Origin: Neoechinorhynchus agilis
Taxonomy: Eukaryota > Animalia > Acanthocephala
Length of the DNA: 64,000 bases
NCBI GenBank assembly: GCA_051530055.1
Contig: CM121341.1
Coordinates: forward strand, 5,682,784 to 5,746,783
Direction of reading: 5' to 3'
The notes beneath the pieces are model-generated. The model saw only the letters and a program-made list of their open reading frames with translations. It was not told the DNA's origin and did not search any database. How positions within the stretch are numbered: the stretch's first letter is position 1; every line of letters begins with the position of its first letter. The translations under genes were made by a program, and so were the position numbers. This document shows, piece after piece, positions 1 to 64,000 of the stretch.

Positions 1-632
1 AACACTTCTACTTTCTCCAATACATCAGCTATTGCGCTCATCGTGTCTATAATCGGTGGAGCCAACAAAATCGTATCTTTCACTAGTGTCGATTGATTTA
101 CAAAATTGGTCATCAATTTCGACATGGTACAAATCCTTTGATAGACAAAAAGAATTATAACAAACTCTCTTTGATCAATTCTTTTAATAACGCGTTCATT
201 TTCTATCGCATCTTCAAATCGATTCACATCCTTTTCTAACTTCGACAATCGTGCTTTCAACTCGTAGCTCACCTTAACAATCGCTTCTGGATTCTTAAAT
301 CTACAGATAGCCAATTTAGCAAATGTAGCACGAGCTCGTACGCACGAACGTTCAACCAATCTCCTGAGCATTAGTAAGTCAAATTTCACACCAAAACCGA
401 AATGACATTGAGGCAAATTTTCCACGACCTTAAATCCCAACCCGATTTCCGCACTCATTTTCGACCATCGTTGCCTTAATCTTACAATATCCATTATGGA
501 CACGCAGAAGTCAAGAACCTTCTTCGACACGTCAATCACACAAAGGACAAGCTCCTGGGGATGGTGGGTACATGCCATCTCCGGTTTCTTGACTTTGGAT
601 ACCAAAACCCGTTTCAATGACTCTGTAGCCAT
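1..632 (-). CDS. Partial ORF of unknown function (>=210 aa, runs off the left edge; not in the ORF track)
   Basis: Manual translation from ATG at 632: MATESLKRVLVSKVKKPEMACTHHPQELVLCVIDVSKKVLDFC... with no stop down to base 1. The frame is also open for a short distance upstream, so this may be an internal exon. No family recognised. Confidence 0.6.
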   Translation of the reverse strand, partial: MATESLKRVLVSKVKKPEMACTHHPQELVLCVIDVSKKVLDFCVSIMDIVRLRQRWSKMSAEIGLGFKVVENLPQCHFGFGVKFDLLMLRRLVERSCVRARATFAKLAICRFKNPEAIVKVSYELKARLSKLEKDVNRFEDAIENERVIKRIDQREFVIILFVYQRICTMSKLMTNFVNQSTLVKDTILLAPPIIDTMSAIADVLEKVEV

Positions 633-1042
633 GGAAACAGGTGCCGCTTTTTCGACGTGAAAATCGGCCAAATTGTTTCTTATGGAAACTATTGAGATAT
701 TTCGAAACAGGAAACCGCTCTAATCCGATCGATCAGGCAAAAAAAGAGGGGGGGAAAACTCGAACTTAATAATCCAACGGATACATCATCAGACAACCTT
801 GGTTTAAGAAATCCGAAACCTCCTTGATTTCTGTGTCGATCCCAAAGAATGAGCAAGTCCTTGGCCGCTACCAAATAGTCCCGTGGCTTAATCCGGACCG
901 GTCCTTTAGTCTCCGTTCGCCACTAAAGCCCTAGATTGCTCAATTTCTGCGACATGCAAGCGCGGTGCGGGGACAGCTTATAAATCCACGGAGCCCCAAA
1001 ACGATAGCCAGACACAATCGCCAAAGCCTACTGAATACTCTA

Positions 1043-1149
1043 ATACGTAGGACCCTCGAAATCGAATTCCATCTCTCCTCAGGGCGGTTTAATCAGGTGG
1101 GAAAGAGGTCGCTCTGAGGAACTTCTCCTGTCGGAATACGATTGATTCG
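1043..1149. repeat. About 105-bp dispersed repeat with internal hairpin, copy 1
   Basis: Near-identical to 10016-10119 (taatacgtaggaccctcgaaatcg...ctgtcggaata). Contains a cctcagggcgg / (c/t)cgctctgagg stem. Confidence 0.85.
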
Positions 1150-1203
1150 TATCGCTGTAATCTTCTTATAAACTCTCTATTTGTTTGTTAGTTAACAAAA
1201 ATT

Positions 1204-2131
1204 GGACCCATTTGCCCGTTTGGGTCCGCTTTGTGATATTTAGAATACAACGGAAAAATAGGAGGACCCGTTTGGATCCTCTTAAGCGTTCAAGTTCAGA
1301 GTTGTTCAAAAAAGAAAAGCGTATCCGTTAAGATGGGAATATCCAGTCGGGAACGGTTCGTTCGGGTTCGATTGAGAATATCCAGTTGGGGAATTGGTGT
1401 TTATTGCTTCCGGGAGCGCTTGTAAGGTTGGATCTTTCCTCAGAATCATTTCAGATTAGGATATCCGAGAGACGATTGGGCGATGTGGAAAAAGGAGCGG
1501 AGGTATAGGAAGGTGCGAGGGAGAATGAAACGAATTAGGATTACGAGTGTTGTGCTCATGAGAAAAGGGGCCAATTATGGAAACATTAAATGTTTTTTAT
1601 GAAACATTTCAAGACGACGGATTTGAGATTTGGAAAGGTTGCAAAAGACGGGATAACCGTAGATGAGGACGGGTAAAATAAAGCAGAAGTAAAATTTGTA
1701 GAGATCGGGTGAAGGGACTCGAAAATGTCGGAGGCGTTTGAGGAGATAAATTTTAAAAGTGCTGTGCTTGAGGGAGATGAGGTTTCTCGTAGGATGTAAT
1801 TTAGAAGCTCTGGGGATGATGTGGGGTTGCGGAAGAGAGAAGGGATCATTTCGAAGCATTTAGAGAAATTGAGATCGAGTTTGTGATTGGTGCAGAAATC
1901 TTTTATGTGTGTGATTTCGTTAGAGGTTAAGGAAAGGGAGAGGTGGGGTGGTGATTGGGCGATGAGATCATCGGCGTATGAGAAGAGTTTAGAGTGGGAG
2001 GAGAGAGGTTTTAAAGTTGGTGAAATCTATACAATTGATGCCATCGGACCCAGCATCGCATAATTTTTAATCAAGGTCGCGAGCCAACATTTTTTCATCG
2101 GAGAATCATCGATTCAAAAAAGGAATGCTGT
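1204..2131 (-). mobile_element. 5'-truncated non-LTR retrotransposon 3' fragment (CR1/L2/Jockey-type RT C-terminus plus 3' UTR)
   Basis: The ORF YLLKRLRHFRVPSPDLYKFYFCFILPVLIYGYPVFCNLSKSQIRRLEMFHKK matches the typical post-RT region of APE-type LINEs. Near-identical copy at 28623-29484. Terminal hairpin ggaccca...tgggtcc. Confidence 0.8.
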
Positions 2132-2509
2132 AGGATAAAGACGTTTCTCCTTCGTTCTTATTTCGGAACTTTAAAAAATTATGGTATAATTTTCATTTCT
2201 AAATACGAGTCGTCCTAGAGGTCACTTTATTCGATGACCCTAAAGGTGTTTGAAGATCGAATTATTCATATAGGTTGTTTTTTGGCGTAGAAATTGATCA
2301 AAAGGCGTACAAGAATGTGCCGAAACCAATCGAAGATTTTTAAAATCATCATTTAATTTCTCTACGCCAGAAAACGACCCTTAAGGTACACAAAAGCGCG
2401 TAAAAATAGTAGATGAAATTATCAATATAGTGATTAGGAATCATCGATTGAAATGAGGTCTGCAAACTGACTATTAGATTTTTCCGCACGCATACCGAAA
2501 GCACAGATT

Positions 2510-3109
2510 TCAGTCTTCATCTCTTCGTCCATGTTTCAGAATCTTTGTGAATTCACGATAATCGATCTTTCCATCTTTAATTGGGGCTTCTCTTAGGAGA
2601 TCATCAGCTTCTTCTTCTGTGTAGCGATCACCGAGAGTGATCAAAAACTCTCTTAATTCATTAGCATCGACGTACCCTTGAGACGGACACTTTTAAGAAA
2701 ATTCAATAGATGTAGAAGACAAACCAGTTGAGTTGGAGTCGAAGCACGCAAACGCATTAGCGATCACTTCCTCAGGATCGGTTCCCATTAGTTTCTCACC
2801 GAATAAAGTAAGAAACATAGTGAAGTTTATGTCGTTCGGGGCCTCGTCCACCATTTTAGCAATATCTTCTTCGGGCATCACTTTGCCTAAAAAAAGAATT
2901 GTAATTTGCGTTGCCACTAATTCCATCATCAAACCAAGGGATGCGAAAATCTCTTTTAAATCATCGATGGTGATGAAACCATCATGATCACCATCAATTA
3001 TGTTGAAAGCTTCTTTGAACTCTTGGATTTGAGCTTGGTCGAACATCGAGAACACATTCGAAGTAGCTCGCTGAGACCGTTTCATCGCGCGATTGCGTTT
3101 GGGTGGCAT
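2510..3109 (-). CDS. Myosin regulatory light chain (non-muscle/smooth type), 3 exons
   Basis: [32 protein letters not shown]-hand N-terminus. GT-AG introns at 2887-2934 and 2677-2724 (48 nt each). Last exon [23 protein letters not shown]...[11 protein letters not shown], stop at 2510. Confidence 0.95.
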
Positions 3110-3299
3110 TCTGAAATGACCGAATGGAAGAGGTCCGTTTTCCGAATGGATATCGCTCGAGAATGATATAGAAATTCAAAAATAGTGACTTTGGTCAGTC
3201 TTGCAAACAAAAAACCAATTAGTGTAAAGATGCTATATGCATAGATTATTTTTGAAGATTGAACTGTTCGTTTTTTATATAGCGTAGAGAAATTGAAAT

Positions 3300-4170
3300 A
3301 AATCTCCGATTGGTTTCGGAGGCACACAATCTTTTAAGGCCTTCGTTTGATGAAGGTTTCTTCGCCAGTTTATTAAAGACGCATTCACAGTTGAATAAAA
3401 CTTGGAAAGTAACCTTGATCAAACGAAAGCCGTCCTAAAAAATCGGAGATTTTAAAACCAAAATCATTTTAATTTCTCTAAGCGCCATATAAAACAACTT
3501 GTAATTTTATTTAGTATTTCGTCCTCTGGGTGGGATTTCTTAAGAAATGAGGACGGAATACTAAATAAAATTATTGGTTGTTTTATATGGCGCTTAGAGA
3601 ACTTAAAATGATTTCGGTTTTAAAATCTCCGATTTTTTAGGACGGCTTTCGTTTGATCAAGGTTACTTCCCAAGTTTTATTCAACTGTGAATGCGTCTTT
3701 AATAAACTTGCGAAGAAACCTTGATCAAACGAAGGCCTTACAAGATTGTGTGCCTCCGAAACCAATCGGAGATTTTAAAACCAAAATCATTTTAATTTCT
3801 CTACGCGCCATATAAAACAACCTGTAATTTTATATGGCACATAGAGAACTTAAAATGATTTTGGTTTTAAAATCTCAGATTGGTTTCGGAGGCACACAAT
3901 CTTTTAAGGCCTTCGTTTGATCAATTTTTCTTCGCATGTTTATTAAAGACGCATTCACAGTTGAATAAAACTTGCGAAATAAATCTTGATCAAACGAAGC
4001 ACTTAGAAGGCTTCCGAAACCAATCGGAGATTTTAAAACCAAAATCATTTCAATTTCTCTAAGCGCCATATAAAACAACCTGTAATTTTATTTAGTATTC
4101 CGTCCTTCGCGTAGGATTTCTTCAGAATTGAGTTTATCCACAATTCTGCAGAAATCTCACGTAGAGGACT
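3300..4170. mobile_element. Foldback/MITE-like element with long, internally repetitive inverted arms
   Basis: About 3300-3525 is the reverse complement of about 3548-3775, followed by further inverted modules to about 4110. Fragments of the same family lie at about 2320-2400 and 27550-27665. Confidence 0.8.
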
Positions 4171-4539
4171 AATAACATTATTTTTATTTCGTACAAAAAA
4201 CCAATTAAAAGCACTACATTTTAAATCTTATAAAGACGATGGCGGCGAAGAAGGAAAGTAAAGAAGTTTAGTCGGCAATCACAGTAAAAGATTCAGCGGA
4301 ATAAAATCTCGTAAATTTGGTTGCGGTGAGTTTTAAGCAATTTTTTGTGCAAAAACGGCGAGGACGATCAGAACGTTTTTGTCCTCCGGATAAGTCCATC
4401 CGATTTTAAAAGACGTTTTACAAATCGGAATTGTTCCAGATTAATGGGTGTAACTATTGATTATTTCAATTTGAAACAACGATTACTACAAAATGATAAA
4501 AAATACATCATCGATCCGCAAGGAAAACATCGAATTGGT

Positions 4540-4935
4540 TCAAATGGTCAACAAATATCTCAATTGGACGCCTTCTTTCGGTGGAACCAGGAGCTCCTTT
4601 TCCTGTCCTCCTCTCCTCAATTCATCCTGAAGAAATCCGACGAAACGGCCGAAATATTGAGAACAATAAATCAATATCTTTTCTTGCTCACGTAGTGACT
4701 GAGAAACCTGAGTGAATTTGGGTTCCGTTTCCTCGTTCAATTCGAGCTGCAGAACTTCAAAAAAAAGAAGTTGAATAGATTCTCGATTGATTTCTCTCTT
4801 CTTTTTTTGAAATCATTCACAAAAGTGGATGCTCCAGTTTTCTCAGTTTTGCCGCAATCTTTGTATAGCAGCGCGAGGAAACCTTCGACACTTTGGAGAG
4901 CTCGTACATCCACGTCGCAAACAAAAGAAGATCTT
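4540..4935 (-). CDS. Possible exons of an unknown gene
   Basis: Two coding-looking frames (FVCDVDVRALQSVEGFLALLYKDCGK...; LELNEETEPKFTQVSQSLREQEKILIYCSQYFGRF...) can be joined by a plausible gtgaat...ctgcag intron. No family recognised. Confidence 0.3.
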
Positions 4936-5189
4936 TAAGGTACGCACTAGGAGTGCAGTGTGAATTGTGAGTATTTTGACGTAGAACATTCTAAAACGAA
5001 CAAACTATACAAAAAGAGATACACTCATTTCGGACTTCATTTTGTAGGTTTAACCAACGCGACTTAACAGTCCAATGCTGCGCTGAAACTCTTATAAATT
5101 TTATCCGGTTTTTATCCGTGTGGCTACGGATCTGTCGGACAACTTTTAGTGCAAACCCTGAACTGGGCGATTAATTGGGGGAGACCCCA

Positions 5190-6460
5190 AGAAACTCGAA
5201 GTCCGATGACCCTTGCAATCCATTGTTTAAACTTCTAATTTCACCATAGACCGTGTGGAATTTCGGAGAAGATCACCAAGGATATCTACAAAACATCAGG
5301 AAGGATCCAGTGCCTCTTAGCGACGGCGGACTCCAAGAGACTCGAAGTCCGATGACCCTTGCAATCCATTGTCTAAACTTCTAATTTCACCATAGACCGT
5401 GTGGATTTTCGGAGAAGATCACCAAGGATATCTACAAAACATCAGGAAGGATCCAGTGCCTCTTAGCGACGGCGGACTCCAAGAGACTCGAAGTCCGATG
5501 ACCCTTGCAATCCATTGTCTAAACTTCTAATTTCACCATAGACCGTGTGGATTTTCGGAGAAGATCATCACCAGGATTTCTTTAAACAAAAATGGAGAGT
5601 AAAATAATCACGATACATCTACATGTTGCATTTGGACAACAGAAAAAAGGATATCTACAAAACATCAGGAAGGATCCAGTGCCTCTTAGCGACGGCGGAC
5701 TCCAAGAGACTCGAAGTCCGATGACCCTTGCAATCCATTGTCTAAACTTCTAATTTCACCATAGACCGTGTGGAATTTCGGAGAAGATCACCAAGGATAT
5801 CTACAAAACATCAGGAAGGATCCAGTGCCTCTTAGCGACGGCGGACTCCAAGAGACTCGAAGTCCGATGACCCTTGCAATCCATTGTCTAAACTTCTAAT
5901 TTCACCATAGACCGTGTGGATTTTCGGAGAAAATCATCACCGTAGGAAGCCGTTGCTCTTTAAACAAAAATGGAGAGTAAAATAATCACGATACATCTAC
6001 ATGATTGCGACGTTTTGGACAACAGAAAAAGGAAAGGATATCTACAAAACTTCAGGAAGGATCCAGTGCCTCTTAGCGACGGCGGACTCCAAGAGACTCG
6101 AAGTCCGATGACCCTTGCAATCCATTGTCTAAACTTCTAATTTCACCATAGACCGTGTGGATTTTCGGAAAAGATCACCAAGGATATCTACAAAACATCA
6201 GGAAGGATCCAGTGCCTCTTAGCGACGGCGGACTCCAAGAGACTCGAAGTCCGATGACCCTTGCAATCCATTGTCTAAACTTCTAATTTCACCATAGACC
6301 GTGTGGATTTTCGGAGAAAATCATCACCGTAGGAAGCCGTTGCTCTTTAAACAAAAATGGAGAGTAAAATAATCACGATACATCTACATGATTGCGACGT
6401 TTTGGACAACAGAAAACGGAAAGGATATCTACAAAACATCAGGAAGGATCCAGTGCCTCT
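5190..6460. repeat. Tandem array, 146-bp core unit alternating with 223-241-bp variants
   Basis: ggatatctacaaaac recurs at 5280, 5426, 5649, 5795, 6036, 6182 and 6423. Confidence 0.95.
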
Positions 6461-6569
6461 GTCGATGTCTGAGAACGTCCGTAGTCCAAACTGGATTGCT
6501 CTCTTACTTTAGAATGCAGGAGGCGTTCGCGTCGTAACTTTTATTTTTTACAATTTAACATTTTCCATT

Positions 6570-8074
6570 TCATTTTGGTACGAATGCTCTGATTCTTTGA
6601 TAAGCCAAAGCCAATTCTCTTCTCAGTACTCTGCTTCTTAGAACATAGATATAAAAGTTCATTGCGTACGAAATGAAAGTTATTCGATGTAGGACATGTT
6701 TAAGAACTCGGAGTTTCTTGCTTTTGACCGCTAACTGGGATTTTCCCGTCACGACGAGAACTGTATCGACGAAATTGAGAACATGAAACGGCATATTAAC
6801 TGTAACATAAGTAAATGAGAGAATAATCAGCATTACGGTTGTGTTTCTATAGGCTCGTCGATAAATGCAGTCCCTTGTTGATTCGTTCGAATAGACCGTT
6901 GCTTTCCTTCTACCTCTTTTTCTAAGTGCATTCAGAATGGCCGTGGATCGCTCCTCCTCCTCAGAGGCGTTTTCATTGTGAAGAACTGCGACCGGCGTAC
7001 TGATAAGACCATGTTCACTTTGAATGGTCGCTCGTTTTAGAATTGAGATTATGATGAAATTCATTATAAGGATGCTCGTGAATGGTAAGACAAAAACGAA
7101 TATTGAGTCCGCCAATTGAAGTTTCATCTTGAGATCATCTCTTTTAAAGGTACATCTTTTGTTATTGGCTGAAAGACCGACGAAAATCAGGAAGGGAAAG
7201 TAGATAACGCATCCAACGGAGACTATTATCAATATTGCAATCAATGGACAACGCATCGTTAGTGATGCTGAGAAAAACGGAGACGCGATTGCAATCGCTC
7301 GTTGAAAAGTAAATGCAGTCGTCGTGTGGAACGATCGTTCTTGTCGCTTTGGTATTGCTAACTACCACCTTTTTTTAATAATGATCCACCCATTTTCGAA
7401 AATCAATTTAAACGTTTTTTTTTCTTCTACAAATGGACGTGCTGGACTTTATCGTATTTTGCCCGAGGTGCAAGTTGATTTTTGTCAGTTCACTCAGTCA
7501 AAAAAGAAGTGTCAAATGCTAATAACCGTCTAATTCAAGAACTTCAAGACTAGAGATGCGATATATGCACATAATCGAAAATGACAATTAGAGCTCTAAA
7601 GAGGTGCCATAAAAATTGGATTTGGCATTGGTAGTTAATTCGGTCGAAGCAAAGTTATTCTTAGATTTCTGGGCAACTAATTTGCGGACAAGTCTGAAAA
7701 AGCCAGCGACAAGAACGATACATTTAAACCGAAATAAAATTCGATAGTAGTGATATGAAAGTGCTCATTTGACATATGACTGGTCGGTTGAGGCAATTTA
7801 TGCCAAGTTTTGTGAGGAAAAACAAGAATAGAATTGCTAGATAAGCATTGTCGCTTATTGCCAGAAAAAGGAGAAATATGATAGACTGAGTTCGGAGGAC
7901 GTGTTTCTTTGTGAATATCGCGATCGACAGAGTATTGCCGGTTGAACCAAAGAGTACGATGGCTAGGATTGCGCCGGTATCTACGTGATCCCAGAATCTG
8001 ACTTGGGGATCCGCCGTGATTGTTGTTGTTGTTGTGGTTTCATTGTACATTGCAGTAAGCAGTTGCTTTGTCAT
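6570..8074 (-). CDS. Rhodopsin-class (family A) peptide-type GPCR, 2 exons
   Basis: TM1 GSTGNTLS, TM2 LAISD, ECL1 Cys, TM3 AFTFQRAIAIASP (DRY-equivalent QRA), TM5 VFVLPF, TM6 VNMPF, TM7 AMNFYIY. Exons 8074-7730 and 7331-6570, joined by an inferred GT-CG intron. Confidence 0.88.
7332..7729 (-). other. Inferred non-canonical GT...CG intron (398 nt) with a perfect 15-bp terminal stem
   Basis: The join gives NFIS|FHTTTAFTFQR with normal TM3 spacing. Arms at 7705-7719 and 7334-7348 are exact reverse complements. Confidence 0.75.
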
Positions 8075-9269
8075 TTCTATAAAGGTTAGATCGGTAGTAA
8101 GAGTTTCTCATGCGATCTTCAACATAGACATTTATATATATATAAAAAGACGCAAAATCCAAGGTTGATATCCAGTTTGATTATGATCCTGAAATTCGGA
8201 GAATAGTGAGAATTTCGATGTTACAGTAAGATTCTCCGTGGTGCTTAACGGGTTGCTAGCCTACAATTTGTGGAAAACGAGCAGGAAGTGTGAGTGGTTG
8301 GAGGAATTGTTAAGGACTTTTGATCCGTTTTTTGCTCTCGATTCCAGCAGACGGGTTTTTAATTTGCCAATGCTGGAGCTTTAACGGTATGCTGTGAAAC
8401 AGTATCAATTAGACGTTTCAGCAGAAGTCTCATAGCAATCTTCGAGACTTTAAAGGAGACAACGAGAACTTTATTGCACGCGAGATATAGTCAACTTTAT
8501 AAAATTAAAGGTGTCGGGCTCGAAATAATAGCATAGAAAATTTGTTAATCCACCATTTTTTAAAAAAAAAGCAACTACTAACGGAACACTGGCAATTAGT
8601 GGTTACCGGCGGTGATTTTCTTTTTTAAAGATCGTGATTAAAATAGCGTTTGAAACCCACACTCACGCGCCGCAACGACGTATGCTCATAAAACTCACAA
8701 TTAAATCGGAGACTCCACAAATAATATAATTGTAGTTGCAAAGGAACGATGGTGGAACCATTCTATCGATTTAAAAAGTATTCAGGCCCTCCTTATGGGC
8801 TATGAAAGCAACAAAAGATGCTGCCGGAATCTAATTGTTTAACACAAAGAAGCGTTCAATTAGTTTGATAATTAAATATAATTTCTGGCCTTTACTCTAA
8901 TTGGAATTAAAACTTTAAATTTTGAACAAAAATTCAGACTATTTGTCCTGGAAATCTGATTTGTGCTTTATCACCTACTTAAAATTCAATAATATATCGA
9001 GTTCGAAAAATATGGACACGTTCATTAAAAAAAACACGAAAAATTACGGCATACAAAAGTTTTTTTGTGGTATGAAATTCGAAACGTTGTTATTGCTCGA
9101 ATCACGGTTTACGGATTCGACTCATGTCTATTGGGATGAAATAAAAATGGATATTTTGCACACCTCTAATCTCCATGATGGAAGACTAAATTGGATAAAA
9201 TGCGATGTTGAAGCAAACACTTTGCCTGAAATTTATTAATATATATATTCATAACTCCTAGAAGGTTTC

Positions 9270-9420
9270 CTAGCACACTTTGAAATGCCGTAACCTAAAC
9301 ACTTTTTAAACTTTTGCATATAAAGGAGGTTTAAAAAGTGTTTAGGTTACAATATTTAGTAGCACACTTTGAAATGCCGTAACCTAAACACTTTTTAAAC
9401 CTCCTTTATAATCAAAAGTT
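9270..9420. repeat. Small mixed direct/inverted duplication
   Basis: tagcacactttgaaatgccgtaacctaaacactttttaaac occurs twice, with an inverted copy of part of it in between. Confidence 0.7.
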
Positions 9421-10015
9421 TGCTATACTTCTAAAAATGCGATTTTTTTGGCTTGAATTAAATTCTAAAAAACGTGAGTTTGTTCAATTTGTAAAATCAT
9501 TTTCCGGCACTACATTTAATAATCGTTTTCTAATCACATTGCTGAATAAGATCGTTTAATCATGAGTACTAATGTGCCACATCAAAAAAAATAAACCTGC
9601 AGGCACTTTGGGAATGCGTTTTAAAAAAGAACTCAAATCAAAGCGTCAACATTAGTTGACATTTTCCCTGGGCTACTTGATTAGGTTCAGCTTTTAAATC
9701 TGTAGGTAATGAGAGCTTGAATTGTAAAGATATTCTCCATTATAGTTTGTTCGGCCACGATCCAACGTCGTAAACACTTGCAAAAAAACAAGTGACTGAA
9801 GAAGGCCAACGAAAAGGCCGAAAATTTTCATATAATAAATTTAATTGATACAATCAGAGCTTGAATTGATTGTTGGTAATTCGGAATATCCCTTATTTGT
9901 AACCTTTAATTCAATCTTCTTGATGAGTGATAATGGAGAACAGAATTAACACGGCTCGTTTGGTTGTTGCGCGAATCATGAAATATTGACAATTTATGCA
10001 AAATTATTCTTAAGT

Positions 10016-10119
10016 TAATACGTAGGACCCTCGAAATCGAATTCCATCTCTCCTCAGGGCGGTTTAATCAGGTGGGAAAGAGGCCGCTCTGAGGAACTTC
10101 TCCTGTCGGAATAAGATTG
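10016..10119. repeat. About 105-bp dispersed repeat, copy 2
   Basis: Matches 1043-1149. Confidence 0.85.
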
Positions 10120-10432
10120 ATTAGAGCAATTGGGCCTAAGCCGGTGAAGGGGCCAAAAAATTACATCGATAAAAAAAGGAGAAATAAGGCTGTGAGTGAA
10201 AAAGCGCTTAGACATTTTATTTAGTTGGTCAGTAGAATTCAAAGATTGTTGGTTCTTTTGTCATGAAGACGACCTTTATTTTGATTTGAGGTTTCCAGTA
10301 GATGTTAGAGTAACAACGTTCAGTATTTCTATATTCCTAAATCAACAATCACATCCATTTAACTTATTAAGAGGTTTAAATGTTCAAGACGAGACATTAC
10401 CAACAATAAAACGTATTATAATGATCTATTTG

Positions 10433-10710
10433 AGATTTTTATCCAACGAAAAATGGGTGTTTTTTATTTCTTAATACTCCAAATTGTCGACGCCTTGCGT
10501 CTTCGTCAGGGAGCTTCCCTTCGGTGATCCGAAGGGAACAGCGTTGCCCTCCTCTGATCCCTTTCAGATCACCGAAGGGAAGCTCCCTGACGAAGACGCA
10601 AGGCGTCGACAATTTGGAGCATTAAGAAATAAAAAACACCCATTTTTCGTTGGATAAAAATCTGGAATAAAACATGAGGGTGTTGGGAAAAGAGGCTTTC
10701 CATAATATTA
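10433..10710. mobile_element. Palindromic MITE-like element (about 100-bp inverted arms)
   Basis: ctccaaattgtcgacgccttgcgtcttcgtcagggagcttcccttcggtgatc and its reverse complement flank a spacer of about 35 nt, and the arms extend outward. A diverged half-copy lies at 59398-59575. Confidence 0.8.
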
Positions 10711-11099
10711 TAACGATCGCAGAATTGCTTTCGAACGCGATCCGGTTCAAAAAATGGAGTTTTATCAGACGATTAAGTGTCACTTCTGTTAATTAGGAGC
10801 TTATTGGCCATTTTAAAATTATTGCCCGTCTATTTTTATAATTGATAATCGATTTATCGCCGATTAATTCTAAAATATGAAAATGTAATTTTTTAGGTGT
10901 CTTTTTTTCAATATGCAAACAACACAAGATGAGAGACACTTTAATTTCGAGAATATCGCAAATCTGTGGGATTATTTTACAAACGCCAAAATAATTGGCT
11001 TGATTACGTGGGAGTGTTAGCAATCGATTTTAATTTGCTATAAATTCAAAATTTTAGTGGATCTCAAAAATTACTATTCGACCTTCCCAATACCTGGTC

Positions 11100-11620
11100 A
11101 ATTGATTGTCTAAGAGGTTGAGACGAATCGCTGGCGATCCAAGGACAGGAGCATTTCTCCTACAAAAACATAAGTCTAACTTAGCAACGGTGAGGGAAGG
11201 CTGTATCTGTCCTTTCGGCCGTTACACCAGGACTGCAGTTGAGTGATCCAGAAAAACGGTGGTGTGAATGATCTCCAATTGTCGAAAAAATTGTTGTTAT
11301 GGTTTGTGGAGTCGATAAAAAAGCAATCGGCACGTTTAGAATGTCCATTCGGCCGTGTAAGGAATATTAAAATATCTATAAAAAAAGATTACGGGCTGCA
11401 CCACCCATAAAAATTCTAAACAATCGCAAAAAGCTTATCCAGGCTATAGTTGTGCTGAGGTGGTCAAGAGGACAAATGCTGCTGATTTCAGTTTGTCGAG
11501 TTAACGGGTTCAAAATCCCTATCAAAAGGACTCACTGACGAGTCCCGACTCCTCCTGGCGAGGTATCTGAGAATCCAGTGAGGCAATGAACGCAGACCAG
11601 CGCGTATATGGATAAATTAT
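11100..11620. repeat. Cluster of degenerate dispersed-repeat fragments (probable retroelement relics)
   Basis: 11100-11235 is homologous (inverted) to 59018-59140. 11341-11380 matches about 51665-51705. 11527-11600 matches about 51545-51660 and 58225-58300. Confidence 0.65.
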
Positions 11621-12534
11621 CTATCCTGAAATATTTGAGAATTGTTGGAGCTGATTAAGTTACGTTCAATAAAAAAAACCTTCGTAAAAACTTTGATAAT
11701 AATGCGATGGTAACTTGGAAAATTGCTTGTGGTGTTTTTAAAGTACTCAAATGAGACGAATGCTTCAAAATGGAACATTAGCGCATATTAATGCAAGCTT
11801 TGTATTGTTTTTTGAAAAGATGAATTAGAGTCACATAGAACTTCAATGTGTCTTTAATTGGAGTTCCGTACACTAACCGAGAAGATATCCAAATTATCAC
11901 GTGTCTTCAAAACGGCATCATTCGAATTATAAAGCGCCAGTGTTCTATTGTTCGTTCTTGAGATTTTTTCATCGACCGTTCATTTTAAGTAAAAAAATGT
12001 TTTATTGGACGGATTCTTAAGTTTCTAAGTGGAAATCAACATCACCAAAAAACCATTTTATCTTTCTTTTTTACTCTTTCAAAGTCAATGGAACAAAGGT
12101 ATTAGAAAAAAAAACCCCGTGAATATGTGTAGAGAACTTTTTAACTACCAAACGGACCATTTGAATTCGTGTTAAATGGCTCAAGTTACTTTGTGTCGTC
12201 AATGTAGACCACCGGAACAGTTTCCATTTGTGATTTTTGAGCTGGACAAGCTCAATAAGGAAAATAATATTGCATCGTGTGGTGGTCTCATCAAGAGTGA
12301 TGCAATTATTTAAAATTTAAAATAAACTCCCATGAGAATATCTGTGTCAGTTCTAGTATTATAAAATCCCCCTTTGGAATTGACAGAACCGGATATAGAT
12401 CACGAAACTATTAGTGAAATAGCAGTTTCAATTCACTTCGAAATGACCTGATTGTTTGGATATGCCATTTCACCGAACAACTATGAATGATGATTCAAGA
12501 AATTAAAAAATCGCATCTTGTATCTCAACAACGG

Positions 12535-13300
12535 CATTGCATTTCGGCTTCTCGACGTTAATCAAGAAAATCCTTTTATCGGGGTAAGGGAACTTTTAAG
12601 AGCGCCTTAGAAGGAATTCCAGAAAATAGAGATTTTCACTGGCTTTTCTAGGCGCGTTTGAGAAATCAGCGGCGAATGTATGTTGTAGAATTGTGATTTT
12701 TTCAGTTTCATGGTCAAAAAACTTATAGAACGCCTAAATCAAGGTACTTTTCCCTAGGGCAGAGCTTCTATTGGATAAAAATGACAAGAGCGAACTTCTC
12801 GACGTTAATCAAGAAAATCCTTTTATCGGGGTAAGGGAACTTTTAAGAGCGCCTTAGAAGGAATTCCAGAAAATAGAGATTTTCACTGGCTTTTCTAGGC
12901 GCGTTTGAGAAATCAGCGGCGAATGTATGTTGTAGAATTGTGATTTTTTCAGTTTCATGGTCAAAAAACTTATAGAACGCCTAAATCAAGGTACTTTTCC
13001 CTAGGGCAGAGCTTCTATTGGATAAAAATGACAAGAGCGAAAGCATCATTGCATTTCGGCTTCTCGACGTTAATCAAGAAAATCCTTTTATCGGGGTAAG
13101 GGAACTTTTAAGAGCGCCTTAGAAGGAATTCCAGAAAATAGAGATTTTCACTGGCTTTTCTAGGCGCGTTTGAGAAATCAGCGGCGAATGTATGTTGTAG
13201 AATTGTGATTTTTTCAGTTTCATGGTCAAAAAACTTATAGAACGCCTAAATCAAGGTACTTTTCCCTAGGGCAGAGCTTCTATTGGATAAAAATGACAAG
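12535..13300. repeat. Tandem array, about 250-265-bp unit x3
   Basis: cttctcgacgttaatcaag recurs at 12548, 12795 and 13060. Confidence 0.95.
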
Positions 13301-14799
13301 TGCTGTTTAGTCAAACAGACTGTGTTCCACTTCAATAAAAGAAAATGGCGATCAACTTTCGATCTGAAACTTTACGCGAACATTTAACATTCGTTAGTTT
13401 CTCAACGGTTGGTAGTATCGTAAGAAGGCGTTCTAGTTACAGTCGGTTTGTATTATACAATTGAAAGTGTCCATATCATGTTTACGGCTTATTAAATTCG
13501 TTATTTTTAGATGGCCAAAGAACTATATTGAAATTCGATATGACTTTGGTCATTCATAGAATACAAATAGAGTTTGTACACAAATTGCATAAAGCCATGA
13601 CATAACGTCTTCACTTGCTCGGTTTAATCAGTAATGAAAAGGTAAAATATCAGATCGAGATAAGAATGACAGATAGTCGGATTGAGGTAATAGATCAACT
13701 GCCAGAAAATCGCAGTCAATGATTGATATCACGCATTCCATTTTGAAAGAATTGGGATCTGATTCGCATTCCTAAGTGTACGAGAAAAATGCTTTAAAAA
13801 GCCACAACGAAGACTTTTGAACTTTTCAGTGTCGGACCAATTGCGAATTCGATTAGTTTACAATCAATTCCGGCTCCAAGACATGTGATGTGCATCTCGA
13901 AAACTTTGACCAAAATGCGAATGCATAGTCTCGATCGCGCAGATCTATCAGACGTCTAATTGAGATATTGCATCGTATGGTGGTCACTGGAACGACATGT
14001 CCGAATTGCATTAAGTCTAGCCTCCGTCATCCTCAGCCTCTAAAGGTTGAGCTAAAATGTTATGTTAACAAGGTTGCCAACATTCGTCTCAATTGGAAGT
14101 GAGATTCGTTGTTTTGCTTCTCCGATTTAGGATTTTGTCTCTTGCAAATATGATCACGTCCCTTGAGAGAGGGTACTGAAAGTCCGGACACTCGAATGAA
14201 AGACAATGGGGCACTTTAAAGGCCCTTCACCCCCTTTTTACACCATATTTTGAGAATTACATAAGATACCTTAGACACGACGAGAGACTGAAGCTTTGTA
14301 AGTACAGAAATTCTTTTACCATCATCGAAACAATCATCCAGGATTTCTAGTCAAAAAGACACTTTCCTTATTGTGTTGAATAACACAAAAGCGGAAATGG
14401 ATAGCTCTAATTGGTCGCAATTGATCCAAGATGTTATTGAGCTCATTGTAGAAAAGATAAAGTTCAACCAGTTGAATGTGTTGCCTCCCACAAACGAGCC
14501 AATAACCACCTCGAGTCGCAGACCGGTATTTGGTCCGTGTCTATTCACCACCAGCATTTGACAGGTAAGGGGTGTGTATTTCTGGCTGTTTTTAAACTTC
14601 GTGTGGGCATATTAGAAGACGTTTAGACATAAATGCGAGCTAGGTGATCACTGCCACTATCTCACAATGCATTCCTTCAACCATTTCGATCTTAACCCAC
14701 TCAAAATTGTAGACTAAAAGCTCATCATTGCTGTATTTTTACGGCGATCTCGGAATGAGCGTTTTATCGAGGAAGCAGATTCCTCGATTCCTTTTATGA

Positions 14800-15570
14800 A
14801 TGGAAATCGAAACGTCCAACATGCTAGTTCCCCAATACATAGCTCGCAACATAATCACCAGTCCCCTGCTCACGTCTCCGATTCGATTTCGGACTCGGCG
14901 AACCAATGCACCACCGCAAATCACACAACTCTCAGTGGTCAATGAGTTCGATGACCATAATAGATCCAGCCTTCTTCGTCTTACACCAAAGCTGACTGAA
15001 GACTCGGTCTCTGACGCTAAGGCAATTCCAACAACAACAGCAACCGCTGCACTGCCACCCGTCGAATGGACTGACAATTGCAATAGTGGTGTTGCAACTG
15101 ATGGTAACATTATTAACGCCGTTGAGAGTATTGTGGGCGACAGAAATGAGGATGACGGCGATAGATGGAAAATGCCCGATTCTAGTAGCATGGGAAATAA
15201 GAATCTTGACTACTTTTTAAGTGGTTCCACGGGGGATTCAAATGATAAAAAAGCAACAAGTGAAAGTACATCATACCAATCTTCGACAGACGGTGATGCA
15301 TGCGATTGTTTCAAACCAAGATCTGAAGATGCATCAGCTGTCTTGGCAGCTATTGATCACTTTCTCTTCGAAGAAGACAATTGTGCAGCGAGAAGTGAGC
15401 AATTTGAATCCGAAATCGATTTCAATCGGACTGCGTCCTCAACTTCGTCGTTCGCTACGTCAAGCATTCAATCGATCAATGTCGATCAGCTTGACTACGG
15501 CTGGATCCCGTCCGAAAGTGCTAAAAGATGCGTAGAATGGTCGGTTGATGTGACTTTTGGGGATTCGTAG
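14800..15570 (+). CDS. Ser/Thr/Asp-rich ORF of unknown function (256 aa; 5' end uncertain)
   Basis: Long ORF with low-complexity acidic composition. No family recognised. Confidence 0.5.
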   Translation: MEIETSNMLVPQYIARNIITSPLLTSPIRFRTRRTNAPPQITQLSVVNEFDDHNRSSLLRLTPKLTEDSVSDAKAIPTTTATAALPPVEWTDNCNSGVATDGNIINAVESIVGDRNEDDGDRWKMPDSSSMGNKNLDYFLSGSTGDSNDKKATSESTSYQSSTDGDACDCFKPRSEDASAVLAAIDHFLFEEDNCAARSEQFESEIDFNRTASSTSSFATSSIQSINVDQLDYGWIPSESAKRCVEWSVDVTFGDS

Positions 15571-16009
15571 TCGATGAATTGGGTGCAATTTAGGCTATTT
15601 TCTAAGAATCTGGGACCCATATTTAAGTGTCCATTAATGTTCCTTTAAAAACCCTTTTTCTCTATAAGGTTTTCATTAGTGCCAATTGATTTTGGCTATC
15701 ACAAATCCAAGTGAAATTCGAGAAAGCGGCGAGCCGCACCGTCGCGCCTTACACCTTATCACGCTTCCATTCTTCACCTGATACATCTTCCCGCGTCTAG
15801 ATCCGAGCAGTAAATTATTATGACTTTTAAGCGGTCGACACCAATGAAAATCCAACTGTCTTGCTAATGTCTAATTGACAATTAAATAATCTTAGCAGTC
15901 AATAATCCAAATTTTGTCATTTATACCATTAAATTCTCACCTTAGAAGGGCCGCGCCAACATATTAGCAATATTATTTTGGTCAAAATAATCCGCTGGTC
16001 ATGATTTAT

Positions 16010-16112
16010 AGGGGAAATATTTCGAAAGAGGAGGTAACCTCGCCTCATCAGTCATCTAACAAAAATAATGAGGCGAGGTTACCTCCTCTTTCGAAATATT
16101 TCCCTATAAATC
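16010..16112. mobile_element. Hairpin mini-MITE (about 40-bp arms)
   Basis: gaaatatttcgaaagaggaggtaacctcgcctcat / atgaggcgaggttacctcctctttcgaaatatttc. Related to the terminal repeats at 42061-43030. Confidence 0.75.
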
Positions 16113-16124
16113 AAATATGTGATG

Positions 16125-16950
16125 ACCGAGGGATTATTTTCACCAAAATTATATATTTTAACAAACCAGAAGGATTTTCTCTATTGAGGATTAATCCACT
16201 TGTGTTTTCACGCTCTCTCACAAACGATCAGTCTCCAGTTGAGAGAAACTTCTCCTATAAATCAAATAAGTTATGACCGGGGGATTATTTTCACCAAAAT
16301 TATAAACTTTGACTAACCCGAAGGATTTTCTCTATTGAGGATTAATCCAGTCGTGTTTTCACGCTCTCTCGTGAACGATCCGTCTCCAGTTGAGAGAAAC
16401 TTCTCCTATAAATCAAATAGGTTATTACCGAGGGATTATTTTCACTAAAATTATAAACTTTGATTAACCCGAAGGATTTTCTCTATTGAGGATTAATCCA
16501 GTCGTGTTTTCACGCTCTCTCACAAACGATCCGTCTCCAGTTGAGAGAAACTTCTCCTATAAATCAAATAGGTTATTACCGAGGGATTATTTTCACTAAA
16601 ATTATAAACTTTGATTAACCCGAAGGATTTTCTCTATTGAGGATTAATCCAGTTGTGTTTTCACGCTCTCTCACAAACGATCCGTCTCCAGTTGAGAGAA
16701 ACTTCTCCTATAAATCAAATAAGTTACGACCAGGGGATTATTTTCACCAAAATTATAAACTTTGATTAACCCGAAGGATTTTCTCTATTGAGGATTAATC
16801 CAGTTGTGTTCTGACGCTCTCTCACAAACGATCCGTCTCCAGTTGAGAGAAACTTCTCTTATAAATCAAATAAGTCACGACCGGCGGATTATTTTCACCA
16901 AAATTATATATTTTAACAAACCAGAAGGATTTTCAACCCGAAGGATTTTC
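16125..16950. repeat. Tandem array, 151-bp unit x about 5.5
   Basis: ccgagggattattttcac recurs with a 151-bp period (e.g. 16428 and 16579). Confidence 0.95.
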
Positions 16951-17466
16951 TCTGTCGATGATATTAGCAATAGTATCGTCGTCTTCATCCATAAATCGCC
17001 AAATTCTTATTCTCCGGTCACTATATTGGCTATCGTGTTTATTAGTTACATAAGGAACCGGAAATGAAATTTCATTAAATATTAAGCTTTTTTTAAAGTC
17101 TTATCGTGTTAATTCAATTTTTATTCATTTCTGACAGCCACAGAGATTCCAAATATGAATTTTGTATCTTTCATCACTAAAAACATGTACACAAAGATCA
17201 CCTTTTCTTACGAAATTTTCAAAAGTAGTAGGTTTCAGCGTCAATTTTTTAAATTGACATTATTATATCACAAAATTCTAGTCGCAACTTGACAGATCTA
17301 CTAATATCGATCTGTCATAATCATTTGTAAAGCATTCTATGAGGACCAGCTTTTGAAAGCGATATCAGTATCAAATTCCTAGTCGTCGTTCCGGCCAGAG
17401 TATAAAATTTGCTGACAAATAACAAAATATGCTGGTTGTCCTATAAGAAAAAGTCACACGTCGACA

Positions 17467-18195
17467 TTGATAAACAAAACCGATTCTGCAACAACGGATT
17501 CTATTGATTGCAAAACGAGTGAACTCGGTTGTACGTTGACTGAATCTGAAATAATCTCATTAGAAATACGAGCCGAAGGGCCGTATGCTGTAAAAGAGAT
17601 TGTAAACATGAGTGGTTCTAACAAACAACGCCCTCACTCTCCAAAGTTCATTTCAAATGGTCAAGGATTCAATGTACCTTTTAGAAGATCTAGAAGTGAT
17701 CAAGATGAGCTGTTAAAAAGACTCACCCGGCTCGATTGGGAAAAGACGAGGACGATATTTTCTTTGGTAGCCTCAAGACTAGAACAAGCGGTGAGCTCCA
17801 CTGAGAATGCTCTTTGTCGTCTTCAAAACGATTCTCGATGTCCTAACCGGCAGCGAAAGCAACATGCATCCGCTGAACTGAGGAAATTCAAATCTCATGT
17901 GATAGGAAATATGCGCCATATTGATTGGGCCATTAAAGTTGTAGAGAATAGGCGACATCGTAACCAATCGGAGTTTGAACATGCTCTCGAGAAAATCGAT
18001 ATCCTTTACAGTCACTTAAAACAGTTGCATGAAAATTCCGGAGCCCAAATCGAGCTGGCTAGAGAATGTATATTAAGGAGGTAAGTAGCTTTCTGGAACA
18101 ACGATATTATAATCATTTCATCTCAATTTAGTGAGTTTTTGATGCAAAGCTTGTACCGCCATCATTCATGCTCGAAAAAAGACAGAACTGTCTGA
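17467..18195 (+). CDS. Predicted helical/coiled-coil protein of unknown function, 2 exons
   Basis: 205-aa ORF (first true ATG about 17608) ending at a gtaagt donor (18081). The intron ends caatttag and a short last exon stops at 18195. Confidence 0.6.
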
Positions 18196-18996
18196 TTGTA
18201 TTATCAGAATAACTTAGCTTTCCTATATAATCAATCGAGTGCATGCTTCAAAAAGTTACATGGTCGTAAAAGTATTTTAAAATTCAAACTTGCTGCCGCA
18301 AACGAAATAATCGATAAATAAGACTGCATAAAATTATTCTAGTATTTTCATTGGTTAGCCTCTAATTAAGCCATCCAATCAACATACATAACCATAAAAA
18401 CAATTGGATTGTCACCACCGTCCACAAAATTGGAACTCGCTCACCGATATATAAAAAATAGTTAATTTTAGCAATATAATTTGATTAGAAAAATGCTTCA
18501 AATTAGACGAGTGAATTTTAGACCCGTGGAGAAAATTAGATCCGCGGAATCCGTCTATCTCGAGAGTTCTTCACACGCATCTATTAAAATTACATAAACG
18601 CACAGAGCCGTGTGTGTGTTCAACGTATATAAGGACCGTGAGTGCTGGTAGTCGCGCGAGCTCGCAATCGCATTGAAAACGCACACTCACACGTCTTTCG
18701 CTCGCAATCCATTGCTGCGCTAAACGCCATGCTGTGATTGATCAGCACTTGCATCGACGCTGCCAAAGTGTTCTTTGACTTCGTCTAGAAACTTGTATCC
18801 TCGCATCGTTGGTAAATGGTCTATTGAAGGATCATTCATAAAAGCTTCGTGATGAATCGCTCGTAGCCTACGTCGCTCTTCATCGCCTTCAATGCATCCA
18901 AATTGACTGAACGGTCGCTCACTGTCGTGATGGTGTGAAAGTTCACAATACTGACTTGAATCTTCATCTACAGGATAAAGACAAAGAATGAAATAG

Positions 18997-20910
18997 TCAA
19001 CTAGAGATCTTTGCCCTTATCGCAATTACATTAAAGTCATAAGTAGTGAATTGCGATCGAGTATGAGCCACGTGACCCGTTTGGGCTATGTTCTCATGGA
19101 CGCTATTTGCAATCCGTTTCGCATCTTCTTGGCTACCGCTTCCATTAGTCCAAACTATCAGAGTTCCGTCATCCTGTGCGCTGATTAAAATAGTCGGGAA
19201 CGAGCTATTCCAGGCGATTGCATTTGTGCAATAGAGCCTTGGATGAGGGATGTGAGTTCCAGAATTTGAATTCGCGAACGGATCACTGCTGGCAGATTGA
19301 TCAGGAGGAAGCTGCGGATTTCTGCGCTCCGATTGTGTCAGATCTGGGCCTGGGATAGGAGGCTGAAGGTAAAGAATTGGTGTAACGTGATTCGTGTTCC
19401 AGATTCTAATAATTCCATCTTCTGCTCCGCAAGCCACAAAATGGTCCGATATTCCACCAAACTGGGGTTGATGAATGAAGAGCGAGTGAAAAGAGTTGAC
19501 GAATCTATTTAGAAGATTCATTGTGGGATACGAGTAAAGATTCAGACAATCGGGTCTAGATGCAACGACTAATTTGGTTTCTGCTTTGTCCAAAGTAAAA
19601 GACACAATTAACCGGCGTTCGGCAACAATTGACTCAAGTCGATTGGCATCAAGATCTAGCGACCTCAAACGTCTTCCTCCATCAACAAAAAGAACAATAC
19701 CGGATAAAGTGACAAAGAGTTGGTTACACCGAATTCCAATGAATGCTTTAACTTGACCGGTATCGCTGTTGACCTTCACTAACTTTCCTTTCATACCACC
19801 AGCCGCAAAATGAAGATTGTCCGGATACCAACCAACTGAATGAAAAATATCGTCCTGATGACCAGGAGTCATAGCCATGTGCCATTCACATCGATCCATG
19901 TTCCAAATAAAAACCTTAGTTGACTTCTCGGTCCCTGCTACAGCAAATCCTCTAGAATCTCGTCTCCAGGCAATAGTACCAACTTGTTTTTCAACATCAG
20001 GAACATCCAAGTCAAATGAGTACTTTGGAACCAAACCCATTTTATTATTCTCACTACTTTCAAAGGTCCAAATACCAACCTTACCGTCTGAAGTACCAGT
20101 AGCAAGGAGTGTTCCATCTGGCGAGAATGAACAGCACCATATCTCACAGCCATAGGCATTGATAACTTGATATTGCCGATATGGATGCTTTTCCTTAGGG
20201 CAGACATGACTCATACTGGCTGCTTCACCAGCGGGTGGAATATAATCGAGATCAACATTCGATGGATGAAATGGACATCGAATTTCGTTGTAGAGAGCAG
20301 CACGACGGACGATATCATTTAATCGTCCGGCTGGAAGCATAGAACTACTCTCGGGCAGTATCCTTTCCAAATAGTTCACAACTGCTCGACGTCCACTCGC
20401 GATTTCGTCTTTAGTTAATGCCTCATTCTTCTCAATTAACACATAATACATATCACAAGTATGAGATTGGTCAAGATATTGATACTCGCTCGTATCAGCC
20501 ATTTCCGTCCGAATCCGCTCAACTGCCTCTGGATCAACGTCAGAACCACACATTTCAAGGATTTCTTGTCTCAGAACCCGTCTTAGAATCTTCTTTATAC
20601 ACAAAAGCGGCCGTGGAGGCGCAACATTTGATTTGAGTTCCTCATAAAGCTCAGTCTTCACTAATTGACGAACTGTATTCCAATCCCCGTTTAAAATACA
20701 CTCTCGTAAATCTGAAGTGCGTGGCTCTTCGATTACAATTCCAGTCTCTTTAGATAACGCCTCAAGGGTTCGCTTAAGTCCCGTGTCCAATAAATGAACT
20801 CCAATTATGCGATAAAGTTTCTCCTGATCCGCAGTCAGTTTTATACTGGTGGTTTTCATGTCCGATTTCTTGACTTGAGGTCCATTGGACGCGTCTGAAT
20901 CAGTGGCCAT
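18997..20910 (-). CDS. WDR26: WD repeat-containing protein 26 (GID7/CTLH E3 ligase subunit)
   Basis: LisH (EKLYRIIGVHLLDTGLKRTLEALSKETG), CTLH (DLRECILNGDWNTV), LPAGRL...RC..H segment, then WD40 repeats (EIWCCSFSPDGTLLATG, CGAEDGIIRIWN, SAQDDGTLIVW). The frame stays open upstream to about 21135. Confidence 0.85.
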   Translation of the reverse strand: MATDSDASNGPQVKKSDMKTTSIKLTADQEKLYRIIGVHLLDTGLKRTLEALSKETGIVIEEPRTSDLRECILNGDWNTVRQLVKTELYEELKSNVAPPRPLLCIKKILRRVLRQEILEMCGSDVDPEAVERIRTEMADTSEYQYLDQSHTCDMYYVLIEKNEALTKDEIASGRRAVVNYLERILPESSSMLPAGRLNDIVRRAALYNEIRCPFHPSNVDLDYIPPAGEAASMSHVCPKEKHPYRQYQVINAYGCEIWCCSFSPDGTLLATGTSDGKVGIWTFESSENNKMGLVPKYSFDLDVPDVEKQVGTIAWRRDSRGFAVAGTEKSTKVFIWNMDRCEWHMAMTPGHQDDIFHSVGWYPDNLHFAAGGMKGKLVKVNSDTGQVKAFIGIRCNQLFVTLSGIVLFVDGGRRLRSLDLDANRLESIVAERRLIVSFTLDKAETKLVVASRPDCLNLYSYPTMNLLNRFVNSFHSLFIHQPQFGGISDHFVACGAEDGIIRIWNTNHVTPILYLQPPIPGPDLTQSERRNPQLPPDQSASSDPFANSNSGTHIPHPRLYCTNAIAWNSSFPTILISAQDDGTLIVWTNGSGSQEDAKRIANSVHENIAQTGHVAHTRSQFTTYDFNVIAIRAKISS

Positions 20911-22092
20911 GCTTTGTCTTGGTCTTTTGGTTGGGTTTGAACAAGGCACCGGTGTTCTTCTCCTCCTACGAGTTGGTTGTGCTGTTGTTACTTCTCTTGT
21001 TGAAGGTTGAGAGAGTTCTTGTTGTTGTTGTTGTTGTTGATTTGGAGTTTCAGTTATATTTCGAGAAGTGGCCGCTTGCCTAGTAGAGCGTTGACGGCCT
21101 CGATTTTGCCTTCTTGGTGCCAGTGTGAAATGACTTTAGTCGTGATGTGGTGAAAGTCTACATTCAAACAAAAACGGGAAGATCGTTGTTATTGAAAACA
21201 CCGACTACACTGAAACTTATTATCCACAAAACAATTGAGCAGCTGAACCAGAAGTAAATTCAGGAAATCCTCTAATTATGGAGAATTTCCATTTAATAAG
21301 AGAAAATGGAGAAAGACTACACGATAACGCAGAAATAAGTTAAATTTTCGATTGCAAATACCAATTTTTAACGCATCGAAACGAACCCGATTGAAAAAAA
21401 GGGAAATTATGGACTATAAAAGTTTTCTTTTAAAAAAGCAGTTGGAATATAAAACTGGTATTAAGTATACAACTCATTGATTTCTATTAAGTCAATTGTT
21501 TTAGGACCAAATTATAGTCGCACTTTCGTCGGTTCCAAGAACAACAAAAAAGATTACAAGTCGCTGGCAGCAATAAACATTTCCAGGAAGAAAAAAATTG
21601 CTAATTTTTGTACTCAAGGGTAATAATTTCTTAGATAAATAAAAAAGATATCAATATCATTCACTTTTTATCGTATCGCAATCTTTATATGTTCTGCTAA
21701 AAACAAAAGAAAATAATATACCGAAAAGTTTATCGCAGAAGCCAGGATTGAGAGCATCGGCAAAAGAGATAGTTGCCTCGCCCATCGAAATAAGAAGCTA
21801 CATTTCCGAATGCCTGGACGAAGAAAACGAGGAACCGAAGCTACAAACCTTAGCTTAGAAGCCGAATCGACAAAAAAATGGTTTTTTCGTGTGTTCAATT
21901 GGCTCGTTTCGTTTACAACGGTAATCCAAGTTCGAAACGTAAATGTTATTCACACGTCGATGTAGCGAGGCAAACAATGAAAGTGTTTTTCGTACTCAGT
22001 GAGTATCATTGGAGTCAGAAATTCAAGATAGTGAGTTATTCAGGAAAAGGCGATGAATAAAAGTTGTTTTGTTTGTATCTCGGTATTAAAAA

Positions 22093-23165
22093 CTTGTCGT
22101 TTTGCGATGATTTGGGTCTTTAATGCTAAAGTTTTGGGAAAAAACCAAGCCGTAAAAATCAAAGTTATTTGAAAAGCTTAGAAATAATCGGAAACCATTG
22201 AGAACGAGACAGATAAATAAACGAAATTGAGTTTGAAAAATGGGAAGCTTGTCGTTTTGCGATGATTTGGGTCTTTAATGTTCAAGTTTTGGGAAAAAAC
22301 CAAGCCGTAAAAATCAAAGTTATTTCAGAAGTTTTGAAATAATCAGAAAAACTTGAGAACGAGACAGATTAATAAACGAAATTGAGTTTGAAAAAGGCGA
22401 AACTTGTCGTTTTGCGATGATTTGAGTCTTTAATGCTAAAGTTTTGGGAAAAAACGGAGCCGTAAAAATCAAAGTTATTTCAGAAGTTTAGAAATAATTA
22501 GAAAAACTTGAGAACGAGACAGATAAATAAACGAAATTGAGTTTGAAAAATGGGAAGCTTGTCGTTTTGAGATGATTTGGGTCTTTAATGTTAAAGTTTT
22601 GGGAAAAAAACGGAGCTGTAAAAGTTAAAGTTATTTCAGAAGTTTTGAAATAATCAGAAAAACTTGAGAACGAGACAGATTAATAAACGAAATTGAGTTT
22701 GAAAAAGGCGAAACTTGTCGTTTTGCGATGATTTGAGTCTTTAATGCTAAAGTTTTGGGAAAAAACGGAGCCGTAAAAATCAAAGTTATTTCAGAAGTTT
22801 AGAAATAATCAGAAACCATTGAGAACGAGAAAGATAAATAAACGAAATTGAGTTTGAAAAATGGGAAGCTTGTCGTTTTGAGATGATTTGGGTCTTTAAT
22901 GTAAAAGTTTTGGGAAAAAACGGAGCCGTAAAAATCAAAGTTATTTCGAAAGTTTAAAAATAATCAGAAATTCTTGAGAACGAGAAAGATAAATAAACGA
23001 AATTGAGTTTGAAAAATGGGAAGCTTGTCGTTTTGAGATGATTTGGGTCTTTAATGTAAAAGTTTTGGGAAAAAACGGAGCCGTAAAAATCAAAGTTATT
23101 TCGAAAGTTTTGAAATAATCAGAAACCCTTGAGAACGAGACAGGAAAATAAACGAAATTGAGTTA
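22093..23165. repeat. Tandem array, 155-bp unit x7
   Basis: cttgtcgtttt recurs at 22093, 22248, 22403, 22558, 22714, 22869 and 23024. Confidence 0.95.
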
Positions 23166-23229
23166 AACGAATTAAACAATAAACACCAATTGGAATCGTA
23201 GGCTAGAAAGTAGTTTTTTTAAAAAAATT

Positions 23230-24061
23230 AAAGAATATTCGCGAATGAGATCTCAAAATTTATGAGGAAGATTCGTTCCCTTGCAAAAAGGATCGTTTTC
23301 TCCGCTCTCTTCTCAGAGTCACCATCGACCCCAGAATCCTTAGCCAAAAGCGAGAGATTAATCAACCGAACATCATCGGCGGTTGATGGGAAGCAATCGA
23401 ATTGTCCTAACGGAAAGATTTTCGCTCGATGTAATGAGTCTATGCGAAAGAATAGGTTTTGAAGCGTTGTTCGGTTATCTCAAAAAAGGATAATCCACTT
23501 TCTTGCTTGATTGGAAAGTCTTTGGGTGATTTTGGACCGTTTCTATTGTACTTTGAGACAACAATTTTTTGTAAAGATTTTGATCTCAGGGGAAATTTCG
23601 TTTCAAAATGATACGAATGTTTGTCGTCTTCATTTTATCGATTTTTTCCTAAAAAAGTTTCTCACAGTTAAAAAATCGTATTTTCTGTTCATTAAATGTT
23701 TAAAATCGTATGAACACGCAAAGATTTTTCAGTGTGCGTTCAATAAGAATCGCCACAGTCCCAATGGAAAGAGTTTAAAGGTACCTTAGAATCTATATTG
23801 ATCGATATTTGCCATTTTCTCTTTTATTGATGTAGCAAACGTTTGCGTCGATGGAGATGAAGAGACAAAGTGCACACAGTCAGCGAAGGAGCGTAAGAGC
23901 CGCGTTTGTGCAATTGGAGGAGGAGGAGGAGGTTGTTCATGTGAGGCGCCAAGTTTTTTTTGTTCGCTTTTGTCCGTTGAATTCATCGAAATCGGACTTT
24001 TTTTAGGGAAGTTCCGCGTGTTTTGAGGCCAAAGTCGGAATCTTTTTAGATATTCCTTCAT
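23230..24061 (-). CDS. Possible multi-exon gene of unknown function
   Basis: Coding-looking frames at 23786-24061 (poly-Pro) and about 23230-23480 (NLFFRIDSLHRAKIFPLGQFDCFPS...). Exon structure not resolved. Confidence 0.3.
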
Positions 24062-24170
24062 GACTGTCCACTAATGAAAATTCACAGACCAAAGTGAACA
24101 ATCAGAATACGGCTATCCGCGAAATATCTCAAAAAAACAACCCAAAATTGGTTATTTTTCGCAATCAATG

Positions 24171-24530
24171 AAGCAATCGGCATCGCTCAGGTCTCTTGTC
24201 TAAAACACGCTAAACTTTGTTTTGCTCAGATTAAGATTATTGTTTTATCCAGTAATCAACAAACTCGCGATGAACTTTCATCTTCTTAGAAAAACATCTC
24301 TAATCTTTCAAAAGAACTCAAAGCGTCTTTATTCTCTTCCTCCTTTTCAATTTCTACTTTCAATACTCCCGTCGCCCCAATCCTCCAAATGCGAATTGAT
24401 TCGAAGGAAAGAACGGACGACCAAAAACAATTCTACCACAAAAACGAAACTCTGTTTGGACATCAAAATTTAAACTATAATGAACCGGAGGAAAGACCCA
24501 ACCTAACAATCTCTCCAACGAATTGTTAAC
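24171..24530. repeat. About 330-bp dispersed repeat, copy 1
   Basis: Matches 35884-36200 except for a 37-nt indel. Confidence 0.85.
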
Positions 24531-24849
24531 TACCAAATAAAACTCGTTCAATTTGAAAATTATCAGTATGGCAATAGAGATTTTTGTAGTTCATTTGAAG
24601 GTTTTTTTCTTAGGAGCTGATGATGATTAACGGCACTCATTGCGGATTTTCGTCAAAAAATAAATCTTTTTTAGTCATGCTGACGAAGATTCACGAAAGG
24701 GTCGAAAATTCGAATTCAATTGACAATCTTAATAGATTCACCAATCTTTAAATTATCTTATGAGAATTAGAATAATAACACGTTTATTTTTGGTTTGTTA
24801 CCTTTGGGTCCTCTTTGTGGTATTTGTTTGTTTTTTTGATAAACAATAC

Positions 24850-25200
24850 TAACAATATTAGTCCGTTTGGGTGGGTGAATTGGTAGTTATTGTTTGCAGG
24901 AGATCTTTTGAGGTTGCTGTTTCCTTGTAGAAGTGAAAGATTGTGTAGAGTCTGATGTGGAACAATGATTGTAAACTGAGTCAGGGCAAAGGTTCTGATT
25001 GATAGAGTCTAGAACCTGTTTTAATTCAGTGGAGGTTAAATTAGGGAAAGGATCAGAGTGCCGTAGACCAAGAGAGTCACCACGCACACGAATTTTGGAG
25101 AAAAGAAGGTTTTTGCGGGCGACAAGTTGTAAACGGAGAAAGTCCGGGGAGTTATTGCGATGGGCCTTAGAAGCTTGCTATTAAAGAAGTGAAACGGCCA
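24850..25200 (-). mobile_element. Degenerate LINE RT C-terminal relic
   Basis: Frameshifted ...LLVYGT..FPNLTSTELKQVLDSINQ resembles ILPVLIYGYPVFCNLSKSQIRRLE of the 1204/28623 family, followed by a similar 3' sequence. Confidence 0.45.
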
Positions 25201-26361
25201 AGGAAGGATCATTTGTGTTTTGGGAGTGTGAATCGACGAAAAATTGGAGTCGTCGTATCTTTTCCACGTTCAATATTCTGATTGCATTAGTCGATGCCAT
25301 TGGTTGTATTTAGTAAAAGATAAAAAAAATTAAAATAGTAATCAATTAAAGCATTGAGGTCACACGAAACAAGTTGACGTATCGGTTTTACTCTTCAGAA
25401 GATGATCAATAAAAAAATGGTGGAATATCGACGACGAGGCTCGATCCCATAAAGTGTCCAAAAATGTCCTTTCGCTGAATATTGTCGTTTTAGTCAAAAG
25501 AAAATCAATGCGAACTGAAATTACATTCATGGACATCGTATCTCTTGAGAGAGGTTGCGGTTCCCTCGATAACCGATTTATCCTGTTTGATGCAATCCAT
25601 CGTTTCCTCGGTCTTCCTCGTCGGCGATTTCCCGTTATTTCCAGTTTCTCCGTGCTGCTCAGAAAAGATCAACTCTGAACAGCGGCAAGTGCCGAGTCAC
25701 GCGAAGAACTTTGGTTGATTCGGCTGTTGATTGTCATTTGGATCAAAATTTGGCTAGAATTTACGCCAACTCTCATCCTTTTTCAGCCGGGTGGCGGAGT
25801 TAACTTTTTTCTGTGGCGAATTATCAAATAATGTTGCTTTTCATTCAATAAATTCCTTTATTTTCGTCCAAATGATTGTTCGGCAGCTTCCTTTTCCGCG
25901 CTGATTCGCTGCATCAGAAAATTACTGGATCGCATGTCGCCGGTAACATCAAATAATTGATTTATTTGAAAAGTTTCGAGTTTGGCGACAAAATATTTCG
26001 TAGGATTTTTTGTTTACATCTTTAAAAGCTAAAGCAATCTACAAACTCGAATCAAATTCACCTCGACGACAATTCTCGATGATATTTGAAAAGCATTCGG
26101 CCTTCGTGTAGACTTTCTTCAGAAAGACCGAAATCAAATAAATTCGCTATAAAATTTCGGTGAAAGGACATTTAAGTTCTAAAAAAATGAGTCCATAAAA
26201 TCCGGTTCTCACTTCTTCTTTTTTGGTAGACAGTTTTTTTTCTGTCATTAATGAACGTTCAATAATTTCAATACTAAAGATGAAAGAATCGGTTTTTCAA
26301 TCAAATATCTTTTGGTTTTCGGAAACGGATCGAAGAGGCTAAATAGGATTTGCGAAAAGGA

Positions 26362-28341
26362 ATGATTGCGATTCATATGGGTAAGTTTTCGTTGTTTTCA
26401 ATGTTTTCAAAAGTTATACCAAAGGCGTTGGACTTTGTAAATCCGCCGCCCTCAGGACTCGAGATTCAAAGCTTTGTGATTCGGTCTGTGAAATGGCCGT
26501 ATCTCTGATTCGGAAAGGTGATTCCGCTGAAGAAGTAGTCACCGCGGCCATTACATTGCTTGAGAACGATCCGAGGATGAATGCGGGTGTTGGATCAGTG
26601 CTTAATATCGATGGTCAAGTCGAAGGCGATGCGACAATAATGAGTGAAGATAGTTTTGGAATGGTTGGAGCTGTACCGAGTTATTATTTTCAATAATATT
26701 TCATCCATAATCTCTCTCTTAATAGGATTTAAAAATCCGAGTAGGATTGCTCTTTCAATCCTAAAGAAACAAAGAGAAGGAACTCTTGAGTTTGGACGGC
26801 TAGTACCGAATTTTCTTGTAGGAGAAGGAGCGTTGCGATGGGCTGCTTTGCACAAAATGGACGAATGCAAACCAGACGAACTCATAACAAGTTGGCGTTT
26901 TCAGCTAATTCGAAAATTCGTTTCTCTCTTTAGAATCCACTCAAGCAAGCTTTAAAAAATATCGAGAGCAAATCGATGATGTGCTAAGAGTATCTACTTT
27001 CAAAAATGCCAAAAAGAGACGTCTTAGTGATGAAGAATGCAAAATGGATACAGTTGGAGCAGTGGCCATCGATCTTAAAGGAAACATGGCCTCAGGAGTC
27101 TCGAGTGGTGGAATCTTGTTGAAATTCCCAGGACGAATCGGCCAAGCTGCTGTTTATGGATGTGGATGCTGGACTACGCGTTAGTATTTCCCGGTGGTGG
27201 CCAAAAAATAATGTAAGAAACAAACCCCATTTCTCATGTTCTATCATTTTTGTTCACCAACGCGAATAGAGGCTTTAGGAACACGGATCAATTTTTATCT
27301 CAGAAACTGCGCAAAATAGGCTTTTTATAAAAGAAATAGCTATTGAGAATTCGGTTGGTTAGTTTAATTTGTTATTTAAGCCCAGGCCAAAGAGTTATCG
27401 CGCTAAAAAATGTTTGAATTGTTCACCTTTTTTTTATTGCAAAAAAAAATTAAACACAACATTGTGCCAAAATATTGTAGAATCAATAAACTAGTTTCAT
27501 ATTGTTTTTCAAAAAATGTTTCAAAGAATTCTGAACTGTTCAATCCTGGTTGCTTTCGGGCGAAAACAGTTGAATAAAACTTGGGAAGTAACCTTGATCA
27601 AACGAAGGCCTTACAAGATTGTGTGCCTTCGAAACCAATCGGAGATTTTAAAACCAAAATCATCATTTAATTTACGTTTTGACACTGATTTTAACAATTA
27701 TCGATTCAATTGCATGTAAATTCAAAACAACAATGAGTGCGTGAAATGTATGGCGAAACAATATAGAATTAAAAAAAATGACTTCTTAAAATCAGTTGAC
27801 ATCTCGGTTGGTGGTTATAAGTAGCGACCAAAATAAAAAAAGTTCTAAAAACCGGGAAATGCTCGATAAACGGCAAAAAAGTGAGGTTATAGCGACAAGT
27901 TGTTCCGGTAAGTGTTTTGTCATTTACGTCCATAATTCGCCTATAAACTCTAAGGAAGTGGTGAAATTCTAACTCAAACAAACTTTGCGAAAGCCTTTGC
28001 TGAGCAATGGTCACAGAATAGTTCACAAGGACTCGACACATGGATAGAACGCTCATTTCTTTGTTAGTTTCCGACTATTCTTCTTCAAACTCTTAGTGAA
28101 ATTAGTTAACCCGGACATTTATTTGGAGCGATCTAAACGCCACGTTGGCGTTATTGGTATCAGGAAAACCGAAGACGAAATGTGCGAACTTGTGATAGCA
28201 CATTCGACTCCTTATTTTTCAGTTGGATTCCGGGTAGCATCCGACGATCCGGATGAAGGAATGACAGTGCGTGCTTTAAATTCTAATTCGAATTACGTCT
28301 ACATATCGACAAGCTTACATAAAGTACCAAAATCTTTGTGA
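26362..28341 (+). CDS. TASP1: Threonine aspartase 1 (taspase-1), 7 exons
   Basis: IAIHMG, LENDPRMNAGVGS.LN.DG.VEGDATIM, NFLVGEGA..WA, the autocleavage motif MD|TVGAVAID, SSGGILLKFPGRIGQAAVYGCGCW and ATSCSGSGE. Five GT-AG introns plus one inferred GT-CG intron (27180-27865). Confidence 0.92.
27180..27865 (+). other. Inferred non-canonical GT...CG intron (686 nt) with a 13-bp terminal stem
   Basis: Strong gttagt donor. agtatttcccggt (27183-27195) pairs with accgggaaatgct (27851-27863), then cg. The phase matches, giving CWTT-H-KRQKSEVIATSCSG. Confidence 0.7.
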
Positions 28342-28622
28342 AAGTCACCTAAAAATACCTTCTTTTTAACATCTCTGAAATCAGGCGTCGTAACAAGGCA
28401 ATAATCAATATTTTTGGTATTCGCTTGCATTTCGTCGAACGTGGACAAAAGAATATTAATACATTTTATTAAAGCCAAAACAATAGAACCCATGAACCTT
28501 TGGGTCCTCATGAACACTTGAGTTCCGATTTTTTTAAATGAATGTGTTGATTTTGGAGTCGAGCAGGGAAATATCCAATCAGATTAAGAACGTTGTTGGT
28601 TGAAAATACAAAAGGTTTAGGA

Positions 28623-29790
28623 GGACCCATTTGCCCGTTTGGGTCCTCATAAGAGTTGTTCAAAAAAGAAAAGCGTATCCGTTAAGATGGGAATATCCAG
28701 TCGGGAACGGTTCGTTCGGGTTCGATTGAGAATATCCAGTTGGGGAATTGGTGTTTATTGCTTCCGGGAGCGCTTGTAAGGTTGGATCTTTCCTCAGAAT
28801 CATTTCAGATTAGGATATCCGAGAGACGATTGGGCGATGTGGAAAAAGGAGCGGAGGTATAGGAAGGTGCGAGGGAGAATGAAACGAATTAGGATTACGA
28901 GTGTTGTGCTCATGAGAAAAGGGGCCAATTATGGAAACATTAAATGTTTTTTATGAAACATTTCAAGACGACGGATTTGAGATTTGGAAAGGTTGCAAAA
29001 GACGGGATAACCGTAGATGAGGACGGGTAAAATAAAGCAGAAGTAAAATTTGTAGAGATCGGGTGAAGGGACTCGAAAATGTCGGAGGCGTTTGAGGAGA
29101 TAAATTTTAAAAGTGCTGTGCTTGAGGGAGATGAGGTTTCTCGTAGGATGTAATTTAGAAGCTCTGGGGATGATGTGGGGTTGCAGAAGAGCGAAGGGAT
29201 CATTTCGAAGCATTTAGAGAAATTGAGATCGAGTTTGTGATTGGTGCAGAAATCTTTTATGTGTGTGATTTCGTTAGAGGTTAAGGAAAGGGAGAGGTGG
29301 GGTGGTGATTGGGCGATGAGATCATCGGCGTATGAGAAGAGTTTAGAGTGGGAGGAGAGAGGTTTTAAAGTTGGTGAAATCTATACAATTGATGCCATCG
29401 GACCCAGCATCGCATAATTTTTAATCAAGGTCGCGAGCCAACATTTTTTCATCGGAGAATCATCGATTCAAAAAAGGAATGCTGCAGGAGCGCTTGTAAG
29501 GTTGGATCTTTCCTCAGAATCATTTCAGGTTAGGATATCCGAGAGACGATTGGGCGGCATGGAAAAAGGAGCGTAGGTTCGAGGTCGAAGGAGAATGAAA
29601 CGAATTGGGATTACGAGTGTTGTGCTCGTGTGAAAAGCGATGGTAGGGTTGAGAGGCGTTTTGATCGTTTTATGAAAATTTTATAAATGCATTCAGTGAG
29701 AGGAAGTCAGTTTTGCAAATTTTAGATGCTGTTTTATGAAACATTTCAAGACCACGGATTTGAGATTTGGAAAGGTTGCAAAAGACGGGG
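28623..29790 (-). mobile_element. Non-LTR retrotransposon 3' fragment (copy of 1204-2131) plus an adjacent diverged fragment
   Basis: 28623-29484 is near-identical to 1204-2131. 29485-29790 repeats part of the same element with more divergence. Confidence 0.8.
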
Positions 29791-29999
29791 TAAGCCGCCA
29801 GTGTATAATTTTTGTGTTCACTTTTATTACAACCTTCCAATCGTTCCAGTTTGAAGAAAAAAATCAGCCGATCTTTAGCACGCTAAAAAAATTTAAAAAG
29901 CTTTATTGATGAACATTGACGAACGTTTATCAAAAAGACTCAAGTCGACAAAAAAAAGAAAATTTAATCTTTTTTTTCTTGATTTATTAAATTCGATTG

Positions 30000-30190
30000 T
30001 TTTCGGCACGGACCAAATTTGATAAAAAACAAACGAGTGTCCCGAAATATCGGATTTTTCCTCAAGTTTTAGAAGACGAATAAATTTTAATGTTTAAATT
30101 TATTAAATTCGATTGTTTTCGGCACGGACCAAATTTGATAAAAAACAAACGAGTGTCCCGAAATATCGGATTTTTCCTCAAGTTTTAAAA
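30000..30190. repeat. Short local direct duplication
   Basis: tttattaaattcgattgttttcggcacggaccaaatttgataaaaaacaaacgagtgtcccgaaatatcggatttttcctcaagtttta occurs twice. Confidence 0.8.
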
Positions 30191-30736
30191 ATTGAGACAG
30201 ATGAAAGCGTCAAAATTAGGCGAACTAGACGACTTCAAGTTGTCCGCCAAATAGCGATTGCGTCATTATTGATTTTTAAGCGAAATCGGGCGATCATATT
30301 GCGTTCTTTCGTAGATATTTCCGATTTTCGTAGTCATCAAGCGTTTGGGGACAGCGATTACTTTGTTCTGCGCCAATGATTGATTTGAATCGATTTGGTC
30401 TCTCGCTCTCGGAACTCGTTCAAAAGTTCGTCTTTTCGAGATGATCTTCTGATTTGGCGACGCATTTGGGGAAAAATGACGCGAATCGCCAACCTTTTAA
30501 GATAAAGTTTTGTTGGCGAATTCTAGAGGATTTCTCCTTTTTTGCTTGTGACACTTTTGATATTTTCACTTGGTGTTTATTATTGAATACAAGTTCCACA
30601 TTTATTGTAGAATTTGGTGAAGAAAAATTAATTTTGGGCCTGCTCGCTTCTCTATGTGAGTGTCGCCTAAAATTGAAGTTAATAAATTTTTCTAAGCGTT
30701 AATTTTTCGATTTGGCCATTGATTTAAGAGCGACTG

Positions 30737-33211
30737 ATGGTTCTATCCGGATGCTCAGAAGAGGAGATATCTCCTGATAGTGGTGATCAATTGATTGCTG
30801 CATTATTGACTAATCGACGGAAACGTTTACTTTCTCAATCATCTACGCAAGGAGCACCGGATCGTCGACAGCGTCAGGACGACGAAGACCCTTTTGATTT
30901 ATTGAATGCCTTGACAGAAGCAGCTCAAAGTCGACACGATCTTCATGAATCACTTGCTCCGTTTGAAGAAGAAGCTCTAAGAGTTGATAGTTCCTCTGAT
31001 TTACAGCGTAATATCTTTCACATTGTACGGCAAAGGGATTTACCAATGGTGAGTAGCGGCGGCGGCGGCGGTGGTACAAAGCGTGTTTCAACCGATACAA
31101 ACATTAATGAGTACATCGTGTCTTATAATGCTAAGAAACGTACCCGTGATCGATTCCAACAAATTTCACCACAAGTGGAATGTATCGAGAAAATCGTTCA
31201 GAATCTTGTAAATCTATTATTGATCAAAGTAGTTCAACTTGTTTCTAGACCGAATTTGAGGTTTCCAAGTCGTGAACAGGTCGGAAATGTTGTAGATTTA
31301 CCTTCTAATCAAGGCGGTGGAGGAATTAGTCGATTTATGTCGAGGCTTAAAGATCAAGCTCTTGTAGTTGTAGAAAGTTTCATCGGAATCAGTCGTCTTC
31401 CTCTGTCAACTCAAGCCATGGTTCGCGATTTAACTCAACAAGAAAGCGGCGTCGGTGGCGACGTACTAGCCAATACTCCCTATTTTCAAATAAAACGGAA
31501 GCTTGAACTTGCCATTCGTGAAAAAACAACCAGTTCGTTAATAAAGGGCAAACGAAAATATCACTCAAATGTCGATGGTAGTAGTAGTGAAATACCATTA
31601 AATACCATTCTACGACGATCTCAATCAATCGAAGAACTACCACAATCTTTTAAAGGAAAAAATCAACCAGACAAATCCACTATTATTCTATCCATGTCTA
31701 GTCCGAATCTTTCAATTACGATCAATCATAACTTGTCACAAGTTGATACTCGTGGAAGCAGCTATAAATGGGCTGAGACTCGAGATCCTAACAAAGTAGG
31801 CGAATCTGCCTCCCTCATTGATGCATGCATGTCTCCTCCGGCTAAAGTTTGGATTGAAGATCCAGTCGAAGCTGCCGTATCGAAACAAAGGGCCATCGAT
31901 TTGGGCGAGTTAAATGCCACGACCACTATGTTGAGTGAGTTAGAAATCGACGATCCAACGAGCAATAATGCGTTCCGAAGGTATATTGGAAGGTTGAAGA
32001 AAGTGGATCGATTAGAAGCAATAAATGAATGGCTTAATAACTTCATATCTTGTGAAGTAAATGAGGAAAGGGATATTGTCGATGTAGAGATGAATGTGAA
32101 ACCTACACCTCGCAGCGACATCAGTGAAGGGTTCAGTGATTATGTGAGCAGTAGCGAAGATAGTTTCGATAATGGATCAAGCGGAATGTCGAGTGAGGAC
32201 AGTGAATCGAAGGACAACGACGAAATGCCGAAACCTGGAAAAAGGTTATTTTCGTGGGTTCTTAATACTGTGGGTCGACGATGTTTTCTCTTTTTAGAAT
32301 TGTAGAGCATGATTCAGACGACGATTTGCTCCACCGAACTCAAAATCGTCCAAGACCAGAAATCAAAGTCGTTAAGGATAAGACTCCTATTGTCGAGGTC
32401 GAGAATCCTGATGACTATGTAAGTGATCGGAGCACTCAAGCTGGCGAATGCGATGAGGTTCATTATTATTGATTGTCTTTCAAATGTGAACTAATTTGTC
32501 TAGGTGATTGCTGAACAATATAAAGGTCTTGGTGGGATTGACCTCCGTGAGTTTTTTGAGGAAGAAGCCGTTCAAAGTGGAAGCGATCTAAGCGAAGATG
32601 ATGAAGATGACGAAGAAGAAGAAGATTTCTCGGATATTTTAGCCGAAGATGCAAATGAGCAAGATGACGAAGAACAACATAATGCTATGGAGCGTTTGCA
32701 TTTCAAGCGGATGCGAGAGGATGATGATAAACAATTGAAGCACTTGAAAGAACAATATTTGGGTCAGTTTGAAGCAAATAAAGGGCGAGAAAAGGCGTAT
32801 TATTGGAAAAAAGACGATGAAAAAACGGTCGTTGACGAGGAATCAAGTAGTAGCACTGCGAGTTGTGAAGAAGATGTTGCAGCGTTGAGTGCAAAACGAA
32901 CACCCAATCCGCCGCCGCCCCCGCCGCCGCCGCTAGAGTTTTTAAACTGTAGACTTGGTCACGGTTGTGTTGTGGTTGAAGATGGTAACGTTCCTGAGTT
33001 TGGTGACGACGCCACCCCGAGAAGTCAGAAGAGGCGACACGAGGAACCTTTGCTTCAGACGGAATTTAATGGTCTTTTGGTGGATGTCGATAGTGGACGT
33101 TTAGAACAAATTCGAAGAACTATTCAACGGCATAGAGGAGACTTCAACCAGAGATCCGAATCGAATCCACCCAGCAGAAGAGCTAACAAGTGGATCAAGA
33201 AAGATTTTTGA
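30737..33211 (+). CDS. CLSPN: Claspin (Mrc1 homolog), 3 exons
   Basis: The C-terminal EEAVQSGSDLSED...acidic...ERLHFKRMREDDDKQLKHLKEQYL...YYWK motif matches the conserved claspin/Mrc1 region. Two GT-AG introns. Confidence 0.7.
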
Positions 33212-33696
33212 TGCACGTTTAAGGAAAACGCGTGTATATAGCCTTTTTCATAGAAGTCTAACACTTTTGAGTAAGGTTTATGCCGTAGACCGGAGAAAAA
33301 GTTTCACATAGTAGGCAAAAAAGAACGTTCAATTATTTTTTTAGTGTCTACGTGTACTTTTTTCGTTTGAAGATGAATGCTGATAAGACAAAAGAAGACA
33401 TTCCACCAAATGAATTCAAAGAATGTTATCTTAAGAAAAATGACAATAAGAGACGGGTATGTCAATGATGAGACATAAACAGAATCGTTCATTTAAAGGG
33501 TTTTAGATCAAAGACGAAGAACTATTGATGTTTACGTTTAAAGGATCCAATTTAAACAGGATTCGTGGTTACGTTGGACTTGATGACATTTGTATAAAAT
33601 AATGATAATCGAATATTATAGTTTTTTTTGCTTCTCCTGTCGTTCTTTTTTGTTCTCTGATGAATCAAGCGAGCGGACCTACGCTCCAAGAACGAG

Positions 33697-35078
33697 CTTC
33701 TCAATTTTAGTAATAATTCTAGAAATTATTGGAGACGTGGATATTCCAATTTTCGTTCCGACGACACTAAAACGAGTGTTCAAGTCATCTCTTCACCACT
33801 CGGAACCGTCGCAAGGACTCTAAAATAAGTAACGAAAACACCGGGGAAAGGATTCGCCAACGCACAATATTTGAAAATATCATTCAAACAAATAACTCAA
33901 GAACCATGATAGCTATCGCAAATCCGGATACAGATTTGGAATCAGCGCGTTAAGATGTACTAAATTAATTGTGTAGATATTCATTTAGGAATTAATTATG
34001 ATGGTGAACTGAAGTAAAGGAAATTATGAATATATTAATCAGAATTTTCGAACCAATGCGTTGGTCTTCTTCAGTGATCTGAAACACACATTAGTCCGGA
34101 TTGAGTTTCCACCCGTTCACCACAGCGTTGAAGGGTTGCTACGTTATCGGGATTGTCACATCTCGCCATTATTTCAGTGGCATCAAGATCAATTCGATGT
34201 TTGTTTTCTTTAACATGATGAACTAATGCTGAGTTGAGATCGGTCAAATTGCTGATGGCCCTCCTGATGTTATTGGTTTGTCACAATCGTTACAGGGTAT
34301 CCTACACACCCGGAGACCTCGTCAACCCTTCTGGGTCGGAACATGCCATCTAAGGTTCTCCTTTTTTTTGTTAAAAACCGTCACTTTTTTTCTGTGAGTC
34401 CTGCGGCTTAATGAGATTTTGCGTATTCTTGTTCCACTGATCGTCTACATAAGGGATCTCAATGAATCTTTTTTGGACTGCCTCGATATTCCGATTGTTC
34501 AATTTTTTCTATATTGAGTATTTCTCATCGTTTTTGCAATCTCCAAATTGTGTCAAGCTCATTCTTAAGAACATCTTCATTCGAGCAATATCTGTATACT
34601 CTCAAGAACAAGGACCTGCATCCTCGTGCTCGTTCTTTTTTTTATTAACGCTGTGGTGAACGGGTGGAAACTCAATCCGGACTAATGTGAGTTTCAGATC
34701 ACTGAAGAAGACCAACGCATTGGTCGAAAATTCTGATTAATATATTCATAATTTCCTTTACTTCAGTTCACCATCATAATTAATTCCTAAATGAATATCT
34801 ACACAATTAATTTAGTACATCTTAACGCGCTGATTCCAAATCTGTATCCGGATTTGCGATAGCTATCATGGTTCTTGAGTTATTTGTTTGAATGATATTT
34901 TCAAATATTGTGCGTTGGCGAATCCTTTCCCCGGTGTTTTCGTTACTCATTTTAGAGTCCTTGCGACGGTTCCGAGTGGTGAAGAGATGACTTGAACACT
35001 CGTTTTAGTGTCGTCGGGACGAAAATTGGAATATCCACGTCTCCAATAATTTCTAGAATTATTACTAAAATTGAGAAG
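33697..35078. repeat. Large inverted duplication: about 433-bp arms (33697-34129 / 34647-35078) with a 517-bp spacer
   Basis: The arms are reverse complements with only a few differences. Confidence 0.92.
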
Positions 35079-35160
35079 TAACTAAAACGAGTGTTCAAGT
35101 TGTCAAATCAAGTTTCCCAGATCCATCTCTTCACCACTCGGAACCATTTGAAAATATCAT

Positions 35161-35829
35161 TCAGTGTTTTGCAAAAGAACCATAGAACGCAACACGCATG
35201 ATCACCTTCTTTTTACTCGTTCCTTTACAATCGATCAATTTGAAACTATTTGTTCGATCGAGAGATTGCATGTAGTCTTCAGAAGCCATTCCAGGTAACA
35301 ATACAACCGTATTTGTTGCGAGCGTTTGACTGAATCGAACAATATCCGAGTAGGATTCTGGGACTCCAGTGCAAGTCAATTTCTCTCGATATTTCGGCCC
35401 TCCCCATGGTGCACTGATGAAAACAATATCAGCAAGCCCTGGTCTTAGACATGATGATTGAAAATCAGCGCAAATCACATCGATGCGATTCTTGACGCCG
35501 TATATTTGAGCGTTATGGGCGCACATGGCTGCTCGTCTTGGAATTATATCGATCGCCAAAACAAATCCATTATTCTGGGACGTATACTGAATTGCCAACG
35601 AACCAGCACCACAATATCCATCGATGCACAATGCATCAGGTGGACACTCCTCAATGATTTTTAATGAACTCTGCTCTTCGGTCGTTGAGTACCATGACTC
35701 TCGGTCCACCAAGCGAATCCCTTCATCGAAACGTTTGAAAAGAATGTACCGCTTGTGCCAGTATTTTCCTGCCATCTTATTCTTACCTTTCACCTTTTTT
35801 CTGTTGGATCGCTTCTTCACAACAGTCAT
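35161..35829 (-). CDS. TGS1: Trimethylguanosine synthase-like RNA cap methyltransferase (divergent, intronless, catalytic domain only)
   Basis: KYWHKRYILFKRFDEGI, ESWYSTTEE, motif I IDGYCGAG, AIDI, HNAQIYGV, DIVFISAPWGGPKY. Confidence 0.85.
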   Translation of the reverse strand: MTVVKKRSNRKKVKGKNKMAGKYWHKRYILFKRFDEGIRLVDRESWYSTTEEQSSLKIIEECPPDALCIDGYCGAGSLAIQYTSQNNGFVLAIDIIPRRAAMCAHNAQIYGVKNRIDVICADFQSSCLRPGLADIVFISAPWGGPKYREKLTCTGVPESYSDIVRFSQTLATNTVVLLPGMASEDYMQSLDRTNSFKLIDCKGTSKKKVIMRVAFYGSFAKH

Positions 35830-35883
35830 CTACATGTTTAATTAAAAGATTAATATAAACAATGAAATTTTAAGATCTAGAAA

Positions 35884-36200
35884 GAAGCAATCGGCATCGC
35901 TCAGGTCTCTTGTCTAAAACACGCTAAACTTTGTTTTGCTCAGATTAAGATTATTGTTTTATCCAGAAAAACATCTCTAATCTTTCAAAAGAACTCAAAG
36001 CGTCTTTATTCTCTTCCTCCTTTTCAATTTCTACTTTCAATACTCCCGTCGCCCCAATCTTCCAAATGCGAATTGATTCGAAGGAAAGAACGGACGACCA
36101 AAAACAATTCTACCACAAAAACGAAGCTCTGTTTGGACATCAAAATTTAAACTATAATGAACCGGAGGAAAGATCCAACCTAACAATCTCTCCAACGAAT
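35884..36200. repeat. About 330-bp dispersed repeat, copy 2
   Basis: Matches 24171-24530. Confidence 0.85.
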
Positions 36201-37157
36201 TCGAGTGTTAGACTTTGTCAACTAGCAAATAAATGCGTTATTATAACTCGATGAGGTTCGTTGAACGTCTTCGCTTGAAGACTTCTAACCGTAATAATTC
36301 TCTAATCACCCTCGTCTCACATATCCACAATTTGTTCAGATTGTTCAAAACTGATTGTCTTTGCTTTTGTGACACGCAATAATCCTTCTCACGTTAACCG
36401 TCTTTCCTCATTCAACTGGAATTATCGAAAGCATTCAACTCCGTGGACCACTTCCTTCTCCGGACCTGTTCCAATCTCGGTCTAAACTCGTCGCTGATCC
36501 ACTGGCTTGAATCTTATCTTCATAATCACCAGAACAGTGAAACAAGTGACATTGTGTTTCTCTATTCGGCTATTTGGGTCGCTTTTGAACACCCGAAAGG
36601 AAGGATGGCGTTAAAGACGAATGTATATTTTATCGATCTAATGAAATATCGTTTTGATTCGGTACTTTGGTAGGTGAAGACCATCTTCCCCTTCTTAATA
36701 AATGAGTGTTTTGTTGTTAGCTCCACACGCTAACAACGTTATCTTCTTTAATCTTACAATTAATTTTGCTCCAAGTCTTGAAAACTCGTATTCAAATAGA
36801 CTTCTTACAGAGAAACGATCAATTCATCAGAATACAAAGACACGAAAAGACCAAAGAAAACTCTAATGAAAACACCTTTCTTCAAAAATAATTGCAACTT
36901 CGAATCTAAAAAAACCGTAAAGGAAAATATAATAATTTTCGCACTCCAACAACGAACAAAAATAAATATAACTCAAAACTTTAAAAGTAACGCACAAAAG
37001 ACACCTAAACGATAACACTCAGAGTAAAAAACAATAACATAGTCAAACAACAAATGACTCCCACGAAATAATCGAACCACTAAGTCAAAAGTCGAACTAC
37101 TAAATGCAAATAACTAAATACCACTAAAAAAACGGCACACAAAATATATTCTCACGA

Positions 37158-37990
37158 ATGGACATCCCCTCAGACCGGATTTGTCCACTCGAACGGACAT
37201 TCCCAGACCGGATTTGCCCACTCGAACGGACATCCCCCGACCGGATATTCCAATCCTTCAAAGATCTTCTGGATGAGGTGTCTCAGGTCCGGCTGGTAGC
37301 CTGTTCCATGAAGGAGTCGGGGGCGTGGCTGAATGCTCTCCCTGTAGGTAAACTTGGAAATCTCCTTGCTGACTCAGCCGTCAGGATCGCAGTATCCTTG
37401 AGATTAGGCCTTGCCGCTGCGGCACTATAGTGGACTCTTCGGGGAGACACGGTCTCATATGCAAGAAGTCAGCGATTTCCAAGGCATGCTGAAATCAGTG
37501 CCATTCTGAGTAGGACCCTAAAGACGCTTTCCCTTCCAAACATTCTAGAACCCACTAATCTTTGTAGATTAGATGGAAGACGCCCTGTGATCGTCTTCCT
37601 TGGCGGGAGGGAAGATGTTTGTCGTGGGATGCAACGCGTGAGGACACGTTGGCAAACTCCAACATCAGCCACTCGAAAAAGGTCCAGGAGGAGGAGCGGC
37701 GACGGCGCTGGAGGAGCGGAAATGCTCAAAATACAGGGAGCTAATCAGAAACTACCATTTTGTCCCCTTCTATGTGGAAACGTACCTTGGGAGGGTCGGC
37801 ACTGGCCCTCCTCGTGAAGGACATGGGGAAACGAATCAACGCGGCGACTGGAGAGCCAAGATCGACTTCGTTCTTGGCGCAACTCAAATAACGAATATAG
37901 ACCACAATGGAAAAAATTGGATCTTGTATGAGTCTCAAGCAACCTGACTCCATAAACACAGTTTCTTGATACCTTGAAACAATCGAAAAA
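37158..37990 (+). mobile_element. Degenerate CRE-clade non-LTR fragment (Zn-knuckle/RLE region) preceded by a short LINE-3'UTR-like tandem
   Basis: SGAWLNALPVGKLGNLLADSAVRIAVSLRLGL, RH.EI, LEPTNLCRLDGRRP and FCPLLCG parallel 56130-57031. 37158-37250 is a tandem of about 33 bp resembling the 1204-family 3' UTR. Confidence 0.75.
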
Positions 37991-38324
37991 ACATACAATC
38001 TTAAATATAGAACAACAAAACGATTAGAAGAATCCTCGTAGGCGCCTGATCGTCAGTTTGCTTGTAATCGCATGTTTATTTTCCCAAAAACCTAAACAAT
38101 AACTCTAGTGTCAATTACTCGAGTCCTCTAACAATAGAGAAACCTTTCCGAATGAAAGTGAACGAGTAAAACAAAGGTTTCAGTGCTTAAAGAAACAAAA
38201 TCTGGGTCATTTAATGGTTAAAGATTTTCTTTCAATCTACATAAGTAAACAACGACGAAATTCGACTTTTGAGCCAGACCAATAAATTATCAGTGGACAA
38301 AATCAACAATAGTATTTCAAAGAT

Positions 38325-39316
38325 TCAGTCCTTTTTAGTAAACTTTATAGCTCCACCAAACGACTCACTCTGATGGAAATGTTCCACAAAAACCATTTCC
38401 TGTGCATCCATCCCGTCGCCTTCCATCCCGTTTTCTCTGTTAGATGGACACATCAACTGGTAGACCTGATGCATCTCATGCATTTTCATATCGTTGAACA
38501 TGTAGATGAATTGTCGTACCTTTTCACTTTTTCTGACAAAGTTCAAGATTTGTTTCTCTTGAAAAAGGACACTTAGCCGTAAATTGCAAACCGGGCTTCA
38601 ACCTACTGTTTTTTCTCGATTTCGTTCCCATGTCCGTTCGCGTAAAATTGTGGATATACAAACTATCACCACTGATGGTCATGGAGTCCAATTGCGATTG
38701 ATCGAGATGTGCTGCGTTGTGAATCACACAGTTTTTCGCCAAACTGTTTCTTCGAACATTTCTCTCCAAGACAAGAAAAGCAGAACGAGATTTCTCTACA
38801 ATATTCATCGATGGTCGAATTGTTGTTAATAATGGAATAGACAAATGCCCTAAATATACGGTCATCAAAGAATAACGAAAAAAAAGACCTATTCTAACCA
38901 CACGAAGAATTCAGTTCAATGATAGGGCCTTCGGTTTGGATCATTTTCGCTACGTTTCTGGTGATTTCTTCGATAAACAACGACGATACAGGTAGAGAGA
39001 CCGTCGGAGTCACTTTTATCAGATATCCGTTTATTTGGTCGTCCATTGTTTCGCTTGTACTTTTCAAATGGCGATATATATCCGAACCGTAAGCGTCGAG
39101 AATTCTCAAATATGCACAACTGATTTCTGTTTCCTTGCATATATTCGTCAGCCGATCTTCCAATAATTGTAATAAATCGTTCGTTTCTTCGCTAATGAAA
39201 CCGGCAACGAATACCGAACAAATGAGACCAAATTCTGCACAGTTCGTTCTGTACAATAGAAGCGATTCAACTTTGATACCAGGGAAGTTCGAAATAAGAA
39301 TCTCAGTAGTGAACAA
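38325..39316 (-). CDS. Multi-exon gene of unknown function
   Basis: Three ORF-track frames join through in-phase GT-AG introns (gttaga...tttag; gtaggt...ttcaag) into one protein of about 300 aa. Start and 3' end uncertain. Confidence 0.6.
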
Positions 39317-39636
39317 TCGCTTCGTAACGTCAGAAGCCTTTAAGTAAACGTTTTCCGATACGTGTTTTATAAAAGTTTCCTTTTCATCATAAGTGATTTT
39401 AGACGGTTACCGTTGTAAAACCGCTTATTTTTCCGAAACCTGCGAAAACAAAGAGATTCAATGTCGAATATCGCGGTTGCTTCGATAAATTTGACACCGG
39501 CTAATCAAATTGCTTCTACCTTTTTGTATAGGAAATTCATTTAAAATGAAGGGAAAATCATCGGCATCGAAAAATGTTTTTGCTTCTTTAGATTGTAATC
39601 CGCCGGAACGGATAATTGCGATCGACAGAATGCACC

Positions 39637-39915
39637 GAATGCATTGATTTTGAACAACTCGGGACCCGTTTCAGGTTGAATAGAGGACAAAAAGAAGAGA
39701 ACCGTTCCGGCGGATTGCGATCTACGGAAAAGAGTGCGATCGCCCGAATGCAATTGATTTTGAACAACTCGGGACCCGTTTCAGGTTGAATAGAGGACAA
39801 AAAGAAGAGAACCGTTCCGGCGGATTGCGATCTACGGAAGAGAGTGCGATCGTCCGAATGCATTCGATTTTGAACTCGGGACCCGTTTCAGGTTGAATAG
39901 AGGACAAAAAGAAGA
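39637..39915. repeat. Tandem array, about 109-bp unit x about 2.7
   Basis: cgaatgca...ctcgggacccgtttcaggttgaatagaggacaaaaagaagaga repeated three times. Confidence 0.9.
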
Positions 39916-40792
39916 GAATAATGTATTGGTGAAATTAAAAATGGTCTATTGAACACTGACCTGGTCGTTCTCGATAGAATTTGCTTGGATGATGATAGGA
40001 AATCGCTTGATTTATTTCTAAGGTGCATCCATTGCTTTGTGTTCCTTTTGGCGCTGTCTTGAAATGAGAAAAAAATAAAGTGGATATGAGGCAAAACGGT
40101 AGACTTACAAAGACTAGCGATCGATCTACAAAGGATCCAAGTCGATTAATTTTGTTTCTAAGATTAAGATTGATATGAGGATTGACGAGAAGACTGTTGC
40201 AGATATCCTTTATCCATCGATCAATTACCGGAACGATAGATCCATGGAGCATTTTGTGAGCAACTTAATTAGTCTTTCAATTGAATCTCTCGTTTTTTCG
40301 CTAGGTTTCTGTCGGGCCTTACATAAACGCAGCTTCGGGAATAAAATCAATAATTGCGAAATCGTTTCCTTGAATTCAACAATAAGCTTGATCGAAATCG
40401 TCATTGGTTTAAATTAGTCTGAATATAAGAGCGAACTTCAGCCGTCCTGAACGTTTTGTTTGTAATTTTTATCTAAATACTAGCGAACGAGCCGAATAAG
40501 ATTTATTTTTTGCTTATTGGAGACTTTGGGAAGGTGATTATTGTTTTTTGACGACCTCAAGTCTTTGGCGGTCTATGCGCTTGAGAAACCCGAATCTAAA
40601 ATACCTTTTAAAAATCAACTTGTAAAAAGATCAAGTGATTATTTTCAACAATAAATCTACCCACCAAATTGGTTTTTCGGTTATCCGGAAAAAATCTTTT
40701 ATCCGAATAACGTCCGGAGTGTATCTAGAATTAAAGTATCATGGCCTATACGTTTTAGATTCGATAGACAAAGATCTTTATTGAGATATTGT

Positions 40793-41378
40793 TTAAAGTT
40801 GTGTTTTATCGTTAGAAAGGCCAATAGTTCGCCTTAATCTTAGACATAAACACCAGCAAAGAAGGATGATATTCAGTGAGCACAATACCAACACGACTGC
40901 AATGAATATCAGGACCAGTTGCTTATACCAAGGCGATTGTTCTACTTTAATACCCGCTGAATCCGTAAATATTCCAGTGTTCTCGGGTTCTGAACCTAGA
41001 AATGGATTTATTTCGTCCGGAGTTTGTGTCGTTGCGTCTATCGTAGAAATCTTAGATGTACTCTTATTTCCAATGTTGAAAGGAATTCTTGTTAATGTTT
41101 TGACCGTCGTAGATGATGGACCAGGCGTTATAGTCTTTATAATTCGACTTCCTATTCAATCATGTGAGTTTTTGTCTCAATAGAATAAAAACAATACCAT
41201 CTTCTATCGTTACATCATGTCTCATAGCATTTGTAGATCTCAAGTTGATAAAAGATGAGTTTCCAATTGTCTCTCCTAAGTTGAGAGAAAAAGAGGACTC
41301 ATCGAAGGTCTACAAAAACTTACCGAATGAAAGTGAAACGACAAGTACGACAATGTTGTACCTCAACTTCAGATCCAT
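40793..41378 (-). CDS. Small type-I membrane protein (signal peptide, Ser/Thr-rich ectodomain, TM), 3 exons
   Basis: MDLKLRYNIVVLVVSLSFG | ETIGNSSFINLRST... | SRIIKTITPGPSSTTVKTLT...WYKQLVLIFIAVVLVLCSLNIILLCWCLCLRLRR, with two phase-1 GT-AG introns. Confidence 0.7.
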
Positions 41379-41756
41379 TTGCTTAGCAAGAAAATGTAAG
41401 TGGCAAGTTGTATTTATAGCACCGTGTTTTGCAATGTTTAACAAACAATCCATTATATTTCTTCCCATGACCGATCCGATCCACTTACTTCCGCACGCCA
41501 TGACCATTTGTTAGCAAAAACGGTAGTTTTAAACGAACCATAATTGGAATTTTATGCTCAATTTTTACCAAAAATGACTTTAAAATGCTTCAATCTACAC
41601 GGTTGAGCAAATGTTGCCGCTTTGGATCATTTGTAGACTTCCCGTCTCTTCCTTCTTTATATGAGTGACTTTTTTGAAATGCATTATGCCATTTTAGGCA
41701 CATCACTGAAGGATGCGATCTTTGAAACAGGATTATCTCAATGGTATCAATTGAAA

Positions 41757-41885
41757 GAAATTACCATTTTGTCCCCTTCTGTGTGGAAACGTACCTTGGG
41801 AGGGTCGGCACTGGCCCTCCTCGTGAAGGACTTTGTTGAAACGAATCAACGCAGCGACTGGAGAGCCAAAATCGACTTCGTTCAT
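41757..41885 (+). mobile_element. Short CRE-clade fragment
   Basis: Nearly identical to about 37750-37880 (ccattttgtccccttct...ggagagcc). Confidence 0.7.
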
Positions 41886-42060
41886 GGCGCAAAAAATAAG
41901 CATTGCGGTGCAGCGGGACGCTAGCATTTTGGCCAGCGCCGATGAATAGGAGCGTTGAAGAAACTATAAATTATGTATGCTTAACAAAATTCTCTATTAT
42001 AAATCATATCGAGAGAAAATCCATATCGGAATGGTTAGTTTTTCACTTGTGTGTGTGGTG

Positions 42061-43030
42061 AGTGAAGAATAGTCGCCTCTGTTAGAAATCATTGTTCGCG
42101 AAATATTTCGAAAGAGAGGAAACTTCGTCTCATCTGGATCATTGCTTCGCAAGTGGACGTTGAGGTGACAAACTTGAGAAACAATGACCCGGACGACGCG
42201 AAGTTTCCTCTTTTTCGAAATATTTCGCGAACCATAAACTGATTTGTATCCGGAATGACGACGACGCGATATAATAGAGAGAAATTTTAACTTGTGTGGT
42301 GAATATACTCGCCCGGTCAGAAATCATCTTATTCTAATGAAATATTTCTAAAGAGAGGAAACCTCGCCTCATCCGGGTCATTGTTTATAATAATAACACT
42401 TTTGTTGAAAATACAAAGAAAGGTTTAGGAGGACCCATTTGCCCGTTTGGGTCCTCATCCGTTAATGTGGGAATATGCAGTCGAGGGAGGTTCGTTCGGA
42501 TGGGAATATCTGGTCGGAGGGATGTCTATTCGGGTAGGAACTATTCAGTCGAGGGATGTTCGTTCGGGTGAGGATGTGTCCGTTCGATTGAGAATATCCG
42601 GTTGTGTTGGAAGGTCCGTTCTGGTGGGCGAATTGGAGTTTATTGCTTCCGGTAGCGCTTGTAAGGTTGGTCTTTACCTCAGAATCATTTCAAGTTCTGA
42701 TATCCGAGAGACGATTGGGCGATGTGGAAAAAGGAGCGGAGGTATAGGAAGGTGCGAGGGAGAATGAAACGAATTGGGAAACATTTCAAGACCACGGATT
42801 TGAGATTTGGAAAGGTTGCAAAAGACGGGATAACCGTAGGAGAGGGAGCGTAAAATAAAGCAGAAGCAAAATTTGTAGAGATCTGGTGGTCCCATTTTTC
42901 GCAGGTTTTTAAATATTGAAGCTCTGTTTAAAAACTTAGAAGCAATGATTGATAAGCCGAGGTTTCCTCTCTTTCGAAAAATTTCGCGAATAATAAATTG
43001 ATTTCTAACAGAGGCGAGTATTCTTCACTT
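42061..43030. mobile_element. TIR element (MITE family shared with 16010) carrying a nested LINE 3' fragment at about 42410-42900
   Basis: agtgaagaat..tcgcctctgttagaaatca...cgcgaaat.tttcgaaagagaggaaac at 42061 has an inverted partner ending about 43030. The internal segment starts ggacccatttgcccgtttgggtcc, as at 1204 and 28623. Confidence 0.7.
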
Positions 43031-43364
43031 ATAAGCGAAAGTTAAGAAACTCTTTTTAGCAGTGAGAATTCGCATCGATTTTCGACTTTTATATCGCGAA
43101 ACACTTAAAGAACCTTGTTATAAAAGCATGTACAAGATTGTGCCTTGCAGAAAACAACTGGAATCAATATATTCCTCTTAATTTTTACACGCCATATAAA
43201 AACATCAGAACAAATCAGTCTTCAAACAAATTCTCGGTTGTTTACAAGTTTAATAGTAATCAAATTGTTTTCCGAAGTTTTCATAGACTAACGAGCGTGT
43301 CTTTGGGTGATATAAACGAGACGAAGGTCTTCTAGGTGTATACACATCAACGCGAACATCTTAA

Positions 43365-43662
43365 ATGAATCTTCAAATCTCACGGAATTTCCTCGTGATT
43401 GTCTTGCTAGCACTAGGTTTGAATTTGAATTTTCTTTAGAACAAAAAAAATGAAACCAGCACATTGAATAGGCAGCAGCAGTTTTACGGAAAGTGACATC
43501 GGAACACCGAGCTCAACGCCCTCTGTGAATCCTACAATTTCCACAAGTGCACCAAGTCCCCAAAACGGAGGAACGAACTGGATGGCAATAGGCATCGGAA
43601 TAGCCGCTGCCATTGTCGCTTTCATTATTCTACTAATTCTCTTCTGTCGTTGCATGAAGTGA
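43365..43662 (+). CDS. Small type-I membrane protein (signal peptide, mucin-like stalk, TM), 2 exons
   Basis: MNLQISRNFLVIVLLALG | SSSFTESDIGTPSSTPSVNPTISTSAPSPQNGGTNWMAIGIGIAAAIVAFIILLILFCRCMK, with one phase-1 GT-AG intron. Confidence 0.7.
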
Positions 43663-44288
43663 GCGCAAACGTCGAGAATTTGAATAAATTTGCTTTTTCA
43701 AAACCATTTCCCAGTGACTGAGATTCATTTAACCTAATTTAATTACCATCTCACATTTGTTCGATTTTTTCGAGCTTAAAACAAGCGTTTTAAGTGCATT
43801 TTTAGTTACTCAAAAAGAATTTGATCGAGTTTTTTTGGGGGACCATTAAATTTCCTAGTCGAGAGTAATGCGATGTGCCAATTTCATCAAAATATCCAAG
43901 TCGTTAATATAGGATGGTCTTTATAGCTTCCATGATTGTGGTAAATAGACGACGCATAGTTATAAAAATAGCGCAAACATAGAATGTTCGCGATTTCTTT
44001 GGGTTTTCCTTTCGGACTCGATATTTCCGCTATAAAAAAGAACCGAATATGTGGTCAAGTTCAATTCATTTTTCCTTTGGTGTTGTCATTGATCCGTGTT
44101 TTTTTTTCGGAAAAAACCATGGATGTCTTTGAAACTTCGTTTTTTTGTTTCCTTAAATCTACGCCGAATTTCTTTGTTAGTAACTACGAAAGGTTACCAC
44201 CACCACCACCACCACCAGCTTCGACACGAAGAAACGTTTCCGTATTTGCGTAGGAAACACAGATTCTGTCTCTTATTTCTCTGTGATA

Positions 44289-46370
44289 ATGAACATCAAT
44301 GGGAACGCATCGAGCGAACATCAAGGATCGTCAGAGAAAAGATTTAGTAAATCGATGGATGATACTCTTAATGTATGGGATTCTGCAATCAGATCAGGAG
44401 ACGCTAATATGGTTTCTAAGCTCATAAAGGGCGACGATGCCATAAATACAAATGAGTCCGTAATTTTCCATAGTCCATTAGGTCTTGCGGCTCAAATGGG
44501 AAACGCAGAAATCGTCCAATTAATATTAGCAGTATGTTTTGTTAACGTTCTAATTATTTTTTGCTATTTTTTTCGGATAACGTAAAGTGTGAGAAATGGG
44601 AAATAAAGGTCCAGGATTGTTCGAAAGGGTATATCGTCGATCGACCCTGGATAAGTAAATGAACGGTACTTCAACGACGAGACCGCTTTACATTGTGCTG
44701 TTAGAGGTGGAAATTTTGATGCCTGCAAAGCAATTCTCGATGCAGGTCAGATGCTTTACATTGAACACTTCAAGGTTTTGGTTTAGGAGCCAAAGTAAAT
44801 CATGGTGATGGAAATCGAGTAAGACCAATACATTTAGCCGCATCATCGGGTCGTCGTGATCTTATTGAACTATTGATAAATTACGGATCATATGTGAACG
44901 CTAAGGACGGGTAAATTCAAACCTGAATCATTTCGCTCTCCTTTTCTCGAATAGAAGCCGTAGCACACCTCTCCATCATGCAATCCTCAATGAACACATT
45001 GACGTGGCACGTTGGCTCGTATCAGTTGGCGCAAATGTCAATCATCAAGATGAGAATGGAAATACGCCTCTTATCCAAATAGTGTACATGGAAAGTGATC
45101 TTAATGGTCCAATTTCTCTCTCATGGTAGCTCTAATAAGAGATTAATTGGACCAATGAGTTTTGTCGGTTTTTACTCAAAAATGGAGCTAATCCAAATAT
45201 CTGCAATAATATGGGTACGCTCACTGTGTTATTTTGTGGTGTGAGAACCATTTTCTCTTCCATTAGTTTGATTATCTCAACGATATCATTCGCATAGGCA
45301 GAACACCATTGTCGATAGCTGTCTACCACAATTACAGCAACACGTTGATCGATATACTACTCGAATACAAAGCAGATGTATTGATTATCGATGTTACCAA
45401 TGATCGATATTCACTTCTGCACTATGCATGTCTTCACGGAAACACATCGCTCGTTCGTAAACTTCTCTTACATGGATGCCCTGTCAACCAAAAATCACTG
45501 TTTGGTGAAACGCCCGTTCATTTAGCTGTATCTCGGGGTTTCATCGATATAGTCCGAATTCTTATGACTTACGGTAATAATCAAATAACAATACTGCATA
45601 TACACTTCTCAATAGGATGTTCCGTGACTGATTGTGTGAAGAACACTTTCAATGATGTTTCCATCATCCATGCAGCCATTACAGCCAATTGCACTTTTGA
45701 AATCTTCAAACAAATGACAGATTTACTCATTGAGCAGGGTGCAAAACTTACAAACTTCGAAGGAATGCATTGCTCGAATGATGGAAGATGCAGATCACTC
45801 GTTATGAGTGCCCTTTTAACACACCGAGAAGACCGTGCCAAATATCTCATCCAGCTAGGAGCTCCCATCCATGATCCTGGAGATATAAGCAGTAATGTTT
45901 GGAGATATGGTGAGTGCAGGTTTGAAATTAAAGCCTTTAGCCAATTATTTCTATCCGTTAATTTTGATTGTACTTGTTATGTCTTTGGGAGATTTTTGGC
46001 CAATCTCAAACGACCAATCGAGCGCATTTTGAACACCCGACGAATCTAATTTTTTCCTTTGATTTGCTTAGCCTTTGCAACCAACCAAAAGGACATTATG
46101 GATCTCTGCTTCAAATGCGGTCTTAAACTTGAAGACGAACCGTGGATACTACATCTTCTGTTTCATATGGATGAATTTGAGATGACCGAGATGAACCAAG
46201 AAAGTTTTAGTCGATTTGTGCTTTACTATGCACGACCTCGACCATTGAAAGACATTTGTCGATTGAAACTGAGAAAACGAGTTCTATTGTCCACTTCTAG
46301 ATTGTATAAGACTTTAAGAGATTTCCGCCTTGGAGAACTCTTAATTGCTTATACGTTATTGAAGTACTAA
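44289..46370 (+). CDS. Ankyrin-repeat and SOCS-box protein (ASB-like), about 9 exons
   Basis: Multiple ankyrin repeats (ETALHCAVRGG, RPIHLAASSG, TPLHHAILNEH, GETPVHLAVSRG) and a C-terminal SOCS box PRPLKDICRLKLRKRV...LLIAYT. Confidence 0.85.
44609..44654 (+). other. Candidate non-canonical GT...AA intron (46 nt), hairpin-closed
   Basis: gtccagg / cctggat stem followed by aa. The join gives EIK|VNERYFNDETALH. A weak canonical alternative exists. Confidence 0.45.
45107..45157 (+). other. Inferred non-canonical GT...TG intron (51 nt) with terminal inverted repeat
   Basis: Contains in-frame stops. ggtccaatt / aattggacc inverted repeat flanked by an aat direct repeat. The join restores an ankyrin repeat, SDLN-E-FCRFLLKNGANPN. 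Confidence 0.7.
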
Positions 46371-46902
46371 GCCAAAATAAAAACAGTAGCCTAGGAACAA
46401 AACTTAGTTTCTTTTAAAGTGTGTATGGGCGCGGATCAAGCAACACATAAACTTCTCCATCGAGTTGAGAATACAATTCACAAATTAATCACATCAAATA
46501 TTAACCATTTCCAATACAGCATCCTTTTGATTTCTTTTTTTTTGTTTCCAATCGACTACTAAAAACGCGTTATTTTAAAGAAATCACAGAGTCCACTTTT
46601 TTTGATAGAAAAAATTCCAATTATAATTTTCATGCATTCATTGATGGGAAAATCGCAAAAAAAGGTATGTAGCGTTTTTCAAACCCCTAAAGGAATTATT
46701 ATGGTTAGAAGTCTACACCGCGGGTTAAATGATTATTTCGATCTTTGAAGTGACAAACTTGCGAAACAAACTGAGATGATGAACCTAAGGTGAGATGGTA
46801 CCTCCTCGTCAATTATTAGAACCACCAATGGTAAGCGTTTACGATTGAAATCTACACGCCGTCGCAATAGAGATCACAACAACTTTTAAAAAGAGAGAAA
46901 TA

Positions 46903-47205
46903 TCACTTCAATCGTGTGCATTTTGGGCAACTTTCAATGGATCGCAATTGTTGTTGTTGTTGATGATGGTTTAAGGTCCCCGTGACTGCATCATAGACCA
47001 TCCAAATGAAGATTCCGATTCCTAAGACATCAAACATGATTCCAACCAAAGTGATCCGTACAATGCCACATATCATTCCGGTCAAAGTGAGCAATAATCC
47101 TGCACTTGATAGGAGTGCCGATAAATGAGGAACTAGAGAAGATAAGTCCGCATTCGGAAAAGTGATTAGACCTTGAGGAGCCGAACTTCCAAAGCGAAAT
47201 GGCAT
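46903..47205 (-). CDS. Small two-TM protein of unknown function
   Basis: Hydrophobic ALLSSAGLLLTLTGMICGIV and TLVGIMFDVLGIGIFIWMVY segments followed by poly-Q. Confidence 0.45.
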   Translation of the reverse strand: MPFRFGSSAPQGLITFPNADLSSLVPHLSALLSSAGLLLTLTGMICGIVRITLVGIMFDVLGIGIFIWMVYDAVTGTLNHHQQQQQLRSIESCPKCTRLK

Positions 47206-47654
47206 TTTTAACAAAGAATCCGCACACCAACTCGTTTTTTTAATCAAGTCCACACAAAAAAAATTCATTTTGAAACTTGCTTTGACATTAATGAGTTTAA
47301 TGTGTTCGAGAGAAAGTTGACGAAACCGTGAGTTTCCAATAGTTTTTTTTTGAAGAACTCACTTGCAAACACGGAAATTGGAACCTTTAATATTCTGCTA
47401 GAATGTTCTGAAGGAGTATCTCTTCTGAATCATAATTTCAGCCTTCTAATCAGATTTCATGCTTCTCCGGACGAAATGATAAATTGGTTTAGATGCAAAT
47501 AGAAATGGTAATGTAATTTTGTCATCGAACAACTATGCAGAAACTCATTGATGTCATTATGATTGAGAAGATCGACCACCATAAAGATCAAATATGGCAC
47601 GAATGCTTTCGACCATCACAAATTCAGCCATGTAAAATAGACAAACCACATACC

Positions 47655-48275
47655 TTATTTTATGAGGCTAAATTTAGCACCAGTTAATCCTACATTCTTA
47701 TCATCACACCATTCTCGTGGAAATAGTTTAAGGTCTTCAATAAGACCACGTCGAAGAACTTTTACTTTTAGCATTGAATCTTTTGCCGTTCTAAACATAT
47801 TAACGGCATCTACAAGACTATTAAAGGTGCTCGCGTTAAGACTTTCGCCCAACTCAACGATTTTGTCGCCTAAACGAAGACCAGCTTCATCGGCTGGCGA
47901 CGAAGGACGGACGTCGTCAACAATAAGAAATGGTTTCGGTCGAGGAACGCTTGTAATTTCCGAATTCGATGATTTTAACAAAGAAAAATATCGATGCATC
48001 CTAGTCTCCAGCTGATTCATAAGTTCCTGGTGATCATTTCGGAGTCGGGCAATCGCATTTCGGGCTGTCCGAACAGCTACAATGTCCATACCTTGTTTGG
48101 GATACCCTTCTTCGTCTACAAGTGACGTTGTATCGTCTGTGCCGTTATCGGCTAATATTTGAAAGTTTGATTTAATTGAAAGTTCAATGGTTTCCTTTTT
48201 GAAATCAAGAGCTTTAATTTCAGATAGAAGAGATTCCATTTCGCTAGTCAAAGTAGGCGGCGGTTGTGATGACAT
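47655..48275 (-). CDS. PSMD9: 26S proteasome assembly chaperone p27/Nas2 (PDZ)
   Basis: SLVDEEGYP..DIVAVRTARNAIARLRNDH, then a PDZ domain with V.PSSPADEAGLRLGDKIVE and LFPREW. Confidence 0.92.
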   Translation of the reverse strand: MSSQPPPTLTSEMESLLSEIKALDFKKETIELSIKSNFQILADNGTDDTTSLVDEEGYPKQGMDIVAVRTARNAIARLRNDHQELMNQLETRMHRYFSLLKSSNSEITSVPRPKPFLIVDDVRPSSPADEAGLRLGDKIVELGESLNASTFNSLVDAVNMFRTAKDSMLKVKVLRRGLIEDLKLFPREWCDDKNVGLTGAKFSLIK

Positions 48276-48529
48276 CTTAAAATCTGAAATGTAACTCAGA
48301 AAAAATTCTTAAATTCATCTTTATCGACGAAAATTCTTTTAAGCTCTTTTTTCGTTTCCGTGGCAAAAACCATAACAAACCTCTCTCGTTTTCTCTCAGT
48401 CGGCCTAATCCGTAGTAACTTGGCGTAAATAACATTATTGTTCGTCGTCGTCTATGTGAGTGCACACAAAGGATTCCTTTCACCTAACCTCCTAGTTTCT
48501 ACGAACTCCTTTCCAAAAAAAGGCGACAA

Positions 48530-48712
48530 ATGCTATCCAACATCGTCTACTGTCTTCTGGCCATCTTGATGCCTCCGCTGGCATTATATCTAGACAGAGA
48601 ATCCTGCGATAAACATGTAGTTATCAATATTCTTCTTACCATTCTCGGATTCGTCCCTGGTGTGATTCACGCAATCTTCATGATTTGTTGTTGTGCTCCC
48701 TATGATGAGTAG
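48530..48712 (+). CDS. Pmp3/YqaE (UPF0057) small membrane protein
   Basis: LLAILMPPLALYL...INILLTILGFVPGVIHAIF family signature. Confidence 0.9.
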   Translation: MLSNIVYCLLAILMPPLALYLDRESCDKHVVINILLTILGFVPGVIHAIFMICCCAPYDE

Positions 48713-48895
48713 AATCGAACAAAATAAATTTAGTTGTCTTTAGCTGCTTGAACCAGATGATTCATCCAGAAAATGACAACGATTTCAAATTGTTTTCTAG
48801 GCTAAAGTCCTTAGAACAGTAGTGAGCACAATCTCGTGTTTTTTTTGTTAAATTCTCTGACACAATACAAACATTTGCGCGCTGGTGAATGGTGA

Positions 48896-51800
48896 TCACA
48901 ACAAGTACTCGAGTTCATATCTTCTATAAGTATTTTTTTCGTCGTCGTCAACACTTGGATAAGCAGCAACGAGAGCATCTTGTCCTCCGATATAAAGAGT
49001 ATTATAGACTTTCCAATAGACATCCCGGACTCTACGTGCGGGATGGAATAATCCCTGAAGAGTGTAAGAAAGAACTACTCCATGTCCTAATCCCATTCGA
49101 AATCCTTCTATGGTTGAAATGAACGCTTGAATCACATGGGGACTATTTTCAAAGATGTTCGGCCAAACAAAGTTAAGAAGATGAACAAGAGCATCCTCAC
49201 AACCATGACCAAACACACCAAGTGCCATATGACCAACGGCACTCATTGCAGTCTGCCTATGAACCAAATCACGGTCCATGAGTGCATCCTCCAACAGTGG
49301 TGAAACTGCATAAATGTAGTCTTTACTCATCTCACCAATGTATTCAAACATGAACGAAAGTGCTTTTAGAACACCGTTTTGAACATTGAGTTCGGGCACT
49401 CGGTATTCGTTCATGAGGCCTGGAAGCACCGTGAATGGTGAACAAGTCTCAGCCACAATGGCGATCGCCACCGTTGTGCAAACACGAAGTTGTCTTTCTT
49501 GAACTTTTAAATTGTTCAAAAGTGTCGCTAAAACGTCGTATGGACCTATCGCTTTTGCAATGTATCCAAACGTATTGATGGCCGCACGTCTTATTGCCTT
49601 CTTATGAGCTTTGAGCAATTCAAGGAGTTCAAAACAAATCCGCATCCATTCTCGAGACACGACATACTCTGCACCAAGATCGGCTATTCGACCAACTAAA
49701 TCAATACAATTCTCTTGCACTTTTTCATGACGATTCTTTAGAATTGGCGTTAGACGAGGAAGCAAATCCTTTATCGGAGGCGTCATCTCCTGAACTCCTA
49801 CTGCGTTCACTATTGCTTTTAGAGCACCAAGTATACTGCCCAAAACCTCAGGATACTCTTCGCCAAGGTATTCGTACAAAACCAAACCCAAATGATTAAT
49901 GAGCTTTGTCTCATCACATACTCGCATAACGCCAGCGATTTTAGCTATCAAGTCCGCTGCTTGCTGACGAACTTTAGCTGTCTTGTTGTTTAAACGCCAA
50001 AGAATAGTGCCACATATCTGGGGCAAATAGGGTTTTGTACGAATCGAGAGTGTGTTTACTACAGCTCCAAATCCGTTCAACATAACGACGTCTTCGGTCG
50101 TCTGCTCTTGAAATGCATACCGACATGGAGGTCACTGTCGACTCGGCCCAATTGACAAATGACCTCCATTCGTTTCTTACAAAATTCCATCGATCAAAAG
50201 TTCTTCGAGTCTTGAATCAATATCAGTAGCTCCCAAATTCACGAGTATATTTTCAATAGTTTCCATAACCATTTTTCGATACTGCTCGCTATCCTCTTTA
50301 AGGTCATCTACAATCCTGAGGATAATTTCTGAAGAACCAACTTTATTCGCAATCTCAACGGTAGTATCGACTAGTTGTCTATAATTTCGCCGATCCATAG
50401 CCATTCTCTGATTCCAGAAATACTTAAAGAACTGAGGCAAGATCTCGGACCGTATATATTGAGCCTCAACACCGTCGGTACCACAACATTGCTTTACGAC
50501 CTTTAAAACAATCTTCTTCATTTCCTCATCTGGGCTTTGAAATTCCCTGATTAAAATGAGCATAACTTCACGCGTATAATAGTTTGCATATTCAGCATCC
50601 ATCAATGGAATCAAGAAACCGATTGCTTTCAAAAACGCGGCTAAACCCTTTCCCCTGTGCTGTTTAATTCCTTTCCATAAAGGTTTTAGTACACTATCAA
50701 AAGATTCTATTCCATAAGGTGTAGCAGCTTCGGCCAACGCAGCTAAGGCCAACGCAGTGATTGTACGTACTTTTTGCTGTTCATCTTCTAGGCCGTGTTC
50801 AATGATTTCAACGAGTTGACGCAGGTAAGGTAGAACTGCACAACCCATTAGGATACTTATTTGCTGAACAATCTTAATTCCAGTATGACGAGCTTGCCAT
50901 GACTTTTTGCTTTTACAAACAGCTTTCAGGAATGGGAGAAGTGCGGGAATTCCTAATGCCGAAGCTACGACGGCGAATGCTCGAGCAGTTGTATTTCGAA
51001 CGTACTCGTCCAAGTTATCAATATCAGGACGCATTGTGGATATCATTGTGGCTAAACCAGCCGCCTTGGCCAAATTCGAGATGATTTCGCGACCTTCGAC
51101 ACGAGCATAATAATCCTCGTCAATCAGTAGAGGCTCAATTACTACCAGGATTTTGTGGACGTACGGTCGAACAAGGTCGTCAAGCTTGTATAAAATCCGA
51201 TCGATTACTTTAACGAGCAAATGACGCTCTTGATCCTCGAGAGTTGGTGACATTAACAACGGCAAAATCTGGTTCAACATTGGACCTGCACCCAACTCAC
51301 GAGCCTTGTCCGTGATCTGACGAAGTGCACTTTTACGCATTGGTGGAGTGCCATTTTTTATCTTCAACAAAAGTTTCATTATCTTATTCAATGATACCAG
51401 CAATAGAATTTGTTTTTAAATGAAGAAATGAAAAAAAAGGAATTTTACAAGTATGGAAACTTTAACGTTTGCGATAGATTTTTTCTCTCCATACAAGGCC
51501 GACGGTCCATCGAGGAGACGAAATAATGCGTGTTGGAGGGAAGAGGAAACTCACCAATGAGAGTCCCGCCTCCTCCTGGGGAGGTATCTGAGAATCGGGA
51601 GGGATTCTTACAAACTCTTTTACCGTACGGTCTTGGGGGGCATTGAGCGCAGACCAGACAGCGGGTGTCCATTCGGCCGTGTATGGAATAATAAAATATC
51701 TATCAAAAGACTACCGACTGAGCCACATATAATTTTTTTTAACGTTTGTGTTTTTTTCGTCTAAGAGAAATCGCTTCCTTCTCATTTAGAATGCTATCGT

Positions 51801-53270
51801 TTATAATAATAAAAAATGCTAAAAGCAATAGATTTTAGCCGTGCTGGTACCAATACTACGCTCCTTTTGTTCTTCGGCACTGAGGCTATCTTCGTCCACG
51901 TCCTGAAGAAGTTTGTCGAAATACTGTAAATCATCTGGTTTGAGCAATGGGAGATTTCCTCCTTTTGGCATAAACTCCTGTATGGCACCAGCAATTCCTG
52001 AAGCGATGCCGCCACTACTGGCTGCGGATTGCGAGTATCCATCCGGGGTTTGCATCCTAAATCCGCCCATGACTGACATGGGTGTCGGGGTCGAGATGAG
52101 TTTACGTGCCGGCGTTCTGATTGGCACATATCCTGCGGGTGGTTTAAGGACCTTGTATCCTGGAGGAAACATAGCTTCAAGTTCTTCATCGCTCACTGGT
52201 CGATTCCTTTCATCGATCTCCTTTTCCCATCGATAAGCTTGCATTTGTTCTGGAGTCATGACAAGGTGTCCGGGCGTTGGTGTCGTAAGCAATCGAGCTG
52301 CAGTGCCTAGAGGAGTAGCCGCACCGAACGCACTGAATCCATGAGTGCTCGTAGTAGATTCAGCTGAACCAGTAGGCGTTTCGTCCCATCGTGACCGTCG
52401 CTTTTGCTTGGCGGCACTTGTTGTTAGATCTTCGTCAGCGACGGACCCTCGAGGAGTATCCGCCCAACCACTAGGCGTTGATTCTTGCTCGCTACGTTCA
52501 ACGGGAGTCTCATCCCATCTATTTCGTCGCTGAATGGAAGCCTTTACAGGTGTTGTGTCCGAAGATAAAGCCCCAACTAAAGGAGTAGGAGCCCAGTCCA
52601 CAACTTGGGACGAACCACCAGGAGTTGTTCTGCCTGGTGTCTCTGCATACTTGGAATCGACCTGATCCCACCGGCCACGCCTCTTTCGCTCCTCAATCTT
52701 CTCATTGACCTTTTTTCGCACTTCTACCTGTTCCTTCACCAAATTCTGTTCCTTCATAACGTCCACATACGTCCGATTGGATACTGAAGGCGTTCTTCCA
52801 CCATCAGCAAACGGATCCACTCGCTCTGGAGACATCGCTAGCTTACGCCGTCGCTTCTGGTACTCGCTTTCTCGATCACATATCTTAGACGGCCGGGTGT
52901 CGGAAAATGGATCCGTTTCTTCGCCCTTACCGACCATATCTTTTAACATTGCCTGAGGAATTGAATAACTCTTAAGACCTCCACCAAGAGATGCCGTCTT
53001 TGCTGCCTGCTCGATCAATCCGGTGTCCTCGTCGTCGTCCTCGTCGTCATGGTCAGCATTAGGCTCAATTGAGCTTACGTATTCGTCATTGGAGCGAGTA
53101 CCGTATAAGTGCGAATCAAACTCACCCTCGGACGTAAGAGCGATTCCGACAGACGATACCACCGAACGAGTATCTAAACAACACAAAGAATGAAAATAAA
53201 CAATAAACATGAATTTACCCGATATTGGCTTGGCCGTTGACGCTTGTGATCCATCATCTGAAGAGGGCAT
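48896..53270 (-). CDS. SF3B1: Splicing factor 3B subunit 1, 4 exons (53270-53219, 53173-51857, 51384-50181, 50120-48896)
   Basis: RWDETP ULM motifs, p14-binding region and HEAT repeats ([51 protein letters not shown]). Intron 1 is GT-AG (45 nt); introns 2 and 3 have no GT-AG solution. Confidence 0.97.
50121..50180 (-). other. Inferred non-canonical GT...CG intron (60 nt) in SF3B1, hairpin-closed
   Basis: gtaaga donor with an in-frame TAA immediately inside. The join restores IDGIL|[10 protein letters not shown]. atggaggtca / tgacctccat perfect 10-bp stem. Confidence 0.85.
51385..51856 (-). other. Inferred non-canonical intron (472 nt; GT...TA, or the equivalent AG...AT register) in SF3B1
   Basis: The join restores EEQKER|[14 protein letters not shown] direct repeat at the ends. 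tggtaccagca / tgctggtatca 11-bp stem with one G-U pair. Confidence 0.75.
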
Positions 53271-53664
53271 CAAAAACGTGTATCTGAAGCACACGAATCT
53301 TTTGTATTTGCGAGGAAATGCACCCACAAATCTCTCAGTTCTGAGTTAACCGTGAACTATAAAGCCATTGTTTTATTGGTCAATGAACAAAAACGTAAAA
53401 ATCTATTTATAGGTCATTCCGGCTAGAAAAACCTCTTTCTATCACACTTTTCCAGTTCAAATCAATGATGCACTTCCACAAAAAACAACAATAAATTAAC
53501 AAATTTAACGAATATTAAATGACTCATACAATGAAAATCCATGGGGATGATAAAGTTTGAATTGTGGTGATCATATTCACCGCGCGGATAAAATTTATTT
53601 TATATCGTGTAAAAAACCTACAAACAATGACTGGCGACACGAGGATTCCTCTCGCTCTTCCTAG

Positions 53665-55368
53665 GAACTTCGTCCTTCGGCAAAGCAAAATTAATCTTGG
53701 AGAAATTAATATTTAGACAAAAAGGTACAAAATTTGTTTTTTTAGGTCTTCGCTCGGTGATAAGTTGAGAAAAACCAAATCTTTGATGAATTCTCACTTG
53801 AGGACTTCGTAACTAATCGATGTTTCCTTTTAGTCTCCTTTATTAAAATTCTGCTTAAGAACCCGAGCGCCTAGTCAATTTTTAGAGTATCCAAATCACG
53901 AGGATCGCCGTTTTTCTTAGAAATCTTAAGAACTTCGTCCTTCGGCAAAGCAAAAATAATCTTGGAGGAATTAATAATTAGACAAAAAGGTACAAAATTT
54001 GTTTTTTTTAGGTCTTCGCTCGGTGATGAGTTGAGAAAAACCAAATCTTTGATGAATTCTCACTTGAGGACTTCGTAACTAATCGATGTTTCCTTTTATT
54101 CTCCTTTATTAAAATTCTGCTTAAGAATCCGAGCGCCTAGTCAATTTTTAGAGTATCCAAATCACGAAGATCGCCGTTTTTCTTAGAAATCTTAAGAACT
54201 TCGTCCTTCGGCAAAGCAAAAATAATCTTGGAGGAATTAATAATTAGACAAAGAAAAATGTACAAAATTTGTTTTTTTAGGTCTTCGCTCGGTGATGAGT
54301 TGAGAAAAACCAAATCTTTGATAAACTCGACGAAGTTCGAATTCTCACTTGAGGTCTTCTTAACTGTTTCCTTTTAGTCTCCTTTATTAAAATTCTGCTT
54401 AAGAATCCGAGCGCCTAGTCAATTTTTCGAGCATCCAAATCACGAAGATCGCCGTTTTTCTTAGAAATCTTAAGAACTTCGTCCTTCGACAAAGCAAAAA
54501 TAATCTTGGAGGAATTAATATTTAGACAAAGAAAAAGGTACAAAATTTGTTTTTTTAGGTTTTCGCTCGGTGATGAGTTGAGAAAAACCAAATCTTTGAT
54601 GAATTCTCAAGTTGAGAAAAACCAAATCTTTGATGAATTCTCACTTGAGGTCTTCGTAACTAATCGATGTTTCCTTTTATTCTCCTTTATTAAAATTCTG
54701 CTTAAGAATCCGAGCGCCTAGTCAATTTTTAGAGTATCCAAATCACGAAGATCGCCGTTTTTCTTAGAAATCTTAAGAACTTCGTCCTTCGACAAAGCAA
54801 AAATAATCTTGGAGGAATTAATAATTAGACAAAGAAAAAGGTACAAAATTTGTTTTTTAGGTCTTCGCTCGGTGATAAGTTGAGAAAAACCAAATCTTTG
54901 ATGAATTCTCACTTGAGGTCTTCGTAACTGTTTCCTTTTAGTCTCCTTTATTAAAATTCTGCTTAAGAATCCGAGCGCCTAGTCAATTTTTCGAGTATCC
55001 AAATCACGAAGATCGCCGTTTTTCTTAGAAATCTTAAGAACTTCGTCCTTCGACAAAGCAAAAATAATCTTGGAGGAATTAATATTTAGACAAAGAAAAA
55101 GGTACCAAATAGGTTTTTTTAGGTTTTCGCTCGGTGATAAGTTGAGAAAAACCAAATCTTTGATGAATTCTCACTTGAGGTCTTCGTAACTAATCGATGT
55201 TTCCTTTTATTCTCCTTTATTAAAATTCTGCTTAAAGATCCAAGCGCCTAGTCAATTTTTTGAGTATCCAAATCACGAAGATCGCCGTTTTCTAAGAAAT
55301 CTTAAGAACTTCGTCCTTCGACAAAGCAAAAATAATCTTGGAGGAATTAATATTTAGACAAAAAAAGG
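53665..55368. repeat. Tandem array, about 260-300-bp unit x about 6.3
   Basis: gaacttcgtccttcg recurs near 53665, 53929, 54195, 54473, 54775, 55036 and 55306. Confidence 0.95.
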
Positions 55369-56129
55369 TCATTCTGAAGCTTTAAAGAGTTCATCGTAGG
55401 TTTGTTTCGCAAATTATCACCGGGGGTGGCAACTAACAAATTTAACCATCTTTACGTATCGACACAAATAAAATCGTCTAAAATCGCTTAAGCGCTTTTT
55501 GAAGCTACGACGACAAAATTCTCGGATGTACGAATAATTTCCATCTTCCAAAGAAGCATCCTGGCCACTACCCACTAAAATGGATGGTAAAAAGCGCCAC
55601 AAAAGGTAATTGAATAATTTAGCGTTATTGAGCAAGCAATTGGGAGATTTTCTGGCTAAAATGTACAAAGACAACAAAAGAAGTTCTCTAGAGATGCTAA
55701 TCGCTTTAAAGACATGATACCTCCTCTCGTACCTTTTTATAAGAGAAGGTCTGCAAGCCGAGAAATCAAAAACTCAAAAGCGGACTAACCAGCATCAAAA
55801 GATTTCCGTTGACCCAAAGTCCATTAAATTATAAGAATTAATTCCAATCCAATAATACAGGAAGCATAAAGCAAAGTCGCTGCACTTCTACCGCGCCGAT
55901 TTGGTGTTTAAAGTTACGTCGCAATTGGATTCAATATTCTTCCTGACTCTAAGCGCGCATACAAATAGTTTTGTCCTTTAAACATTCTTTTTCTCTAAAT
56001 TACAACTTTACATCGCTACTTTGTTTCGGTCTGGTCTTGGTGTCAAAGTCAAACTTCAGCCGGAAAAGGAGACTGCAACGGGGTTATAAAAGTGACGATG
56101 GCCGGTGCAATCCTTTGTCCCAACTTGGA

Positions 56130-57031
56130 TCGTATGAGGGGAGTCAACCGATAGCGAAGAAAATTTCGAAGGAAAAGTTCTGTCTTGACCAAGACTTTGT
56201 GGTGGCAGTTGAAAAATGGTGCCAGCAGACAGGCGCAAACCATGTTCCCGTGAATGGCCTCAGACAGTCGATCTGGGACGGGCCTCTCGTCGCGAGAGCT
56301 CACAGCTCTCTACTTTCCGGTTCTCGCGATGGGGTCGTCCCAGCTAGATTGTTGGCAGTTTCGACACGAGAATTTGGGGCGTGGTTGAAGGCTGTTCCTC
56401 TGGCATCAGTGGGAACTCTTCTTACTGACGAGGTAACAAGGATCGCAGTATCTTTAAGACTTGGTCTCCCGATATGCACGCCCCATCGTTGTCGATGTGG
56501 GTCTTTGGTTGATGCTCTCGGTCGACACGGTCTCGCCTGCAGAAGGTCAGGAGGAAGGTTCTCACGCCATTCTGAGATCAATTTCTCGGGCGTTGAGAAC
56601 GGCGAACTTCCCGAACATCCTAGAACCCGCCCAGCTCTGTCGACTAGACGGCCGTAGGCCCGATGGAATTTCGGTCTTTCCGTGGTGGGAAGGGCAAATG
56701 CCTTCTCCGGGACACCCTCGCAGCCAGCAACATTCGCTACTCCCTCGAAATCGCCGGTGGTGCCGCCAGTGCAGCGGAAGGGAGGAAAATACGGAAATAT
56801 CTTCACTTATCGAGGGCTCACTATTTTGTCCCCTTTCGGGTAGAGACGTATGGGGCGCTCGGCACTCTGCTCCAGGATCTCTCGAAGAAATTGAGAGAGG
56901 CAACCGGAGACTCAAGAGCAGGTGTATTCCTTCGACAAAATATCTCGCTAGCAGTACAACGGGGCAATGCTGCCAGCGTGATGGCGACGGTCGAGGAAGG
57001 ACAAAAGCTGGAATTCAGCGGGAGGTGGTGA
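56130..57031 (+). mobile_element. 5'-truncated, frameshifted CRE-clade non-LTR retrotransposon (CCHC Zn knuckle plus restriction-like endonuclease)
   Basis: GAWLKAVP, RIAVSLRLG, HRCRCG...GRHGLAC...RH, RPDG, FVPFRVETYGALG, ISLAVQRGNAASV. Confidence 0.85.
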
Positions 57032-57199
57032 GTGTGCTTCAAACAGATTGTTTGAATTGTTAAAAATATATTATGTTTTTAAAAAAAAGTTTTGCCATAG
57101 ACTGTGTGGATTTCGCTTAGAAAGATCTCGGAACGGTTTTTACTATTTTTAGGCATTAACAATTTTTGTGCGCTAAGGGAAATAAAAGATGTTGAAAAG

Positions 57200-57430
57200 A
57201 TAATTCATTGTTATTTGTCGATAGAAGAAAATAAATGAAATTAAGAATTTATTGGATATTTCGATCCACTATCTCGGATCTTCCTCAACGATTGTTTGTA
57301 GGTTTTCTACAATTTAAGCTAGAAAACTTACAAGCAATCGCTGAAGAAGATTCGAGATAGTGGATCGAAATATCCAATAAATTCTTAATTTGCTTTATTT
57401 TCTCCTATCGAAAAATGGAAATAAACGATT
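57200..57430. repeat. Near-perfect long hairpin (about 105-bp arms, short loop)
   Basis: aattaagaatttattggatatttcgatccactatctcg...gtaggttttcta and its reverse complement tagaaaacttac...cgagatagtggatcgaaatatccaataaattcttaatt. Confidence 0.88.
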
Positions 57431-57814
57431 TTTATTCATTCTTTATGTTAGACGATTCATGAATATTATTTTGGTTTTTATTTGATAAAATTTACAAGTT
57501 TTGGAAGATAATGTTCTGTGGAGCCGCGGTTTTCCTCACGCTTTCTCAGCATTCCTTCGGGAGAAGTTTAAGGAATGCTGTCGCACGCGGGTATCGCCAT
57601 CGACCTCTTTGCTATATCTGAAACCAGCTGAAGTGCGGATTCTCCGAGATCCATGAACGTTTCGATCCCGAAAGGCACAAAATGCAACATTTCTTTAGAG
57701 CCAGTCGAAATGCTCTCGCATTCGTGGGGATTTTAGCTCGTTTTGCATTGGTCAATCTTTTTAAACAAAAATCCATATATTTTTTTAAAAAGCCTTTTTT
57801 CACATCGCCCAATC

Positions 57815-57930
57815 TTCTCTCGGATATCAAAACTTGAAATGATTCTGAGGAAAAACCAACCTTACAAGCGCTCCTGCAAACAATATCTGCCAATTCGCCC
57901 ACCGACCGAATATTCTCAAACGAGCTAACT
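57815..57930 (+). mobile_element. Diverged fragment of the 1204/28623 LINE family 3' region
   Basis: gaaatgattctgaggaaa..ccaaccttacaagcgctcc matches the reverse complement of about 1400-1460. Confidence 0.65.
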
Positions 57931-58485
57931 CGTGATCCACTCCAAAATCTCAGAACTCGAGTGTTTCTCCCGAGGATTCATCAGTGAGTTTCCTCCTCCC
58001 TTCAAACTGAAATCAACAGGAGCTTTAGTTCACTTGAACATCCTCAACACAACTACAGCGGAATGTACAAACTTCGGCGAGTTTTGATTGATTTTTAATT
58101 CTAGGCACATCCAACACCGATTCATTGGTCTCGGAAAAAAGCGTATAAAATCACAGCACGATAAAATTATTTCGATCTGGTCGCCGATGACTCATAAGAA
58201 AAAAGGGCTTTAAATATCTCGTTGAAGGAAATTCACTGATGAGTCCCGCATCCTCGAGAGGAATCTGAGGATTTGGAAAGGATTCGTACAAAACTCGGTT
58301 GGTTGTGTGTTAAAAAATCAGCAAAACCCTTAAATTTAAATAATATTCTCATCGATAAGCAGTGGTCGAGATGATGTGTTAGTTTGTTTTAGAAAATAAA
58401 ACCCCGTAACTCCCCACCCCCGAGAGAGTTCACTTACAAACCTTGAATGAGATTGATGAATCGTGTTGCTCATTTATTTTGTACG

Positions 58486-58872
58486 TTAATATTTTTGTTG
58501 TCTAATACGTCTCGCCAAGTGCATATCTCTTGGCATAATCGTGACACGCTTCGCGTGGATCGCGCAGAGGTTCGTATCTTCAAATAATTGAACAAGAAAA
58601 GATTCAGTTGCTTCCTGTAGAGCATTCAAGGCCGCTACTTGCCATTTGAAACCATTTTGTATTCCGGATACAATTTCCTTAACTAGTCTTTGAAAAGGCA
58701 ATCTCCGCATCAATAGATTCGTCGAACACTGATAACGGTATATTTCCCGAAGACTTAACATTCTAGGCTTGAAAGGACGAGATTTGGATTTAGCCCTTTT
58801 CGCTTTTGATGTCTTTGATCGTATTTTGGCTACACTCGTGGATTTCTTTGCAGTTTGTGATAAACGTGCCAT
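58486..58872 (-). CDS. Divergent histone H3 variant (128 aa, intronless)
   Basis: [12 protein letters not shown] tail and histone fold [10 protein letters not shown]...[39 protein letters not shown]. Confidence 0.92.
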
Positions 58873-59017
58873 TGGTGTGGTTGTATACACTCAAAGTGTT
58901 CGTGGTTCAGCGATTTTCGTTCAATTCAAGCGACTTTCGGATTTCAACATCATCTAAAATCGCCATTATGACCGTCGATTTTGCGCCACACCACCGCCGT
59001 TCTGGATCTCTCAAAGT

Positions 59018-59140
59018 GTCGTCCGGGTGTAACGGTCGAAAGGACGGATGCTAAGTTAGACTTATGTTTTGTAGAAGAAAAGGCTCCAGATCTCCAATCG
59101 CCAGTGATTCGTCTCAATCTCTTAGACACCAGTTCCTGGC
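59018..59140 (+). repeat. Dispersed fragment homologous to 11100-11235 (possible LINE APE-endonuclease relic)
   Basis: Both copies translate to PGVT.ERTD..AKLDLCF...P...SP.IRLNLLD, reminiscent of the LDLxF region of APE domains. Confidence 0.5.
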
Positions 59141-59397
59141 TCTACAAAACGTCCCGAGTGTCTCGACGCTAATGATTTCGACCAATATAACAATGTATTT
59201 GGTCTTTTTGCGGTCCTCAGCGGCCTGTGCTCCTCCTCCTCCTCCGGTTTAATAGTGGCGAATTTTATGTTGCTGGCCTCGCCTCAAGAAAGTCGTAAAC
59301 CAATGTAAAATCATTGCGGCTTTCAATATCGTTGAGTTTCTATGTCATTCTTTATAAATAAAGTGCCAGATTTATTATCGAACGGAAAATGGGCTGA

Positions 59398-59575
59398 CGG
59401 ACAGCGTTGCCCTGCTCTGATTCCTTTTCAGATAACCGAAGAAAAGCTTCCTAACGAAGACGCAAGGCGTCGAAAATTTGAAGCAAGAAATAAATAAAAC
59501 ACCCATTTTCCGTTCAATAATAAATCTGGAATAAAACATGAGGGTGTTGGGAAAAGAGGCTTTCCATAATTTTAT
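59398..59575. mobile_element. Diverged half-copy of the 10433-10710 MITE
   Basis: acagcgttgccct...acgaagacgcaaggcgtcga...gagggtgttgggaaaagaggctttccataat is shared. Confidence 0.8.
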
Positions 59576-60099
59576 AAATAAAGTGCTTTAACCAACATGA
59601 GAAACAATGACAATCCGTGGGAGAGACATAAAAAACGCACAATTCGTTCGAAATCATAAAAAAATTGACTTAAAATCTACCAGTATCCATAAATGTTAGC
59701 TAATGAGAAAATCTTGAACATAGTTGGTCACAAAGGCTTGTAACGCTCTGTAAACCACTGAAGGTGAAAATTAGAGGAAAAATGACGAAAACCCATAGAA
59801 TCCCGTTCAAATAATATCGAGTTGTTCATTGAAATGACCGTCCCAACGCGAACACGAATCAACGAATTTAAAGCATTTTGCAAAAAAAAATTACGCCTTA
59901 ATCGTATATTTTTCATACGATTTATTTCAACTCAGTTTCGTCAAAATGTGAGAGTAAAAAGACCAATGCTCTTTCATTAAGTCTTTTTGATCGGTATCAT
60001 TGGCAAAATCTGAAAAACCTTTTGTGACTGCTATTTCTCATAGCGTAAATTATGATGGCTCACAAAAGTTTTAAAGATCCCGTAAACAATGAATTAAAT

Positions 60100-60441
60100 T
60101 TATTGCTTGCCGAGCTCCTCCAGCATTGAATCCTCAATAGTTGAAAATTGCTTTATAAGTAAGTTCAAAGCACATTCCAACGCGTTTTTGGCCGTATATT
60201 CTGGACCGATTGTTTGAATTCGAATGACAATCTTCTCTTGCAAAGGATGAGGCATGCAACAACTACAGAAATAAATCTTCTTATCTTTTATCATTTCCTC
60301 TCTTAACAATGTACCCATTGTATAGTCTTCATCAAGAATTGTAATTGTATAGGCGTTCTCGACGTTCTTCTCCTTTACTATCTTGATTTTATCCATTTTA
60401 TTAACCGAAAGGTACATTCGATATGCTTTGGGGTCGTTCAT
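60100..60441 (-). CDS. POLR2J: RNA polymerase II subunit RPB11-like (divergent, intronless, 113 aa)
   Basis: MNDPKAYRMYL (cf. MNAPPAFESFL), NAYTITILDEDYTMG (cf. EDHTLG), PHPLQEKIVIRIQT. RPB11/RPC19 family, with an RPB11-type N-terminus. Confidence 0.78.
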   Translation of the reverse strand: MNDPKAYRMYLSVNKMDKIKIVKEKNVENAYTITILDEDYTMGTLLREEMIKDKKIYFCSCCMPHPLQEKIVIRIQTIGPEYTAKNALECALNLLIKQFSTIEDSMLEELGKQ

Positions 60442-60482
60442 TGTGTAATTCTTAAATACTAAATAGGAGATTCTCAAAAAAA

Positions 60483-61850
60483 AGGAAAAATTGAACATTT
60501 TCTGAGGCACTGTTCAATCGCGAATTTTGATCTCTTTTGAAAGGAGCAAATTCTATTCATCCAAACGAGTTTATTAGACAAAGTTAAAATTTAGAATTCA
60601 ACTCAGGAGAAATGATAATCACCGCATTTCATTCGCGGACTAATTTTTATCTTTTATTTTTTAGAGAAGGAAAAATTGAACACTTTCTGAGGCAACGTTC
60701 GATTGAGAGAGCAAATTCTATTAATCCAAACGAGTTTATTAGACAAAGTTAAAATTTAGAATTCAACCTCAGAGAAATGATAATCACCGCATTTCATTCG
60801 CGGACTAATTTTTATCTTTTATTTTTTAGAGAAATAAAAATTGGACACTTTCTGAGGCAGCGTTCGATTGAGAGAGCAAATTCTATTAATCCAAACGAGT
60901 TTATTAGACAAAGTTAAAATTTAGAATTCAACCTCAGAGAAATGATAATCACCGCATTTCATTCGCGGACTAATTTTTATCTTTTATTTTTTAGAGAAAT
61001 AAAAATTGGACACTTTCTGAGGCAGCGTTCGATTGAGAATTTTGATCTCTTTTGAAAGGAGCAAATTCTATTAATCCAAACGAGTTTATTAGACAAAGTT
61101 AAAATTTAGAATTCAACTCAGAGAAATGATAATCACCGCATTTCATTCGCGGACTAATTTTTATCTTTTATTTTTTAGAGAAATAAAAATTGGACACTTT
61201 CTGAGGCAGCGTTCGATTGAGAATTTTGATCTCTTTTGAAAGGAGCAAATTCTATTAATCCAAACGAGTTTATTAGACAAAGTTAAAATTTAGAATTCAA
61301 CCTCAGAGAAATGATAATCACCGCATTTCATTCGCGGACTAATTTTTATCTTTTATTTTTTAGAGAAATAAAAATTGGACACTTTCTGAGGCAGCGTTCG
61401 ATTGAGAATTTTGATCTCTTTTGAAAGGAGCAAATTCTATTAATCCAAACGAGTTTATTAGACAAAGTTAAAATTTAGAATTCAACCTCAGAGAAATGAT
61501 AATCACCGCATTTCATTCGCGGACTAATTTTTATCTTTTATTTTTTAGAGAAATAAAAATTGGACACTTTCTGAGGCAGCGTTCGATTGAGAGAGCAAAT
61601 TCTATTAATCCAAACGAGTTTATTAGACAAAGTTAAAATTTAGAATTCAACCTCAGAGAAATGATAATCACCGCATTTCATTCGCGGACTAATTTTTATC
61701 TTTTATTTTTTAGAGAAATAAAAATTGGACACTTTCTGAGGCAGCGTTCGATTGAGAATTTTGATCTCTTTTGAAAGGAGCAAATTTTATTCATCCAAAC
61801 GAGTTTATTAGACAAAGTTAAAATTTAGAATTCAACTCCGAGGAAATGAT
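60483..61850. repeat. Tandem array, about 165/185-bp units x8
   Basis: aaaattg(g/a)acac recurs with 164-186-bp spacing. Units differ by an indel of about 20 bp (aattttgatctcttttgaaag). Confidence 0.95.
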
Positions 61851-62414
61851 ATAAACTTCCATTTTTAAAAGGTATTAAAACATCCCTTAGTCAGCTTTTT
61901 CGTCCACAAATATCGGTTGGCGGTGTGCCTAAAAAGGAAAAAGACGAATAAGAGATGACGTATTTTCTAAATCGATCAATTTCAATAATCGATACCGACA
62001 TAAGTTCTTGTTTTCGGCGTAAAAAAATAAAAAAGACTTTATCAGATCCGTGTTTTGGGAACCACAATCTTGTAACGCGTTTATCATTCGCACTTGAATG
62101 TGAGCCCAAAAAATCAGACCTAATAAATTCTTTAGTTTTTACGCCAAAAACAAGTTTGTATTAGTCACAGCATGGATTCCTTTTTTAACACGGAAGAATT
62201 CACGATGAGTACGTCATTATTTGTGTTGTGCATGATTCTATCTTGGTTTTTCAAGGAAGATTTATTGGAAAGTATCGGTCGGGTCGCGTTATTCACAATA
62301 TTCGTTGCTATTCGCCACAAACGAACTAAATATCCAATCGTTTCTTTCTTAGGTGCTTTTTTTCCAGAAAATACGCTGATGGGCGTTAAATCTCGAACTA
62401 TAAACCACGAAAAA

Positions 62415-63135
62415 AATAGAGATTGTTTTCTTATTCTCAATATATTTCGCCGGACTTCTTCGGGCTGTAAAAGTGTTTAATGAGCACTTGAACGTCTGCT
62501 TATTAAACACATTTTAACAGCCTCAAGAAGTCCAACAAAACAAACAAAATATATTGAGAATAATAAATCTTTATTTTTCAATGATTTTGCAAAAATCTTC
62601 TTTACGGAAAAGAATTCGCTGCAGTGAATGCATTAAATTTTTTATAGACCAAAAACTATTAGGAAAAAAGAAAAAACATAAATATGCTTCGAGAAGAATA
62701 AAGGAAGTTCCGCCATACTCAACCATTTTCTACAACAATTTTTATGGAAGTCATCATAAAAGGAGCCGTGTTCAAAGTCCTAAATAATTATATCTACACC
62801 AAGAAAGCTAAATCACTAAACTCCATGATTAAAAAACGAACATGGAAACAAAGCAATGTATTTTTTGGTGATAAGAAAAACGGAGATTGTTTTCTTATTC
62901 TCAATATATTTCGTCGGACTTCTTCGGGTTGTAAAAGTGTTTAATGAGCACTTGAACGTCTGCTTATTAAACACATTTTAACAGCCTCAAGAAGTCCAAC
63001 AAAACAAACAAAATATATTGAGAATAATAAATCTTTATTTTTCAATGATTATGAAAAACTCTTTTTTACGGAAAAGAATTCGCTGCAGTGAATGCATTAA
63101 ATTTTTTATAGACCAAAAACTATTAGGAAAAAAGA
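62415..63135. repeat. Direct duplication of about 260 bp (62415-62680 / 62880-63135)
   Basis: gagattgttttcttattctcaatatatttcg...ctattaggaaaaaagaaaa occurs twice. Confidence 0.88.
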
Positions 63136-63289
63136 AAATAATATTTCCCTCCCCGCATAGAAGATATTGAAATATTTCGCGAATAAAAAACGTCAAAATT
63201 CCCAATATTTCGTCCGTAGATCAGGGTGCCTCTATCCTGAGTTTTGGCCTATAATCCGCCCTATTTGACTGGAATGCTCACTTGGTATC

Positions 63290-63780
63290 CTCATTGTCAA
63301 AAATCAATCTCATGATTCGATGTTAGGACTTTGGTCCGTTTCCTTGTTCAACAGCGTTTAGATGATTAGTGTGCCCAATTTGTTGACTTTTGGGCATTCC
63401 GAGATGGAGTCGGCTAAAGGATTAACAATGCTGGACAATTTCTCGCTCTTGTCCTACTTCAGGATTCGGTTCCATTGAAATGGAACTTCCAAAAAGAAAA
63501 CCGGTTCTTTAGGTTCGTCATAGCGCTCGTCCCGAATACATCGAGCTATCTTGCTACTCGGATAATCCTTCCTTAGTTCATGGCATAGGACATTCTGATC
63601 AGACCAATATCGAAATGCTCTCCGATCCTCACTACTTTGTAGGATATTGATTGGGAAGATCGTCTTAGGAGAACATCCAGAAAAGCTAAGATGCTTTTAC
63701 CATTTCTGCGTCCCATTTTGTACGCTAATCGCACACACATCCAATTCGTATTCGTAGTTGCTTGCTCGTATAGAAAGATT
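63290..63780 (-). CDS. Possible multi-exon gene of unknown function
   Basis: Coding-looking in-frame blocks (ASNYEYELDVCAIS; TIFPINILQSSEDRRAFRYWSDQNVLCHELRKDYPS...FQWNRIL) separated by short stop-containing gaps. Confidence 0.4.
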
Positions 63781-64000
63781 TAAATGTAATTAAAAGAGAG
63801 AAGCAAGGCTGTGATGCCGAGAGAAGTGTTTTGCTAACGAATATTTTTAATCTGTCATTTAAATTAAAGACTGAGAGAGAGCAAGGTCCAAGAGTCTTTC
63901 TTTCATTAGATAAACATTTTCTAATCGATAATTGGGTAAAAGATTTAACCTGGCTAGATGGGGACGATAAAATGAAAAGCCAAAACGATGAATTTATTGT

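Follow-up and report, generated by a model that had tools for sequence, protein, structure and literature searches.

Probable hairpin-defined, non-GT-AG introns in coding genes of the acanthocephalan Neoechinorhynchus agilis

Introduction

Henriet et al. reportedly described the non-canonical introns of the larvacean Fritillaria borealis in 2019. These are MITE-derived, U2-type introns (PMC13326754; reviewed in PMC11282704), mostly AG-AC or AG-AT following an exonic TAC, and more than 90% of the introns in this animal are non-canonical (PMC13326754, PMC11282704). Spliceosome dependence and U2AF paralogues have both been shown (PMC13326754, PMC11282704). The nonconventional introns of euglenids carry CAG/CTG motifs at positions +4 to +6 and −8 to −6 (PMC11282704, PMC12501133, PMC11170887). 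Amoebophrya, in which U1 snRNA was not found, and other dinoflagellates harbor non-canonical introner elements that are multi-copy and contain conserved inverted-repeat motifs (PMC7789003).

A preliminary description of a 64-kb region of the Neoechinorhynchus agilis genome (the window, meaning the whole stretch of DNA analyzed) proposed that six gene interruptions with paired termini form a candidate intron class with no known animal precedent. Their anatomy in fact matches the account that reviews give of the Fritillaria and euglenid introns (PMC11282704, PMC12501133). No description of non-canonical introns in Acanthocephala was found in the literature, and the word intron is absent from both N. 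agilis papers and from the genome paper of P. laevis.

Materials and Methods

Three inserts (SF3B1 60-nt, ankyrin-SOCS 52-nt, and ankyrin-SOCS 54-nt) were checked in the public RNA runs X2, X10, and X3 and in X8, a raw whole-genome DNA run from an independent sample at ∼12 to 18×. The RNA libraries were probably poly-A selected, if their study is the RNA-seq project of PMC12690905. The RNA evidence came as contigs after assembly, in which minor forms are hidden and information on strand, lariats, or circles is lost.

Results

Coding sequence was interrupted at all six sites (one each in the GPCR and TASP1 genes and two each in the ankyrin-SOCS and SF3B1 genes), and every insert carried a terminal inverted repeat, with a helix of 7 to 15 bp and a duplex energy of −17.4 to −22.5 kcal/mol (Table 1). 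Terminal duplexes of this strength were reached by ≤0.2% of random same-length segments from the window, the background mean being −5.5 kcal/mol. In the ankyrin-SOCS gene, the seven GT-AG introns verified by RNA gave values of −1.3 to −6.4 kcal/mol; strong terminal pairing was therefore present in 6/6 inserts versus 0/7 canonical introns, and the earlier impression that ordinary GT-AG introns lack comparable stems was borne out in these seven. Stems began 1 to 11 nt from the 5′ end and 1 to 7 nt from the 3′ end and were unrelated in sequence, in agreement with the proposal that structure rather than stem sequence is common to the inserts. The reported absence of a 3′ AG and of a pyrimidine tract was likewise supported; the T fraction of the last 25 nt was 0.08 to 0.44 in the inserts versus 0.32 to 0.60 in the canonical introns, whose 3′ ends in the ankyrin-SOCS gene are T-rich. 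A second kind of intron, defined by paired termini and not by shared sequence and coexisting with short GT-AG introns, is supported.

Table 1. Inserts and comparison features, in coordinates of the window
Feature	Coordinates	Strand	Basis
GPCR TM3 candidate insert, 398 nt to remove	7328..7732	−	Pfam 7tm_1 profile continuity
TASP1 candidate insert, ∼683 to 686 nt	27180..27866	+	In-frame TAG at 27182 and stem; sequence only
16-nt microexon	44588..44603	+	Letters between the X3 joint sides; canonical 56-nt intron before, 52-nt insert after
Ankyrin-SOCS 52-nt hairpin insert	44604..44659	+	X3 contig joint, 44603 to 44656
Ankyrin-SOCS 54-nt hairpin insert	45102..45156	+	RNA joint, 45101 to 45156, in X2, X10, and X3
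RNA-verified GT-AG comparison introns: 44532-44587, 44744-44784, 44910-44953, 45214-45265 (or -45296), 45573-45614, 45909-46070	44532..46070	+	Joints in RNA contigs
SF3B1 60-nt hairpin insert	50118..50180	−	Human SF3B1 alignment and RNA joint, 50117 to 50178, slide 3
SF3B1 472-nt insert	51385..51858	−	Human SF3B1 alignment QKER/KIMK, no residue missing

Four inserts are exactly defined, and these were flanked by direct repeats of 3, 2, 4, and 1 nt (GTA, TA, TAAA, and T), totaling 10 nt versus 3.0 expected (P = 0.006). Because of these short repeats (1 to 4 nt), the junctions are ambiguous in register. TAA or TAG was the sole 5′ motif available to all six inserts, read either as an intron beginning TA... 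or as t/AR... (a slash marks the junction); for the TASP1 and GPCR inserts this boundary was read directly from the letters and not from register analysis. The verified junctions had only the registers TA... or t/A...T/r in common. Three of the four exactly defined inserts could start with AG, with 3′ ends that differ, and no terminal dinucleotide pair was common to all inserts. This lack is awkward for a spliceosomal mechanism.

The preliminary description was right that six coding interruptions have strongly paired termini, and partly wrong about their boundaries. It had assigned a GT donor to each and named a GT-CG class, whereas among the four inserts with exact boundaries only two have GT among their possible registers. 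Its TCG ends at three sites and U at −3 depended on the TASP1 and GPCR boundaries, for which in-frame GT-AG alternatives exist. The segment drawn at 45107-45157 (51 nt, GT..TG) was replaced by a 54-nt skip in RNA, with the two registers 45102-45155 (TA..AA) and 45103-45156 (AA..AT), and the one at 44609-44654 (46 nt, GT..AA) by the removal of 52 nt in the X3 contig, with the five registers TA..AG, AA..GT, AA..TA, AG..AA, and GG..AA; no GT register is available in either.

A direct RNA joint was seen for three of the six inserts, and these three contig joints confirm junctions other than GT-AG, GC-AG, or AT-AC in transcripts; no canonical register was found among them, save that AG closes one of the five registers available to the 52-nt insert. 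When the proposed check of transcript junctions was made, the 60-nt and 54-nt inserts were out in all three RNA runs, and the 52-nt insert was out in X3 and retained in X2 and X10. Nearly the whole 54-nt insert forms one hairpin (stem of 10 bp plus 5 bp; fold, −26.6 kcal/mol). By the coordinates of record X3-12, the two sides of its joint abut directly; the joint was absent from DNA. The 52-nt insert, bordered by the TAAA repeat, has a terminal duplex of −19.3 kcal/mol, and its removal was seen in one contig of one run (X3), which reads 44531, then 16 nt (44588-44603), then 44656 onward. In the X2 and X10 contigs, 44588-44743 is contiguous and the neighboring GT-AG introns are already out. Since it is retained in RNA contigs, the 52-nt insert is transcribed, and its removal appears slower or incomplete relative to its GT-AG neighbors. 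The insert also contains a GT(44609)...AG(44655) pair, which would yield a stop codon and is not the junction seen.

Both SF3B1 junctions were fixed to the residue by homology. For the 60-nt insert, DGIL/YAFQ continuity in the human alignment demands the loss of exactly 60 nt, and contigs of X2, X10, and X3 showed exactly this skip at depths of 204 to 283. Contig coverage of the insert is zero, because the depth of its bin was 0.70 of the flanking depth; the joined form was the only contig form. The skipping joint was absent from DNA run X8. The insert contains an in-frame TAA and a stem of 10 bp (13 bp with one bulge; fold, −29.7 kcal/mol), and the GTA repeat gives four equivalent registers (GT..CG, TA..GG, AA..GT, and AG..TA), in one of which GTAAGA is a good 5′ site. 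A TA flanks the 472-nt insert at each end; its registers are TA..AA, AG..AT, and GT..TA, and its 10-bp terminal stem includes one G-U pair. RNA contigs X2-11 and X3-15 both stop 1209 nt beyond the 60-nt joint, an offset that places their ends at 51386, the predicted boundary of the 472-nt insert, provided that their unlisted parts run colinear with the window; the assembly graph would branch at this point. The 472-nt junction thus rests on homology and on contig ends that coincide with the boundary. SF3B1 has two introns, both of insert type, and no canonical one, and the gene calls on record are split into 387 and 395 amino acids.

The GPCR insert has a perfect 15-bp stem (7705-7719 with 7334-7348; duplex, −17.4 kcal/mol) and may be read as GT..CG (a TCG repeat yields three equivalents), as TA..TC, or as AA..CC. 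The TASP1 insert has a 13-bp terminal stem (27183-27195 with 27851-27863; duplex, −22.0 kcal/mol), and its registers GT..CG, TA..TC, and AG..CG are all in frame. Either interruption could be an ordinary GT-AG intron with an incidental stem, using a donor at 27184 and a second exon from 27822, 27825, or 27843 in TASP1, or, in the GPCR, a donor at 7729 and an acceptor that precedes the one first drawn by 15 or 30 nt. These alternatives are in frame and free of stops, and by reading, the T content of the TASP1 acceptor region (∼27800-27824) is similar to that of the verified canonical acceptor regions. Against this, Pfam 7tm_1 position 72 closes the upstream piece of the GPCR and position 73 opens the downstream piece, and the two adjoin only when exactly 398 nt are removed; the GT-AG version inserts RQERS or LAIPKRQERS into TM3, residues that do not align. 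In TASP1, the loop from GCGCW to G.GE would be ∼31 residues long with GT-AG versus 16 to 17 with the hairpin solutions, and it spans 14 to 19 residues in 59 of 95 homologues. GT-AG splicing there would also leave the 3′ stem arm (duplex, −22 kcal/mol) to be coding by chance, and the annotated model (BRAKER with RNA-seq hints, if the assembly is that of PMC12690905) lacks the GT-AG alternative. The annotated proteins are a 185-amino-acid GPCR fragment and, for TASP1, P0002 of 229 amino acids, ending ...CWTTR. The GT-AG alternatives are disfavored; an ordinary intron is distinctly unlikely in TASP1 and less likely still in the GPCR.

Within the 64-kb window, the insert termini occur once each and no transposon family was seen; matches to other repeats were confined to internal pieces of the two largest inserts. 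Internal pieces of the SF3B1 472-nt insert resemble repeats at 11342-11575, and ∼100 nt of the TASP1 insert are a copy of the repeat unit at 3300-4100. Rfam at gathering thresholds identified no ribozyme or other RNA family in the window, and by visual reading the 5′ ends in all registers lack the U12-type signature (5′ consensus RTATCCTT with branch site TCCTTAAC). A search of the whole window for terminal stems of 8 bp that rejoin open reading frames returned 395 hits, with far too much noise to be useful. One of these hits, a hairpin at 19019-19057 in the WD40 gene, was explained by an ordinary GT-AG intron. A 1.4-kb inverted repeat (33697-35078) had been suspected of interrupting TGS1, but the methyltransferase domain was complete upstream of the repeat. 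Loose-end sequences of DNA polymorphisms sought in the window gave nothing beyond chance, and the TA flanks of its other palindromic repeats followed no clear pattern.

Discussion

The inserts are very probably hairpin-defined, non-GT-AG introns. Their removal is placed at the RNA level because the joints occur in three RNA runs and in no DNA read. In Paramecium, TA-bounded internal eliminated sequences are cut precisely from DNA, leaving one TA. The TA-flanked N. agilis inserts look like these in their boundaries, paired ends, and precise removal, with one repeat copy left behind, and DNA-level excision, with RNA merely mirroring somatic DNA, had been raised as an alternative. Unlike in Paramecium, the inserts persist in N. 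agilis DNA and are lost from its RNA: raw X8 reads at ∼12 to 18× cover all three tested inserts with no skipping joint reaching the 3-read listing threshold, RNA contigs are wholly without the 60-nt insert, and the 52-nt insert is retained in RNA and hence transcribed. Excision from DNA is accordingly hardly credible. A hairpin with a direct repeat is also the classic context of reverse-transcriptase template-switch artefacts, the inserts have this makeup, and the 52-nt removal comes from a single contig. Template switching over hairpins with flanking microhomology, or wrong assembly bases, nevertheless makes a very improbable explanation. The independent DNA reads match the assembly at the insert ends, the sole difference being a polymorphism at 44606 (44606G) inside the TAAA repeat, and this agreement excludes the base errors that the preliminary description had wished to see checked at the tested inserts. 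Moreover, the joined form of the 60-nt insert stands alone in contigs at depths of >200 in three libraries, and joined forms restore conserved protein to the residue, whereas unspliced forms place stops in an essential gene.

Under the mechanism proposed here, transposon-like insertions into coding exons would be taken out of RNA as non-canonical introns. Each insert would be closed by its own terminal helix, starting at TAA or TAG and, in the four exact cases, flanked by direct repeats, such that loss of the insert and one repeat copy would give an uninterrupted reading frame. The helix may juxtapose both cut sites and define them in place of GT/AG and a pyrimidine tract. We give about an even chance to the major spliceosome acting with relaxed end recognition in the register t/AR...T/r, from which A would lie at +1, like in the Fritillaria AG-AT introns. 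Removal could also be spliceosome independent, as proposed for euglenid nonconventional introns, a somewhat less likely route; a structure-recognizing endonuclease would cleave the helix at its base on both strands, the exons would be joined by a ligase, and the insert would be released as a full-length circle or linear piece. Consistent with such a route are the lack of common terminal dinucleotides and of a pyrimidine tract, inserts that are nearly all hairpin (as in the 54-nt fold of −26.6 kcal/mol), a unique stem sequence in each, and the unused internal GT...AG pair of the 52-nt insert. Junction ambiguity from direct repeats is also seen in Euglena agilis (PMC12501133), and the persistence of the 52-nt insert beyond its GT-AG neighbors resembles late removal in euglenids (PMC11282704). 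On the other side, the SF3B1 60-nt insert has a good GTAAGA 5′ site in one register, and Fritillaria, the sole known precedent among animals, uses the spliceosome (PMC13326754). The minimum-energy folds showed a helix reaching the junctions and small internal loops (5x3 or 1x1), and lacked both a tRNA-type bulge-helix-bulge (3-4-3) and IRE1-type twin 7-nt loops with CNG/CNGN. No structure-recognizing excision machinery of the euglenid kind is known in animals. An animal pathway of structure-guided, spliceosome-independent excision and ligation that recognizes the terminal helix and cuts at its base is rather unlikely; if true, it would represent functional convergence on the way euglenids remove nonconventional introns, and hairpin-forming insertions could settle in coding exons, including those of SF3B1.

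Like Fritillaria, N. agilis is an animal in which insert-type and GT-AG introns occur in one genome, and the inserts depart from GT-AG, have terminal inverted repeats, and are bordered by repeats resembling target-site duplications; the register AG..AT or AA..AT parallels AG-AT, with A at +1. Unlike in Fritillaria, the inserts share a TAA/TAG boundary, and none of the dinucleotide pairs suits every insert. No exonic TAC precedes them on the sense strand (repeats GTA, TA, TAAA, and T), and non-canonical introns make up 3/9 of those in the RNA-checked stretch versus >90% in Fritillaria. Introns of the whole window are mostly GT-AG by the count in the preliminary description. Euglenid introns share variable borders, the absence of a pyrimidine tract, inverted repeats near the ends that unite them, short direct repeats that make borders ambiguous, possible Y/R cuts at both ends, intron-specific sequences, and a hint of removal after conventional introns. 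Euglenids, however, are protists, and the N. agilis stems differ in sequence, start 1 to 11 nt from the ends, and lack the +4 to +6 (CAG) and −8 to −6 (CTG) pairing. Amoebophrya introners, with target-site duplications of 3 to 5 nt, likewise combine non-canonical ends with terminal inverted repeats but form multi-copy families, whereas the N. agilis termini are unique within the 64-kb window.

Gene prediction that presumes GT-AG ends yields truncated or split genes here, as with SF3B1, TASP1, and the GPCR. BUSCO scores for N. agilis are low; the genome papers ascribe them mostly to gene loss (PMC12690905, PMC12256650), and they may in part be an annotation artefact. After larvacean tunicates, Syndermata/Acanthocephala would be a second, independent animal lineage tolerating non-GT-AG insertions in genes. 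With an anatomy between those of the Fritillaria and euglenid systems, it would offer a comparative test of how splice-site definition moves from sequence to structure.

RNA joints and DNA controls

The window, part of chromosome CM121341.1 of GCA_051530055.1, is of animal origin, with a G+C content of ∼39% and very short GT-AG introns. Its sequence occurs in public Hi-C and whole-genome shotgun (WGS) DNA runs and in numerous RNA runs, each of a single sample, that belong to one study. This fits the N. agilis dataset of PMC12690905, where the RNA was poly-A selected, directional, and taken from single whole worms. Across window positions 44410 to 50400, RNA contigs from three coded runs (X2, X10, and X3) were compared with raw WGS reads of a different sample (X8; ∼12 to 18× over each insert compared, joints listed from 3 reads). 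The three runs were confirmed as RNA because their contigs showed six ordinary GT-AG introns of the ankyrin-SOCS gene spliced out (41 to 162 nt), one of which has two alternative 3′ sites.

SF3B1 runs from ∼53327 to 48896 and is interrupted only twice, neither time canonically. Its three open pieces are collinear to the residue with human SF3B1 in alignment (piece 1 ending ...EEQKER, piece 2 running from [18 protein letters not shown] to ...LIDGIL, and piece 3 starting [10 protein letters not shown]), so that 472 nt (CGT to AAG) and 60 nt (TTG to TAT) must be removed. Flanking repeats allow three registers, or equivalent junction placements, for the 472-nt insert (TA..AA, AG..AT, and GT..TA) and four for the 60-nt insert (GT..CG, TA..GG, AA..GT, and AG..TA), which begins with an in-frame TAA. 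In RNA, a joint from 50117 to 50178 skipped 60 nt (slide of 3 nt; depths of 283, 204, and 282 in the three runs); in each run, depth in the 200-nt bin holding this insert was exactly 0.70 of that in the flanks, and no contig of the three runs covered the insert. Two contigs (X2-11 and X3-15) each reach 1209 nt past this joint and, if their unlisted remainder is colinear with the window, would both stop at 51386, where the boundary of the 472-nt insert is predicted. Such a shared stop, read as assembly-graph behavior where spliced and unspliced paths split, lends indirect support to the 472-nt removal. The share of sampled words found in RNA runs was 0.92 to 0.94, against an estimated ∼0.87 had both inserts been fully missing from the RNA, so the RNA may contain some insert sequence, either retained or repeat-derived.

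In the ankyrin-SOCS gene, a joint from 45101 to 45156 skipped 54 nt (slide of 1 nt) in all three runs, with no extra letters between its two sides by the record coordinates of contig X3-12. A further joint, seen in X3 only, led from an exon end at 44531 through 16 letters (44588 to 44603) to 44656 onward, which defines a microexon of 16 nt with 52 nt removed directly after it (slide of 4 nt). At these joins the protein reads ...EINERYF... and ...SDLEFCRF.... Removal of the 52-nt insert is inefficient or late, since in the X2 and X10 contig positions 44588 to 44743 were contiguous, with the GT-AG introns on both sides already out; when the insert is retained, the reading runs into a stop codon. 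Within it, GT at 44609 and AG at 44655 delimit a normal-sized 47-nt intron whose use would create a stop codon, and this pair is not the junction seen in the RNA contigs. The preliminary description anticipated noncanonical joints, of which three were found, but placed both ankyrin-SOCS joins wrongly (46 and 51 nt rather than 52 and 54 nt); it also gave every insert a GT donor, whereas neither ankyrin-SOCS insert has a GT register.

None of the three joints was seen in X8 raw DNA (∼12 to 18× per insert, threshold of 3 reads), and bulk DNA excision of these inserts is strongly disfavored. Wrong acceptor bases, a concern raised at the outset, are excluded for these inserts because their ends read the same in X8 as in the assembly.

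Positions of inserts, gene models, and other elements (insert spans include the ambiguity)
Feature	Position	Strand	Remark
SF3B1 call	48896-53327	minus	separate 387-aa and 395-aa products
SF3B1 60-nt insert	50118-50180
SF3B1 472-nt insert	51385-51858		51385-51857: two rearranged pieces in common with 11342-11575
Ankyrin-SOCS 52-nt insert	44604-44659		A>G at 44606 in 10/15 X8 reads, inside TAAA boundary repeat
Ankyrin-SOCS 54-nt insert	45102-45156
Ankyrin-SOCS GT-AG intron	45214-45296		alternative 3′ splice sites; 52 nt in X3, 83 nt in X2 and X10
Spacer after ankyrin-SOCS gene	46689-46785		structural variant in X8, perhaps foldback or insertion; opposite-strand joints 46719 to 46785 (32 reads), loose ends 46689, 46693, 46765
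TASP1 call	26400-27184		229-aa protein
TASP1 insert	27180-27866		27566-27673: ∼100-nt copy, up to 95% identical, of palindromic repeat-array unit at 3300-4100
GPCR call	6570-7256		185-aa fragment
GPCR insert	7328-7732
Inverted-arm element	33697-35078		1.4 kb; arms 355 nt (+ 78 nt), 99% complementary; directly downstream of TGS1-like cap methyltransferase gene, which is uninterrupted

TASP1 and GPCR interruptions

An exhaustive listing revealed in-frame, stop-free GT-AG solutions for both genes, which the preliminary description had not considered. In the GPCR, the Pfam 7tm_1 match stops at profile position 72 upstream and restarts at 73 at the claimed downstream start, and the five additional residues of the nearest GT-AG solution fail to align; therefore, exactly 398 nt must be removed, leaving three registers. 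The interruption is very probably a hairpin-type insert. The annotated TASP1 protein ends ...CWTTR at a TAG inside the insert. The loop from GCGCW to G.GE has mostly 14 to 19 residues in 95 homologues (17 in human) and at least 30 in ∼12%; hairpin-type solutions give 16 to 17 residues and GT-AG solutions ∼31, and this interruption is probably of the hairpin type as well.

Features common to the inserts

The paired termini described earlier were borne out in all six inserts, with best duplexes between the first and last 22 nt of −17.4 to −22.5 kcal/mol, against −1.3 to −6.4 kcal/mol in seven RNA-verified canonical introns and a mean of −5.5 in random same-length window segments (≤0.2% of which match the insert values). 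Stem sequences were, as proposed, unrelated to one another; no further copy of the termini was found within the 64-kb window, and pieces of other repeats occur only inside the two largest inserts. T content over the last 25 nt was 0.08 to 0.44, versus 0.32 to 0.60 in canonical introns. Flanking direct repeats (GTA, TA, TAAA, and T) total 10 nt, compared with 3.0 expected (P = 0.006). Only two registers fit all four of the inserts whose junctions are exactly defined, a TA... start or t|A...T|r, the latter yielding AA..GT, AG..AT, AA..GT, and AA..AT. As TASP1 and the GPCR also carry TAG and TAA, respectively, at the 5′ boundary, each with an in-frame TA..TC solution, TAA/TAG is the sole boundary motif open to all six. 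Folds including flanks extend the helix to the junctions, and across them in two cases; they contained no bulge-helix-bulge or IRE1-like loops, and an Rfam search of the window gave no match.

Mechanism of removal

RNA-level removal is precise and set by something other than GT/AG; the terminal helix is the one constant and may juxtapose the cut sites. Reverse-transcriptase template switching yields junctions of similar look but cannot explain a joined form that restores an essential protein and has no other form beside it at depth >200 in any of three libraries.

The anatomy of the inserts matches that published for the transposon-derived noncanonical introns of Fritillaria and Amoebophrya and for euglenid nonconventional introns (PMC11282704, PMC12501133, and PMC7789003). 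Searches of the literature on Acanthocephala and Rotifera found no paper reporting such introns, and introns go unmentioned in the genome papers on N. agilis and P. laevis. A spliceosomal route has roughly an even chance; it is favored because Fritillaria, the sole animal precedent, is spliceosomal (PMC13326754), because the t|AR...T|r register puts A at +1, as in Fritillaria AG-AT introns, because one insert offers GTAAGA, and because SF3B1 retains at least one RWDET-type (U2AF-binding ULM-like) motif. Removal without the spliceosome, by a euglenid-like route, is somewhat less likely. For it and against a spliceosomal route speak that the inserts are unique in sequence, share no dinucleotides, and pair with themselves almost completely, that removal of the 52-nt insert may be late, and that its internal GT-AG pair is ignored.

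Gene models and a possible polymorphic insertion in SF3B1

The inserts in SF3B1, TASP1, and the GPCR are where gene models or calls on record break, in TASP1 at the TAG within the insert. SF3B1 in the N. agilis genome is without any canonical intron, both its introns being of the hairpin type. In its exon 3, 18 X8 reads diverge before 49627 and 16 after 49660, and the 34 nt between have doubled X8 depth, with C>T at 49643 in half of the reads. This looks like a polymorphic insertion with a flanking 34-bp duplication in a coding exon. Neither the reference nor the RNA contigs contain it, and it could be a newly gained insert.
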